Shown here: positions 1-64,000 of the stretch, piece by piece
Layout: every line of letters begins with the position of its first letter
How positions within the stretch are numbered: the first letter of the stretch is position 1
Assembly (NCBI RefSeq): GCF_044704955.1
Contig: NC_091977.1
Location: 12,524,001-12,588,000 of the forward strand
DNA: 64,000 nucleotides
Source of the DNA: Pristiophorus japonicus
Lineage: Eukaryota
Reading direction: 5' to 3'
The notes under the pieces: generated by a model
Database searches by the model: none
What the model was told of the DNA's origin: nothing
The model's input: the letters and a program-made list of their open reading frames with translations, nothing else
Translations under genes and position numbers: made by a program

Positions 1-3000
1 GCAAACCTGGTGGTAACACACAATGGATCACAGAACCGCCTGCCACTCTGGATTGTTCCGGGAAATGGCCCCGCACTTTTGGGAAGAAGCTGGCTAGCCG
101 AGATGAACTGGAAATGGGGAGATGTGCACACCATTTCGTCTGTGGAGCGAAGTTCATGCTCGCAGGTCCTACAAAAATTCGAGTCACTGTTTCAACCCGG
201 TGTCGGAACATTCAAGGACACTAAAGTAGTGATACGCATCACTCCGGATGCCAGACCAGTGCACCACAAAGCCAGAGCGGTGCCGTACGTGATGCGTGAG
301 AAAATTGAGAGTGAATTGGACAGACTGCTCAGAGAGGGCATAATTTCACCCATTGAATTCAGTGACTGAGCAAGTCCCATCATTCCTGTCCTTAAAGCAG
401 ATGGCTCGGTCAGGATCTGCGGCGACTACAAAGCCACCATCAACCAAGTGTTGCTGCAAGACCAATACCCGCTACCGAGAGCGGAGGACCTTTTTGCCAC
501 GTTGACAGGTGGCAAGCTGTTCACTAAGTTGGACCTCACTTCAGCCTACATGACTCAGGAACTGGCTGAAGAATCCAAGCTTCTGACCACCATCACGACG
601 CACAAGGGACTATTCATCTACAACAGGTGTCCATTTGGGATTCGTTCAGCGGCTGCAATCTTCCAGAGGAACATGGAAAGCTTGCTCAAATCTATTTCCG
701 GCACAATCGTATTCCAAGACGACATCCTTATAACGGGTCGAGACACCGAGGAACACCTCCACAACCTGGAGGAGGTGCTATGCCGACTGGACCGAGTCGG
801 CTTGCGGCTGAAAAAGGCCAAGTGTGTGTTTTTGGCCCCAGAGGTCGAGTTTTTGGGCAGGAGGGTTGCCGCAGATGGGATCAGGCCTACCGAATCAAAA
901 ACGGAGGCGATCCATCGTGCGTCCGGCCCGGCAACACATCGGAGTTGCGATCGTTCCTGGGACTTTTGAACTATTTTGGGAAATTCCTGCCTAACTTAAG
1001 CACATTGTCGGAGCCGTTACATGTGCTCCTGCATAAGGGTTGTAACTGGTTCTGGGGGGACTGTCAGGAACGGGCTTTCAACAGGGCGCGGAATCTGCTT
1101 TGTTCTAACAAACTGTTGACTTTGTATGACCCCTGTAAAAAACTAGTTTTAACATGCGATGCATCATCATGCGGGGTTGGGTGTGTGTTGCAGCAGGGAA
1201 ATGACGACGGCCGACTACAACCGGTGGCTTATGCCTCCAGGTCGCTCTCCCCGGCAGAGTGTGATTACGGCATGGTCGAAAAGGAAGCACTCGCTTGTGT
1301 TTATGGTGTGAAAAAGATGCACCAATATCTTTTCGGCAGGCCATTCGAGTTAGAAATGGATCACAAGCCGTTAACATCCCTGTTGTCCGACAGCAAGGCT
1401 GTCAACGCCAATGCGTAAGCTAGCATACAGCGATGGGCTCTCACGCTGGCTGCGTATGACTACACCATACGGCACCGGCCTGGCACTGAAAATTGTGCTG
1501 ACGCACTCAGCAGGCTTCCGCTGGCCACCACCGAGGGGGCAGCGGAGCAAAGCGCTGAGATGGTCATGGCTGTTGAGGCTTTTGACACCGCAGGCTCCCC
1601 CATCACAGCCCGCCAGATCAAAATCTGGACAAACAGAGATCCCCTCCTATCCATGATAAAGAAATGTGTCCTGACTGGGAATTGGGCGCCCGCCCACAGG
1701 GCGTGCCCCGATGAGGTCAGACCGTTTTAGAGATGGATGGATGAGCTCCCCATCCAAGCCGACTGCCTACTATGGGGCAGCCAGGTGGTCATGCCCCAGA
1801 AAGGAAGGGAAGCGTTCATCAGGGAACTCCACAGCGAGCACCCTGGCATTGTGCTAATGAAGGCCATTGCCCGGTCACATGTATGGTGGACGGGGATTGA
1901 CTCAGACCTGGAACACTGGGTTCGCAGGTGCACGACGTGTGCCCAGCTGGGCAATGCCCCCAGGGAGGCCCCGCTCAGCCCGTGGCCCTGGCCCACCAGG
2001 CCATGGTCACGCATCCACATGGACTATGTGGGGCCGTTCATGGGAAAAATGTTCCTGATTGTAGTCGATGCATACTCGAAATGGATCGAGTGCATCATAT
2101 TAAACTTGTGCACGACATCCATCACTGTGGAAAGTCTGCGCACGATTTTCGCGACCCACAGCTTGCCAGACATTCTGGTTAGCGACAATGGCCCATGTTG
2201 CACCAGTTTATGTCAGGTAATGGCATTAAACATGTCCGGACGGCACCGTTCAAGCTGGCTTCCAATGGCCAGGCAGAACGTGTGGTCCAAATCATAAAAC
2301 AAGGCATGCTCCTTATCCAGGGACCCTCCCTTCAGTACAGCCTATCGCGCCTCCTGCTGGCCTATAGGTCCTGCCCGCACTTGCTCACGGGAGTCCTGCC
2401 AGCAGAACTCCTCATGAAACACATGCTCAAAACGCGGCTGTCCCTCATTCACCCAAGCCTGGCAGACATTGTTGAGGGCAAGCGGCAGTTCCAAACCGAG
2501 TGCCATGATCACAACTCAAGGGGGAGGTGTATAGAAATGGATGACCCGGTATTTGTGCTTAACCATGCACTAGGACCCAAGTGGCTTGAGGGCACCGTAA
2601 TTGGCAAAGAGGGAAATAGGGTCATAGCGGTCAGACTAAATAATGGGCAGATATGTCGCAAACATCTGGACCAGGTAAAGAAAAGATTCAGCATGGACAC
2701 TGAGGAACCTGAAATAGACCATGGGGTGTCAACCACACCACTGAACGAGCAACAAGGACAGTCAACAGCATGCACAGTCCCTGCGGCCAGCCCGGACAGG
2801 CCGGAACCAACTCAGAGACGCATGTCACGGCTCAACCACCAGAGCCACAACTGCGGCGCTCCACGAGAGAGCGTCGACCACCTGAAAGACTCAATCTTTG
2901 ATCCAAAGACATTGGGGGGGAGATGATGTCATGTTTGTAACCTTCACATAACTGTAACCAATATGTAACAACACTGTACACTGTATACAACTGTGAAATA

Positions 3001-3184
3001 CACACCTTGACCACAGGGGCTGAACTTGTGGGAGACACTCCTTACCTGGTCAGCCAGGTACTTAAAGGGAGGCTCCACGCAGGCTCAGCGCTCCTTGGTC
3101 CCGGGAATAAAGATGCAGGTCATGAGTGACCTTGTCTGCAGTATATGCCTCGTGTGAATATGTTCTAGAATTGAGAACTCTACA
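1..3184 (+). mobile_element. Gypsy (Ty3/Mag-like) LTR retrotransposon, 3' part: decayed pol (protease end, RT, RNase H, integrase), PPT and 3' LTR
   Basis: ORFs 10..2926 give RT (PFGIRSAAAIFQ, FQDD), RNase H (LTCDAS, EKEALA) and integrase (HSEHPG..CTTC, SDNG) across frameshifts and stops. PPT GGGGGGGAGA at 2914-2923; LTR TGTCATG...TCTACA at 2927-3184 with AATAAA at 3106. Confidence 0.93.
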
Positions 3185-5946
3185 ATGATGATGATGCATT
3201 GGTTGTCATGTTCCAAAATTCCACAGATGCTAGAACAGTTCCTGCGGATTGGAAGGTAGAAAATGTAACCTCACTATATAAGAAAGGAGGGAGAGAGAAA
3301 ACGGGAAAATACAGACCAGTTAGCCGGACATTACTTGTAGGGAAAATGCTAGAATCTGTTAATCAGGACGCGGTAACAGGGCACTTAGAAAATAATAATA
3401 GGATTGGGCAGAGTCAACACGGATTTATGAAAGGGAAATCATGTTTGCCAAATCTGTTTGAGGTTGTAACAAGCAGAATAAATAAGGGTGACCAGTGGAT
3501 GTAATGTATTTGGATTTTCAGAAGGCATTCGATAAGGAGCCACACAAGAGGTTATTAAACAAAATTAGGGCTCATGGGATTGGGGATAATATACTAGCAT
3601 GGATTGAGGATTGGTTAATGGACATAAAACAGAGAGTAGGAATAAACAGGTCATTTTCGGATTGGCAGGCTGTAACTAGTGGTGTGCTGCAAGGATCAGT
3701 GCTGGGGCCTCAGCTGTTCACAATCTATATCAATGATTTGGATGAGGGGACCGAATGTAAATATATCCAAGTTTGCTGATGATACAAAGCTGGTGGGAAT
3801 GTAAATTGTGAGGGGGAAGCTTCAAGGGGTATGGTCATCATCATCATAGGCAGTCCCTCGGAATCGAGGAAGCCTTGCTACCACTCCTGAAGTGAGTTCT
3901 TTGCTGGCTGAACAGTCCAATACGAGAGCCATAGACTCTGTCACAGGTGGGACAGATAGTCGTTGAGGGAAGGTGGGGGGGGAGTGGTGGGAATGGTTTG
4001 CCGCACGCTCTTTCCGCTGCCTGCACTTGATCTCTGCACGCTCTCGGCGTTGAGACTCGAGGTGTTCAGCACCCTCCCGGATGCACTTTCTCCACTTAGG
4101 GCGGTCTTTGGCCAGGGACTTCCAGGTGTCAGTGGGGATGTCACACTTTATCAGGGAGGCTTTGAGGGTGTCCTTGTAATGTTTATGCTGCCCACCGTTG
4201 GCTCGTTTGCCGTGAAGGAGCTCCGTGTAGAGCACTTGCTTTGGGAGTCCTGTGTCTAGCATGCGAACTATGTGGCCTGCCCAGCGGAGCTGATCGAGTG
4301 TGGTCAGTGCTTCAAAGCTGAGGATGTTAGCCTGGACGAGGACACTGATGTTGGTGCGCCGGTCCTCCCAGCGATTTATAGGAGACATTGTTGGTGATAT
4401 TTCTCCAGTGACTTGAGGTGTCTACTGTACATGGTCCACATCTCTGAGCCACACAGGAGGGCGGGTATTACTACAGCCCTGTAGACCATGAGCTTGGTGG
4501 CAGTTTTGAGGGCCTGGTCTTCAAACACTCTTTTCCTCAGGTGGCCGAAGGCTGCATTGGCGCACTGGAGGTGGTGTTGGATCTCGTCGTCGATGCCTGC
4601 TCTTGTTGATAGGAGGCTCCCAAGATATGGGAACGCCCTTGCTCCAAGCACTGACACCTGTTCAATCACAACCAGGAAACACCAGGACTGGTTTGATGAG
4701 AATGATCTGGAGATCCAAGAGCTAAGATCGCAAGTGCAGGGCATTTCTGAGCCTTAAACAACAACCCAACACGGGAGCAGCAAAGCAACATTACAGACGG
4801 CTCAAGGCTGAGGTTCAACAAAAAACCCGGGACCTAAAGAACAGGTGGTGGATGGAGAAAGCACAGGAGTTACTGCAGCTGGCAGACAGCCATGATGTGC
4901 AAGGATTCTTCATCGCAGTCAAGGCCGCCTACGGGCCAAACACCCAAGGACCCACCCCACTGCTGGCCAAGAACAGGGGAACACTCATCAAGGACACCGA
5001 GGCAGTCAGGGCCCACTGGAAGGAGCACTTTGAAGATCTACTCAACAGAGACTCTGCCTTTGACTCGAGTGTTCTCGACTCCATCCCGCAGCATTCGACC
5101 CGCCACCACTTCAGTAAGACCCCAACACTGCACTAGGTAGAAAAAGCCATAAGACAGCTTAAAAACAAAGGGGATACAAACAGGCTAAGTGAGTGGGCAA
5201 GAACATGGGAAATGGAATATAATGTGGCGAAATGTGAAGTTATCCACTTTGGTTGGAAAAATAGAAAGCAGAGTATTTTTGAAATAGTGAAAAATTAGGA
5301 AATGTTGGTGTTCAGAGGGACCTGGGTGTCCTTGTTTACGAATCACTGAAAGTTAACATGCAGGTACAGCAAGCAATTAGGAAAGCAAATGGTATGTTGG
5401 CCTTTATTACAAGAGGATTTGAGTATAAGAGTAAAGACACCTTACTGCACTTATATAGGGCCCTGGTGAGACCACAACTGGAGTATTGTGTAGTTTTTGT
5501 CTCCTTACCTAAGGAAGGATATACTTGCCATAGAGTGCAATGAAGGTTCACCAGACTGATTCGTGGGATGGGGGGATTGGCCTATGAGATGAGATTGAGT
5601 AGACTTGGCCTATATTCTCTGGAGTTTAGAAGTATGAGAGGTGATCTCATTGAAAGATTCAAGATTCTTACAGGGTTTGACAGGGAGGATACAGAGAGGA
5701 TGTTTCCCCTGGCTGGGGAGTCAAGAACCAGGAGTCACAGGGGAACCAGGGTTGTGGATGCTCACACGTTGAGTATATTCAAGACAGCTATCGATAGATT
5801 TTTGAATATTAAGGGAATCAGGGGATATGGGGATAGTGCAGGAAAGTGGAGTTGAGGTAGAAGATCAGCCATGAACTTATTGGATGGCGGAGCAGGCTCG
5901 AGGGGCCGAATGGCCTATTCCTGCTCCAATTTCTTATGTTCTTATG
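3185..5946 (+). mobile_element. CR1 LINE, 5'-truncated ORF2 to 3' tail, split by an RTE insertion at about 3833-5167
   Basis: CR1 RT peptides ([30 protein letters not shown]) at 3199-3779. The sequence resumes at 5168 and ends in a (TTCTTATG)n tail at 5946. Confidence 0.9.
3835..5167 (-). mobile_element. RTE LINE insertion with an inverted 5' segment
   Basis: 3835-4633 is the RTE 3' end on the minus strand ((ATG)n tail, LRWAGHIVRM, YLGSLLS). About 4665-5167 is an upstream RTE segment on the plus strand (TRKHQDWF, HWKEHFEDLLN). Confidence 0.88.
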
Positions 5947-6084
5947 TAGCTGAGCTCCATCACCACAATATTTCTGCCTTACAGTCGAGTTTCACACTTG
6001 TCTACAGGCTTTGATTAATTGTCTCTATTGTTGGTATCTCACCTTTGCTTGTCTGCGATTTGATCTCTCTCACTTTCTGTTCAG

Positions 6085-6184
6085 TTGCAGAGGCTTTCCC
6101 CGTTGCGATATTGTGCATTCCACTCGGAGTGAAACTCCTTGCTCTTTTCGTGATCTGTATCACTTTATACAGAGACAAAACCAG
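6085..6184 (+). CDS. Transmembrane exon of a Siglec-15-like activating Ig receptor (intramembrane Lys)
   Basis: Acceptor tctctctcactttctgttcag| and donor CCAG|gtatgt. The 100-nt phase 1-to-2 exon reads xAEAFPVAILCIPLGVKLLALFVICITLYRDKT(R): a hydrophobic span with a central K followed by basic stop-transfer residues. It resembles the SIGLEC15 GFKALLLL TM motif. Confidence 0.8.
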
Positions 6185-6564
6185 GTATGTAACATTGCTG
6201 GGAGACTCTTACCTTTAAATGGCTGAAGCCCGATTCCTGGGTGAGCCTTGGTCAGTGTGTGTTGGTTGGCAGGAGAGTCAAACACTTGAGCGATCCTAGT
6301 CGAGCCAATGACCACACAGTACATGTCCAGCCGGGATCACTGGATACCAGCAGGAGCAGGAACTCTGCGCAATGTTTCCTCTCCCTGTCCCAGTGGCATT
6401 TAGACCAATTGGTGAGCCCCAGCTGGGAATGGCTGGCAAATTTATATTTTTAAATGTGCGGTGAATCCTATTTAAACAGCCGCTGGTTGTATATGGAGGT
6501 GATGAAAGTGCTCTTATTTTATAGTTCACACAGCTCATTTTAATTGGTCTTGTTTTATCCACAG

Positions 6565-6580
6565 AAAGGAGCAGAACTGA
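6565..6580 (+). CDS. Terminal coding exon (short cytoplasmic tail RKEQN-stop) of the same gene
   Basis: Acceptor tcttgttttatccacag|A AAG GAG CAG AAC TGA. Phase 2 matches the TM exon donor. It is followed by about 500 nt of unique putative 3' UTR. Confidence 0.62.
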
Positions 6581-7083
6581 TCCACCCCAGGAGGCTGAGA
6601 AACCAAATGTACAAACCGCAGTATAAATCTTTTCTGCTCTCCCCGCACTGACTCTCACTCAGCAATTCAAGCTGAATTTGCTTTATTGATCAATTGTTGA
6701 ATGATCCAGATCCTGGCTGCAAAATTCTTCCTGTTAATCAGCTATTCGGCACAGCCCTGCATCACCTTGTCATTTTGAATGGAATCCTCGGAGGATCATT
6801 CCCAATATAAGTCTGTATAAACGCCCAGGCTTTATCTATGATCTGAATAGTGGGAGAGGACATGGGGCAGAGGTGACTGTGAGTACGATAGGTGGGAAAC
6901 GGCAATTATTGCATGTGATTTGCTCAGGGAACTGGCTGCTGTTTCCAACTCCTCGGCTGTGCCGGGAGATTCTGCTGGAGGTCAGCCAGCTTTCAATAGC
7001 TGACCTCAGAGTGAATCTGTGCTTTTACTGTCAGTGTATCAAAGTTAAATGATGGAGCTGCAATGATTGTGAAGAGTGCTCTA

Positions 7084-7089
7084 AATAAA
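7084..7089 (+). terminator. Candidate polyadenylation signal for the + strand receptor gene
   Basis: AATAAA about 500 nt after the stop codon, followed by TG-rich sequence. Confidence 0.4.
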
Positions 7090-8074
7090 CAATTGGTTGT
7101 GTATGAACATGGGCTCCTCCTTAGCATCGACTTGCATTTCATCGAATCTTACAGCACAGGAGGCCATTCGGCCCATTGTGCCTGTGCTGCACCTTTGAAA
7201 GCGCTATCCAATTAGTCCCACTCCCTCTGCTCTTTCTACATTGCCCCGCAACATTTTCACTTTCAAATGTTTCTCCAATTCTCTGTTGAAAGTTACGATT
7301 GAATCTGCTTTCAGGCAGTGCATTCCAGATCACAACTCGCTGCGTTAAATAAACATTCTCATCTTCCTTCTAACTAATTTATTGAAGTATGAAACGGCAT
7401 TATTTGTGTCTGTTAATGTGACAAATTAGAATGAGATTTGTAATATAAAGAATAACCCGTTTCATAGTCCAAAAGTTTTCGGTTTTTAATTGAGTTAAAA
7501 ATGACAAAGGTTAAATGGTAATCTGGTGAAATCCACACAGCAGAGTTTGCAGTTGGCTGGAGTTTGGTGTTTAAATCCACGTTCTTGTTTGTGATTTCTC
7601 AAGGCCTGTTGGTGAGGGAAGGTGCTGTAGACGTGTAGATTGGTGGCCTGCAGACGATGCCAGTGGTTTTCAGCAATGCTGATTGCAGCCAATGTTTTTT
7701 GTACTGGTGGTTGCTCGTTTCTGAGGGCCTTTGGTGTCTGTCTCTGTCCATTATCGAGTAGGCCGGCCATGAAGATTAGAGGCAATGGCAGTCAAAAGCT
7801 GAACTTGCCATGTTGTCTCTCGGACAGGTCACTGCCCTGTTCGATTTCAGTTGGCATCCCTTTCTTGTGGTTTTGTCACAGCTTAACGCTTCCTCTATGT
7901 TCCTCTCAGAAACTCTGTGCTTCCATCGCCAGCAAAAACAATTCAACAACACATTAAATATCACAATGTTGAGGAAATTATCACCAGATTATACAATTAT
8001 CGTAGCCTTGGACTAAAATGTTAGAAATAATTCTTTGACAATCGGCCATTGGTGATTGAGTGGTTCCCACTAAT

Positions 8075-9315
8075 TGTTAAGTATGGAAGAACTCCACCAG
8101 ACTGAGTACTGTGAGCTAAAACTGATGTGACCTTAGTCTCTTTCATACAACTCCAGAGTGCCGAAGCAGCATGACCGACAACCTTTTATACGACCTTACA
8201 CGAGGTGTGCAGTGACCCTTGGGCCTCCAACAGTTGCGCCCTCTGGTGGGAAGTCTTACACAGGTACAATGTTTACATAACTTCACCCCCCCTGCCCCCC
8301 CACCCCCCCCCAAAGTCTTTGATACAAATTATTTACAAGTTGAGACGATCTGGGGCCCTACGCTCCCTGGTTGATCGTCTGAGTTCAAACTCTGGCATGG
8401 GTGAGTTGATCGGACCATTGCTACATTGCAGACGCGGCTGGTCTGACAGGTCTGTTGGGAATGGTGGGTTCATCCTCCTGATTGACAGCGAGGTCGATTG
8501 CTGGTTGGATGTGTGTTGGTGGGTCGATGATGGTGATGTCCTCTTCAGGTTGTTCCTGGTTGTCGGTGAACCGCAGCTTGGTCTGATCCAAGTGCTTTCT
8601 GCACGTTTGTCCATTCAATAGTTTGACTACAAACACTCTATTCCCCTCCTTGGCCAAGACAATGCCAGCAACCAATTTAGGACCATGACCATAATTAAGG
8701 ACAAACACAGGGTCGTTAACATCAATGGCACGCGATACAGCCGCGCAATCGTGGTACATGTCTTGCCGGTGACGCCGGGTTTCCACATGATCATTTTGTT
8801 CCGAATGGACTAGGGAGAGCCTGGTTTTGAGTGCTCTCTTCATTAACAATTCTGCAGGGGGAATCCCAGTGAGCGAGTGGGGTCGCGTCTGGTAGCTGAG
8901 TAGAACCCGAGATAAGCGGATCTGAAAGGAGCTTTCCGTCACGCATGTCAAGCTTTGCTTGATAGTTTGGACTGCCCGTTCCGCTTGACCGTTGGATGCA
9001 GGCTTAAACGGGGAAGACCTGTCATGCTTGATGCCATTGCGGGTCATAAACTCGTTGAATTCCGAGCTGAAACACAGTCCATTGTAACTGACAAGGTCGC
9101 CGGGCAAGCCATGGTTGGCGAACATAGCCCGGAGGCTTTCAATGGTGTCAGTGGATGTGCTGGATGACATGATTACGAATTCAATCCATTTAGAGCAAGC
9201 GTCCACTACAACTAAAAACATCTTTCCGAGAAAGGGGCCAGCAAAATCTACGTGGATTCTGGACCACGGTTTGGAGGGCCATGACCACAGACTCAATGGA
9301 GCCTCCCTTGGTTCA
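8075..9315 (-). mobile_element. Gypsy LTR retrotransposon 3' fragment (integrase, PPT, 3' LTR 8075-8282)
   Basis: ORF 8421..9296 integrase (WSRIHVDFAGP, SNGQAERAVQTIK). The G-rich PPT appears as a C-run at 8286-8311; the LTR ends ...CTTAACA on the minus strand. Confidence 0.9.
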
Positions 9316-9385
9316 TTGCTATCTGGGACCCCAAAGGACCAGTCTACTTAGCTGGACCCAGGCCAACTGTTGACATGTTATTAAC

Positions 9386-11177
9386 CTACATGCTACCTGC
9401 CACCACCTCAGTAAAACCCCAACACTGCACGAGGTAGAAAAAGCCATAAGACAGCTCAAGAACAACAAGGCTATGGGAGCGGATGGAATCCCTGCTGAGG
9501 CACTGAAGTATGGCGGAGAGGCGCTGTTGGCGTGAATACACGACCTCATCCCACTCATCTGGAGGGAGGAGAGCATGCTGGGAGATCTCACAGATGCAGT
9601 GATCGTGACCATCTTTAAAAAAGGGGACAAGCCCGACTGCTGCAACTACAGAGGAATCTCCCCGCTATCAACCACTGGGAAAGTCGTCGCTAGAGTCCTC
9701 CTCAACCGTCTTCTCCCTGTGGGTGAGGAGCTCTTCCCGGAGTCACAGTGTGGATTTCGTACCCTACGGGGCACAACGGACATGATTTTTACAGCGCGAC
9801 AGCTGCAGGAAAAATGCCGGGAACAGCCTTATACATGGCCTTCTTCGACCTTACAAAGGCCTTTGACACTGTCAACCGCGAGGGTCTATGGAGTGTCCTC
9901 CTCTGTTTCGGATGCCCCCAAAAGTTCGTCACCATCCTCCGCCTGCTCCACGATGACATGCAGGCCGTGATCCTTACCAACGGATTCATTACCGACCCAA
10001 TCCACATCCGGACTGGGGTCAAACAGGGCTGCGTCATCGCTCCAACTTTCTTCTCAATCTTCCTCGCTGCCATGCTCCACCTCACAGTCAACAAGCTCCC
10101 CGCTGGAGTGGAACTAAACTACAGAACCAGTGGGAACCTGTTCAACCTTCGTCGTCCCCAGGCCAGGTCCAAGACCACCCCAACCTCTGTCGTCGAGCAC
10201 CTGCGCACAAACAGAGGCTGAACACCAAGTCATAGACAACGTACTTATTGGGGCATACATAAGCATGGACCTTACGCTAAATATCCGTAAGACAAAGGTC
10301 CTCCACCAACCTGTCCCTGCCGGACAGCACTGCCCCCCAATCATTAAGATCATGACATGGCCTTGGTCAACATGGACCATTTCCTATACCCCGGGAGCCT
10401 CCTATCAACAAGAGCAGACATTGACGACGAGATCCAACACCGCCTCCAGTGCGCCTGTGTAGTCTTCGGCCGCCTGAGGAAAAGAGTGTTTAAAGACCAG
10501 GCCCTCAAATCTGGCACCAAGCTCATGGTCTACAGGGCTGTAGTAATACCCGCCCTCCTGTATGGCTCAGAGACATGGACCATGTACAGTAGACACCTCA
10601 AGTCGCTGGAAAAATACTACTAACAATGTCTCCGCAAGATCCTGAAAATCCACTGGGAGGACAGACGCACCAACATTAGCGTCCCCAATAAGGCCAAATC
10701 CCCAGCATTGAAGCACTGACCACACTTGATCAACTCCGCTGGGCAGGCCATATTGTCCGCATGCCAGAAACGAGACTTCCAAACCAACGCTCTACTCGGA
10801 ACTCCTTCACGGCAAATGAGCCAAAGGTGGGCAGAGGAAACGTTACAAGGACACCCTCAAAGCCTCCATGATCAAATGCAACATCCCCACTGACACTGGG
10901 AGTCCCTGGCCAAAGACCGCCCTAAGTGGAGGAAGTGCATCCTGGTGGGTGCCGAGCACCTCGAGTCTCATCACCGAGAGCATGCAGAAACCAAGCGCAG
11001 GCAGCGGAAAGAGCGTGTGGCAAACCTGTCCCATCCACCCTTTTCCACAACGACTATCTGTCACACCTGTGACAGGGTTTGTGGTTCGCGTATTGGACTG
11101 TTCAGCCACTTAAGGAATCATTTTTAGAGTGGAAGCAAGTCTTCCTCGATTCTGAGGGACTGCCTATGATGATGATG
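9386..11177 (+). mobile_element. RTE LINE, 5'-truncated and decayed
   Basis: NYRGIS, FFDLTKAFDTV, GVKQGCVIAP; 3' end GGGACTGCCTATGATGATGATGA. Confidence 0.92.
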
Positions 11178-11526
11178 AACCGACACCGCCAATAAAAACT
11201 AAAAAATTGGTCATTCACCTCCGTGCTGTTTGTGGGATCTTGCTGTGCACACATTGCAAGTGAATACACTTCGAGAAAAACGAACTCCTTGGCTGCGAAG
11301 AGCATTCGGGAAATGATTCACGAGGATATAGCGAGCATCTGAACTGCACCAGTCTTCCTTCATTATTTGCCTCTCGGAATCCTTAACGTGAGAGTCTGAA
11401 TGGAGTCCTGGTTTGTGACTCTCATCAAGTGTAGTGCCAGTTCCTGACAGTCCTGCCTTGTGCACTTTGTTTCTGCATCACAGGGTGAGGGGGCTGAACT
11501 CTGAACCCAGTGGGACATTTAAACAT

Positions 11527-12127
11527 CTAGCCTAACATCTGTGGTTGGGAAAATGTTGGAGTCCATTATTAAAGAAGCAGTAACAGGACATTTGGAAAAA
11601 CATAATTCAGTCAGGCAGAGTCAGCATGGATTTATGAAGGGGAAGTCATGTTTGACAAACTTGCTGGAATTCTTTGAGGATAGAAACATAGAAACATAGA
11701 AAATAGGTGCAGGAGTAGCCCATTCAGCCCTTCTAGCCTGCACCGCCATTCAATGAGTTCATGGCTGTACATGCAACTTCAGTACCCCATTCCTGCTTTC
11801 TCGCCATACCCCTTGATCCCCCTAGTAGTAAGGACTACATCTAACTACTTTTTGAATATATTTAGTGAATTGGCCTCAACAACTTTCTGTGGTAGAGAAT
11901 TCCACAGGTTCACCACTCTCTGGGTGAAGAAGTTTCTCCTCACCTCGATCCTAAATGGCTTACCCCTTATCCTTAGACTGTGATCCCTGGTTCTGGACTT
12001 CCCCAACATTGGGAACATTCTTCCTGCATCTAACCTGTCTAAACCCATCAGAATTTTAAACGTTTCTATGAGATACCCTCTCATTCTTCTGAACTCCAGT
12101 GAATACAAGCCCAGTTGATCCAGTCTC
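11527..12127. mobile_element. CR1 fragments (plus 11527-11680; minus 3' end 11681-12127)
   Basis: QHGFMKGKSC-coding DNA on plus; (ATAGAAAC)n tail and [10 protein letters not shown]...RVVNLWNSLP on minus. Confidence 0.85.
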
Positions 12128-12148
12128 CAGCTGCAGATGGTACCACCT

Positions 12149-14533
12149 GAGTGAGCTCCAAACAGTACCCTGTCTGTCTGATGGTAAGCTCCAGACCGTA
12201 CTCCCTGTCTGTCTGATAGTGAGCTGCAGACAGTACCCTGTCTGTCTGATGGTAAGCTCCAGACCGTACTCCCTGTCTGTCTGATGGTAAGCTCCAGACC
12301 GTACCCCCTGTCTGTCTGATAGTGAGCTCCAAACAGTACCCTGTCTGTCTGATGGTAAGCTCCAGACCATACTCCCTGTCTGTCTGATAGTGAGCTGCAG
12401 ACAGTACCCTGTCTGTCTGATGGTAAGCTCCAGACCGTACTCCCTGTCTGTCTGATGGTAAGCTCCAGACCGTACCCCCTGTCTGTCTGATAGTGAGCTC
12501 CAAACAGTACCCTGTCTGTCTGGTGGTAAGCTCCAGACCGTACTCCCTGTCTGTCTGATAGTGAGCTGCAGACAGTACCCTGTCTGTCTGATAGTGAGCT
12601 GCAGACAATACCCTGTCTGTCTGATAGTGAGCTGCAGACAGTACCCTGTCTGTCTGATAGTGAACTGCAGACAATACCCTGTCTGTCTGATAGTGAGCTG
12701 CAGACAATACCCTGTCTGTCTGATAGTGAGTTGCAGACAATACCCTGTCTGTCTGATAGTGAACTGCAGACAATACCCTGTCTGTCTGATAGTGAGCTGC
12801 AGACAATACCTGTCTGTCTGATAGTGAGTTGCAGACAATACCCTGTCTGTCTGATAGTGAGCTGCAGACAGTACCCTGTCTGTCTGATGGTAAGCTCCAG
12901 ACCGTACTCCCTGTCTGTCTGATGGTAAGCTCCAGACCGTACCCCCTGTCTGTCTGATAGTGAGCTCCAAACAGTACCCTGTCTGTCTGATGGTAAGCTC
13001 CAGACCGTACTCCCTGTCTGTCTGATAGTGAGCTGCAGACAGTACCCTGTCTGTCTGATGGTAAGCTCCAGACCGTACTCCCTGTCTGTCTGATGGTAAG
13101 CTCCAGACCGTACCCCCTGTCTGTCTGATAGTGAGCTCCAAACAGTACCCTGTCTGTCTGGTGGTAAGCTCCAGACCGTACTCCCTGTCTGTCTGATAGT
13201 GAGCTGCAGACAGTACCCTGTCTGTCTGATAGTGAGCTGCAGACAATACCCTGTCTGTCTGATAGTGAGCTGCAGACAGTACCCTGTCTGTCTGATAGTG
13301 AACTGCAGACAATACCCTGTCTGTCTGATAGTGAGCTGCAGACAATACCCTGTCTGTCTGATAGTGAGTTGCAGACAATACCCTGTCTGTCTGATAGTGA
13401 GCTGCAGACAATACTCTGTCTGTCTGATAGTGAGTTGCAGACAGTACCCTGTCTGTCTGATAGTGAGCTGCATACAATACCCTGTCTGTCTGATAGTGAA
13501 CTGCAGACAATACCCTGTCTGTCTGATAGTGAGTTGCAGACAGTACCCTGTCTCTCTGATAGTGAGCTGCGGACAGTATCCCGTCTGTCTGATAGTGAAC
13601 TGCAGACAATACCCTGTCTGTCTGATAGTGAGTTGCAGACAGTACCCTGTCTGACTGATAGTGAGCTGCAGACAGTACCCTGTCTGTCTGATAGTGAGTT
13701 GCAGACAGTACCCTGTCTGTCTGATAGTGAGTTGCAGACAGTACCCTGTCTGACTGATAGTGAGCTGCAGACAGTACCCTGTCTGTCTGATAGTGAGTTG
13801 CAGACAGTACCCTGTCTGTCTGATAGTGAGCTGCAGACAGTACCCTGTCTGTCTGATAGTGAGCTGCAGACAATACCCTGTCTGCCTGATAGTGAGTTGC
13901 AGACAGTAACCTGTCTGTCTGATAGTGAACTGCAGACAGTAACCTGTCTGTCTGATAGTGAACTGCAGACAGTAACCTATCTGTCTGATAGTGAGTTGCA
14001 GACAGTACCCTGTCTGTCTGATAGTGAGTTGCAGACAGTACCCTGTCTGACTGATAGTGAGCTGCACACAGTACCCTGTCTGTCTGATAGTGAGTTGCAG
14101 ACAGTACCCTGTCTGTCTGATAGTGAGCTGCAGACAGTACCCTGTCTGTCTGATAGTGAGTTGCAGACAGTACCCAGTCTGTCTGATAGTGAGCTGCGGA
14201 CAGTATCCTGTCTGTCTGACAGTGAGTTGCAGACAGTACCCTGTCTGTCTGATAGTGAGTTGCAGACAGTACCCTGTCTGTCTGATAGTGAGCTGCGGAC
14301 AGTATCCTGTCTGTCTGACAGTGAGTTGCAGACAGTACCCTGTCTGTCTGATAGTGAGTTGCAGACAGTACCCTGTCTGTCTGATAGTGAGTTGCAGACA
14401 GTACCCTGTCTGTCTGATAGTGAGTTGCAGACAGTACCCTGTCTGTCTGATAGTGAGTTGCAGACAGTACCCTGTCTGTCTGATAGTGAGCTGCAGACAG
14501 TATCCTGTCTGTCTGACAGTGAGTTGCAGTCAG
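12149..14533. repeat. Minisatellite of 33-bp units (GATAGTGAGCTGCAGACAGTACCCTGTCTGTCT) with 35-bp variants and a 171-bp higher-order repeat in its left half
   Basis: The tandem array is directly visible. Marker GTGAGCTCCAAAC occurs at 12151, 12322, 12493, 12960 and 13131. Confidence 0.97.
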
Positions 14534-17500
14534 TGGTGGAGACCGGGGGTTTCCTGTCCTGGTGGTTGGGCCCAGTATAAAAGGCTGCACACCATACTTG
14601 TGCAGCACTCTGGAGTTTGGAATAAAGGACCGAGGTCACTACAGTTCAAGTACAACATATTGCCTCGTGGAGTCATTCATAAGTACACTATAGACATAAC
14701 AGCTGGCGATGAGAATAAGGACTTTCATGCGATCATGGCTACCTTTAACACACTAAAAGAATATGCAGAGGGTGATGATTGGGATGCCTTCACGGAAAGG
14801 CTCGAACAATATTTCGTGGCAAACGACCTGGCAGGGGAGACGGACACATTGGAGGAGAAACGCAAGGCTATACTGCTGACCAGTTGTGGGCCCGAGGACT
14901 ACCGCCTCATCAGTGACTTGCTGACACCCACGAAGGCCAAGGATGAGACATACGATGAGCTGACTGAACTAATTGGCGACCAAATTAAACCAAAGGAGAG
15001 CATCCTCACAGCCAGGCACAGATTCTACACGCACCGCAGACCTGAGGGCCAAGAGACTGCAAAATATGCTGCCGACCTCAGGAGACTTGCGGCACCATGT
15101 GATTTTCGCATGCACCTCAACGAAGCATTGTGAGACATCTTCGTTATAGGAATTGGCCACGAGGGCCTCCTTCACAAGCTATTATCTGCCGACACCACAG
15201 TCAACCTGCAGAAAGCCATCGGCATCAGTCAGGCGTCCATGACCTCGACCTGCAGCACCAAGCAAATCATTCAGCCTGTGGACTCAATCCGGCAAGTACT
15301 GTACACGGAATGGTGCCTTTCACAGGCAAGACTGTAGAATGTGGCTCTGCCCAGGGCAGAGAGCATAGACCTCCGGTTTCCAGAACTCAGAGTCCGCCGA
15401 GGGGTGCTAATCGAGTAGCACCATGCTGGCGTTGCGGAGTACGTATGCAAAGCCTGTAACATGAAGGGCCACCTCCAGCATATGTGTAAAAGAAATACGA
15501 CTCACCGTCTAGCAGAGGAGTCGGTAGATGACTTTGAATCCAGCGGGGAGTATGATGATTTGACCAGAGAGGCAGCTCAGCCCCAAGAAGAAGTGTATGG
15601 AGTGTATAGCTGCACCACCGATTGTCCTCCAGTGAAGATGGAAGTCGAGATAAACGGCATTCCAGTCTTCATGGAAGTGGACACGGGAGCGAGCCAGTCA
15701 GTGATGAGCCAGGATGTCTTCGAGAGGCTGTGGAATGAAAAACGACCCGAGCTGGTTCCAGTACAGGAAAAGTTGTGCACCTACACCAAGGAGCTGATCC
15801 CAGTCCTTGGTAATGCGGACGTAAGTGTAATCCATAATGGCGTGGTGCATAAGTTACCTCTGTGGATTGTTGCAGGTGAGGGTCGAACGCAACTCGGAAG
15901 AAGGTGGATGGGGAAGATCCAGTGGAAATGGGAAGACCTCTTCACTCCAGCAATCGATGTCCCCCGTGCTCACCTTCGCTTGGGCCAGGTACTAGAGAAC
16001 AGACCAGCACAGCACCTGAGGCACAGACCGGCCATCACGACTGTGTGGCAATGATCTGACCAGAACGTCCTAAAAATACTTTCCCAGCTCCAGTGGCAGG
16101 ACTCCTGGGGAGGAATATCAAAATCACAGGTACCCGTCCAGCGTTTGTGGCAGAATCGCGGGAGAGAAGGATCAAGGTAGTCGACCTCGAGGACAGAGGC
16201 AAGATGGCGTTCCTGCTGCAGTGAGGAGCAGCGTGGTTGAAAAAAAAGATGGTCGTGGCAATATCATGAGGTGCAACGCTGAGGGACCAAAATGTGGGGT
16301 CCAACAAAGGATTTGATTGGGGTAAAGCCAGCAGGGTTCTCTTAAAGGAGACCTGCAACCTGAACTTAAAGAGACATCGTATATATGGCAATCAATATAA
16401 CGAACCGATTAAGATTGTGAACAGAATGTGTTGCAATATGTCGGTACTGTAATGAACAAAATGTTGTTGTGAGATGTCGGGAATAGAGTGTCCCCTAGAG
16501 CAGCAAGCGAACAAATTCGGGAGGGCAAAGGCGCGGAGGCTGATACCCTGCCCCAGGTCTATCCCACGCTGTAGGCATCCGTTGGCACCATTCGCCACGG
16601 ACCTGGAAACGAAACCGCCGCCAATACGTGCAGTCGGCCGCTGTTGCCCACCCCTCGGGTGGAGATGGTGCAGCCCCCAGACCCAGTCGCTACCTCGGCC
16701 ATGTCTGGGAGCGAAAGGACAGAACCAACGAGTTCCCCAAATGGACCTGGAACAGCCAGGTTCCCAACACTGAGAGAGCAGGCAGAAGACTCTGCAGCCC
16801 TCAAAGGAGGACAGGGAGGCCACACACATCTGTGGCTCTGCCCACCACTAGGCAACGGCCCTGAGTCCTGGCTCAGTGAGCGAACCAAGCCCACCCCGCT
16901 AGCAAGGGACGCAGCGCCACCATCAGGCGACTAGGACCCCGTCTGGTTGCTCTGGAACTAGCGTCCTCGCATACCTGCACTGCTACCTCAGTACTGACCA
17001 TGACTAAACCATGAATGCAATCTACCCAATCCTGCCGCACGACCGTATAACGTAACGAATGTAATTCACTGAACCAAGGTGTCACGATACAAACTGAAAA
17101 TGCTTTTATTTTTCTTCCTTTCTTTGTACTTGCACTGAGTCTGATCCTGTATGTTAATGTAACGGGCCAGCTGTATGATCTCGCTATGGGGGGGAGGTGG
17201 GGGGGGGAGGGGAAATGGATGTATGTAGCCATGGACACACACATGGATCACACCCAGACCTACTGGAACCTCCACTGCATCATCGAACCATCCAAATGTT
17301 GTGGCAAAAGAACTTGGGGGTTAACAGGGAGAGAGCCAAGCCAAAGCACAGCCAAGGTGCAAGGGCTATTGGCACTTAAGTCTGGGGAGAGCTAAGCCAG
17401 AGCACAGAGTGCAAAGGTAATTGGCACAAAGGACTTGGAAGAGAGTGATGTTGTATATGCTGACTATGGATGCACTCTATGTGTAGTCAATGTGAGATTG

Positions 17501-17754
17501 TATAATATGGAGACTTGTTTACCTGATGTACTATCAATAAGGTTCACACCGTGTACATACCTGCTGGCACCACTCGAGGGCGCAACTGGTGGAGACCGGG
17601 GGTTTCCTGTCCTGGTGGCTGGGCCCAGTATAAAAGGCTGCCCACCATGCTTGTACAGCACTCTAGAGTTTGGAATAAAGGACCGAGGTCACTACAGTTC
17701 AAGTACAACATATTGCCTCGTGGAGTCATTCATAAGTACACTATAGACATAACA
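14534..17754 (+). mobile_element. Non-autonomous Gypsy LTR element (gag + protease only) inserted in the minisatellite
   Basis: 5' LTR 14534-14701 (U3 deleted), PBS TGGCGATGAG at 14704, gag (DDWDAFTERLEQYFVANDL, CWRC knuckle), protease (MEVDTGASQS), PPT about 17437 and 3' LTR 17449-17754. Flanks are GTCAG/GACAG. Confidence 0.9.
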
Positions 17755-18075
17755 GACAGTACCCTGTCTGACCAATAGTGAGCTGCAGACAGTACCCTGT
17801 CTGTCTGATAGTGAGCTGCAGACAGTACCCTGTCTGACCAATAGTGAGCTGCAGACAGTACCCTGTCTGTCTGATAGTGAGCTGCAGACAGTACCCTGTC
17901 TGGCCAATAGTGAGCTGCAGACAGTACCCTGTCTGTCTGATAGTGAGCTGCAGACAGTACCCTGTCTGTCTGATAGTGAGCTGCAGACAATACCCTGTCT
18001 GTCTGATAGTGAGCTGCAGACAGTACCCTGTCTGATGGTGAGCTGTCTGATGGTAAGGCCCAGACAGTACCCCCT
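17755..18075. repeat. Right arm of the 33-bp minisatellite
   Basis: The same unit resumes immediately after the 3' LTR. Confidence 0.95.
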
Positions 18076-18149
18076 GGATGTCTAAGTACATACAGTGTAA
18101 GATAAAGAAAAAAAGGAAGGCTTATGACAGATACCGAGGGCTTAATACT

Positions 18150-20233
18150 TATGGTACAACAAAAAAAACGGGGACCTAAAGAACAGGTGGTGGATGGAGA
18201 AAGTACAGAAGAATACAACAGCTGGCCAACAGCCATGATGTGCGAGGATTCTTCATCGCAGTCAAGGCCACCTACGGTCCAAACTCCCAAGGCCCCACCC
18301 CACTGCTGGCCAAGGACAGGGAAACACTCATCAAGGTCACGGAGGCAGTCAGGGCCCGCTGGAAGCAGCACTTCGAAGATCTCCTCTGCCTTTGACTTGA
18401 GTGTTCTCGACTCCATCTCGCAGCATGCCACCCACCACCACCTCGGCAAAACCCCAACACTGCACGAGGTAGAAAAAACAATAAGACAGCTTAAAAACAA
18501 CAAGGCTACGGGAGTGGATGGAATCCCTGCTGAGGCACTGAACTATGGCGGAGAGGCACTGTTGGCGCGAATACACGACCTCATCTCTCTCATCTGGAGG
18601 GAGGAGAGCATGCCGGGAGATCTCAGAGATGCAGTGATTGTGACCATCTTTAGAAAAGGGGACAAGTCCGACTGCGGCAACTACAGGGGAATCTCCCTGT
18701 TGTCAGCCACTGAGAAAGTCGTCACTGGAGTGCTCCTCAACCGACTTCTCCCTGTGGACGAAGAGCTCCTCCCGGAGTTGCAGTGCGGATTTTGTCCGCT
18801 ATGGGGCACAACGGACATGATTTTTGCAGCGCAACAGCTGCAGCAAAAATGCAGGGAACAGCACCAGCCCTTATAATTGGCGTTCTTCAACCTTACAAAG
18901 CCTTTGACACTGTCAACCGCAAGGGTCTATGGAGCGGCCTCGTCCGCTTCGGACGCCCCAAAAAGTTTGTCACCATCTTCCGCCTGCTCCACAACGACAT
19001 GCAGGCCGTGATCCTTATCAATGGATCCATCACAGACCCAATTCACATCCGGACTGGGGTCAAGCAGGGCTGTGTCATCGCCCCAACCCTCTTCTCAATC
19101 TTCTTTGCTGCCACGCTCCACCTCACAGTCGACAAGCTCCCCGCTGGAGTGGAACTAAATTACAGAACCAGTGGGAACCTGTTCAACCTTCGCCGTCTCC
19201 AGGCCAGGTTCAAGACCACCCCAACCTCTATCGTCGAGCTACAGTACGCGAATGACGCCTGCGTCTGCGCACATACAGAGGCTGAACTCCAGGACATAGT
19301 CGACGTATTTACTGAGGAGTACGAAAGCCTGGGCCTTACGCTAAACATCCGTAAGACAAAGGTCCTCCACCAGCCTGTCCTCGTCGCACAGCACTGCCCC
19401 CCAGTCATCAAGATCCACGGCGCAGCCCTGCACAACATGGATCATTTCCCATCCCTCAGGAGCCTCTTATCAACAAGAACAGACATTGACGACGAGATTC
19501 AACACCGCCTCCAGTGCGCCAGTGCAGCCTGAGGAAAGGAGTGTTTGAAGACCAGACCTTGAAAACTGCCACCAAGCTCATGGTCTACAGGGCTGTAGTA
19601 ATACCCGCTCTCCTGTATGGCTCGGAGACATGGACCATGTACAGTAGACACCTCAAGTCGCTGGAGAGATACCACCAACGATGTCTGCGCAATATCCTAC
19701 AAATCCCCTGGGAGGATAGACGCACCAACATCAGCGTCCTCGGTCAGGCCAACATCCCCAGCATCGAAGCACTGACCACACTTGTTCAGCTCCGCTGGGC
19801 AGGCCACATAGTTCGCATGCCTGACATAAAACTCCCAAAGCAAGAGTCCTACTAGGAACTCCTTCACGGCAAACGAGCCCCAGGTGGGCAGAGGAAACGT
19901 TACAAGGACATCCTCAAAGCCTCCCTGATAAAGTGCGACATCCCCACTGACACCTGTGAGTCCCTGGCTAAAGACCGCCCTAAGTGGAGGAAATGCATCC
20001 TGGTCGGCGCTGAGTACCTCGAGTCTCATCGCCGAGAGCATGCAGAAAACAAGCGCAGGCAGCGGAAAGAGCATGCGGCAAACCTGTCCCACCCACCCCT
20101 TCCCTCAACGACTATCTGCCCCACCTGTGACTGAGTCTGTGGATCCTGTATTGGACTGTTCAGCCACCTAAGAACTCATTTTAAGAGTGGAAGCAAGTCT
20201 TCCTCGATTCCGAGGGACTGCCCCTGATGATGA
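18150..20233 (+). mobile_element. RTE LINE, 5'-truncated
   Basis: ORFs 18124..19855 with RT motifs (ELQYANDAC, a YADD variant); 3' tail ...GGGACTGCCCCTGATGATGA. Confidence 0.92.
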
Positions 20234-20589
20234 ATACTGCAGAAACTCTGGAGGAGTATAGAAAATGCAGGGGTGAAATTAAAAAGGAAATTAGAAAGCA
20301 AAGAGAGAGTATCAAAACATTTTGGCAACTAAAATCAAGGAAAACCCAAAGACGTTTTACAAAGGATAATTATAGAGGATAATTAAAGAAAGAGTAGTGC
20401 CTATTAGAGACCATAAATATAATGTGTGTGTGGAGGCGGGAGACGTAGGTATGGTTCTTAATGAATACTTTGCGTCTATTTTCACAAAGGAGAGGAGCGC
20501 TCCATGGATACAGTACCATCAGGTAGGTGCCTAGATTGTTTGCTGTTCGGTGACATTTGCCCACAGGAAGCCTCCGACCGCAAATTCAG

Positions 20590-23500
20590 ACCCATCCACT
20601 TTAACTCCTGCCAACCTTTCTAGTGCTTCCTCTTTATTTATTTTTATCTGATCCAGAATCCCAGGAACCTCATCATTTACCGTAGCTTTGGCAAAGCCCT
20701 CTTCCTTGGTAAACACCAATGCAATCTTCATGTTCATTACCTCAGTCTGCCTCCATCAATTGGTCCCTATCGTTCCCACCATTCCTCTGACAACCCTTTA
20801 CTGTTAACATGCCTTTAGAAGGCCTTTGGATTCCCTTTTATGTTAGCTGCCAATCTATTCTCATACTGTCTCTTTGCCCCTCTTATTTCCTTTTTCACTT
20901 CTCCTCTGTACTTTCTATATTCGGCCTGATTCTCCCTTTTATTACCAAGCTAACATCTGTCTTTTTTCTGCTTCATCCTACTCTCTACCTCCTTTATCAT
21001 CCAGGAAGCTCTGGCTTTCCCCCTGTGGGAATGTAGGTAGGGTGTACTTCTCTTTCAAGGCCGACCATTGCTCCATTACAGGTCTGCCTGCCAGTCTTTG
21101 GCTCCAATTTATGTGGGTCAGATCCCTCCTCAATTCGCTGAAATTAGCCCTCCTCCTGTTAAGTATTTTTATTCTGGATTGCTCATTGTCCTTCTCCATA
21201 ACTAAGCTGAACCTTATGATACTGTGATCACTATTCCCGAGAAGCTCCCCGACTGTAAAATTCTCCACTTGGCCCACTTCACCCCCAGGTCTAGATCCAG
21301 TAATGCCTCCTTTCTCATTGGGCAGGAAGCATGCTAATCAGGAAAATTCTCCTGAACACTCTTCATCAACTCTCCCCTTTCCTGAACACAATCACTGCCC
21401 CATTCAATATTCAGGTAGATAAAGTCTCCCATTATCATTACTCTATAGTAAGCCAAAGAGGAATTCTACTCCAGCCTCAAACAATCCCTGTCCCGAGTCC
21501 CAACAAGCGACAAGCTGATCCTCCTTGGTGAACTCACGCCAGGTTTGGAAAGGACACAGACCTCTGGGGAGCTGTGATCGTCAGAGAGGGGGTAGGGAAA
21601 GCCAACTCCAATGGTACCCTCCTTCTGACGAAATGCTTAGAACACGGCCTCGTCATATCCAATAACCTGTTCCGTCAGAAGGACAAATATAAAGCTTCAT
21701 GGCAACACCCTCGCTCCAAGCACTGGCATCTGCTAGACCATGTCATTGTCCGAGCGAGGGACTGCAAAGATGTATGCATCACCCGAGCCATGACAAGAGC
21801 TCACGACTGCTGGATGGACCACCGCCTACTTCGCTCTGTCATCACCATCAACATTGCGCTAAAACAACGACGGCAACAGAAGCAGTGCCGCAGAAAAAGC
21901 AACGCCGGATCAATCAAAGATCCTGCTAAGAAAGCCCTATACAGCCAGCGCCTCACTACCAACCTGACGACACCCAGTGACCCAGAGACGCAGAGTGTCC
22001 ACAGTGCCTGGTCTGACCTCAAGGCTTCCATAATTAGCACCTGCAAAGAGAAGCTTGGTCACTCGACCAGGAAACACCAAGACTAGTTCGACGAAACGAC
22101 CAGGAGATCCAGGAGCTAATATGCCGCAAACGCAAGGCATTCTTGGACTGGAAGCAGCAACACAACTGGAGGGTAAGAAAACAGCTCTACAGACGTCTGA
22201 AGGCCGAGGTCCAACAGAAAACCTGTGACCTAAAGAACAGATGGTGGGTGGAGAAAGCTCAGGAAATCCAGCAGCTAGCCGACAACCACGACGTGCGAGG
22301 ATTCTTCAGCGCAGTCAAGACCACCTCTGGCCCAAGCACCCAAGGCCCTATGCCACAACTGGCCAAGAACGGAGCGGTGCTCATTAAGGACAGAAAGGCA
22401 GTCAGTGCCCGCTAGAAGGAGCACTGTGAGGATCTCCTCAACCGAGACCCTGTCTTCGACATGACAGTCCTCAACTCCATCCCACAGCAAGCCACCCGCC
22501 ACCATCTCAGCACAACCCCAGCCCGGCACAAGGATGAAAAGGCCGTCTGACAACTGAAGAACAAGTCATCAGGATCTGATAGAATCCCCACCGAAGCACT
22601 AAAACATGGCGGAGAAGCACTACTGACATAGATCCATGACCTCATCTCTCTGGAAGGAGGAGATCATGCCAAGAGATCTCAGAGACGCTGTAATCGTGAC
22701 CATCTTCAAGAAAGCTGACAAGTCCGACTGCGGTAACTACAGAGGAATCTCCCTGCTGTTGGCCACCGGGAAAGTCATTGCAAGAATCCTCCTCAGTTGG
22801 CTTCTCCCTGTGGCTGAAGAGCTCCTCTCAGAGTCGCAATGCAGAGTCCACCCACTAAGGGGCACAATGGACATAATCTTCACGGTGCGGCAGATACAAG
22901 AGAAATGCAGGGAACAGCACCAACCCCTGTACATGGCCTTCTTTGACCCCACAAAAGCCTTCGACACTGTCAACCATGAGGGATTATGGAGCGTCCTCTT
23001 CAGATTCGGCTGCCCTCAAACGTTTGTCAGCATCCTTCGCCTGCTTCACGACGACCTGCAAGCCATGATCCTGACCAACGGATCCACCACAGACGCAATC
23101 CACGTTCAGACTGGGGTCAAGCAGGGCTGTGTCACCACAACAACGCTCGACTCGATATTCCTTGCTGCAATGCACCATCTCATTTCGCAGCAAGCTCCCC
23201 GCAGGAGTGGAGCTAAATTACAGGACAAATGGGAATCTGTTCAACCTCCGCCACCTCCAGGCCAGATCCAAGGTCGTCCCATCCTCCATCATCAAATTAC
23301 AGTACGCAGACAATGCTTGCGTCTGTTCACACTCGCAGGCTGAACTCCAAGCCATCAGCAACACCTTCACCGAGGCGTACGAGAGCATAAGCCTTACACT
23401 AAACATCCATAAGACAAAGGTCCTCTACCAACCTACCCTCCGGTTATCAAAATCCACGAAGAGGCCTTGGACAATGTGGACTATTTTCCATACCCCGGGA

Positions 23501-24660
23501 GCCTACTGTCAACAAGGGCAGACATTGACAACAAGGTCCAACACCACCTTCAGTGTGCCAGTGCAGCCTTCAGTCGCCTGAGGAAGAAAGTGTTTGAAGA
23601 CCAGGACCTCAAACCCGGCACCAAGCTCATGGCCTACAGAGCAGTAGTGATACCCGCCCTCCTACATGGCTCAGAGACATGGACCATGTACAGCAGGCAC
23701 CTCAAAACACTGGAGAAGTACCACCAACGCTGCCTCCGCAAGATCCTGCAAATCCATCGGCAGGATAGGCGCACCAACGTCAGTGTCCTCGGTCAGGCCA
23801 ACATCCCCAGCATCGAAGCACTGACCGCCCTCGATTAGCTCCGCTGGGCAGGCCACATTGTCCGCATGCCCGACACGAGGCTCCCAAAACAAGCGCTCTA
23901 CTCGCAGCCCCGACACGGCGAGCGAGCCCCAGGTGGGCAGGAGAAACGCTTCAAGGACTCCTTGAAAAAATGTAACATCCCCACTGACACCTGGGAATCC
24001 TTGGCCCAAGACCGTACAAAATGGAGGAAAAGCATCCGGGAAGGCGCTGAACACCTCGATCTGTTCGCCGAGAGCAAGCTGAAGCTTAAGCGTCGACAGC
24101 GGAAGGTTCGCGCGGAAACCCAGGCTCCCCACCCACCCGTTCCTTCAACCACCGTCTGCCCCACCTGTGACAGAGACTGTCGGTCCCGCATTGGACTCTT
24201 CAATCACCTGAGAACTCATTTTTAGTGTGGAAACAATTCATCCTCGACTCCAAGAGACTGCTTATGATGATAGTTCATGCACCTCTCAGTAATTTCTTTG
24301 CAAATCTGCTCTTCTATCACCTTCCCACTATTTGGTGGCCTATAGAATACACCAAGTAGCATAATAGTTCCTCTATTGTTTCTTAACTCCGACCAAATAG
24401 ATTCTGTCTTTGATTCCTCAAGGACACTCTCTCTTTCTAGCACGGCAATATTTTCCTTAATCAAAACTGCTACACCTCATCCTTTTTTCCTTTCCTATCT
24501 TTCCTGAATACCTTGTCGCCAGGAATATTAAGCATCCAAAGCTCCATTTTTTGAGCCAGGTCTCAGTTATCGCCACAACATCATATTCTCATGTGGCTTT
24601 TTGCGCCTGCAGCTCACCAACATTATTAACCACACTTTGTCTTTACACACATGCACTCCA
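20590..24660 (-). mobile_element. Old CR1 LINE (endonuclease region) split by an RTE insertion
   Basis: Minus-strand peptides LGNSDHSIIRF (20978..21277) and GVFYRPPNS (24222..24464) lie on either side of the RTE. Confidence 0.8.
21455..24271 (+). mobile_element. RTE LINE, near-complete decayed EN-RT ORF
   Basis: EN end (WQHPRSKHWHLLDH, DCWMDH), RT (KAFDTV, LQYADN), C-terminal CPTC..H..H and an (ATG)n tail. Confidence 0.92.
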
Positions 24661-24799
24661 AACCTAACTTACACCTCTTTGTATTTTCTATGATCCACCT
24701 AATTCTGTATTATTTCTAACTCCTAACTGTCTCTCTCTCTCTGCACCTTGTTTCTACTTTTTAATACCACATCTTGGTGCCCAACCCCCTGCCGATTTG

Positions 24800-25165
24800 A
24801 GGAATCGAATGCAGTACTGAGGGAGTGCTGCACTGTCAGAGATGCCGTATTTCAGATGAGTCGGTAAACCAAGGCCACATCTGCCCTCCTGGTAGATGTA
24901 AAAATCCCACAGCGCTTTCATAAGAAGAGCAGGGGAGTTTTTCCCAGTGTCGTGGGCCAATATTTATCCCTCAACCAACATCACTAAAAAGCACATTATT
25001 TGATCATTTATTTTTGGTCATTGCTGTTTGTGGGAGCTTGCTGTGCGCAATTTTGGTTGTCGTGTTTCCTACATTACCACAGTGAGTACACTACAAAAGT
25101 AATTCATTGGTTGTAAGGCGCTTTGGGACATCCTGAGGTCGTGAAAGGCGCTATATAAATGCAAA
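24800..25165 (+). mobile_element. Deu-domain SINE (SacSINE/AmnSINE-like), 5'-truncated
   Basis: Core ATTGCTGTTTGTGGGAGCTTGCTGTGCGCAA and tail GGCGCTATATAAATGCAA; paralogous to 58463-58915. Confidence 0.75.
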
Positions 25166-26054
25166 TTAATCGTTTCTTGCACTGAGACTATTCTGAGATT
25201 CAGTAATTAAAAAGCCAATGACACAAAAATGAAATTACAAACTGATCTGAAGGGAAAGTCTTGTCTCCCATTTAAACCCAGAGAGTCCGATCCCCTTTGA
25301 TCGTGGGCAGGAGACAGCAGTAAATTCAGTGTTGTGCAGTCAGCTCAGCCGATGGGATTAATGCTGAATTCTGAATGACAAGGTCACAAGAAGACCGACA
25401 TATTCAGTGGTCTGAGCTTCCTGATGGCTTCCCTCGGTGTTCTGATTCCAATCTGGAGTTTGGCAGCTCAAACTTTTCAACATTTCATTTATTAAACCTG
25501 CTCCCAGTCCATTACAGCCCAGAAACATGCCTTTTGGCCCAACAGGTCGATGCCGGTGTTTATGCTCTGCACGAGCCTCTTCATCTCACCCTATCTGCAT
25601 GTCCTTCTATTCCTTCCTCCCTCATGTGTATATCTAGCTTCCCCTTAAATGCATCTGTGCTATTCACCCCAACTGTTCCTTGTAAAGGGAATTGGGTAAA
25701 TACTTGAAGGGGAAACAATTGCAGGGCTATGGTGAAAGGGCAGGGTGCGGGATTAATTGGATAACTCTTTACAAGAGCCAGCACAGGCTCGATGGGCTAA
25801 ATGGCCTCCTTCTGTGCTGTAAGATTAAATCATTCTATGATTTGATAGGTGGAATGGCTGAAATTCTGATCTAAATTTAACACTGCGGTAAGTGTGATGT
25901 CAATGGACTGAAAATCTCCAAGTCACTCAGCAAGCGAGTGTAGAATTTACCAATATCTCGCAAAGATTCCGGGTACCTTTCCCCTGTAGAGGAGAAGAAT
26001 CCTTTTCTGGGCTTTTAAAATGAGTTTAAAGGGGCAGACGAGGCCTGCGGGGGA

Positions 26055-27363
26055 TAAAAGGGGATGCATTCATGGAGACCCCCCCCCCCAGTGTTTGGAC
26101 TCATAGGAAAGGGAATTCAAAATGGAGCTAAATTACAGAAGCTTGAGATCCCCTAAACATCTGTGGGAAGGAGCATATCAATTTTAAGATTCTACAACAT
26201 TTTGGCTGCGAAAAAGAGTTACCAAATATAGGAGGTGGGGCCAACGTCTGAAGCAAATTCTTGTATTAAGGATCCCAGGCTATTCACCCCCTAAGAGATA
26301 ATCGAATTACCCAATCAAGCACAATGTAAATCATGGTCAGGAAACTGGACAATCCTAAAACAATGCAAACCCAGTGATAGCACATTCTCACACCCTAATC
26401 GAGTTACTGCTGACAAAGGAGACATTTGAAAATCAATGGACAGAACAGTTTAAACAGAGCCCAAGAGATTTGATGGGAGATAACGGAGCCTTTTTTTGGG
26501 GGGATATATCTATCCCCCAGTTTTTACAAGAAAAAGGTAGCAGAACACAGACTGGAACTCGCACAGACTTGAACACAGACAGAAACAAGCAGCTGGAGCT
26601 GGGGAGTGAAGAAATGGAGTAGTGAAGGAAACTACAAGAAATCGTCAAGGACCGACCGAGCACGAGGCCCACGAAATGGAAGGTTGTCAGGAACCAAATT
26701 GACAACCACTCTACAATCTACTTCTGAACGATCCAGCGGGGGAGAAATTACCAAAAAGGACTAAATAAAACTAAAACCAAAGAAAGTGGGTACTTACCCC
26801 ATACATCCAAAACGCAACTTACCGCATCAACGGACGCACCCCAACCGAAGACTACGCAGTCCGAAGTCCTCTCCTCCGTCCAGGGTACGGCTCACCTAGA
26901 AGGCCAAGTGCAGCGAACCCCGAAACCGCGATTCACCGGCAGCTGTCTAAAGGGATTGGTGAGCATAACCCCTGAACCCTCAGAGCTATAACTTAGTTAG
27001 TTAGGGGAATTGGGAGGGGGGAGGCTGGGATAACTTGTGTAAATGTATCTGCATTCTCCTTTTTACCCCATTTAGAGTTTAAGCTGTATTCTTTTCCCCA
27101 CAGGCTGTAATTTGACATTTTATTCAATGTGTTGTACCCCTCAGTGTGTATTGGTCTGTGTGTGTTATTAAAGGTGTGCCTTTTACTTCTTTTTAAACAC
27201 AATAAAGCCATACCTGCTTCCTACCTTGAAACCGATTGTCTGTCCAAGTCTGTCACAGTCCTTTCATAATTCCAGTGTCTAGAACCAAGGGTGTGGGAGC
27301 GATTCGGAACCGCTCATATAAGGTCAGAAGGGAAAGCTGACCCCCTGCAAACCACCCCTTACA
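26055..27363 (+). mobile_element. Large (about 1.3 kb) solo-LTR-like element, copy A
   Basis: Collinear similarity to 31738-33152 at both ends and internally. It ends ACCACCCCTTACA, has AATAAA at 27201 and no coding capacity. The left boundary is approximate. Confidence 0.6.
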
Positions 27364-27699
27364 GGAGACACAGTCCAGACATTAAACTCGGAAACAGACT
27401 AAAGTCAGCGAACACAAGCCACTCTGTCACTTCTGTTCCTGTGGTCTGTGTTTCGGTATCACTCAGGAAGTGTGGGAGAACCTCAAACCCAGATATCTTT
27501 GAACTTCCAAACCATCATGTTTAGGGTTGAGTTTGATGTCAACCTTCAGATACTTGCTCCGTAGAGCTGGTTTATAGACTGTCTCTGCAGAATGCACAAA
27601 TACAGTATGTTGTGTGTCTCTCTGAAATAACAAATAAATGCAGTGAAATACACAGAATTGGTGACAGAGTTTTTTATTCGTTTATGTAGACGTCGCCGG

Positions 27700-28035
27700 T
27701 TTTTATTGCCCATCCCCAATGGCCCTTGAGAAGGTGGTGGTGAGCCGCCATTTCAGAGGGCAGTTAAGAGTCAACCACATTGCTGTGGGTCTGGAGTCAC
27801 ATACAGGCCAGACCGGGTAAGGGCGGCAGATTTCCTTCCCGAAAGGACATTAGTGAACCAGATGGGTTTTTAGACAATCCGGTAGTTTCATGGTCACCAT
27901 TACTGACACTTGCTTTTTATTCCAGGTATTTTTAATTAACTGCCAGCTGCCATGATAGGATTTGAACTCACATCTCCAGATCATTAGCCAGGCCTCTGGA
28001 TTACTCGTCCACCAATATAACCACTATACTACCGT
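27700..28035 (-). mobile_element. Short interspersed repeat (SINE or LINE 3' derived)
   Basis: A near-identical block lies at 33760-34035 (AGAGTCAACCACATTGCTGTGGGTCTGGAGTCACAT). Related tails lie at about 34060-34155 and 47400-47495. Confidence 0.65.
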
Positions 28036-28379
28036 ACCTGGTAAGTTATGGTAAGTTATCTTTGATCTTCCAAGACACCATATTATGGGTTGAGTTTGGT
28101 GTCAACCTTCAGACACTGGCTCTGCAAAATGCACAAATACAGTATGTTGTGTGTTTCTCTGAAATAAGAAATAAAGGTGGGGAAATACGACAGCATCTGT
28201 AAAGGGAAATGGTTGATGTTTTGGGTAGAGACCCTGTCTCAGAGCTGCCAATCAGAAGATAGACCAGCCCCATTATAGAACTTTGATTTATACAACACCT
28301 TTCACAACCTCAGAACATCCCAAAACATTTCATAGCTAACGAGGTACTTTTGAAGTGTTGTCACTGTTGTAATGTAAGA

Positions 28380-30670
28380 AACATAGAAACATAGAAAATA
28401 GGTGCAGGAGTAGGCCATTCGGCCCTTCGAGCCTGCACCGCCATTCAATAAGATCATGGCTGATCATTCACCTCAGTACTCCTTTCCTGCTTTCTCCCCA
28501 TACCCCTTGATCTCTTTAGCCGTAAGGGCCTTATCTAACTCCCTCTTGAATATATCCAATGAACTGGCATCAACAACTCTCTGTGGCAGGGAATTCCACA
28601 GGTTAACAACTCTCTGAGTGAAGAAGTTTCTCCTCATCTCAGTCCTAAATGGCCTACCCCTTATCCTAAGACTATGTCCCCTGGTTCTGGATTTCCCCAA
28701 CATCGGGAACATTCTTCCTGCATCTAACCTGTCCAGTCCCGTCAGAATCTTATACGTTTCTATGAGATCCCCTCTCATCCTTCTAAACTCTAGTGAATAA
28801 TAAGGTTCTCTGTAAATCAAGTTTTAGGAGGTTACACCAGTGGGCCGTCCGGTAACATTGCTCACAGTGAATTGTGGGGAACTACTTTTATAATGACAGA
28901 ATTATCAGGTCACAAACATTATTTTCAGTACTAAGTTTCTCAGCTAGCACGAGTTCCAGATGACCGACAAGAAGATTGCCAATAAGGATTTGAAGTGATT
29001 TGATTGAACATAAGAACATAAGAAATAGAAACAGGATTAGACCATTTGGCCCCTCGAGCCTGTTCCACCATTTAATAAAATAATGGCTGATCTGATCATG
29101 GACTCAGCTCCACTTCCCTGCCCGCTCCCAATAACCCTTTATTCCCTTATTGCTCAAAAATCTGTCTCTCTCCGCCTTAAATATATTCAATGACCCAGCC
29201 TCCACAGCTCTCTGGGGCAGAGAGTTCCACAGATTTACAACCCTCTGAGAGAAGAAATTCCTCCTCATCTCAGATTTAAATGGGCAGCCCCTTATTCTGA
29301 GACTATTCCCCCTAGTTCTAGTTTCCCCTATAAGTGGAAATATTCTCTCTGCATCCACTTTGTTGAACCCCCTTATTATCTTAAATGTTTCGATAAGATC
29401 ACCTCTCGTCCTCTGAACTCCAATGAGTACAGGCCCAACCTACTCAACCTATTTTCATAAATCAAACCCCTCATTGCCGGAATCAAACTACTGAACCTTC
29501 TCCGAACTGCCTCCAATGCAAGTATACCCTTCCTTAAATACGGAGACCAAAACTGTACGCAGTACTCGAGATGTGGCCTCACCAATACCCTGTACAGTTG
29601 GAGCAGGACTTCTCTGCTTTTATACTCTATCCCCTTTTTCAATAAAGGCCAACTTTCCATTTGCCTTCCTGATTACTTGCTGTACCTGCATACTAACTTT
29701 TTCTGTTTCATGCACAAGGACCCCTAGGTCCCTCTGTACTGCAGCACTTTGCAATTTTTCTCCATTTAAATAATAATTTGCTTTTCTATTTTTCTGCCAA
29801 AGTGGATAACCTCACATTTTACCACATTATACTCCATCTGCCAAATTTTTGCCCACTCACTTAACCTGTCTATATCCCTTTGCAGATTTTTTGTGTCCAC
29901 CTCACAATTTGCTTTCCCACCCATCTTTGTATCATCAGCAAACTTGGCTACATTACACTCGGTCCCTTCATCCAAGTCATTAACATAGATTGTAAATAGT
30001 TGAGGCCCCAGCACCGATCCCTGCCGCACCCCACTAGTTACTGTTTGCCAACTTGGAAAAAGACCCATTTATCCCGACTCTTTGATTTCTGTTAGTTAGC
30101 CAATCCTCAATCCATGCTAATATATTGCCCTCATCCCCATGAACTTTAATCTTGTGCAGTAACCTATTATGTGGCACCTTATCGAATGCCTTCTGGAAAT
30201 CCAAATACACCACATCCACTGGTTCCCCCTTATCCACCCTGCTCATTACAGCCTCAAAGAATTTCACCAAATTTGTCAAACATGATTTCCCGTTCATAAA
30301 ACCATGCTGTCTCTGCTTGTCTGAATTATCTTTTTCCAAATGTCCTGCTACTGCTTCCTTAAAAATGGACTCCAGCATTTCATCAACAACAGATGTTAAG
30401 CTAACTGGTCTATAGTTTCCTGCTTTCTGTCTGCCTCCTTTTTTAAATAGGGGCGTTACATTTGCGGTTTTCCAATCCGCTGGGACCTCCCCAGAATCCA
30501 GGGAACTTTGATAGATTACAACCAATGCATCCACTATCTCTGCAGCCACTTCTTTTAAGACCCTGGCATGCAAGTCATCAGGTCCAGGGGACTTGTCCAA
30601 CTTTAGTCCCATTATTTTACTGAGTACTACTTCTTTTGTGATAGTGATTGTTTTTAGTTCCTCCCTCCCT
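28380..30670 (-). mobile_element. Two CR1 LINE 3' fragments (28380-28800 and 29007-30670)
   Basis: (ATAGAAAC)n and (ATAAGAAC)n tails; RT motifs KFADDTK and [13 protein letters not shown]. Confidence 0.9.
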
Positions 30671-30967
30671 ATTGGTTACACGCCTCCTCCTTGCTATTGG
30701 TTACTGAAGCTGTCGTGTTGTGATTGGAAATTCTATTAGAATGATCATTCTCATTCCTTGTTGCTCTCTCATGTCGGACGCATTCTGTTCCCGTTCAGCT
30801 GTGATTTCTTGCTCTTCCATCAATGTGAAGTCTGAGCCAATCAGGTGTGAGTGAGTAAAGTGTTCCTTATTAAGCCGACATCTTGCTATAACTTCCTGTT
30901 ACAAAGCCCCTGAAACTAACCTTGTGAAATTCCCGAGCTTACCAAAAAAGCTACAGTCACTCTTCAA

Positions 30968-30981
30968 CCACTAGATGGCAG
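30968..30981 (+). promoter_or_regulatory. Candidate CTCF site
   Basis: CCACTAGATGGCAG matches the vertebrate CTCF core and lies in non-repeat DNA. Confidence 0.5.
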
Positions 30982-31371
30982 TGTGCCATCATCTATTATC
31001 CAACATCTATCCCTCTCTGAATCTATTTAATTGTCTATTTGTATAGATTTACCTTTCCCCCCCCAATCATTGTAAGGTCTAACACAGGCACCAGCAGCAT
31101 AAAGTAGAGGGAAGTCTTCCCCTGGCAAACTCCAACCATTTGTGCGCCAACTCCATTTATCTGACCTTGTTTCCGTTGGTCGCAGGAGGTGCTCACACAT
31201 CTTTCAGCCGTCTCTGGACGTCCACATCTGGCCAGTGCATTAGGCACTCCATCCGTCCTTCACCCTTTGCTCCACAATGGATGCCGTCATGCCAAGACCC
31301 CACTTAATCTAGCACGGTCAGCAGGCCAGTCCATCAGTGTGGAAGCCCCAGCAAGTGCCTTGATCATCGGA

Positions 31372-33389
31372 CAAAGAGTAATCGCAAAGGCTAATGGAAT
31401 GTTGGTCTTTATCTCAAAGGGGCTGGATTACAAAGGGGAGGGAGTGATGCTTCAGTTGTACACAACCGTGGAATACTGCACTCAGTGTTGGGCACTGCCC
31501 CTTAGGAAGGATATATTGGTCTTGGAGGGGGAACAGCGCAGGTTTACCTGAATGATACCAGGGATTAAAGGGTTAAATTATTAGGACAGGTTGCATAAAC
31601 TTGGCTTGTCCTCCCCTTGCGTTTAGAAGGTTGAAAGGGGTCTAACAGATGTTTAAAATGTTAAAGAGATATCGATAGGGTAGGGAAGTTATTGCCGCTG
31701 GTGGAGGAATCCAGAACAAGGGGAAATAATCTTAAAATGTGAAGGATGCAAAATTCACGAGAACCCCCCCCCCCGCAGTGTTTGGGCTCATCTGAAAGGA
31801 AATTTAATTTGGGACTATCTACCAGAATGTTTGGAACCCTAAAGTGCTTATGGAAGAAACTACAAACTTTAATCGAATTTTGGACTTTTAAAAAGACAAA
31901 TTCAAGGCTGTGATGGGCCTAAAGAACTAGCAGGAGACAACTTGATTATTGAGTCTGTCTGGGTGTCGGGGCTAACATAACTTGTCTGGAGAAATGGGTA
32001 TTCGAGAATCTTTCTCCACAAGAGACATTAACATTACAACAAATGACCCAGAGATAGCTAACCATCAACCTGAATCTGGAAAACCGTTTCAGCATATACA
32101 TCACAAAGAGGCCCAATCCAGCCTATATGCGAAAAAACTATGCACAAAAGGACATTGCGATTACCAAGCTAATATTTCCATCAGGAAACAGTTTTAGATC
32201 AGCCCACTCGAGACATATTAACTTTTAACGAGCCCGCCAAAATATTACAAAGAAAATTCAAGCCTGCCAAATTTAAACAAAGAATTCTGAACTGATTTGG
32301 CGCAAAGATTAGAATAACTCAAACGATATAACTGGCCCCCTGTTTTAACAGAGGGTATGCCATACTACACCAGGTGCTATACTGCGAGTATGCCATCAAG
32401 AAGGGAGAGAAACCAACACGACAGTTGTAAACTAACTTCTTCAGCCTCGAAGTCCTGAAGTCCTGAAGAAAGGAAGAACATCACCACCGCGGCAGGAACC
32501 GACCACAACCAACGAAAAACCACCGCGATCGATCAGACTCGAAACAAAACTCCAACTGGAAGAAACCGAAGAATCGAAAAGTTCCCACTCCACAATCTAA
32601 GGCCTGATTACCAATAAGTGAAAACATTAGCTAAAGAGACTTTGAACCTATTTCTAACGAAGGAAACCGGGTACTTACCCCATAGATCCTAAACACGCCT
32701 TACTGCATCAGCGGACTCAACCTAACTGAAGATTGCGTAGTAAGAAGTCTTCTCTGACGTTCGGGGTACGGCAAGCAGAACCTACAGAATTCAATGAACC
32801 CCGAAATCGCAAAGTACCGCTAGCTGACCAGAAAGGATTGGTAAGTATAGTCTCTGCCTGCCCTGGAGTCTAACCTAGCTAGAATTAGCTATTGGGAGGT
32901 GGGAGGTGTAATTTTTACTGTAACCCCCGTTGAATGTGTACTGTATTGTTCTTTATTAGTGTGATTATAAGTTTGACATTGCATTTTCTTGACTGTAATA
33001 AAATCAAAGTTCTTTTGCACCAAACCAGTTGTCCTTTGCATTTTGTCACATCCCCAAATAAATCCAGAGTCCAGAACCCAAGGGAGTGGGCGTGATTCGA
33101 ACCGCTCAAGTAGGTCAGAGGTGAACCTGACCCCCGGGACCACCCCCTTACAGAAGAGGCCATTCAGGAGTGAACTCAGGGAACACCCTTTCTCACACAG
33201 GGTTGTGAAAATCCAGAAGGCTGTGGATTAATTGCAATTTTCAATACGGAGATAGATTTTTGTTGGTAAGAATATCAAGGGATATGGAGTAAAGGTGGGT
33301 AAATGGAGCTAAAACACAGATTAGCCATGATCTCATTGAATGGTGGAATAGGATCGAGGAGCTGAATGGCTTACTCTTGTTCCTATGTA
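31372..33389 (+). mobile_element. Old CR1 3' fragment interrupted by LTR-like copy B
   Basis: KANGMLVFISKGLDYK on the left; RPFRSELREHPFSHRVV and the 3' tail TTCCTATGT on the right. Confidence 0.8.
31738..33152 (+). mobile_element. Large (about 1.4 kb) solo-LTR-like element, copy B
   Basis: TGTGAAGG...CCCCTTACA termini; it splits a CR1 and has AATAAA at 32997. No clean TSD was seen. Confidence 0.65.
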
Positions 33390-34249
33390 CGGTCAACAAA
33401 CCACTCCATCAGTGTGGGAACGTGTGAAAGTGTCTCAATTGTCAACTGATTTTCCCAACAACTGGAAAATCATCCTTAGCTTGTGAGATCCTCTAAAAAA
33501 AATTGTACAGAGCTATCCAGTGAATTGCTTTTAAATACTGCATGATAACGCAACGAATTGGACTGGGGTAGGCTATTCAGCCCCTCAAACCTGCTCCGCC
33601 TTGCAATAAGATCATGGCTGATCTTCGACCTCAACTCCACTTTCCTGCACTAGCCCCATATCCCTTGATTCCCCGAGTGCCCAAGAATCTATCGATCTCA
33701 GTCTTGAATATACTCAATGACTGAGCATCATAGCCCTCTGGGTTAGAGAATTCCAAACATCCATTTCAGAGATCAGTTAAGAGTCAACCACATTGCTGTG
33801 GGTCTGGAGTCACATATAGGCCAGACCGGGTAAGGGCAGCAGATTTCCTTCTCTAAAGGACATTAGTGAACCAGATGGATTTTTATGACAATCCGATAGT
33901 TTCATGGTCACCATTACTGATCCTAGCTTTTTATTCCAGATTTATTTAATTAATTGCTGTGGTGGGATTCTGAACTCGCGTCTCTGGTTCATTAGACCAG
34001 GTCTGTGGATTACTAGCCCAGTAACATAACCACTATCCCAGCGTTCTCAGGATTGATCATTGGCTCAAGAAAGCCATCACCACCTTTCAGGGCAACTAGA
34101 GATGGGCAATAAAATCTGGCCTGACCAGAGACACCCAAATCCTGAGGATAAATCAAAAGTTATTTCAGATTTATCATGTACCAATATCATATCATGATAA
34201 AGTCCAGATATATAATTATTTGAATTTTCAGTTCAGTTCAAGTAATACT

Positions 34250-37200
34250 TAGGTAAAAAAAAGACATGAGGTTCTACAAGACAAATTTAGGGAGCTAGGA
34301 GCTAAATTAAAAAGTAGGACCTCAAAAGTAGTAATCTCAGGATTGCTACCAGTGCCACATGCTAGTCAGAGTAGGAATCGCAGGATAGCTCAGATGAATA
34401 CGTGGCTTGAGCAGTGGTGCAGCAGGGAGAGATTCAAATTCCTGGGACATTGGAACCGGTTCTGGGGGAGGTGGGACCAGTACAAACCAGACGGTCTGCA
34501 CCTGGGCAGGACCGGAACCAATATCCTAGGGGGAGTGTTTACTGGTGCTGTTGGGGAGGAGTTAAACTAATATGGCAGGGGGATGGGAACCTATGAGGGA
34601 GACAGAGGGAAGTAGAATGGGGGCAGAAGCAAACGATAGAAAGAAGAAAAGTTAAAGTGGAGGGCAGAGAAACCTAAGGCAAAAAGCAAAAAGGGCCACA
34701 TTGTAGCAAAATTCGAAAGAGGCGAAGTGTGTTAGAAAGACAAGACTGAAGGCTCTGTGCCTCAATGCGAGGAGTATTCGGAATAAGGTGGACGAATTAA
34801 CTGCGCAGAGAGCAGTTAACGGCTATGATGTAATTGGCATCACGGAGACATGGCTCCAGGGTGACCAAGGCTGGGAACTCAACATCCAGGGGTATTCAAC
34901 ATTTAGGAAGGACAGCCAGAAAGGAAAAGGAGGCGGGGTGGCATTGCTGGTTAAAGAGGAAATTAATGCAATAATAAGAAAGGACATTGGCTTGGATGAT
35001 GTGGAATTGGTATGGGTGGAGCTGCGGAATACCAAGGGGCAGAAAACGCTAGTGGGAGTTGTGTACAGACCACCAAACAATAGTAGTGAGGTTGGGGACA
35101 GCATCAAACAAGAAATTAGGGATGCATGCTGATATGGCCTTACTATACAGTATAAATTCACACAAGGCCCATACTTGAGAGAAGATCACTCTGTGACCAG
35201 TTACCTTTATTACCAAGACTTCAAGTGATGAAGGTGGGTGGAGCTTCCCCTTTTATACCTGAAAGTCCAGGTTAGGAGTGTCTCCCACAAGTTCACCCTC
35301 TTGTGGTCAATGTTCTCAAGGTGTACAACTTAGGTCAGCTTATACATGGGTTACAATGATAGTTGAATACATGACACATGCAATAAAGGTACAGCAGTTA
35401 ACATGGGTGACTTTAATCTACATATTGATTGGGCTAATCAAACTGGTAGCAATGCGGTGGAGGAGGATTTCCTGGAATGTATTAGGGATGGTTTTCGAAA
35501 CCAATATGTTGAGGAACCAACCAGGGAGCTGGCCATCCTAGACTGGGTGATGTGTAATGAGAAAGGAGAAATTAGCAATCTTGTTGTGCGGGACCCCTTG
35601 GGGAAGAGTGACCATAACATGATAGAATTCTTTGTTAGGATGGAGAGTGACACAGTTAATTCAGAAACTAGGGTCCTGAACTTAAGGAAAGGTAACTTCG
35701 ATGGTTTGAGGCATGAATTGGCTAGAATAGAATGGCAAATGAAACTTAAAGGGTTCACGGTGGATAAGCAATGGCAAACATTTAACAATCACATGGGTGA
35801 ACTTCAGCAATTGTACATCCCTGTCTGGAGTAAAAATAAAATGGGGAAGGTGGCTCAACTGTGGCAAACAAGGGAAATTAGGGATAGTGTTAAATCCAAG
35901 AAAGAGGCATATAAATTGGCCAGAAAAAGCAGTAAACCTGAGGACTGGGAGAAATTTAGAATTCAATAGAGGAGGACAAAGGGTTTAATTAAGAGGGAGA
36001 AAATAGAGTACGAGAAGAAGCTTGCAGGGAACATAAAAACTGACTGCAAAAGCTTCTATAGATATGTGAAGAGAAAAAGATTAGTGAAGACAAACGTAGG
36101 TCCCTTGCAGTCGGATTCAGGTGAACTTATAATGGGGAACAAAGAAATGGCAGACCAATTGAATGAATACTTTGGTTCTGTCTTCACGAAGGAAGACACA
36201 AATAACCTTCCGGAAGTACTAGGGGTCCGAGTGTCTAGTGAGAAGGAGGAACTGAAGGATATCCTTATTAGGCGGGAAATTGTGTTTGGGAAATTGATGG
36301 GATTGAAGGCTGATAAATCCCCAGAGCATCCAGTGCATCCCAGAGTACTTAAGGAAATGGCCCGAGAAATGATGCATTGGTGATCATTTTCCCACAGTCT
36401 ATCGACTCAGGATCAGTTCCTATGGATTGGAGGATAGCAAATGTAACACCACTTTTTAAAAAAGGAGGGAGAGTGAAAATAGGGAATTATAGACCGGTTA
36501 GCCTGACATTGGTAGTGGGGAAAATGTTGGAATCAATCATTAAGGATGAAATAGCAGCGCATTTGGAGAGCAGTGATAGGATCGGTCCAAGTCAGTGTGG
36601 ATTTATGAAGGGGTAATCATGCTTATCAAATTTTCTGGAATTTTTTGAGGATGTAACTAGCAGAGTGGACAAGGGAGAACCAGTGGATGTGGTGTATTTG
36701 GACTTTCAAAAGGCTTTTGACAAGGTCCCACACAAGAGATTAGTGTGCAAAATCAAAGCACATGGTATTGGGGGTAATATACTGACGTGGATAGAGAACT
36801 GGTTGGCAGACAGGAAGCAGAGAGTCGGGATAAACGGGTCCTTTTCAGAATGGCAGGCAGTGACTAGTGGGGTGCCGCAGGGCTCAGTGCTGGGACCCCA
36901 GCTATTTACAATATACATTAATGATTTGGATGAAGGAATTGAATGTAATATCTCCAAGTTTGCAGATGACACTAAACTGGGTGGCGGTGTGAGCTGTGAG
37001 GGGGACGCTAAGAGGCTGCAGGGTGACTTAGACAGGTTAGGTGAGTGGGCAAATGCATGGCCGATGCAGTATAATGTGGATAAATGTGAGGTTATCCACT
37101 TTGGGGGCAAAAACGCGAAGACAGAATATTATCTGAATGGTGGCAGATTAGGAAAAGGGGAGGTGCAGCGAGACCTGGGTGTCATGGTTCATCAGTCATT

Positions 37201-37876
37201 GAAAGTTGGCATACAAGTACAGCAGGCAGTGAAGAAGGCAAATGGTATGTTGGCCTTCATAGATAGGGGATTTGAGTATTGGAGCAGGGAGGTCTTACTG
37301 CAGTTGTACAGGGCTTTGGTGAGTCCTCACCTGGAATATTGTGTTCAGTTTTGGACTCCTAATCTGAGGAAGGACGCTCTTGCTATTGAGGGAGTGCAGC
37401 GAAGGTTCACCAGACTGATTCCCGGGATGGCTGGACTGACATATGAGGAGAGACTGGATCAACTGGGCCTTTATACATTGGAGTTTAGAAGGATGAGAGG
37501 GTATCTCATAGAAACATACAAGATTCTGACGGGACGGGACAGGTTAGATGCGGGTAGATTGTTCCCGATGTTGGGGAAGACCAGAACCAGGGGACAAGGG
37601 GTAGGCCATTTAGGACTGAGATGAGGAGAAACTTCTTCACTCAGAGAGTTGTTAACCTGTGGAATTCCCTGCCGCAGAGAGTTGTTGATGCCAGTTCATT
37701 GGATATATTCAAGAAGGAGTTAGATATGGCCCTTATGGCTAAAGGGATCAAGGAGTATGGAGAGAAAGCAGGAAAAGGTTACTGAGGGAATGATCAGCCA
37801 TGATCTTATTGAATGGTGGTGCAGGCTCCTAGGACGGAATGGCCTACTCCTGCACCTATTTTCTATGTTTCTATGT
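34250..37876 (+). mobile_element. CR1 LINE (end of ORF1 SGNH esterase plus decayed ORF2)
   Basis: YKPDGLHL (ORF1), IGITETW and MGDFN (EN), KFADDTK (RT), (TTTCTATG)n tail. Confidence 0.93.
35130..35376 (-). mobile_element. Gypsy solo LTR with a perfect 5-bp TSD CATGC
   Basis: TG...CA termini; CATGC at 35125-35129 and 35377-35381. It shares GAACTTGTGGGAGACACTCCT with the LTR at 2927-3184. Confidence 0.9.
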
Positions 37877-38060
37877 TATTACATTGTATCCATGTTTAGA
37901 ACATGAACTAATATGCAAGAACTTATACTGACCAACTGGTAAAAAGCAAGAAAGACTTGCATTTATATAGCGCTTTTTAAGACTCCAGACGTTCCAAGAT
38001 GCTTTGCAACCAATGAAAGATTTTTGAAGCGTAGTCACTGTTGTAATATAGAAAATGGTG

Positions 38061-38655
38061 TACTGTAGACATCTCAAGTCGCTGGAGAAATACCACCAAT
38101 GATGTCTCCGCAAGATCCTACAAATCCCCTGGGAGGACAGATGCACCAACGAAAGCGTCCTCGATCAGGTCAACATCCCCAGCATTGAAGCACTGACCAC
38201 GTTTGATCAGCTCCGCTGGGCAGGCTACATAGTCTGCATGCCAGACACGAGACTCCCAAAGCAAGCGCTCTACTCGGAATTCTTTCATGGCAAACGAGCC
38301 AAAGGTGGGCAGCAGAAACGTTACAAGGACACCCTCAAAGCCTCCCTGATAAAGTGCAACATCCCCACTGACATCTGGGAGTCCCTGGCCAAAGACCGCC
38401 CTAAGTGGAGGAAGTGCATCCGGGAGTGCTCTGAGCACCTCAAGTCTCATCATCAAGACCATGCAGAAATCAAGCGCAGACAGCGGAAAGAGTGTGCGGC
38501 AAACTAGTCCCACCCACCCCTTCCCTCAATGACTATCTGTCCCACCTGTGACAGAGACTGTGGTTCTCATCTTGGACTGTACAGCCACCTAAGAACTCAT
38601 GTTAAGAGTGGAGCAAGTCTTCCCCGATTCCGAGGGACTGCCTATGATGATGATG
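38061..38655 (+). mobile_element. RTE LINE 3' fragment with a 13-bp TSD
   Basis: ATAGAAAATGGTG at 38048-38060 and 38657-38669; (ATG)n tail. Confidence 0.92.
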
Positions 38656-38774
38656 GATAGAAAATGGTGAATAGAGATGGGTTTAATATACAAACACCAT
38701 AGGCTACAAACCTCTATACAATGGAAGTGACTGGTGTTTTGGTCCATTGGAATTATATATAATGTGATAGTATA

Positions 38775-39300
38775 AGGACCTCGATGGGGAGGCGGTCACA
38801 CAAAGGGTGATGATCATGCACTCCAACATGAGAGGTGCAATGGGAAGGATGCCCGAGAGCCTGTCGGTAGCAGTAAGGAGCATGGAGGAGTCCACTTTCC
38901 ACATTGTACAGACCTCTGTGCACACCATGGAGCTCATCATTGCCAGTGTGCAGACAACGGTAGACTCCCAGAGACCGTACAGATCCAGACCTCATGACGC
39001 GTGTCATGGGCGATGTGGCAGCTTCCATTGCAGAACAGGCGGAAACAACGCAACGTCTTGGTGCTGCATAGAGTCGATGGTTGCTTGCATGGTAGCTTAG
39101 ACTGCTCTCGTGCAGTCTCAACTTGATGCCACACAATGTCTTGGTGCTGTCTTTCAGTCTCAGCTGCATGTCTCGCAAGCTCTGACTGCTGCCATCGTCA
39201 CTGGGTCCACCAGTCAACCGGGGATCTCAGTGTCACAGCAGCCCAGCAATCTGTCCTGCAGCAGGTTGGTGGGGATGCTGAGGTGCTGGCCCGGGCGATT
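38775..39300 (+). pseudogene. Decayed coding fragment (coiled-coil-like), possibly from the Myb/SANT accessory ORF of a Harbinger-type transposon
   Basis: GC-richer segment reading DLDGEAVTQRVMIMHSNMRGAMGRMPESLSVAVRSMEES... with frameshifts. The family assignment is from recollection only. Confidence 0.3.
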
Positions 39301-42300
39301 GAACATAATAAGAACATAAGAACATAAGAATTAGGAACAGGAGTAGGCCATCTAGCCCCTCGAGCCTACTCCGCCATTCAACAAGATCATGGCTGATCTG
39401 GCCGTGGACTCAGCTCCACTTACCCGCCCGCTCCCCATAACCCTTAATTCCCTTATTGGTTAAAAATCTATCTATCTGTGACTTGAATACATTCAATGAG
39501 CTAGCCTCAACTGCTTCCTTGGGCAGAGAATTCCACAGATTCACAATCCTCTGGGAGAAGAAATTCCTTCTCAACTCGGTTTTAAATTGGCTCCCCCATA
39601 TTTTGAGGCTATGCCCCCTAGTTCTAGTCTCCCCGACCAGTGGAAACAACTTCTCTGCCTCTATCTTGTCTATCCCTTTCATTATTTAAAATGTTTCTAT
39701 AAGATCACCTCTCATCCTTCTGAACTCCGAGTAAAGACCCAGTCTACTCAATCTATCATCATAAAGTAACCTCTCATCTCCGGAATCAGCCTAGTGAATC
39801 GTCTCTGTACCCGCTCCAAAGCCAGTATATCTTTCCTTAAGTAAGGTGACCAAAACTGCACGCAGTACTCCAGGTGCGGCCTCACCAATACCCTGTACAG
39901 TTGCAGCAGGACCTCCCTGCTTTTGTACTCCATCCCTCTCGCAATGAAGGCCAACATTCCATTCGCCTTCCTGATTACCTGCTGCACCTGCAAACTAACT
40001 TTTTGGGATTCACGCACAAGGACCCCCAGGTCCCTCTGCACCGCAGCATGTTGTAATTTCTCCCCATTCAAATAATATTCCCTTTTACTGTTTTTTTTCC
40101 CAAGGTGGATGACCTCACATTTTCTGACATTGTATTCCATCTGCCAAACCTTAGCCCATTCGCTTAACCGATCTAAATCTCTTTGCAGCCTCTCTGTGTC
40201 CTCTACACAACCCGCTTTCCCACTAATCTTAGTGTCATCTGCAAATTTTATTACACTACACTCCATCCCCTCTTCCAGGTCATCTATATATATTGTAAAC
40301 AGTTGTGGTCCCAGCACCGATCCCTGTGGCACACCACTAACCACCGATTTCCAACCCGAAAAGGGCCCATTTACCCCAACTCTCTGCTTTCTGTTTGCCA
40401 GCCAATTCTCTATCCATGCTAATACATTTCCTCTGACTCCGCGTACCTTTATCTTCTGCAGTAACCCTTGTAGCACCTTATCGAATGCCTTTTGAAAATC
40501 TAAATACACCACATCCATCGGTACACCTCTATCCACCATGCTCATTATATCCTCAAAGAATTCCAGTAAATTAGTTAAACATGATTTCCCCTTCATGAAT
40601 CCATGTTGCGTCTGCTTGATTGCACTATTCCTATCTAGATGTCCCGCTATTTCTTCCTTAATGATAGCTTCAAGCATTTTCCCCACTACAGATGTTAAAC
40701 TAACCGGCCTATAGTTACCTGCCTTTTGTCTGCCACCTTTTTTAAACAGAGGCATTACATTAGCTGCTTTCCAATCCGCTGGTACCTCCCCAGAGTCCAG
40801 AGAATTTTGGTAGATTATAACGAATGCATCTGCTATAACTTCCGCCATCTCTTTTAATACCCTGGGATGCATTTCATCAGGACCAGGGGACTTGTCTACC
40901 TTGAGTCCCATTAGCCTGTCCAGCACTAAACCCCCTATTGATAGTGATTGTCTCAAGGTCCCCCCTTCCCACATTCCCGTGACCAGCAATTTTTGGCATG
41001 GTTTTTGTGTCTTCCACTTTGAAGACCGAAGCAAAATAATTGTTTCAGGTCTCAGTCATTTCCACATTTCCCATTATTAAATCCCCCTTCTCATCTTCTA
41101 AGGGACCAACATTTACTTTAGTCACTCTTTTCCGTTTTATATATCGGTAAAAGCTTTTACTATCTGTTTTTATGTTTTGCGCAATTTTACTTTCGTAATC
41201 TATCTTTTATTTCTTTATCACTTTCTTAGTCATTCTTTGCTGTCGTTTAAAATTTTCACAATCTTCTAGTTTCCCACTAACCTTGGCCACCTTATACGCA
41301 TTGGTTTTTAATTTGACACTCTCCTTTATTTCCTTAGTTATCCACGGCTGGTTATCCCTTCTCTTACCGCCCTTCTTTTTCACTGGAATATATTTTTGTT
41401 GCGCACTATGAAAGAGCTCCTTAAAAGTCCTCCACTGTTCCTCAATTGTGCCACCGTTTAGTCTGTGTTCCCAGTCTACTTTAGCCAACTCTGCCCTCAT
41501 CCCACTGTAGTCCCCTTTGTTTAAGCATAGTACGCTCGTTTGAGACACTACTTTCTCACCCTCAATCTGAATTACAAATTCAACCATACTGTGATCACTC
41601 ATTCCAAGAGGATTTTTTACTAGGAGATTGTTTATTGTTCCTGTCTCATTGCACAGGACCAGATCTAAGATAGCTTGTCCCCTTGTAGGTTCTGTAACAT
41701 ACCGTTCTAAGAAACAATCCCGTATGCATTCTATGAATTCCTCCTCAAGGCTACCCTGTGCGATTTGATTTGTACAATCAATATGTAAGTTAAAATTCCC
41801 CATGATTACTGCCGTTCCTTTTACACATGCCTCCATTATTCCCTTGATTTTTTATTGCCCGTCCCACTGTGAAGTTATTATTTGGGGGCCTATAAACTAC
41901 GCCCACCAGTGACTTTTTTCCCTTACTATCTCTAATCTCCACCCACAATGATTCAACATTTTGTTAATTGGGGCCAATATCATCTCTCACAACTGCCCTG
42001 ATATCATCCTTTATTAACAGAGCTACCCCACCTCCTTTCCCTTCTTGTCTATCTTTCCGAATTGTCAGATACCCCTGTATGTTTAATTCCCAGTCTTGGC
42101 CACCCTGCAACCACGTTTCTGTAATGGTCACCAAATCATACCCATTTGTAATGATTTGTGCCGTCAACTCATTTACTTTATTTCGAATGCTGCGTGCGTT
42201 AAGGTAGAGTGTTTTAATACTAGTTTTTAAACCATGATTTTTAGTTTTGACCCCTCCTGCAGCCCCTTTATATTCATACATATTGTCCCTTCCTATCACC

Positions 42301-45010
42301 TTGTGCTTTACACTTACCCCAGTGCTACTCTGCTCTGTTGCCTCCTGCCTTTTGCAGTCTTTCTTGAGGTCCTGTTCATCTGAGCTCTCACCCATTTTAA
42401 CTAGCTCAGAGCCCTCTCCTGGGTTCCGAATACTCCTCACATTGAGGCACAGAGCTTTCAGGCTTGCCTTTTTATTACACTTTGACCCTTTAGAATTTTG
42501 CTGTACAGTGGCCCTTTTTGTTTTTTGCCTCAGGTTTCTCTGCCCTCCACTTTTACTCATCTCCTTTCTGTCTTTTGCTTCTGTCTCCATTTTGTTTCCC
42601 TCTGTCTCCCTGCATTGGTTCCCATCCCCCTGCCATATTAGTTTAACTCCTCCCCAACAGCACTAGCAAACACTCCCCCGAGGACATTGGTTCCGGTCCT
42701 GCCCAGGTGCAGACCATCCGGTTTGTACTGGTCCCACCTCCCCCAGAACCGGTTCCAATGCCCCAGGAATTTGAATCCCTCCCTGCTGCACCACTGCTCA
42801 AGCCACGTATTCACCTGAGCTATCCTGCGATTCCTACTCTGACTAGCACGTGGCACTGGTAGCAATCCCGACATTACTACTTTTGAGGTCCTATGTTTTA
42901 ATTTAGCTCCTAGCTCCTTAAATTCGTCTCGTAGGTCCTTATCCCTTTTTTTAACCTATATCGCTGGTACCAATGTGCACCACGACAACTGGCTGTTCAC
43001 CCTCCCTTTTCAGAATGTCCTGCACCCGCTCCGAGACATCCTTGACGTTTGCACCAGTGAGGCAACATACCATCCTGGAGTCTCGGTTGTGGCCGCAGAA
43101 ATGCCTATCTATTCCCCTTACAATTGACTCCTCTATCACTATCGCTCTCCCACTCTTTTTCCTGCCCTCCTGTGCAGCAGAGCCAGCCACAGTGCCATGA
43201 ACTTGGCTGCTGTTGCCCTCCCCTGATGAGTCATCCCCCTCAACAGTACTCAAAGCGGTGTATCTGTTTTGCAGGGGGATGACCGCAGGAGACCCCTGCA
43301 CTACCTTCCTTGCACTGCTCTTCCTGCTGGTCTTCCATTCCCTATCTGGCTGTGGACCCTTCTCCTGCGGTAAGACCAACTCGCTACACGTGCTACTCAC
43401 GTCATTCTCAGCATCGTGGATGCTCCAGAGTGAATCCACCCTCAGCTCCAATTCCACAACGCGGTCCGTCAGGAGCTGGAGGCGGATACACTTCCTGCAC
43501 ACGTAGTCGTCAGGGACACCGGAAGTGTCCCTGAGTTCCCACATGGTTCAGGAGGAGCATATCATGTGACCGAGCTCTCCTGCCATGACTTAACCCTTAG
43601 ATACACTTAAATTGGCAACAACAATGCTTAAGTTTACTCACTGTTATAGAAAAGAAAAAAGAAAAACTACTCACCAATCACCAGCCAATCACTTACCCCC
43701 TTGGTTGTGACATCACCTTTCTATTTCTTTCAACTTCTTTTTTGCCTTCCCCCTGTAGCTGCACAAGCCACGCCTCTCGCTGAACTCGCGCTGCTCCTGG
43801 TCTCACTGGCCTTTTGTAGGCCCCTCCGATTCCCGGAACTCCCGCCTCTCGCTGAACTCGCGCTGCTCCTGGTCTCACTGGCCTTTTGTAGGCCCCTCCG
43901 ATCCCCGGAACTCCCGCCTCTCGCTGAACTCGCGCTGCTCCTGGTCTCACTGGCCTTTTGTAGGCCCTTCCGATCCCCGGAACTCCCGCCTCTCGCTGAA
44001 CTCGCGCTGCTCCCGGTCTCACTGGCCTTTTGTAGGCCCTTCCGATCCCCGGAACTCCCGCCTCTCGCTGAACTCGCGATGCTCCTGGTCTTACTGGCCT
44101 TTTGTAGGCCCCTCCGATCCCCGGAACTCCCACCTCTCGCTGAACTCGCGCTGCTCCCGGTCTCACTGGCCTTTTGTAGGCCCCTCCGATCCCCGGAATT
44201 CCCAGCTCTCGCTGAACTCGCGCTGCTCCTGGTCTCGCTGGCCTTTTGTAGGCCCCTCCGATCCCCAGAACTCCCGCCTCTCGCCGAACTCGCGCTGCTC
44301 CTGGTCTCGCTGGCCTTTTGTAGGCCCCTCCGATCCCCGGAACTCCCGCCTCTCGCTGAACTCGCGCTGCTCCCGGTCTCACTGGCCTTTTGTAGGCCTC
44401 TCCGATCCCCAGAACTCCCACCTCTCGCCGAACTCGCGCTGCTCCCGGTCTCACTGGCCTTTTGTAGGCCTCTCCGATCCCCGGAACTCCCACCTCTCGC
44501 CGAACTCGCGCTGCTCCTGGTCTCGCTGGCCTTTTGTAGGCCTCTCCGATCCCCAGAACTCCCGCCTCTCGCTGGACTCGTGCTGCTCCCAGTCTCTCTG
44601 GCCTTTTGTAGGCCCCTCCGATCCCCGGAACTCCCGCCTCTCGCCGAACTCGCGCTGCTCCCGGTCTCGCTGGCCTTTTGTAGGCCCCTCCAATCCCCGG
44701 AACTCCCGCCTCTCGCCGGACTCGTGCTGCTCCTGGTCTCGCTGGCCTTTTGTAGGCCTCTCCGATCCCCGGAACTCCCGCCTCTCGCCGGACTCGTGCT
44801 GCTCCTGGTCTTCATGGCCTTTTGTAGGCCTCTCCGATCCCCGGAACTCCCGCCTCTCGCCGAACTCGCACTGCTCCTGGTCTTCATGGCCTTTTGTAGG
44901 CCTCTCCGATCCCCGGAACTCCCGCCTCTCGCCGAACTCGCACTGCTCCTGGTCTTCATGGCCTTTTGTAGGTCTCTCCGATCCCCGGAACTCCCGCCTC
45001 TCGCCGACTC
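39301..45010 (-). mobile_element. Full-length CR1 LINE (5' monomer array, ORF1 zinc finger plus SGNH esterase, ORF2 EN-RT) with disabling mutations
   Basis: ORF1 YVCRKC, VVVHIGTSD, DGLHL (42638-43560); ORF2 ITETW and KFADDTK; (ATAAGAAC)n tail at 39301-39330. Confidence 0.93.
43771..45008 (-). repeat. About 17 tandem 72-bp CpG-rich monomers forming the CR1 5' end
   Basis: Period 72 (43771, 43843, ...). The minus-strand unit contains GGGGCCTACAAAAGGCC. Confidence 0.95.
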
Positions 45011-45405
45011 CTTGTATTTATACAGTACCTTTCATGACCTCAGGACGTCCCAAAGTGCTTTAGAGCCAATGAAGTATTTTTGAAGTAAAAACATAAAATG
45101 CTGGAAATCTCAGCGGGTCAGGCAGCGACTGTGGAGAGAAACAGAGTTAACGTTTCAGGTCGATGACCCTTCGATTCTGGTTCTGTTTTTATTTCAGATT
45201 CCAGCATCCGCAGTATTTTGCTTCAGTACTTTTGAAGTGTAGTTACTATTGTAATGTAGGAAACAAGGCAGCCAATTTGCACACAGCATGATCCTACAAA
45301 CAGCAATGAGATCATTCCTTTTAGTGAAATTGGTTGAGGGATAAATATTGGCCAGGGCACCAGGGAGAATTCCCCTGCTCTTCTTCGAAACAGTTCCGTG
45401 GATTT
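45011..45405 (-). mobile_element. Deu-SINE (minus) interrupted by a short Penelope/MER6-like element at about 45087-45223
   Basis: SINE core in reverse. The insert AAAATGCTGGAAATCTCAGC...CCAGCATCCGCAGTATTTTGCTT is flanked by AGTA(T/C)TTTTGAAGT duplicates; a similar piece lies at 46825-46915. Confidence 0.6.
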
Positions 45406-45558
45406 GATTTTCTATGCAGTGGCAGTGAATGAACCATTATTTACCAAACTATGATTTTTTGCTTGGATAGGGATGGGTTCGCCTGGAATCGGCTTTTATA
45501 TAACTCCTCAGTGCGAAAATCAGAACAAATTGAACAACCAAGTAGGTGCAGAACCACA

Positions 45559-45657
45559 TTTATTACAAAAGTTATCACTATCATCAATTACAAACAATAA
45601 GATCATTTAGCAATATATTTTATGTTAAAACAATTGATAACAAAAGCAAGTAATAGC
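45559..45657 (-). CDS. Candidate terminal exon of the minus-strand Siglec-15-like gene (GYYLLLLSIVLT-stop plus polyA signal)
   Basis: Acceptor tttttctgttacaatag|GC; the phase-1 frame stops at 45620. AATAAA at 45564-45559 is followed by GT/T-rich sequence. Confidence 0.35.
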
Positions 45658-46249
45658 CTATTGTAACAGAAAAATTATTCAATCTGTTCCTGAGCACTTG
45701 GACAAACATGAGCTGATCAGAGAGAGCCAGCATAGATTTGAAATGGTCGTTACAGGTCATTGCATTCCTTGCATTTCTTGAAGGGGACAATTTTGCAGGC
45801 TATGGAGAAATGGCAGGGAAGTGGGACTAATTGGATACCTCCTGCAGAGAGCCAGCACAGGCACGATGGGCCAAATGGCCTCCTTCTCTGCTGACAGGAT
45901 TGGACAGGTTAGATGCAGGAAGAATGTTCCTGATGTTGGGGTCCCAGTCTAAGGATAAGGGGTAAGCCATTTCGGACCAAGATGAGGAGAAACAACTTCT
46001 CTCAGAGAATTGTGAACCTGTGGAATTCTCTACCACAGAAAGTTGTTGAGGCCAGTCGTCAGATATATTCAAAAGGGAGTTCGATGTGGCCCTTATGACC
46101 AAAGGGATTAAGGGGGTATGGAGAGAAAGCAGGAATGGGGTACTGAAGTTGCATGATCAGCCATGATCATATTGAATGGTGGTGCAGGCTCGAAGGGCCG
46201 AATGGCCTACTCCTGCAGCTATTTTCTATGTTTCTATGTTTCTATGTTT

Positions 46250-46505
46250 GCCCTACCATTGGCGGCTGTGCCTTCAGTTGTGTGGGCCCCAAGCTCTAGA
46301 ATTGTCCCCCTAAACCTCTCCCCCTCTCCACTGCTCTCTCCTCCTTCAAGACGCTCCTTAAAACCTACCTCTTTGATCAAGCTTTTGGTCACCTGTGCTA
46401 ATATCTTCTTATGTAGCAAACCTTTGTCTTATAATACTCCTGTGAAGTGCTTTGGGATATTTTGCTACATTGAAAAGGCGCTATACAAATGCAAGTTGTT
46501 GTTTT
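46250..46505 (+). mobile_element. L2-type LINE 3' end
   Basis: TAAAACCTACCTCTTTGATCAAGC...GGCGCTATACAAATGCAAGTTGTTGTT tail. Confidence 0.6.
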
Positions 46506-46957
46506 ATGGCTCAGCTATTCATTGATTGCTGTTCGAAGGTTCTGTGGACATTTTTGCTAGTAAAACAGATGTTTGCTTACCAAATACTTATAGATATATC
46601 TCATCTTGTGTCACAAAGATCTCCGCTTGCTTTTAGAATTTCCTTTTTAATTTCACCCTTATTTCAACGACATAAGCAACACAAGGATCTAATGAATATT
46701 CATGAGCTGCAAGCTCGTAGGTTGTGGCCTTGAGGAATTAAGAAAACACTCTCCTTAACCCAATTTCAGTTTTAGACGCCTGTTCCACTCTGCCTCAGAC
46801 TGGGGTTTAGAAGTTTAGAAGTGAAATGAAAACAGAAAATGCATTTAGCTGGTCAGGGAGCATCTGCAGAGAGTGAAACAGAGTTAATATTTCAGGTCCA
46901 TGACCTTTCATCAGCACGCAGTTTGGAATTGAAGTTCAGTTACAGGCAAGTCCTTAC

Positions 46958-47343
46958 CTATTACCTGTAGACATGTTCCAGTTCTATGTTCAAACTCCTG
47001 TCCGGGCAAGTCAACTCCACACGGCAGAAGTATTGATTCGTATCATTTTTCACAAGTTTTTGTATCATTATCAACACATCATTTTTCCTTAGGTCTCCTG
47101 TCAGTCGATAGCGATTCTCTCCAGTTGGATTAGTCACATTCTGACTTATGCAGTTCTGGTGTTGGTCGACAGTTATACATTTAAAAATAGGCGGTCCAAA
47201 ACAATGCTTCTTTATCTTCCAGATGACTGTGATTCTCCCTCTATAGTCAATGTTGGGATGTGTCAACTTGCAAGACAAGATGACAGACTTTCCTTCCCAA
47301 CCGGTTACTTTCTGTGGACTTGACATTGACCATTCACTGCTGC
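46958..47343 (-). pseudogene. Siglec-15-like Ig V-set exon with a 1-nt frameshift near the G strand
   Basis: WSM..P..V..G..LSC.LTHP..Y.G.ITVIW..GP.IFKC..C..RYRL.G..RKND..D..YFCRVE follows the SIGLEC15 V-domain pattern. Branch point ctaac with acceptor cccacag|; donor ATAG|gtaagg. The exon is 386 nt (not 3n), and the G strand EFEHRTGTCLQVI is in another frame. Confidence 0.88.
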
Positions 47344-47584
47344 CTGTGGGACAGGGGCAGTATGTTAGTCTTGTACACAAAGCTCTTGTGATGCAACGGT
47401 TGAAGAAGGTTCAGCGCCACCATCTCAAGGGCAACTAGGGATCAGCAATAAAATGCCATCCTTGCCAGCGACGACCACATCGCGAGAATGAATATACAAT
47501 TACAATACAGCAAATACAGAGCCACAGATATCACAATAAAACTGCAAGACCTGACAGTGTAAATTGAAGACACTTACCTTTATG

Positions 47585-49305
47585 GTTGATCTTCTACCTC
47601 AACTCCATGTGCTTGCACTATTCCCATATCCCTTGCCTCCCTTAATATCTAAAAATCTATTGATCTCTATCTTGAATATACTTGACGACTGAGCTTCCAC
47701 AGCCCTCTGGGGTAGAGAATTCCAAAGATGCACCACCCTCTGAGTGAAGAAATTTCTCCTCATCTCAGTCCTAAATGGCCGACTCCTTATTCTGAGACTG
47801 TGGCCCCATGTTCTAGATTCCCCAGCCAGGGGCAACATCGGCTCTGCATCTACCCTGTCAAGCCCTCCCTAAGAATTTTGTATGTTTCAATGAGATCACC
47901 TCTCATTCTTCTAAACTCTCGAGAATATAAATCTAGTCTACTCAATCTCTCCTCATAGGACAAACCCCCATCCCAGGAATCAGTCTGGTAAACCTTTGTT
48001 GCACTCCCATTGTGACATGTATATCCTTGCTCAGGTAAGGAGACAGAAACTACACAGTAGTCCAGGTGCGGTCTCACCAGAGCCCTATATAATTGCAGTA
48101 AGACGTCTTTACTCTTATACCTGTACTAAAATCCTCTTGTAATAAAGATCCATTTGCTTTCCTAAATGCTTGCTGTACCTGCATGTTAACTTTTAGTGAT
48201 TTGTGTACAAGGACATCCAGGTCCCTCTGAACACCAACATTTTCCAATCTCTCACCATTTAAAAATACTTTGCTTTTCTATTTTTCTTACCAAAGTGGAT
48301 AACTTCACATTTCTCCACATTATATTCCAGTTGCCTTGATCTTGCCCACTCACTTAGGCTGTCGATATCCCCTTGAAGCCTCTTTGCATGTCCCTCATTA
48401 CTTACATTCCCACCGAGTTTTGTATCATCAGCAAACTTGGATAGATTACATTTGGTCCCCTCATCCAAATCATTGATAGAGATTGTGAATAGCTGAGGCC
48501 CCAGCACTGAACCTTGCGGTACCCCACTAGTTACAGCCTGCCAACCCGAATGTTTATTCTTACTCCCTGTTTCCTGTCAGTTAACCAATCCGTAATCCAT
48601 GCTAGTATATTATCCCCAATCCCATGAGTCCTAATTTTGTTTAATAACCTCTTGCGTGAGGTGAATGCCTTCTGAAAATTCAAATACATCATATGCACTG
48701 ATACCCCTTCATCTATTCTGCTAGTTACAACCTCAAAAAACTCGAGCAGGGTTGTCAAACATGAATCCCCTTTCATAAATCCGTGTTGACTCTGTCTGAT
48801 CCTATTATTATTCTCTACATGCCCTCTTACTATGTCCTTAATAATAGGTTCTAACATTTTCCCTCCTACTGATGACAGGCTAACTGGTTTGTAGTTCTCT
48901 CCTTTCTTAAATAGTCGGGTTACATTAGCTACCTCCCAATCAGTGGGAACCATTCTAGAATCTATGGAATTTTGGAAGATGACAACCAATGTATTCACTA
49001 TCTCTATAGCCACCTCTTTTAAAACCATAGGATACAGGCCATCAGTTCCAGGGGATTTATCAGCTTTCAGTCCCATTAATTTCTCCAGTAACTTTTTTTA
49101 TTACCGGTAATAATAATTTCATTCAGTTCCTCATTCTCGCTGGACACTTGGTTCTCCACTATTTCTGGGAGACTGACACAAGGTATTCTCTGCCATTTCC
49201 TTATTCTCCATTATAATTTCTCTCGTCTCAGCCTGTAAGAGACCCATATTTACTTTTGCTAATCTTTTCCTTTTTAAATAACTATAAAAACTTTTACAGT
49301 CTGAT
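47585..49305 (-). mobile_element. CR1 LINE ORF2 fragment
   Basis: ORFs 47599..49076 carry CR1 RT motifs; the 3' tail is missing. Confidence 0.9.
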
Positions 49306-49309
49306 TTTA

Positions 49310-49569
49310 TGGGCTAGATTTTACACTTTTGTGCTTATCGCCCAGAAATGGGCGTTATTTCCAGCGTGGGCGATAAAAATGGGTTTTCAGATCGCCGGCT
49401 TCTCGCTCATTCACAAAGCACCTAGTCTCCACTTTTGAAATTGGACGTTACCGCGAGCGATATGAAATGGGCGGTAGCGTTAAATCTCGCTGACCTTCTG
49501 CCGTAAAGTGTCACCGTCCTTAGTAACGGCATGGCAACGCTCGATTCCCGCGATTCAGGAGGTCAAGGG
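49310..49569. mobile_element. CpG-rich DNA-transposon-like terminus (Harbinger/MITE-like), continuing at 52223-52310
   Basis: It begins GGGCTAGATTTTACAC, contains short internal inverted repeats (TTATCGCCCA/TGGGCGATAA), and is split by a Gypsy element. Confidence 0.4.
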
Positions 49570-52222
49570 TATTATATATGTAAACCAGTAAATACCTTGT
49601 TTAACCCCAAAGGGCTCATCCCCTGGAATCCCAAGGGATTCCACAATCCCTTTGGAGCACCTGTACTTAAGGAGGCCCTCACACTCTGGAGACCTGCAGT
49701 AAAAGACTAAGGTCACACTTTACTTTGAGCTCACAGTATCTAGTCAGACTCTTTATTCATACAGCACAACTGGCGACGAGATACAGATGACGAACCCCAC
49801 AGCGATGATGCAGAGAACAGTGGGCATCCTGGAGAAATTTTCATAGGGAGCTGATTGGGAAACCTTCGTGGAGCGACTCGACCGATACTTCGTGCCAACG
49901 AGCTGGAAGGAGAAGTGAACGCTGCCAAACGAAGGGCGATTCTCCTCACCGTTTGCGGGGCACCAACGTATGGCCTCATGAAAAATCTGCTCGCTCCAGT
50001 GAAACCCACAGAGAAATCGTATGATGATTTGTGCACACTGGTCTGGGAGCATTTGAACCTGAAGGAAAGTGTTCTGATGGTGAGATACCGGTTCTACACG
50101 TGCAAGAGGGCTGAAGGCCAGGAAGTGGCGAGCTCTGTCGCCGAGCTAAGACGCCTTGCAGGACATTGCGAATTTGAAGGACATTTGGAGCACATGCTCA
50201 GGGACCTCTTTTTACTTGGCATTGGCCATGAAGTAATACTTCACAAACTTTTGACTGCAGAGACCCCAACCTTGAGTAAAACCATAGCGATAGCCCACGC
50301 GTTCATCGTCATCAGTGACAATACCAAGCAAATCTCTCAGCACACGAGTGCTGCTACAGGTACTGTGAACAAAGTAATGTTGTTTTTGAATCGTAACGTA
50401 GAGGGCAGGCCTCACATGCCTGCAGCTGCATGTCCGCAGATGTCTCAGAGTCCACCATTAAGGGTGGTGAATGCTAGGCCATTAACACCTTGTTGGCACT
50501 GCGGGGGTGATCATCGTTTCCATTCATGCCGCTTCAAAGGATACGTTTGCAAGGGCTGTGGAACAATGGGACATCTCCAACGTATGTGCAGGCGAGCTGC
50601 AAATCCTGCTAATCCTGCAAACCACCATGTTGCAGAGGAGGACAGATCCTCGGCAGATCACGATGAACCAGAGCCTCAGACCGAGGAGGCAGAGGTATAT
50701 GGGGTGCAAACATTTACTACAAAGTGTCCCCCGATAATGCTGAAGGTTGAATTAAATGGACTCCCGGTGTCAATGGAGCTGGACACGGGCGCAAGCCAGT
50801 CCATTATGAGCAAAGAGACTTTCAATAAATTGTGATGCAGCAAGGCCTCAAGGCAAGTCCTGACTCCCATTCGCACTAAACTGAGAACTTACACAAAGGA
50901 ACTGACTCCCGTAATCAGCAGTGCTACTGTAAAGGTCTCCTACGATGGAGTGGTGCATAAGTTATCACTCTGGGTGGTACCGGGTGATGGCCCCACGCTG
51001 CTTGGCAGGAGCTGGCCGGGGAAGATATGCTGGAACTGGGATGACGCCCGAGTGCTCTCGCCTGTCGCCGAAACTTTGTGTGTCCAAATCCTAAACAAGT
51101 TCCCCTCGCTGTTCGAACCAGGCATCGGGAAGTTCCAAGGATCAAAAGTGCAGATCCACCTAATTCTGGGGGCACGGCCCATCCATCACAAGACGAGAGC
51201 AGTATCGTACATGATGAGAGAGAGGGTGGAGATCGAGTTAGACCGGCTGCAACGAGAGGGCATCATTTCACCGATCGAATTCAACGAGTGGGCCAGTCCG
51301 ATTGTTCCAGTCCTCAAGGGAGACGGCATCGTCAGAATCTGTGGTGATTACAAAGTTACTATCAATCGTTTCACCCTGCAGGATCAATACCCACTACCAA
51401 AGGCGGACGACCTTTTTGCGACGCTGGCAGGAGGAAAGACATTCACGAAGCTGGGCTTGACCTCAGCCTGCATGATGCAGGAGCTGGAAGAATCATCGAA
51501 GGGCCTCACCGCACAAAGATCTCTTCATTTGGGATTTGATCAGCCACGGTGAAGTTGAGATTAATGATCCTGTATTGGTGTTGAACTATGTTCACGGTCC
51601 CAAGTGGCTCCCCGGCACTGTTGTGGCCAAAAAGGAGAGTAGGGTGTTTCGGGTCAAACTTTCAAATGGACTCATCTACAGGAAACACTTGGACCAAACC
51701 AAACTCAGATTCGCGGACTATCCAGAGCAACCCACATTAAACCCCACCTTTTTCGACCCCCCTAACACACACACCAGTGGCAACCAACACAGCAGTTGAC
51801 CACGAAGCAGAACCCATCCACCGCAGCATCCCAGCAGGACTCACCACATCAGGGAGCCCAGCAAGGCCAGCTGCATAGCAGCCCAGCGAGGGCCCAACAA
51901 ATGACTCACCAAAATCAGCAATTGCACCGAGACGATCAACCAGGGAAAGAAAGGCCCCAGATCGATTCACCTTGTAAATAGTTACACTATTGACTTTGGG
52001 GGGCGGAAAGTTGTATTATATATGTAAAACTGTAAATACCTTGTTTAACCAGAGGGCTCATCCCCTGGAGTCCCAAGGGATCCCACAATCCCCTGGGAGC
52101 ACCTGTACTTAAGGAGGCCTCACAGGCTGGAGAGGTACTTTGGAGACCTGCAATAAAAGACTACGGTCACACTTTACTTTGAGCTCACAGTATCTGGTCA
52201 GACTCTTTATTCATACACCACA
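49570..52222 (+). mobile_element. Internally deleted Gypsy LTR retrotransposon with both LTRs and a 5-bp TSD AAGGG
   Basis: LTRs at 49570-49768 and 52014-52222, PBS TGGCGACGAG at 49771, gag with two CCHC knuckles and protease ELDTGA. RT breaks at about 51545 and jumps to the integrase C-terminus. AAGGG at 49565 and 52223. Confidence 0.93.
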
Positions 52223-52311
52223 AAGGGTCATCATGACATGCACAGAAGAGGAGACAGAGAGAGAGGAGCTGAGAGGGACAGAAGGCACGCATGTCTGTTG
52301 CATGTGCTTGT

Positions 52312-55300
52312 TAACTATTTCGTTAATCTCGTCTTTAATCAGCAACGCTACCCCAACTCCTTTTCATTTCTGTCTATCCTTCCTAAATATTGAATACCCC
52401 TGGATGTTGAGTTCCCTGCCTTGGTCAACCTGGAGCCATGTCTCCGTAATCCCAATTACATCATATCCATTAACAGGGGGATGGGAATCTATGCAGGGAG
52501 ACAGAGGGAAGTAGAATGAGGGCAGAAGCAAAAGGTAGAAAGGAGGTGAATTTATAATGGGGAACAAAGAAATGGCAGACTAATTAAACAAATACTTTGG
52601 TTCTGTCTTCACGAAGGAAGACACAAATAACCTTCCGGAAATACTAGGGGATTGAAGGCCGATAAATCCCCGGGGCCTGATAGTCTGCATCCCAGAGTAC
52701 TTAAGGAAGTGGCCCTAGAAATAGTGGTTGCATTGGTGATCATTTTCCAGCAGTCTATCGACTCTGGATCAGTTCCTATGGACTGGAGGGTAGCTAATGT
52801 AACACCGCTTTTTAAAAAAGGAGGGAGAGAGAAAACGGGTAATCATAGACCGGTTAGCCTGACATCAATAGTGGGGAAAATGTTGGAATCAATTATTAAA
52901 GATGAAATAGCAGCGCATTTGGAAAGCAGTGATAGGATCGGTCCAAGTCAGCATGGATTTATGAAAGGGAAATCATGCTTGACAAATCTTCTAGAATTTT
53001 TTGGGGATGTAACTAGTAGAGTGGACAGGGAAGAACCACTAGATGTGGTGTATTTGGACTATCAAAAGGCTTTTGACAAGGTCCCACACATGAGATTGGT
53101 ATGCAAAATTAAAGCACCTGGTATTGAGGGTAACGTATTGATGTGGATAGAGAACTGGTTGGCAGACAGGAAGCAGAGAGTCGGAATAAACGGGTCCTTT
53201 TCTGAATGGCAGACAGCAACTAGTCTAAGGATAAGGGGTAAGCCATTTAGGACCTAGATGAGGAGAAACTTCTTCACTCAGAAAATTGTGAACTTGTAGA
53301 ATTCTCCACTGCAGAGAGCTGTTGATGCCAGTTCATTAGATATATTTAAGAGGGAGTTAGATATGGCCCTTATGGCTAAAGTGATCAAGGGGTATGGTGA
53401 GAAAACAGGAAAGGGATACTGAGGTGATTAATCAGCCATGATCTTATTGAATGGTGGTGCAGGCTTGAAGGGTCGAATGGCCTACTCCTGCACCTATTTT
53501 CTATGTTTCTATATGCCGCAGGGCTCAGTGCTGGGACCCCAGCTATTTACAACATACATCAATGATTTAGATGAAGGAATTGAGCGTAATATCTCCAAGA
53601 TTGCAGATGACATTAAGCTGACTGGTAGTGAGAGCTGTGAGGAGAATGCTAAGAGGCTGCAGGTTAGGTGAGTGGGCAAAAGCATGGCAGATGCAGTATA
53701 ATGTGGATAAATGTGAGGTTATCCACTTTGGTGGCAAAATCATGAAGGGAGTATATTACCTGAATGGTGGCAGATTTGGAAAAGGGGAGGTGCAATGAGA
53801 CCTGGGTGTCATGGTTCATCAGTCATTGAAAGTTGGCATGCAGGTACAGCAGGCGGTGAAGAAGGTAAATGGCATGTTGGCCTTCATAGCTAGGGGATTT
53901 GAGTATAAGAGCAGGGAGGTCTTTCTGCAGTTGTACAGGGCTTAGGTGAGGCCTCACCTGGAATATTGTGTTCAGTTTTGGTCTCCTAATCTGAGGAAGG
54001 ACGTTCTTGCTATTGAGGGAGTGCAGCGAAGGTTCACCAGATTGATTCCCAGGATGGCAGGACTGACATGTAAGAGAGACTGGATCGACTGGGCCTGTAT
54101 TCACTGGAGTTTAGAAGGATGAGAGGGGATCTCATAGAAACAGATAAAATTCTGACGGGACTGGACTGGTTAGATGCAGGAAGAATGTTCCCAATGTTGG
54201 GGAAGTCCAGAACCAAGGGACACAGTCTTAGGATAAGGGACAGGCCATTTAGGACTGAGATGAGGAGAAACTTGTTCACTCAGAGAGTTGTTAACCTGTG
54301 GAATTCTCTACCGCAGAGAGTTGTTGATGCCAGTTCGTTGGATATATTCAAGAGGGAGTTAGATATGTCCTTTACAGCTAAAGGGATCAAGCGGTATGGA
54401 GAGAAAGCAGGAAAGGGGTACTGAGGTGACGATCAGCCATGATCTTATTGAATGGTGGTGCAGGCTCGAAGGGCCGAATGGCCTACTCCTGCACCTATTT
54501 TCTATGATTCTATGTTCTATATTTCTATGGGACCGAGAGTCTAGCGAGAAGGAGGAACTGAAGGAAATCCTTATTAGTCAGGAAATTGTGTTAGCGAAAT
54601 TGATGGGACTGAAGGCCGCTAAATCCCCAGGGTCTGATAGTCTGCATCCCCGTATACTTAAGGAATTGGCCCTAGAAATAGTGGTTGCATTGGTGATCAT
54701 TTTCCAACATTCGATACACTCTGGATCAGTTCCTATGAATTGGAGGGTAGCTAATGTAACTGCACATTTTAAAAAAACGAGGGAGAGTGAAAACATAGAA
54801 AACATAGAAAACATAGAAAATAGGGAATTATAGACTGGTTAGCCTGACATTGGTAGTGGGGAAAATGTTGGAATCAATTATTAAAGATGTAATAGCAGTG
54901 CATTTGGAAAGCAGTGACAGGATCGGTCCAAGTCAGCATGGATTTATGAAAGGGAAATCATGCTTGATAAATCTTCTAGAATTTTTTGAGGATGTAACTA
55001 GTAGAGTGGACAAAGGAGAACCAGTGGATGTGGTGTGTTTGGACTTTCAAAAGGCCCACACAAGAGATTAGTGTTCAAAATTAAAGCACATGGTATTGGG
55101 GGTATTGTATTGACATGGATAGAGAACTGGTTGGCAGACAGGAAGCAAAGAGTCGGAATAAACAGGTCCTTTTAAGAATGGCAGGCAGTGATTAGTGGAG
55201 TACCGCAGGGTTCAGTGGTGGGACCCCAGCTATTTACAATATACATTAATGATTTAGAGGAAGGAATTGAATGTAATATCTCCAAGTTTCCAGATGACAC

Positions 55301-55846
55301 TACGCTGGGTGGCAGTGTGAGCTGTGAGGAGGATGCTAAGAGGCTGCAGGGTGACTTGGATAGGTTAGGTGAGTGGGCAAATGTATGGCAGATGCAGTAT
55401 AATGTGGATAAATGTGAGGTTATCCACTTTGTGGCAAAAACACGAAGGCAGACGATTATCTGAATAGTGACAGAATAGGAAAAAGGGAGGTGCAACGAGA
55501 CCTGGTACATCATGGTACATCAGTCATTGAAAGTTGGCATGCAGGTACAGCTGGCGGTGAAGAAGGCAAATGGCATGTTGGCCTTCATAGTGAGAGGATT
55601 TGAGTATAGGAGCAGGGAGGTCTCACTGCAGTTGTACAGGGCCTTGGTGAGACCACACCTTGAATATTGTGTACAGTTTTGATTTGCTAATCTGAGGAAG
55701 AACATTCTTGCTATTGAGGGAGTGCAGCGAAGATTGACAGACTGATTCCTGGGATGGCAGGACTGACATATGAAGAAAGATTGGATTGACTAGGGGGTTT
55801 ATATTCACTGGAATTTTGAAGAGTGAGAGGGGACCTCATAGAAACA
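52312..55846 (+). mobile_element. Cluster of nested CR1 fragments (mostly plus; short inverted piece at 52312-52475)
   Basis: Repeated RT blocks and 3' tails at about 53512 and 54515. A truncated copy (about 53222-53512) splits the VTSG|VPQG motif of its host. Confidence 0.88.
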
Positions 55847-57562
55847 CGATGCCTTCATGTTGCAGCCTGTCCAGCTCAATTTCCATTTTTTCACGCATCA
55901 TTTCCGTTACCGCCTGTGCTTTGCGGTGGATGGGTTGCGTACTGGGAACCAAATGGATCTGCACTTTCGCATCTGAGAAGCTTCCAATGCCTGGCTCGAA
56001 CAACGTTGGGAACTTGCTCAGAACCTGGGTACATGAGACGTTGTCGATGGACGAAAGCGCTCGGATGTCGTCCTAGTTCCAGCGGATTTTTCCTAGCCAG
56101 CTTCTGCCAAACAATGTGGGACCATCCCCTGGCACAATCCACAACGGGAGTTCGTGTACTGCTCCATCATAGGAGACTTTGACTTCTGCACTGCCAATTA
56201 CAGGGATTAGTTCCTTGGTGTAAGTCCTTAGTTTGGTGTGAATGGGGCTGAGCTTGGGCCTGTGTGCTTTTTTTCCCCACAGCCTGTCGAAGGTCTTTTT
56301 ACTCATTGTGGACTGACTTGCCCCCCTGTCCAGTTCCATAGACACTGGAATTCCATTCAGTTCAACTTTCAACATTATTGGTGGACATTTCGTAGTGAAT
56401 GTGAGTACCCACGTACACCTCTGCCTCCTCGGTACGAGTCTCCAATTCAGCGTGATCCACAGTGGATCGATCTTCCTCTGCAACGTGGTGGTTTGCAGGT
56501 TTTGCAGGGTTTGCAGCTCGTCTGCACATTCGTTGGAGGTGTCCCATTGTTCTGCAACCATTGCACGCATAGTACTTGAAGCGGCATTGATGGGGCCAAT
56601 GATCACCTCAGTAGCGCCAACAAGATGTTAACTGCCTCACATTAACAATTGATGGCGGACTCTGGGTCAACTGAGGTCGGGCCGCAGCAGCCGGCGTGTA
56701 TGTTCTGCCCTGTACATTTCTGCTCGAAACCGATGTTACTCTATGCACAGTACTGGCCGAAACCTCTTTACTCTGTGAAATCTGTTTGGTGTTGTCGCTG
56801 GTGGACATAAATGCCTGGGCTATCGTTATGGCTTTACTTAGATTCGCAGTTTCGACAGTCAACAGTTTGCGAAGGATTGTCTCATGTCCAATGCCCAGTA
56901 CAAAAAAGTCTCTGAGCATTTGTTCTAGGAATCCCTCAAACTCACAACGCCCTGTGAGGCGCCTTAGTTCGACGACATAGCTCACCACTTCCTGGTCCTC
57001 CATTCGTTGACACGTGTAGAACCGATATCTTGCCATCAAAATGCTTTCCTTAGGATTTATGTGCTCCCAACCAGCATACACAATTCTTCATAAGATTTCT
57101 CTGTTGCTTTTGCCGGGGCCAGGAGATTCTTCATGAGGCCATAGGTTGTTGCCCCACAGACAATTAGAAGGATCACCCTTCGTTTGGTAGCAGTTTTGTC
57201 CCCTTCCAGCTCGTTGGCCTCAAAGTATTGGTTGAGTCTCTCCACAAAGGCCTCCCAATCATCCCCTTCTGAGAACTTCTCCAGGATACTGACTGTTCTT
57301 TGCATTTTTGTTCGTTGTTCGTGGTTGTTCGTTACCTCGTCGCCAATTGGTACACTCATAATAAAGGATGAAACTGAGTACTGTGTACAATGAGCAAGTG
57401 TGGCCTTAGCTCCTTTAATAAGACTCCAGAGTGCAGATACCTCGTGGGAGGCCTGCTTATACACTGTGCTCCCAAGGGATGCTGGGATCCCTTGGGACTC
57501 CAACAGGTGGGCCCTCTGGTGGTCAGGTGTCATGCAGGTTACAAAGGGTTAAATACATAACA
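55847..57562 (-). mobile_element. Gypsy LTR retrotransposon 5' part (LTR 57348-57562, PBS, gag, protease), 3'-truncated
   Basis: PBS reverse complement CTCGTCGCCA at 57336-57345; gag MQRTVSILEKFSEGDDWEAF; protease ELDRGASQS. Confidence 0.92.
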
Positions 57563-58102
57563 GTTTTTGTCTCCCAATCTGAGGAAGGACGTGCTTGCTA
57601 TTGAGGGAGTGCATTGAAGGTTCACCAGACTAATTCCCGGGATGGCAGGGCTGACATATGAAGAAAGACTGGATCGGCTAGGGTTATACTCACTGGAATT
57701 TAGAAGAATGAGAGGGGATCTCATAGAAACATATAAAATTATGACGGGACTGGACAGGTTAGATACAGGAAGAATGTTCCCGATGTTGGTGAAGTCCAGA
57801 ACCAGGGGTCACAGTCTAAGGATAAGGGGTAAGCCATATAGGACCGAGAGAAGGAGAAACCTCTTCACCCAGAGAGTGGTGAACCTGTGGAATTCTCTAC
57901 CACAGAAAATTGTTGAGTCCAGTTTGTTGGATATATTCAAGAGGGAGTTGGATGTGGCCCTTATGGCTAAGGGGATCGGGGGCATGGAGAGAAGGCAGGA
58001 GTGGGCTACTGAAGTTGCATGTTCAGCCATGATCATATTGAAAGGCGGTGCAGGCTTGAAGGGCCGAATGGCCGACTCCTGCACCTATTTTTTATGTTTC
58101 TA
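57563..58102 (+). mobile_element. CR1 LINE 3' fragment
   Basis: ORF 57642..58142 [17 protein letters not shown]; tail TATGTTTCTAT. Confidence 0.9.
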
Positions 58103-58174
58103 TTTGACAACACTGACAGAAAGCAAAGTTAGTGAAACATAAGTTGCTAAAATTGTTCTTTCAAATGTGCTCAC

Positions 58175-58226
58175 AGTTCCGCACTGATACCGTCAGTAAA
58201 AGAAGGTAAATGAGAGAATGTGCCAT
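58175..58226 (-). CDS. Signal-peptide exon of the minus-strand Siglec-15-like gene
   Basis: ggcATGG start; MAHSLIYLLLLTVSVRN plus T|gtgagc (52 nt, phase 1). It splices in frame to the V exon to give MAHSLIYLLLLTVSVRNCSSEWSM, and lies in a unique island among repeats. Confidence 0.72.
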
Positions 58227-58259
58227 GCCTGTCCAATTCCGTCTCAGATTTCTCCACTT

Positions 58260-58360
58260 ACTATTGGTGAAGAGGAAGTTCCAGTCAAGGCTCACGTGGC
58301 AGTGACTTTGCACATTTTACTATCTCAGCCATCACACTGAAAATACATAACAGGAAGCAC
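58260..58360 (-). promoter_or_regulatory. Candidate TATA-less myeloid-type promoter
   Basis: CCAAT (58267-58263), PU.1-type AAGAGGAAGT at 58270-58279, E-box CACGTG at 58293-58298 and ETS CAGGAAG at 58351, all within about 130 bp of the ATG. Confidence 0.5.
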
Positions 58361-58462
58361 CGATTAAATAGATGTTTCTTTCTTCAGAAAGTAAAGTTAA
58401 ATGATCAGTCCATTAAGAATCAATTTGAAACATGGGATGTACTTAATGAGTGAATATTGTGT

Positions 58463-58915
58463 TAGCCGTGTCTCAGTTGTTGGACTCTCGCCTCTGAGTC
58501 AGAAGGTGAGTGCAGGACCCATTCCAGGGACTTCAGCACTAAATCCAGGCTGACACTCCCAGTGCAGTGCTGAGGGAGTGCTGTACAGTCAGAGGTGCCA
58601 TCGTTCGGAAGAGATGTTAAACCGATGCCCCGTCTGCTCTCTCAGGTGCATGTAAAAGATCCCACGGCCACTATTTCGAAGAAGAGCAGGGGAGTTCTCC
58701 CTGGTGACCTGACCAATATTTATCCCTCAACCAACATCACTAAAAAATAAATTATCTCCTCATGTATCACTCTGCTGTTTGTGGGAGCTTGCAGTGCATA
58801 AATTGGCTTCCGCGTTTCCTACATTACAACAGTGACTGCACTTCAAAAGACGTCAATGGATGTGAAGCGTTTGGGACGTCTCAAGCTTATGAAAAGTGCT
58901 GTAAAAATGCAAATT
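58463..58915 (+). mobile_element. tRNA-derived Deu-domain SINE, near full length
   Basis: tRNA-like head AGCCGTGTCTCAGTTG..CTCTGAGTCAGAAGGT, Deu core and AAATGCAA tail. Confidence 0.78.
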
Positions 58916-58985
58916 GACTGCCGCGTTTGGTCAGTAATGTTTGCCCACTGCATGCAATCCTGTGATTTGTTCTCAATCCCACTTG

Positions 58986-59307
58986 TCATCATCATAGGCA
59001 GTCCCTCGGAATTGAGGAAGACTTGATTGCACTCTAAAAATGAGTCCTCAGGTGGCTGAACAGTCCAATACGAGAACCACAGTCCCTGTCACAGGAGATA
59101 GTCTTTGAGGAAAAGGATGGGTGGGATTGGTTTGACGCACGCTCCTTCCGCTGCATGCGCTTGGTTTCTGCATGCTCCCGACGATGAGACGAGGTGCTCA
59201 GTGGCCTCCCGGATGCACTTCCTCCACTTAGGGTGGTCTTTGGCCAGGGACTCCCAGGTGTCAGTGGAGATGTTGCACTTTATCCGGGAGACTGTGAGGG
59301 TGTACTT
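58986..59307 (-). mobile_element. RTE LINE 3' end (continues at 63247)
   Basis: (CAT)n tail and TWESLAKDHPKWRKCIRE. Confidence 0.88.
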
Positions 59308-62300
59308 AGAAACATAGAAAATAGGTGCAGGAGTAGGCCATTCGGCCCTTCGAGCCTGCACAGCCATTCAATAAGATCATGGCTGATCATTCCCTAAGTA
59401 CCTCTTTCCGGCTTTCTCTCCATACGCCTTGATCTCTTTAGCCGTAAGGGCCATATATAACTCCCTCTTGAATATATCCAATGAACTGGCATCAACAACT
59501 CTCTGCGGCAGGGAATTCCACAGGTTAACAACTCCCTGAGTGAACAATTTTCTCCTCATCTCAGTCCTAAATGGCCTACCCCTTATCCTTAGACTATGTC
59601 CCCTGGTTCTGGACTTCCCCAACATCGGGAACATTTTTCCCGCATCTAACCTGTCCAGTCCCGTCAGAATCTTAGACGTTTCTACGAGATCCCCGCTCAT
59701 CCTTCTAGACTCCAGTGAACAAAGGACCAGTTGATCCAGTCTCTCCTCATATGTCAGTCGAGCCATCCCTGGAATCAGTCTGGTGAACCTTCGCTGCACT
59801 CCCTCAATAGCAAGAACGTCTTTCCTCAGATTGGGAGTCCAAAACTGAACACGATATTCCAGGTGAGGCCTCACCAAGGCCCTGTACAACTGCAGTAAGA
59901 CTTCCCTGCTCCTATACTCTAATCCCCTAGCTATGAAGGCCAACATACCATTTGCCTTCTTCACCGCCTGCTATACCTGTATGCCAACTTTCAATGACTG
60001 ATGAACCATGACACCCAGGTCCCCTTTTCCTAATCTGCCATGATTCAGATAATATTCTGCCTTCGTGTTTTTGCCCCCAAAATGGATAACCTCACATTTA
60101 TCCACATTATACTGCATCTGCCATGCATTTGTCCACTCACCTAACCTGTCCAAGTCACCCTGCAGCCTCTTAGCATCCTTCTCACAGCTCACACCACCAC
60201 CCAGTTTAGTGTCATCTGCAAACTTGGAGATATTACACTCAATTCCTTCATCTAAATCGTTAATGTATATTGTAAAGAGCTAGAGTCCCAGCACTGAGCC
60301 CTGCGGCACTCCACTAGTCACTGTCTGCCATTCTGAACAGGACCCGTTTATCCCGACTCTCTGCTTCTTGTCAGCCAACCAGTTCTTTATCCACGTCAGT
60401 ACATTATCCCCAATACCATGTGCTTTGATTTTGCACACCAATCTCTTGTGCGGGACCTTGTCAAAAGCCTTTTGAAAGTCCAAATACACCACATCCACTG
60501 GTTCTCCCTTGTCCACTCTACTAGTTACATCCTCAAAAAATTTCAGAAGATTCGTCAAGCATGATTTCCCTTTCATAAATCCATGCTGACTTGGACCGAT
60601 CCTGTCACTGCTTTCCAAATGCGCTGCTATTTCATCCTTAATGATTGATTCCAACATTTTCCCCACTACTGATGTCAGGCTAACCAGTCTATCATTATCT
60701 GTTTTCTCTCTCCCTCCTTTTTTAAAAAGTGGCATTACATTAGCTACCCTCCAGTCCACAGGAACTGATCCAGAGTTGATCAACTGTTGGAAAATGATCA
60801 CCAATGCATCCACTATTTCTAGGGCCATTTCCTTAAGTACTCTGGGATGCAGACTATCAGGCCCCGGGGATTTATCGGCCTTCAATCTCATCAATTTCCC
60901 TAACACAATTTCCCGCCTAATAAGGATTTCCTTCAGTTCCTCCTTCTCACTAGACCCACTAACCCCTTGTACATTCGGAATGTTATTTGTGTCTTCGTTC
61001 GTGAAGACAGAACCAAAGTATTTGTTCAATTGGTCTGCCATTTCTTTGTTCCCCATTATAAATTCACCTGAATCCGACTGCAAGGGACCTATGTTTGTCT
61101 TCACTAATCTCTTTATCTTCACATATTTATAGAAGCTTTTGCAGTCAGTTTTTATGTTCCCTGCAAGCTTCCTCTTATAATCTATTTTCCCCCTCTTAAT
61201 TAAACCCTTAGTCCTCCTCTATTGAATTCTAAATATCTCCCAGTCCTCAGGTTTGTTGCTTTTTCTGGCCGATTTATATGCCTCTTCTTTGGTTTTAACA
61301 CTATCCTTAATTTCCCTTGTTAGCCACGGTTGAGCCACCTTTCCCGTTTTATTTTTACTCCAGACAGGGATATATAATTGCTGAAGTTCATCCATGTGAT
61401 CTTTAAATGTTTGCCATTGGTTATCCACCGTCAACCCTTTAAGTATCACTCGCCAGTCTATTCTAGCCAATTCACGCCTCATACCGTCAAAGTTACCTTT
61501 CCTTAAGTTCAGGACCCTAGTTTCCGAACTAACTGTGTCACTCTCCATCTTAATAAAGAATTCTACCATATTATGGTCACTCTTCCCCAAGGGGCCTCGC
61601 ACAACAAGATTGCTAATTAGTCCCTTCTCATTACACATCACCCTGTCTAGGATGGCCAGCTCTCTAGTTGGTTCCTCGACATATTGGTCCAGAAAACCAT
61701 CCCTCATATACTCCTCCACAGTATTGCTACCAGTTTGGTTAGCCCAATGAATATGTAGATTAAAGTCACCCATGATAACTGCTGTACCTTTATTGCACAC
61801 ATCCCTTATTTCTTGTTTGATGCTGTCCCCAACCTCACTGCAACTGTTTGGTGGTCTGTACACAACTCCCATTAGCGTTTTCTGCCCTTTGGTATTCCGT
61901 AGCTCCACCCATACCGATTCCACATCATCCAGGCTAATGTCCCTCCTTACTATTGCATTAATTTCCTCTTTAACCAGCAATGCCACCCCGCCTCCTTTTC
62001 CTTTCTGTCTATCCTTCCTAAATGTTGAATACCTCTGTATGTTGAGTTCCCAGCCTTGGTCACCCTGGAGCCATGTCTCCGTGATGCCAATTACATCATA
62101 TCCATTAACTGCTATCTGCACAGTTAATTCGTCCACCTTATTCCGAATACTCCTCGCATTGAGGCACAGAGCCTTCAGTCTTGTCTTTTTAACACACTTT
62201 GCCCCTTTAGAATTTTGCTGTAATGTGGCCCTTTTTGTTTTTTGCCTTGTGTTTCTCTGCCCTCCACTTTTACTATTCTCCTTTCTATCTTTTGCTTCTG

Positions 62301-62364
62301 TCTCCATTTTATTTCCCTCTGTCTCCCTGCATAAGTTCCCATCTCCTTGCCATGTTAGTTTAAC
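59308..62364 (-). mobile_element. CR1 LINE, whole ORF2 region with stops, 5'-truncated at the end of ORF1
   Basis: ORFs 61219..62406 (EN), 60280..61122 and 59377..59964 (RT); tail AGAAACATAGAAA. Confidence 0.93.
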
Positions 62365-63246
62365 TCCACCAGAGGGCTTAACCCCTGGAGTCCCAAGGGA
62401 TCCCACAATCCCCTGGGAGCACCTGTATATAAGGAGGCCTCACAGGCTGGAAAGGCACTCTGAGATCTGCAATAAAGAACTACGGTCACATCTTACTTTC
62501 AGCTTGCAGTATCTAGACTGACTCTTTATTCAAGACATAACAACTGGCGACAAGATACAAATGATGAACGCCAGTGCAACAATGCAGAAAACCGTGGGCA
62601 TCCTGGAGAAATTTTCAGAGGGAGATGATTGGGAAACCTTCGTGGAGCGACTCGACCAATACTTCGTGGCCAACGAGCTGGAAGGAGAAGCGAACGCTGC
62701 CAAATGAAGTGCGATCCTTCTCACCGTTTATGGGGCACCAACATATGGCCTCATGAAAAATCTGCTCGCTGCAGCGAAACCCAGAGACAAGTCATACGAT
62801 GAGTTGTGCACACCGGTCCGGGAGCATCTAAACCTGAAGGAAAGCGTTCTGATGGCGACGTATCGGTTCTACACGTACAAGAGGTCTGAAGGCCAGGAAG
62901 TGTCGAGTTATGTCACCAAGCTAAGGCGCCTTGCAGGACATTGCGAATTTGAAGGACACTTGGAACACATGCTCAGGGACTTCTTTGTACTTGGCATTGG
63001 CCATGAAGTAATGCTTTGCATACTTTTGACTGTAGAGACCTCAACCGTGAGTAAAGCCATAGCGATAGCCCAGGCGTTTATCTCCACCAGTGACAATGCC
63101 AAACAAATTTCTCAGCACACAAGTACTGCTGCAAGTACTGTGAACAAAGTAACGTTGTTTTCGAATCGAAATGTACAGGGCAGGACTTACACACCTGTAG
63201 CTGCACGTCCGCTGATTACTCAGAGTCCATCATCAAGGGTGGTGAA
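62365..63246 (+). mobile_element. Gypsy fragment (partial LTR to 62542, PBS, gag)
   Basis: Same LTR family as 49570; PBS TGGCGACAAG at 62545; gag ORF 62753 onward. Confidence 0.9.
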
Positions 63247-64000
63247 TCCTTGTAACGTTTCCTTTGCCCACCTTTGGCTCGTTTGCCATGAGGAGGTTCC
63301 GAGTAGAGTGCTTGCTTTGGGAGTCTTGTATCTGGCATGCAAACAATATGGCCTGCCCAGCGGACCCGATCAAATGTGATCAGTGCTTCAATGCTGGATA
63401 TGTTGGCCTGGTCGAGGGTTAATGTTGGTGCGTTGTGTCCTCCCAGGGAATTTGTAGGATCTTGCGGAGACATCGTTGGCGGTATTTCTCCAGCGACTTG
63501 AGGTGTCTACTGTACATGGTCCATGTCTCTGAGCCATACAGGAGGGCGGGTATTACTAGAGCCCTGTAGACCATGAGTTTGGTGGCAGATTTGAGGGCCT
63601 GGTCTTCAAACATACTTTTCCTCAGGTGGCCGAAGGCTGCACTGGTACACTGGGGGCGGTGTTGAATCTTGTCGTCAATGTCTGCTCTTGTTTATAAGAG
63701 GCTCCTGAGGTATAGGAAATGGTCCATGTTGTCCAGGGCCATGGCTTGGCTCTTGATGACTGGGGCAGTGCTGTGTGGCGGGAACATGTTGGTGGAGGAC
63801 CTTTGTCTTACGGATGTTTAGTGTAAGGCCCATGCTTTTGTACACCTCAGTAAGTACGTTGACTATGACTTGGAGTTCGGCCTCTGTGTGTGCGCAGACG
63901 CAGGCGTCGTCCGCGTACTGTAGCTCGACGATGGAGGTTGGGGTGGTCTTGGACCTGGCCTGGAGACGACGAAGGTTGAACAGGTTCCCACTGGTTCTGT
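63247..64000 (-). mobile_element. RTE LINE (upstream part of the copy whose 3' end is at 58986)
   Basis: ELQYADDAC-coding DNA at about 63900; KLMVYRALVIPALLYGSETW. Confidence 0.92.

Follow-up and report, generated by a model that had tools for sequence, protein, structure and literature searches.

Pairing of activating with inhibitory receptors was previously known from the CD33-related Siglecs, Siglec-5 and Siglec-14 being one such pair. A multigene Ig family of cartilaginous fish, the MDIRs of skate, was reportedly described by Cannon in 2006 and also bears comparison with the locus treated here. Siglec-11 with Siglec-16 is likewise presented as a pair of CD33-related Siglecs (PMC5701461), and the account given of the MDIRs is of CD300/TREM/pIgR-like receptors (PMC3031540). 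Fish are described as having four conserved Siglecs, Siglec-15 among them, and this one as activating (PMC7226832), with roles ascribed to a membrane lysine, through DAP12, and to Arg143 (PMC7226832, PMC10264397).

In the window, as we call the whole stretch of 64,000 nucleotides analysed from Pristiophorus japonicus, two separate immune-receptor genes of one tandem cluster very probably face each other, a complete gene of subfamily B on the plus strand and a broken gene of subfamily A on the minus strand (Table 1). The whole explanation, held with equally high confidence, takes the first to be a likely activating receptor and the second a likely non-functional copy of another subfamily. The cluster itself spans 2 Mb on scaffold C1, which carries the window, and holds 11 N-terminal V exons in four subfamilies, of which A and B are laid out as V-V-TM, C as V-V-C2-TM and D as V-C2-TM (the TM exons of A, C and D were found by paralogue comparison, a strict TM-exon scan having missed them). 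With relatives in 10 chondrichthyan genera, it bears out the suggestion of the initial annotation that an expanded Siglec-15-like cluster of cartilaginous fishes lies here.

Table 1. Features of the two facing genes and of the DNA between them; positions are those of the window unless scaffold C1 is named.
Feature	Position	Strand	Description
Minus-strand gene (A), leader exon	58226-58175	-	MAHSLIYLLLLTVSVRN; ATG intact, donor GTGAGC intact
Minus-strand gene (A), V1 exon	47343-46958	-	386 nt against 387 in both paralogues
Minus-strand gene (A), V2 remnant	46623-46581	-	43 nt left of the second V exon: its 3' end with the donor
Intergenic spacer	6627..46580	.	repeat-rich; collinear intron blocks of the minus-strand gene; without a minus-strand-gene TM exon or a C2 exon
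Plus-strand gene (B), leader	C1 12490710	+	33 kb upstream of the window
Plus-strand gene (B), V1	C1 12516447-12516839	+	7.5 kb upstream of the window
Plus-strand gene (B), V2	C1 12517677-12518027	+	6.3 kb upstream of the window
Plus-strand gene (B), TM exon	6085..6184	+	100 nt, phase 1 to 2, AEAFPVAILCIPLGVKLLALFVICITLYRDKT, one membrane Lys; intact subfamily-B gene
Plus-strand gene (B), last coding exon	6565..6626	+	after the TM exon reads (R)KEQN-stop; coding part 6565-6580, stop 6578-6580

The first V domains of both window genes match Siglec-15 (7ZOZ) best, by 9–11 orders of E-value; for the minus-strand V1, which also passes the Pfam V-set cut-off (35.1 bits against 26), the figures are 9.5e-18 and, for the next chain, 2.1e-6. 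Cluster members share with human Siglec-15 an N-terminal V domain and a C'-C'' cysteine pair, and both cysteines of the Siglec-15 pair C95-C104 align in both window V1s, the bond there being putative. The intact subfamily-A paralogue has equivalents of Trp44, Tyr87 and Arg143, and its V1 model superposes on Siglec-15 with a TM-score of 0.89 at 37% identity, the next structure reaching at most 0.77. The Siglec-15-type membrane lysine recurs in activating members of B and C, and the V-C2-TM layout in D. The differences are equally plain: the cluster is multi-copy, A and B have tandem V domains without C2, C adds a second V, and only D has one V and one C2; neutral-TM members with tyrosine tails are included, the sole V-C2 member found intact (in D) is without the lysine, and the plus-strand gene of the window has glycine for Arg143.

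There is a minor though real chance that the likeness is one of fold only, the cluster being a separate chondrichthyan Ig family (MDIR-like, for example) not derived from SIGLEC15 and mostly without sialic acid binding. Both markers tested, the SLC14A urea transporter and ATP5F1A, both neighbours of SIGLEC15 in human, lie on C2, so the cluster on C1 shows the mammalian synteny for neither. The deep branches of a quick IQ-TREE (79 rows, 131 columns, unrooted) are not separated, the V2 domains, which are without the Arg, match TIM-2 as well as Siglec-15, and one relative is automatically named pIgR-like. Against this stand the margin of the V1 matches, the model superposition, the Siglec-15-type lysine and the outcome of a frog Siglec-15 query: of its 35 matches, 29 fall within the cluster or the two unplaced copies of it, and C2 has none. 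The MDIRs, as described, resemble the cluster in forming a multigene Ig family, in being modular and in having both activating and inhibitory members, but the window V1s match Siglec-15 far better; the V1 searches of the PDB have no CD300 or TREM chain among the matches listed, and pIgR is second-best in one of them (E 9e-8). It is by the published description of the MDIRs that the two are provisionally set apart. With the paired CD33-related Siglecs the cluster shares near-identical ectodomains on activating and inhibitory ends and frequent non-functional copies; unlike them it has tandem V domains that are Siglec-15-like (CD33 only at E 2e-3 and 3e-4), and the two window genes form no such pair.

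The exons flagged on the two strands of the window, leader and V on the minus strand and TM and tail on the plus strand, are real. Their types are complementary, and the initial annotation had also entertained a single gene broken apart by a repeat-mediated inversion or a misassembly, a reading that the high copy number of the intervening DNA might favour (69% of 6581-46570 has at least 10 matches in the DNA compared), together with three gaps in the C1 scaffold within the cluster and internal duplications in C4015, one of the unplaced copies. The upstream exons refute it, and we give it next to no chance. Upstream on the plus strand lie a leader, a V1 and a V2 that go with the TM exon, the very outcome that had been set as the test of the two-gene reading; the minus-strand V is of subfamily A, and that subfamily has another, neutral TM exon; the collinear intron blocks of the minus-strand gene run on along their strand to about 25000; and the second unplaced copy, C4093, repeats the arrangement, being collinear at 98.8–98.9% in the same orientation, with an identical V exon.

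Neither a C2 exon nor a minus-strand TM exon had been noticed in the window, and a tblastn search of it, with the subfamily-A TM exon and both C2+TM exons of the cluster as queries, yielded no match better than E 0.18; a six-frame Ig motif scan of it gave the minus-strand V exon as its only credible Ig domain, and the conserved minus-strand blocks at 45170-45900, 33380-34260, 30600-31320 and 25000-26000 held no convincing exon. Since A and B are both V-V-TM, the absent C2 exon needs no explaining. The facing orientation is ordinary too, the N-terminal V exons of C1, 11 in all, being divided between the strands with five on plus and six on minus; it is likely a by-product of inverted duplications. 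A matched activating/inhibitory pair, which had been another suggestion, does not describe these two genes, since they belong to different subfamilies and lack a common ectodomain, their V1 domains being identical at 41 of 109 residues.

Read directly from the DNA, the exons of the plus-strand gene (leader-V-V-TM(Lys)-KEQN) make one open frame of 306 aa with canonical GT/AG sites. Its leader, 25.7 kb from V1, was assigned by position and homology, having been found by tblastn after a hydrophobicity scan for leaders had missed it, and over its V1-V2-TM span the gene is collinear, in blocks of 88–98%, with a paralogue at C1 12.92 Mb that is complete and lies on the minus strand. Contigs from three sequencing runs of one study (kind unrecorded, no RNA listed; shares 0.26–0.38) are spliced V-V-TM-tail without a C2 exon, with the V2-TM and TM-tail joints in all three runs, the V1-V2 joint in two, and GT-AG at every one; the joint 448-829 is part of the basis for the tail exon. 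This order is thus directly seen in a sister copy and not in the window gene itself, because at the variant sites listed the contigs fit the sister throughout (V1 8/8, V2 5/5, tail 8/8, against 1/8, 3/5 and 5/8 for the window gene). Among subfamily-B paralogues pN/pS is about 1 and uninformative (the window V1 being left out because of its length).

From its sequence, the plus-strand gene is likely a DAP12-type activating receptor: as in Siglec-15, a lysine lies in its transmembrane segment, through which the product would pair with an ITAM adaptor of DAP12 type. A DAP10 profile search for an adaptor matched none of 84 candidates, a result that speaks neither for nor against one. Within subfamily B the gene would stand, on the activating side, opposite genes with a neutral TM and a tyrosine tail, that at C1 11.21 Mb for example. 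At the position of the essential, sialic-acid-binding Arg on strand F its V1 has Gly (YWCGVE), and the product therefore probably lacks Siglec-style binding of host sialic acid.

The minus-strand gene is likely a pseudogene, judging from three lesions that are directly visible: one base is missing from V1 between 47015 and 47014, which brings in a stop at 46963-46961; a deletion of about 1.37 kb, as measured against the paralogue at C1 13.02 Mb, has left 43 nt of V2; and the TM exon is absent, both genome-wide copies of the neutral subfamily-A TM exon (two of two candidates) lying elsewhere. The same lesions tell against the working soluble paralog that the initial annotation had in mind. The short V exon with its stop and the 43 nt of a second V had escaped notice there. 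A search for the cytoplasmic tail exons of subfamily A gave no convincing candidate; by its neutral TM the subfamily is putatively inhibitory.

That the gene still makes a secreted single-V decoy appears improbable; the frameshift would end such a protein at about 144 aa, with the essential Arg kept and another stretch standing in for the G strand. In favour of it, the leader is intact, as are the acceptor and the donor, a signal of AATAAA/ATTAAA type stands at 46651, the frameshift is common to C1 and C4093, and AlphaFold makes a strand of residues 118-125 in the shifted tail; yet the pLDDT of that tail is 62 and 55, where the intact paralogue has 85 and 96, and the model has no A' strand. 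Twelve of the 13 codon changes private to this V1 are non-synonymous, among them changes of two near-invariant residues and of the Tyr87 equivalent, now an extra Cys, and in the third copy, C4015, the exon is wholly gone. The strand-F Arg survives in this broken V and in six other V1 exons of 12 aligned. The flagged arrangement is in itself an ordinary one for a cluster with gene birth and death, an intact gene standing opposite a probably dead paralogue, and the interest lies in the cluster.

Its members likely come in activating and inhibitory versions, to judge by how their exons combine. In subfamilies B and C near-identical ectodomains are joined to either lysine-bearing or neutral membrane segments: the window gene and a neutral-TM B gene are identical at 103 of 130 residues in V1 and 105 of 116 in V2, and the C2 exons of subfamily C, 99.6% identical in DNA, nevertheless end in Lys or neutral TMs. 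The B inhibitory candidate carries CTYAEI and CTYASI exons, though its last exon was not found, and the subfamily-C copy with VNYSVV is damaged (V1 truncated, a stop in the leader); an intact gene bearing a canonical ITIM could not be pieced together in full from this genome. Gene birth and death, with exchange of ectodomains and signalling ends, is the likely way in which the cluster evolves.

We lean slightly towards a broader reading, in which the Siglec-15 lineage, represented in mammals by one conserved activating gene, was made by cartilaginous fishes into a paired-receptor system of their own. The four subfamilies, the tandem V domains and the swappable Lys/ITIM ends would then be old, common to chimaeras, rays and sharks; this genome would hold no classic V-C2-TM(Lys) Siglec-15, its activators, like the plus-strand gene, having dropped the sialic-acid Arg for other, probably microbial, ligands; and soluble forms would come about as well, when the TM exon is skipped and the last exon is read in its second frame. 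If so, either pairing evolved independently on a second Siglec branch or mammals kept only a remnant of a larger ancestral family. For experiments the cluster provides near-identical ectodomains in versions with and without the Arg, and with Lys or ITIM. A literature search returned no description of a Siglec-15-like chondrichthyan receptor cluster.

Homologues were found with a HMMER library search; a word-index search for longer homologous proteins yielded none among 16 candidates for the minus-strand V1 and 49 for the subfamily-A V2, and the sampled chondrichthyan proteins include no subfamily-A orthologue. RefSeq and UniRef models (XP_067838506.1, XP_078071345.1 and XP_041041398.1 among them) share subfamilies B, C and D, with tree support of 99, 90 and 99 respectively, and the exon layout too; they carry automatic names only ('uncharacterized', 'Siglec-15', 'Siglec-12', 'pIgR-like'). 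When 20 named relatives were classified, five had a Lys TM with a tail of 5–19 aa and no ITIM, 12 a neutral TM, with a canonical ITIM in eight, and three no TM. With the TM exon skipped, the last exon of the plus-strand gene would read ERSRTDPPQEAEKPNVQTAV-stop in its other frame, to 6626, which is nearly the C-terminus of a TM-less RefSeq model from Heptranchias.

A location search places the window at C1:12524001-12588000 of this genome (G000), within a cluster of about 2 Mb of Siglec-15-like V genes that fall into four subfamilies, A to D. All four exons flagged in the initial annotation are present in the orientation described, and its observation that neither a C2 exon nor a minus-strand transmembrane (TM) exon can be seen holds within the window. 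The arrangement had been read either as two facing receptors or as one gene split by an inversion, with a separate plus-strand leader and V exon upstream pointing to two genes; we find a leader 33 kb and two V exons 7.5 and 6.3 kb ahead of the window start, all on the plus strand. Joined to the TM and tail exons in the window they give a single open frame of 306 amino acids with C-terminus KTRKEQN and GT/AG sites at all exon junctions. The minus-strand exons are a broken member of subfamily A, a different subfamily from that of the plus gene (B). Because their V1 domains are alike at only 41 of 109 residues, the two are not a matched receptor pair. The puzzle is an edge effect combined with a probable pseudogene.

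Flagged exons in the window and damaged copies elsewhere on C1
Feature	Location	Strand	Remark
Leader exon	window 58226-58175	-	minus gene
V exon	window 47343-46958	-	minus gene; Pfam V-set match above cut-off
TM exon, one Lys	window 6085-6184	+	plus gene
Tail exon	from window 6565	+	plus gene
Damaged A paralogue	G000:C1:13012939-13013048		leader donor GT to TT, Arg lost
Damaged B copy	G000:C1:12459612-12480690		leader frameshifted, stop in V2
Damaged B copy	G000:C1:12396465-12406033		V2 truncated, TM exon without Lys segment

A complete paralogue on the minus strand at C1 12.92 Mb runs collinear with the plus gene; its V2-TM and TM-tail joints occur in contigs of all three runs and its V1-V2 joint occurs in those of two of the three, the runs coming from one study and being of a kind (RNA or otherwise) that is not on record; subfamily B therefore has no C2 exon. 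Across 21 variant sites, among the sites listed, a sister copy matches the contigs at 8/8 in V1, 5/5 in V2 and 8/8 in the tail, as against 1/8, 3/5 and 5/8 for the window gene, so that the splice order is demonstrated for subfamily B through the sister copy and not for transcripts of the window's own plus gene. The last exon (window 6565-6626, plus strand) has two usable frames, one giving KEQN and a stop after the 100-nt TM exon and the other, if the TM exon is skipped, a 20-residue end that agrees with that of XP_067838211.1, a Heptranchias model lacking the TM. A conserved soluble isoform is possible; no TM-skipping joint is found among the contig joints listed for the 12.92 Mb paralogue.

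Two paralogues at C1 13.02 and 13.29 Mb give the subfamily A layout as leader-V1-V2-neutral TM (without membrane Lys). Relative to both, the minus gene lacks one base directly after the YFCRVE codons, which produces a stop at 46963-46961, and all but 43 nt of V2 (46623-46581) is gone in a deletion of ~1.37 kb. It has no TM exon in the window, homology skipping ~31 kb in paralogue coordinates, and the two genome-wide matches to the subfamily A TM exon (of two candidates) both lie elsewhere. The codon changes private to this copy are non-synonymous in 12 of 13 cases, which is near the site ratio expected under neutrality (261:66); among the residues altered are two that are near-invariant and the equivalent of Tyr87. 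Contig C4093 is collinear with the region at 98.8-98.9%; the two genes are oriented as in the window and the V exon is identical. In a third version, on contig C4015 (152812-152820 and 202431-202494), the minus-gene V exon is missing in its entirety, lost at a short direct repeat, and there are internal duplications. Since the C1, C4093 and C4015 versions differ by 0.7-0.9%, a base-calling error is unlikely to account for the lesion, and they represent two or more loci or else an artefact of assembly; certain of the contigs may be such artefacts or tandem duplicates. That the gene yields a secreted decoy is possible but unlikely, for although AlphaFold builds the shifted tail of V1 as a strand, that strand is weak (pLDDT 62 and 55, where the intact paralogue scores 85 and 96). 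The minus gene would instead appear to be decaying.

The closest PDB relative of the minus-strand V exon is human Siglec-15 (E 9.5e-18; next 2.1e-6), the model of an intact A V1 resembles the Siglec-15 fold with a TM-score of 0.89, and 29 of 35 matches to a frog Siglec-15 query (92 of 92 candidates scored) lie in the cluster or its unplaced copies. The weaker V-set matches to this query at C22:60.1-60.5 Mb and C4:25-54 Mb (E 3e-5 to 9e-4) are probably other Siglec-type genes. The window genes resemble Siglec-15 in V1 sequence, in having a second cysteine pair and, in the plus gene, in the Lys TM, but differ in the V-V layout of their subfamilies and in the plus gene's loss of Arg, its V1 having Gly where Siglec-15 has Arg143. 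Nor is the cluster linked to a urea-transporter gene or to ATP5F1A, which neighbour SIGLEC15 in human and both lie on C2 here. The window genes are best regarded as Siglec-15-like, not Siglec-15.

Siglec-15 couples to DAP10/DAP12 via its membrane Lys and requires Arg143 for sialic-acid binding (PMC7226832, PMC10264397); sharks are not mentioned in the passages cited from PMC7226832. The plus gene product would be an adaptor-coupled activator, probably without the usual mode of sialic-acid binding, and may be the activating counterpart of a neutral-TM B gene 1.3 Mb away (C1 11.21-11.24 Mb), whose TM is followed by tyrosine-bearing exons and which is identical to it at 103/130 residues in V1 and 105/116 in V2. 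A profile search for DAP10 gave no match among 84 candidates.

The sequence examined comprised C1 12.324-13.388 and 11.175-11.330 Mb together with portions of contigs C4093 and C4015; homology searches of the genome, the frog query included, gave no match in C1 11.33-12.32 Mb. C1 carries 11 N-terminal V exons (5 plus, 6 minus), of which three are A, five B, two C and one D. The B Lys-TM exon has five matches genome-wide (of five candidates), one with an internal deletion. Subfamily C is V-V-C2-TM, its near-identical C2 exons ending in either a Lys or a neutral TM, and subfamily D has the layout V-C2-TM, its TM neutral. One neutral C copy retains a VNYSVV exon with V1 and leader damaged, and none of the genes pieced together from the stretches read is both intact and ITIM-bearing. 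A C-type V2 fragment (+) adjoins its C2+TM exon (-) at C1:12964847-12965830, with C leader and tail exons on the plus strand 110-150 kb away (C1:13075085-13114552); here, unlike in the arrangement flagged in the window, a single gene has truly been rearranged locally.

The genome's best match to frog Siglec-15 is the intact A V1 at C1:13294600-13294990 (L003), which keeps the Trp44, Tyr87 and Arg143 equivalents, though on a neutral TM, and is the foremost candidate for a member that binds sialic acid without being activating. A single V-C2-TM gene at C1:12723979-12735515 (L064, L008) keeps the Arg and has no TM Lys; in the tree it falls with Carcharodon and Callorhinchus proteins that bear the name Siglec-15 and likewise lack the Lys. 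A damaged second C2+TM exon lies at C1 13.195 Mb.

Among the best 150 of 1361 profile matches at E 0.001, relatives occur in at least 10 chondrichthyan genera, most annotated as 'uncharacterized'. Among the 20 identified by name and classified, a Lys TM with a tail of 5-19 aa occurs in 5, a neutral TM in 12, of which 8 carry a canonical ITIM, and no TM in 3. In a quick unrooted tree with unresolved deep forks, B, C and D group with chondrichthyan relatives (support 99, 90 and 99), the C and D groups including Callorhinchus; no A orthologue was found among the proteins sampled. Siglec-15-like proteins with tandem V domains or a neutral TM are also present in a salamander, lungfish and eel (P0015, P0020, P0006, P0093), so that the expansion may extend beyond cartilaginous fishes. 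The family around the window is already auto-annotated in part; a literature search found no paper describing the cluster, and Supplementary file 9 of a whale-shark paper may list such families.

Elsewhere in the window, tandem arrays at 11850-14600, 17700-18080 and 43760-45060 translate into long repetitive open frames with units of ~10 and 21 residues. What we take, from their motifs, to be broken frames of LTR-retrotransposon-like (1-2900, 8424-9347, 14650-16050, 49855-51549, 55800-57550) and LINE-like (3175-5133, 9500-11120, 21500-24220) elements are also present.

What the first reader, a model, noticed from the sequence alone, without database searches (positions are those of the whole stretch)
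6085..6580. Hidden exons of an activating Siglec-15-like receptor: TM lysine and a roughly 9-residue tail
Seen: a canonical AG/GT 100-nt exon encodes AEAFPVAILCIPLGVKLLALFVICITLYRDKT and splices in phase to RKEQN-stop. Neither reading is in the ORF track. Known: an intramembrane Lys with a motif-less short tail marks receptors that pair with the ITAM adaptor DAP12 (TYROBP), and SIGLEC15 has such a Lys. Inference: this is the 3' end of an activating Siglec-15-like gene whose Ig exons lie upstream of the window. A second in-frame acceptor (AG ending at 6090) could trim two residues.
Basis: partly seen in the sequence, partly recalled or inferred. Interest (0 to 1): 0.8.

Follow-up and report, generated by a model that had tools for sequence, protein, structure and literature searches.

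The report
Sawshark activating receptor tail exons
These two small exons are the real, transcribed membrane anchor and nine-residue tail of a Japanese-sawshark immune receptor descended from Siglec-15; its buried lysine marks the "on-switch" type, but public databases already predict the protein under a misleading name and the signalling partner is untested.

Summary
Observation confirmed. Exon 6085-6184 (AG/GT, 100 nt) and the terminal exon starting at 6565 are as described. Contigs from three public runs (one study) carry the exact 6184/6565 joint, with no depth over the intron, and continue 5' into an Ig G-strand that is not in the window.

The TM exon matches TM exons of a shark-and-ray receptor family (75% identical in horn shark "Siglec-15", same RKEQ(D/N) tail). 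It shares the PLGxK lysine position with bird, lungfish and teleost Siglec-15.

Qualifications:
- The exons are not hidden from public annotation. UniParc UPI00398EB587 (Pristiophorus japonicus, "myelin protein zero-like protein 3", 213 aa) ends in exactly the peptide encoded here. A 90%-identical sawshark relative (UPI00398E76FC) has the same TM exon.
- The ectodomain is V-V, not V-C2. This copy has Gly where Siglec-15 has its essential Arg.
- The public model for this copy starts inside V1 and has no leader, so this copy may be defective.
- The second acceptor at 6090 is unsupported.
- DAP12 pairing is inference only.

This scan had already found the family on neighbouring DNA. It is an ordinary member of a known kind of receptor; interest is modest.

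The parts
6065..6084 (+). Polypyrimidine tract and AG acceptor of the intron that precedes the TM exon. That intron is longer than 6 kb, is filled with retroelements, and its 5' end lies before the window.
   Evidence: Sequence. Contigs of 3 runs begin their match at 6084/6085. The upstream 30-mer is absent from the window.
6085..6184 (+). Transmembrane exon, 100 nt. It starts with the last two bases (TT) of a codon begun in the previous exon and ends with the first two bases (AG) of a codon finished in the next. It encodes (V)AEAFPVAILCIPLGVKLLALFVICITLYRDKT.
   Evidence: Covered by spliced contigs in 3 runs. 33/33 residues identical to P0218 and P0206, and 75% identical to horn-shark proteins.
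6132..6134 (+). AAA codon for the intramembrane lysine, residue 13 of the 25-residue hydrophobic core.
   Evidence: Lys is invariant at this column in all 40 proteins with a homologous TM segment.
6185..6564 (+). Intron, 380 nt, GT..AG.
   Evidence: Joint in 3 runs and zero depth over the intron.
6565..6580 (+). Coding start of the terminal exon: A completes the Arg codon, then KEQN and TGA stop.
   Evidence: The tail RKEQN is identical to the end of P0218. RKEQD is found in P0206, horn shark and whale shark.
6581..7105 (+). 3' UTR, with AATAAA at 7084-7089.
   Evidence: Contigs cover 6562-7079 (X2) and 6562-7160 (X1). The exact 3' end was not determined.
6567..6626 (+). Second reading frame of the terminal exon, RSRTDPPQEAEKPNVQTAV with a stop at 6624-6626. 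It would be read if the TM exon is skipped, or if an acceptor 4 nt downstream is used (AG at 6567-6568).
   Evidence: It is identical to the end of sawshark isoform P0195 (second V domain joined straight to this exon). Horn-shark isoforms P0209, P0213 and P0173 have the TM exon followed by this frame. Use at this locus was not shown.

Best explanation
Window 6085-6184 and 6565 to about 7100 are the last two exons of a Pristiophorus japonicus gene. The gene belongs to a shark-and-ray receptor family descended from Siglec-15. Family members have a Siglec-15-like V domain, a second V domain, one transmembrane helix and a very short tail. They are joined 5' to the end of the second V-domain exon, which lies before the window. 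The TM exon, its central Lys and the RKEQ(D/N) ending are conserved from sawshark (Squalomorphii) to horn, whale, cat and hound sharks. The Lys is also conserved in rays, skates, chimaera and bona fide Siglec-15. Inferred: the Lys pairs inside the membrane with the Asp of a DAP12-type ITAM adaptor, as Lys274 of human Siglec-15 does. The receptor, which has no signalling motif of its own, would therefore activate the cell. A sawshark relative with an 80-86% identical ectodomain, an uncharged TM and an ITIM tail (P0204/P0207) would be the inhibitory counterpart. Skipping the TM exon, or a +4 acceptor, would put the terminal exon in its other frame and give a soluble or longer-tailed form. The public model that ends in exactly this peptide (P0218) starts inside the first V domain (V1) without a leader. 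This genomic copy may therefore be damaged at its 5' end.
For: - Splice sites and coding.
- Transcription and splicing: the 6184/6565 joint appears in contigs of 3 runs, with no intron depth, and the contigs extend 279 nt further 5'. The last 30 nt of that extension translate to QTETRLQLVH, the C-terminal strand of the second V domain in P0193 and P0205. That 30-mer is not in the window.
- TM exon homology: Smith-Waterman scores were 92, 79, 78 and 59 to bamboo shark, skate, manta and electric-ray proteins that had been found through their V domain. 200 shuffles gave a mean of 36.3, sd 3.5, maximum 51.
- Horn-shark proteins named Siglec-15 are 75% identical over the TM exon and have the same RKEQD tail.
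- Lys is invariant in the homologous column of 40 proteins, including bird, lungfish and teleost Siglec-15.
- P0218 ends in exactly the encoded peptide.
- P0206 domain 1 hits Siglec-15 7zoz at E 4e-17, and Pfam finds two V-set domains.
- Lys274 of human Siglec-15 is essential for DAP12 binding (PMC6941304).
- The inhibitory twin P0204 has an uncharged TM and a VIYAAV motif.
Against: - No adaptor was examined. I could not search this genome for DAP12, DAP10 or FcR-gamma, and four literature searches found nothing on shark DAP12 or shark Siglec-15.
- The RNA contigs are not identical to the window. They carry a silent T>C at 6143 and 2-5% differences over 6663-6800, in two forms. They read CGC (Arg) where P0218 has Cys. 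They may therefore come from another allele or a near-identical paralogue, not from this copy.
- P0218 has no signal peptide and starts in mid-V1. An earlier scan note, not checked here, says one upstream copy carries a stop codon.
- The runs' library kind is not on record.
Confidence: 0.7

Rival explanations
1. The exons are intact, but this genomic copy is a young pseudogene or null allele. Its V1 exon would be broken, so no signal peptide or ligand-binding domain is made. The spliced transcripts seen would come from an intact allele or from a near-identical paralogue with its own copy of these exons.
For: P0218, the only public model ending in RKEQN, starts at the equivalent of residue 92 of P0206 and has no leader. 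The RNA contigs differ from the window at 6143, 6677, 6697 and elsewhere. They encode R where P0218 has C at the end of the second V domain. At least four 84-94% identical sawshark relatives exist. Scan note s1-878613 reports a stop codon in one upstream copy (not verified here).
Against: Both exons and all four splice signals are intact. Parts of the 3' UTR match the contigs at 99.7-100% (6771-7160 with 1 difference in 390; 6800-6953 with 0 or 1). The R/C/H difference sits at a CpG site (CGC, TGC, CAC), so it could be an ordinary polymorphism.
Confidence: 0.35
2. The receptor is real, but its Lys recruits a different partner than DAP12. The partner could be a DAP10-like (YxxM) or FcR-gamma-like chain, or another membrane protein, so the outcome need not be classical ITAM activation.
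For: Human Siglec-15 also binds DAP10 weakly when over-expressed (PMC6941304). No adaptor was identified here.
Against: From my own knowledge, not tested here: a central Lys with a motif-free short tail is the usual DAP12 signature. The Lys position is conserved with Siglec-15, for which DAP12 binding through this residue is established.
Confidence: 0.2
3. The main product is a soluble or long-tailed isoform, not the 9-residue-tail membrane form. TM-exon skipping, or the +4 acceptor, would put the terminal exon in its second frame, and the receptor would act mostly as a secreted decoy.
For: Sawshark isoform P0195 joins the second V domain directly to this terminal exon in the second frame. Horn-shark isoforms carry the TM exon plus that frame, 16/19 residues identical to the window's.
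Against: The only joint seen at this locus in 3 runs is 6184/6565, with the TM exon included. The isoforms are automatic models.
Confidence: 0.15
4. The TM exon and the minus-strand Siglec-15-like V exon at 46958-47343 are halves of one gene split by an inversion. This was raised in scan note s1-878795.
For: Both are Siglec-15-related, and they are the only two family exons in the window.
Against: The transcript contigs join exon 6085 to a V-domain end that is absent from both strands of the window. The minus-strand V exon is frameshifted. It is closer to lungfish Siglec-15 (47% identity) than to the sawshark V-V proteins (36-38%).
Confidence: 0.02
5. It is a chance open frame with fortuitous AG/GT borders in retroelement-rich DNA.
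For: The exon lies about 140 nt after a LINE tail and is only 100 nt long.
Against: Spliced contigs, exact identity to public protein models and cross-species conservation.
Confidence: 0.01

Closest known systems
Vertebrate Siglec-15 (human SIGLEC15, PDB 7zoz; bird, lungfish and teleost orthologues P0026, P0002, P0142)
   Same: The first domain of the sawshark family hits Siglec-15 best among solved structures (E 4e-17). The TM Lys lies in the same PLGxK context. In human Siglec-15 this Lys (Lys274) binds DAP12 (PMC6941304).
   Different: The second domain is V-set rather than C2-set. The tail is 9 residues instead of about 45-60 with a conserved STYEN motif. The model for this copy (P0218) and P0206 have Gly at the essential Arg (CGVE versus CRVE). 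The family is multi-copy rather than a single gene.
[quoted passage not shown]
   Same: They share a V-V ectodomain and a homologous TM exon with an invariant Lys. Tails are short and charged, and RKEQD is identical in horn and whale shark.
   Different: The window ends in N rather than D. These are automatic predictions with inconsistent names (Siglec-15, pIgR-like, A33-like, JAM-like, MPZL3, uncharacterized). My searches found no published description of the family.
Paired activating/inhibitory receptors that signal through DAP12, such as Siglec-14/Siglec-5, Siglec-16/Siglec-11, KIR2DS/KIR2DL and TREM2 (from my own knowledge)
   Same: One basic residue in mid-membrane, a tail without motifs, and a close relative with nearly the same ectodomain but an uncharged TM and an ITIM tail (P0204/P0207, 80-86% identical ectodomain).
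   Different: Mammalian activating CD33-related Siglecs arose independently and mostly use Arg or Lys in another sequence context. Here the Lys appears inherited from Siglec-15 itself.

Membership tests
Siglec-15 orthologue | N-terminal V-set domain most similar to Siglec-15 | tested here: met
   P0206 has the same TM exon and is 90% identical to this copy's model P0218. Its residues 23-151 hit 7zoz at E 4e-17, the best of all PDB chains. The domain itself lies outside the window.
Siglec-15 orthologue | Essential sialic-acid-binding Arg (CRVE in strand F; human Arg143, a number taken from my own knowledge) | tested here: not met
   P0218 has WCGVEL and P0206 has RCGVEL, with Gly aligned to the Arg of 7zoz. 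Sawshark relatives P0193, P0205 and P0204 keep CRVE.
Siglec-15 orthologue | V-set plus C2-set ectodomain | tested here: not met
   Pfam finds two V-set stretches in P0206, P0193, P0205 and P0172. The second domain matches TIM and pIgR V domains.
Siglec-15 orthologue | Transmembrane Lys | tested here: met
   AAA at 6132-6134. It occupies the same column as the Lys of bird, lungfish and teleost Siglec-15.
Siglec-15 orthologue | Cytoplasmic tail of about 45-60 residues with the conserved STYEN motif | tested here: not met
   The tail is 9 residues (RDKT, R, KEQN) with no Tyr beyond the membrane-edge LY.
DAP12-coupled activating immunoreceptor (functional class) | Single basic residue near the middle of the TM helix | tested here: met
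   Lys is residue 13 of a 25-residue hydrophobic core.
DAP12-coupled activating immunoreceptor (functional class) | Short cytoplasmic tail without ITIM, ITAM or ITSM | tested here: met
   Nine residues, none of these motifs.
DAP12-coupled activating immunoreceptor (functional class) | A DAP12/TYROBP adaptor with a TM Asp present and co-expressed in the same species | not tested
Scan note s1-877245 mentions a DAP12-like TM Asp elsewhere in this genome; it is unverified.
DAP12-coupled activating immunoreceptor (functional class) | Lys-dependent physical association and ITAM/Syk signalling | not testable with these tools
   This needs co-immunoprecipitation and reporter assays.
Elasmobranch V-V Siglec-15-derived receptor family, activating type | Homologous TM exon following the G-strand of the second V domain, in the same splice phase | tested here: met
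   The RNA contig reads ...QTETRLQLVH, then V from G|TT, then AEAF. The same junction is seen in P0206, P0218, horn shark and skate.
Elasmobranch V-V Siglec-15-derived receptor family, activating type | Complete leader-V1-V2 front half belonging to this copy | tested here: inconclusive
   The front half lies outside the window. The public model with this exact 3' end (P0218) lacks the leader and the first 91 residues or so.

The most novel reading that the evidence does not exclude
The terminal exon may be dual-coding, and the family may use it as an isoform switch. With the TM exon and the 6565 acceptor it gives a 9-residue-tail, adaptor-dependent membrane receptor. With the TM exon skipped, or with the acceptor 4 nt downstream, the same bases are read in a second frame (RSRTDPPQEAEKPNVQTAV). 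That frame is 16/19 identical, with the stop in the same place, between sawshark and horn shark, two lineages on either side of the deepest split among living sharks. Together with activating copies that have lost the sialic-acid Arg while some relatives keep it, this would describe an undescribed, fast-evolving Siglec-15-derived paired/decoy receptor system in cartilaginous fish.
Probability: 0.25. Interest if true: 0.5.

Novelty: new member of a known kind. Interest (0 to 1): 0.3.

Why it matters
The result shows that the Siglec-15 membrane lysine is as old as jawed vertebrates. By inference, so is its adaptor-dependent mode of signalling. In sharks and rays it was reused in a multi-copy V-V receptor family that has activating, inhibitory and possibly soluble forms. 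For genome annotation, it shows that the public sawshark model for this copy carries a misleading name ('myelin protein zero-like protein 3') and is 5'-truncated. Two 266-residue sawshark models of the same family (P0193, P0205) stop at the second V domain. They may lack their TM and tail exons. For biology it is an expected type of receptor, not a new mechanism.

Tried and rejected
- Pfam on the 32-residue exon peptide gave no family, as expected for a TM segment.
- A word search with the minus-strand V exon (149 aa) found nothing, because full-length relatives exceed its length window. The one large HMMER search was therefore used.
- I searched the window for the 30-nt sequence that precedes exon 6085 in the RNA contig. 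There were 0 matches on either strand with up to 3 mismatches, so the upstream exon is not in the window.
- tblastn of 12 family proteins on the window found no C2, second V or second TM exon. It found only 6085-6184 (+) and 46958-47343 (-).
- The second acceptor at 6090 has no contig among those listed and no protein model using it.
- Literature searches for Siglec-15 or DAP12/TYROBP in sharks or cartilaginous fish returned nothing relevant.
I could therefore not fetch the upstream exons or confirm that P0218 maps to this locus at the DNA level.
- The spliced model was searched exon by exon only. The joined coding sequence was never built, typed or searched. P0218 and P0206 were compared with the exon peptides piece by piece.
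No N runs occur in the window.

Full report
**1. What is in the sequence**

The window is retroelement-rich vertebrate DNA with no N runs. Between a LINE tail ending near 5947 and a short repeat at 7145-7284 lies about 1.2 kb found only once in the window.

- It spans 6085-6184 and is 100 nt long. The acceptor is CTCTCTCACTTTCTGTTCAG|TT and the donor is CAG|GTATGT.
- It encodes AEAFPVAILCIPLGVKLLALFVICITLYRDKT.
- The next acceptor, TTGTTTTATCCACAG|A at 6565, completes an Arg codon. KEQN and TGA (6578-6580) follow.
- The hydrophobic core is 25 residues with Lys exactly in the middle. The best 19-residue Kyte-Doolittle mean is 2.68.
- The nine-residue tail has four basic residues and no Tyr motif.

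**2. Is it transcribed and spliced?**

The look-up of sequencing runs returned three runs from one study and one organism. Their library kind is not on record, and each holds 26-34% of the sampled words. When they were laid on 5900-8000:
- Each run has a contig with the joint 6181/6562 'cut +3', which is 6184/6565, GT..AG.
- Depth is zero over the intron (6184-6538) and over 5971-6041.
- Depth is 16-2262 over the exon and over 6539 to about 7100. AATAAA lies at 7084.

This is the pattern of cDNA. All three contigs enter at 6085, and none of those listed uses the AG ending at 6090.

Two contigs (508 and 645 nt) continue 279 nt further 5' into sequence that is not on the laid stretch. The last 30 nt are shown as a loose end. 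They translate in frame to QTETRLQLVH, followed by Val from G|TT. That 30-mer is absent from both strands of the window, so the upstream exon lies before the window.

One caveat applies. The contigs are 97.8-100% identical to the window, not identical throughout.
- They have a silent T>C at 6143.
- Two variant forms occur over 6663-6800, with 5 and 7 differences in 138 nt.

They may represent other alleles or a near-identical paralogue.

**3. What gene is it?**

Only one other family exon lies in the window. It is a V-set exon on the minus strand (46958-47343) that hits human Siglec-15 (7zoz) at E 4e-18.

I used that exon as a handle. The word search found nothing in its length range. The large HMMER search returned 187 relatives.

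I then compared the TM-exon peptide, on its own, with the 150 listed proteins.
- Scores were 92, 79, 78 and 59 against bamboo shark, skate, manta and electric-ray proteins.
- 200 shuffles gave a mean top score of 36.3, sd 3.5, maximum 51.

A word search with the bamboo-shark protein brought in Pristiophorus japonicus proteins.
- P0193 and P0205 (266 aa) end in ...QTETRLQLVH, exactly the RNA loose end.
- P0206 (UPI00398E76FC, 304 aa) continues from QTETHLQLVH into a TM exon 33/33 identical to the window's, and ends RKEQD.

A last word search on the C-terminal 50 residues of P0206 found P0218 (UPI00398EB587, 213 aa), named 'myelin protein zero-like protein 3'. Its last 38 residues are exactly what the two window exons encode, including the final Asn (checked piece by piece, nothing joined). 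The window therefore comes from the Japanese sawshark or a very close relative. The exons are already part of a public automatic model.

**4. Family features**

- P0206 has two V-set domains. The first hits Siglec-15 best (E 4e-17). The second resembles TIM and pIgR V domains.
- The TM exon is 75% identical in horn-shark proteins named Siglec-15 and 61% identical in whale and bamboo shark. It is also recognisable in catshark, hound shark, skate, manta and electric ray.
- The tail RKEQD is identical in sawshark P0206, horn shark and whale shark.
- The Lys is invariant in all 40 proteins with a homologous TM segment. These include elephant shark, lungfish, teleost and bird Siglec-15, which share the PLGxK context.
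- Sawshark P0204/P0207 has an 80-86% identical ectodomain. Its TM is uncharged and its long tail ends in VIYAAV, a canonical ITIM. The family is therefore a paired activating/inhibitory set.

**5. Mechanism**

Shown: the anatomy, the splicing and the conservation.

Inferred: the mid-membrane Lys pairs with the Asp of a DAP12-type ITAM adaptor. In human Siglec-15, Lys274 is essential for DAP12 binding, and DAP10 binds weakly (PMC6941304).

I could not test whether the sawshark has DAP12.

**6.

- The ectodomain is V-V, not V-C2.
- P0218 and P0206 have Gly where Siglec-15 has its essential Arg (CGVE versus CRVE). P0193, P0205 and P0204 keep the Arg. This copy is therefore Siglec-15-derived but probably not a sialic-acid lectin.
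- P0218 starts at the equivalent of residue 92 of P0206 and has no leader. An earlier scan note (s1-878613) says one of two upstream front halves carries a stop codon. This copy may be defective.
- The G-strand residue differs among copies: R, C or H (CGC, TGC, CAC). This is a CpG site. The RNA (R) does not match P0218 (C).
- The terminal exon is also used in a second frame (RSRTDPPQEAEKPNVQTAV). Sawshark isoform P0195 skips the TM exon. Horn-shark isoforms use an acceptor 4 nt downstream. The window has the needed AG at 6567-6568, but use at this locus was not seen.

**7. Verdict**

The exons form the membrane-anchor and tail end of an activating-type, Siglec-15-derived receptor gene. That kind of receptor is well known, and public databases predict this very peptide. 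The scan had already met the family on neighbouring and other DNA of this genome.

The family as such seems undescribed in the literature I could search, and adaptor pairing remains to be shown. Interest is modest at 0.3.

Noticed in passing
window 46958-47343, minus strand: A Siglec-15-like V-set exon (7zoz E 4e-18; 47% identical to lungfish Siglec-15). It keeps YFCRVE but changes frame right after it, continuing as DLPGQEFEHRTGTCLQVIG in another frame. Its length is 386 nt, which is 2 mod 3. No C2, TM or leader exon for it was found in the window, so it is probably a pseudogene fragment of the true Siglec-15 or a relative.
   Followed up: partly
window 6567-6626, plus strand: The second reading frame of the terminal exon is 16/19 identical, with the stop in the same place, between sawshark and horn-shark isoforms. 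That is higher than the TM exon itself (75%). It could be dual coding, or simply slow shark sequence evolution.
   Followed up: partly
window 6663-6800 (3' UTR): The RNA contigs show two distinct variant forms. One has 6693G, 6708T and 6767C. The other has 6730A, 6734C, 6749A, 6766A and 6770A. Both differ from the window at 6677 and 6697. They could be alleles or near-identical paralogues, and gene conversion is possible.
   Followed up: no
outside the window (end of the second V exon; seen in the loose end and in P0193, P0205, P0206, P0218, P0204): One G-strand residue is Arg (CGC), Cys (TGC) or His (CAC) in different sawshark copies. These are the two deamination products of a single CpG.
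   Followed up: no
public proteins P0193 and P0205 (Pristiophorus japonicus, 266 aa): Both models stop exactly at the end of the second V domain, in a splice phase where the next codon begins with G and so cannot be a stop. They look like 3'-incomplete models that lack their TM and tail exons.
   Followed up: no
window 11848-15130, 17695-18121 and 43650-45080: Long tandem repeat arrays that stay open in several frames on both strands, with peptide periods such as LTIRQTGYCLQ and RREFRGSEGPTKGQRDQEQ. They look like minisatellites and were not examined.
   Followed up: no
window 1-5947: The intron upstream of the TM exon is filled with retroelements. An LTR-retrotransposon pol (RT and integrase-like ORFs) covers 1-2923. 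LINE reverse-transcriptase fragments cover 3175-5947 and recur many times in the window.
   Followed up: no

Follow-up and report, generated by a model that had tools for sequence, protein, structure and literature searches.

The Siglec-15-like exon analysed here belongs, with high probability, to an unprocessed pseudogene that arose by segmental duplication in a birth-and-death cluster of receptor genes, and this copy most likely yields no working receptor. The exon lies in a 64,000-nucleotide stretch of Pristiophorus japonicus DNA (the window; C1:12,524,001-12,588,000, where C1 is contig NC_091977.1), and our genome searches covered the 5.9-Gb assembly. As in other unprocessed pseudogenes, introns are kept, disabling lesions are present, an intact paralog exists and the pattern of change appears neutral; against such a reading, the leader exon with its ATG and both splice sites of V1 are intact. 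A sequence-only reading of the window had offered a young pseudogene, a polymorphic null allele or a 1-bp assembly error. The pseudogene stands and the assembly error falls, while the additional loss of V2, the TM exon and the tail makes a null allele with a single lesion very unlikely.

The V1 exon and its frameshift

The exon carries the following features.

46958..47343, minus strand: V1 exon encoding a V-set domain of Siglec-15 type, 386 bp instead of 387
47201..47203, minus strand: Tyr-to-Cys change (KHCF) at the Siglec-15 Y87 position, a Neu5Ac contact; L003 and L004 have Tyr
47021..47023, minus strand: F-strand Arg codon CGT (Arg107, equivalent to Siglec-15 R143), intact
47014..47015, minus strand: 1-bp deletion right after the Glu of CRVE, causing the frameshift; seen as a gap against L003 and L004, in run contigs and in C4093
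46961..46963, minus strand: premature TAA to which the shifted frame leads, 3 nt ahead of the donor of V1, from the sequence and its translations

The acceptor AG (47345-47344) and donor GT (46957-46956) are canonical and have the same letters as in the two close paralogs of the window copy, L003 (C1 13.29 Mb) and L004 (C1 13.02 Mb), both of which have a V1 exon of 387 bp. Window V1 matches the Pfam V-set (E 1.7e-8), and its top solved relative is Siglec-15 (PDB 7zoz, E 6.8e-18), with the next family at E 2e-6; its top fold match is also Siglec-15 (E 2.2e-9, TM 0.77). Given the Pfam and 7zoz matches together with canonical splice sites, the domain is not a chance resemblance, and its identification as Siglec-15-like rather than as a non-Siglec V family is supported by both sequence and fold.

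Alignment with 7zoz pairs window Cys24, Cys55, Cys64 and Cys106 with human Siglec-15 C64, C95, C104 and C142 (numbering as in PMC10264397), so that both cysteine pairs, C64-C142 (Cys24/106) and C95-C104 (Cys55/64), are predicted to be present. The motif YFCRVE and the four SIGLEC15-type cysteines are thus intact in the alignment, as had been claimed, and Arg occupies the Arg107 position in 73 of 82 homologs (single-domain matches picked from 150 listed). The remaining Neu5Ac contacts have fared differently: the W44 equivalent is present, the equivalent of Y87, a sialic-acid contact in the simulations described in PMC10264397, is Cys, and the G strand (V150/R153/Y154/E155) is out of frame.

The frameshift itself was correctly recognized, in that a base is missing relative to L003 and L004, but it had been placed at about 47005, after LTC. 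The missing base lies between 47015 and 47014, and the interval 46995-47010 suggested for inspection of reads therefore misses the lesion. One frame reads ...YFCRVELTCPDRSLNIELEHVYR-stop, and the ORF frame does end in NIELEHVYR at a TAA (46963-46961), followed by a TAG; another frame, one base away, holds the G strand QEFEHRTGTCLQVI and the phase-1 donor, as the translations had indicated. Since LTC is already frameshifted, the Cys of LTCP is no residue of the domain. We accordingly rejected novel disulfides as an explanation of the extra cysteines, a role the earlier reading had allowed: LTCP is out-of-frame text, KHCF is a private Tyr-to-Cys point change (Cys in 0 of 82 homologs), and GTCL is a point change common to the broken paralog L004 that sits in the untranslated frame. 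Rescue by another splice donor was also discarded; the nearby AG/GTAATA is phase 2 in the shifted frame, with no downstream exon to join.

The deletion is real in the DNA at hand. Contigs of all four runs bridge it gap-free with 62-96 letters on each side and no indel listed there; they span 46943 or 46952 to 47079 or 47110, repeated in three of three runs. These are k-mer contigs from four runs of one sample, possibly the assembled animal, and bear on consensus error only. A second assembly contig, C4093, which matches the window at 98.8-98.9% in long blocks, carries the lesion exactly, and the site is not a homopolymer. The suggestion of a 1-bp assembly error is refuted by these contigs. A DNA search of the genome with the V1 lesion stretch found just four copies. 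Some run contigs differ from the window at seven exon sites. We rejected a second individual as their source, since at all seven the letter is that of L003 and L004, as collapsed paralogs would give.

Remains of the copy and its relatives in the cluster

Outside the V1 exon, the window copy and its paralogs comprise the following.

58101..58983, minus strand: 5' block, upstream region and leader, 92.7% identical to L004 and 88.9% to L003 over 620 bp
58175..58226, minus strand: leader exon with ATG, 17 codons and phase-1 GT donor, open, near-identical to the L003 and L004 leaders
46581..46623, minus strand: V2 stub, 43 bp, with in-frame TAA at 46590-46588, behind a ~1.38-kb deletion relative to L004
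45893..46248, minus strand: second deletion junction, where L004 homology jumps ~31 kb, from 13,023,985 to 13,055,207
25036..45893, minus strand: interrupted blocks colinear with DNA beyond L004 (10 blocks, 6,071 bp, mean 93.2%)
C1:13,340,794-13,236,762, minus strand: L003 gene, seven exons, 349 aa, intact, all GT-AG and in phase
C1:13,012,2xx-13,026,8xx, plus strand: L004 gene, second broken copy, frame open

The deletion that left the V2 stub took the acceptor and 314 of the 357 bp of the V2 exon. Its junction, at a GAGA microhomology ~330 bp past V1 in the intron, is exact in C4093; run contigs reach past it by 30 letters on one flank, a single letter fewer than our bridging rule asks for. 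The second deletion, with ~350 bp of repeat in between, removed the TM exon and the 3' end of the gene. No receptor exon was found in the blocks at 25036..45893, which are, by their colinearity, the putative rest of the segmental duplicate. A whole-assembly search for the TM exon gave two matches only, L003 and L004, and the three tail exons of L003 had no other match in the 664 kb of cluster DNA searched. An ATTAAA lies at 46651, 310 nt downstream of the stop, and is absent from L004; with this signal, and with the stop so close to the donor, nonsense-mediated decay could spare an unspliced message of two exons.

The genome search had 910 candidates, of which 150 were scored and gave at least 21 matches; almost all of these belong to a single C1 cluster or sit on two small contigs. 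L003 consists of a leader, V1, V2, TM and three tail exons, and its hydrophobic stretch has no charged residue. Its tail holds three Tyr motifs (TIYSIV, CTYADI and VIYATL), of which VIYATL fits the ITIM signature given in PMC7226832; neither tblastn nor a C2 profile found a C2 exon between V2 and TM. L003 V1 retains the W, Y and R, and its G strand has an F-E pair. Among the 41 matches in this genome to the Siglec-15-like query P0016, L003 ranks first. In L004 the leader donor has changed from GT to TT, the Arg has become Gly alongside three more F-strand changes, and no tail exons were found in the cluster DNA searched. Its V2 and TM exons are 98-99% like those of L003, which suggests recent conversion.

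A tree built from 59 domains, which come from exons of this genome and from 25 of 150 library proteins (five lungfish repeats dropped), joins the window copy, L003 and L004 in one clade (100/100), with branches of 0.12, 0.025 and 0.12, respectively; in flanking blocks the window copy is ~7% from its sister L004. On the 5' side of the lesion, 26 sites single out the window and four single out L003, as against four and 28 on the 3' side (Fisher p 4e-9). This fits a window/L004 sister pair with a common 3' flank and a later L003-L004 conversion that would have affected the 5' part.

The window segment is repeated at about 99% in C4015 (about 152,820) and C4093:1-80,000. In assembly contig C4015 the large deletion is present and the V1 exon and V2 stub are also gone, through a ~790-bp deletion between short imperfect repeats, a joint that the run contigs do not show. 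The large deletion thus occurs in three of three near-identical copies and the frameshift in both of those that still hold the V1 exon. C4015 and C4093 may represent haplotypes or additional tandem units; with three copies ~1% diverged, not all can be alleles of a single diploid locus. We infer that the large deletion is older than the split of these copies and the frameshift older than the C1/C4093 split. The pseudogene may be called young, as it had been, only loosely: two copies that differ by about 1.2% both have the frameshift, and ~7% separates the window copy from L004. C4093 begins with DNA nearer to a copy at 12.687 Mb, described below.

Across the cluster V1 exons (L005-L021; C1 11.2-13.3 Mb, C4015 and C4093) the F-strand Arg is variable, being kept in L003, L007, L008, L010, L012 and L013 and replaced by Gly or Leu in L004, L005, L006, L009 and L011, while V2 exons of the cluster carry His at this position and L019-L021 are V exons with an early stop. 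Two broken C2/TM pieces like the Carcharodon protein P0020 lie at C1:13,194,910-13,197,304, with no V exon in the DNA searched. The window also contains two exons on its other strand.

6063-6185 of the window, plus strand: TM exon with lysine (PLGVKLL)
6567-6623 of the window, plus strand: short tail exon

They probably form the last part of L006, a V-V gene of activating type that immediately precedes the window and has Gly in place of Arg in its V1. A second copy occurs some 157 kb further along, at C1 12.687 Mb. Long stop-free frames at window 11845-14645, 17692-18121 and 43650-45083 consist of tandem repeats, with units of ~34 and 66-69 bases by eye, and are read as minisatellites. Most of the window (e.g. 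370-2926, 49855-51552 and 59377-62439) is what we take, from motifs in its ORFs, to be decayed LINE-like and LTR-retrotransposon-like sequence.

Decay, predicted product and alternative readings

Upstream of the lesion, 16 of 329 bases are specific to the window copy when it is compared with both paralogs, 13 of them replacement and three silent changes. The expected replacement share is 80%, which the observed 13/16 fits (binomial p 1.0), and the rate of change in V1 matches that in the 5' intron (10/238; Fisher p 0.84). Over the same part of the exon dN/dS is 0.88 against L003 and 1.01 against L004. Two changes fall at conserved sites: F26L, where 76 of 82 homologs have Phe, and S90L, where 78 have Ser and none has Leu. 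The V1 changes thus look neutral, on counts that are small and, where the window is set against the L003/L004 pair, only partly assignable to the window branch. Under drift, the probability of retention is 0.91 for the Arg alone and 0.53 for the Arg plus four Cys. The kept Arg is therefore expected rather than a sign of selection, as too little divergence has accumulated to strike it.

The history that we propose would begin with segmental duplication of an L003/L004-type gene where receptors of Siglec-15 type stand in a tandem cluster. Deletions mediated by microhomology or repeats would then have set in, along with neutral decay, and gene conversion would have given rise to the patchwork similarity of the three copies. 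Any transcript would then encode a signal peptide and a V domain without its G strand. For the shifted product, an AlphaFold model from one alignment of 84 rows, read without coordinates, gives a core pLDDT of about 90, a tail at 54-58 and a pTM of 0.73, with no strand after residue 110 and neither a G nor an A' strand; for L003 V1 both strands are built (mean pLDDT 90.1, pTM 0.84). We had considered the shifted tail as a surrogate G strand, and the model builds none. The product is thus predicted to be without a G strand and to have lost most of its contacts with the sugar, and misfolding and degradation would be its likely fate.

Could the deletions instead have created a secreted single V domain, a soluble decoy with the Arg kept and the shifted tail in place of the G strand? 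The intact leader, the stop 3 nt before the donor and the downstream ATTAAA that L004 lacks would suit such a product, phmmer aligns part of the shifted tail with the TIM-3 G strand, and Leu121 falls in a conserved column. We nevertheless regard a decoy as highly improbable: the model has no strand beyond residue 110, the Y87 equivalent and all the G-strand contacts named in PMC10264397 are lost, substitutions follow a neutral pattern, and the C4015 copy has deleted the V1 exon altogether. A segregating null allele, with a working receptor at the locus in other individuals as for human SIGLEC16/SIGLEC16P, has an equally slim chance. Such alleles do occur in primate Siglec clusters, according to PMC5701461 and PMC7379906; our run data come from one sample only, and the structural differences among the three assembly copies mean that the region is polymorphic or multi-copy. 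At least four lesions, however, among them the loss of V2 and of TM, would have to separate a working allele from this copy, the large deletion and the frameshift recur in every near-identical copy able to show them, and V1 has decayed at conserved sites.

Least probable, to the point of being negligible, is a 1-bp consensus error in the assembly, for which we found nothing in favour and which would have to be shared by the contigs of all four runs that span 47014/47015 gap-free and by two agreeing assembly contigs at a site without a homopolymer, in a gene that is broken elsewhere anyway. An unprocessed pseudogene is thus the reading that we retain.

Comparison with known Siglecs

The flagged V1 exon matters little in itself, being a textbook birth-and-death casualty in which the kept Arg carries no message. 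What makes it useful is that it points to L003, an intact and apparently unannotated type of inhibitory receptor, whose V domain is the most Siglec-15-like in a genome where the cluster also holds activating-type members with a TM lysine. In mammals, the Siglec-15 domain belongs to a single DAP12-coupled receptor. We tentatively propose, at somewhat less than even chances, that intact L003 stands amid an array in which the broken copy serves as a spare, and is itself an inhibitory Siglec-15-type lectin with an ITIM/ITSM-like tail and neither C2 nor TM lysine, which keeps the Trp, Tyr, Arg and aromatic G-strand contacts for sialic acid and is located off the amniote SIGLEC15 locus; sharks would then use the Siglec-15 domain as a brake, and dead copies would trade binding-site sequence with L003 by conversion. 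Should L003 bind sialic acid, cartilaginous fish would have the Siglec-15 domain at work in a system of paired receptors. In the case of zebrafish Siglec15, binding to the glycans tested was itself weak (PMC7226832).

Siglec-15 is described in PMC10264397 and PMC7226832 as V-C2-TM with a TM lysine for DAP10/12. Window V1 has in common with it the B-F and C'-C'' Cys pairs and the W44 and R143 equivalents, by alignment, whereas the parent gene (L003) is V-V-TM with an uncharged TM and three Tyr motifs, and has neither C2 nor TM lysine. The Siglec-15 likeness therefore holds for the V domain and not for the gene: the sequence-only reading missed that the parent is V-V-TM-ITIM rather than V-C2-TM(Lys). 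The window copy has no TM in which to seek the lysine, and the hydrophobic stretch of L003 and L004 has no charged residue. Among neighbours of human SIGLEC15 listed in PMC7196488, the matches of SLC14A, ATP5F1A and IER3IP1 (EPG5 and PSTPIP2 left out) are all on C2, and the receptor cluster is on C1. Lacking C2 and TM lysine, and with these neighbours on C2, the window copy is not filed as a SIGLEC15 orthologue. In the tree, its clade with L003 and L004 joins the other V1 domains from chondrichthyans with support of 92/76 (unstarred).

Auto-annotated SIGLEC15/12-like and uncharacterised chondrichthyan proteins (for example XP_067838218, XP_041041398 and XP_042192165) have V1 and V2 domains of like type, and L005, L008 and L014-16 of the same genome group with them at high support. 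In contrast, the window/L003/L004 clade has no close relative among the listed chondrichthyan proteins (identities 35-46%), and P0009, P0013 and P0020 have a C2 domain where the L003 parent has none. Word-based protein searches (59 and 1 candidates) gave no significant relative, which is weak evidence. Within the open literature (subscription journals lie outside it), we found no paper on a shark or elasmobranch Siglec-15 cluster or SIGLEC15 synteny for this family.

Human SIGLEC16P, SIGLEC12P and SIGLEC17P, as described in PMC5701461 and PMC7379906, resemble the window copy in having a small frameshifting indel, a cluster shaped by conversion and a truncated product without TM. All three are CD33-related Siglecs, and SIGLEC16P and SIGLEC12P are single-lesion alleles that segregate with a working allele, whereas the window copy has several lesions and deleted exons.
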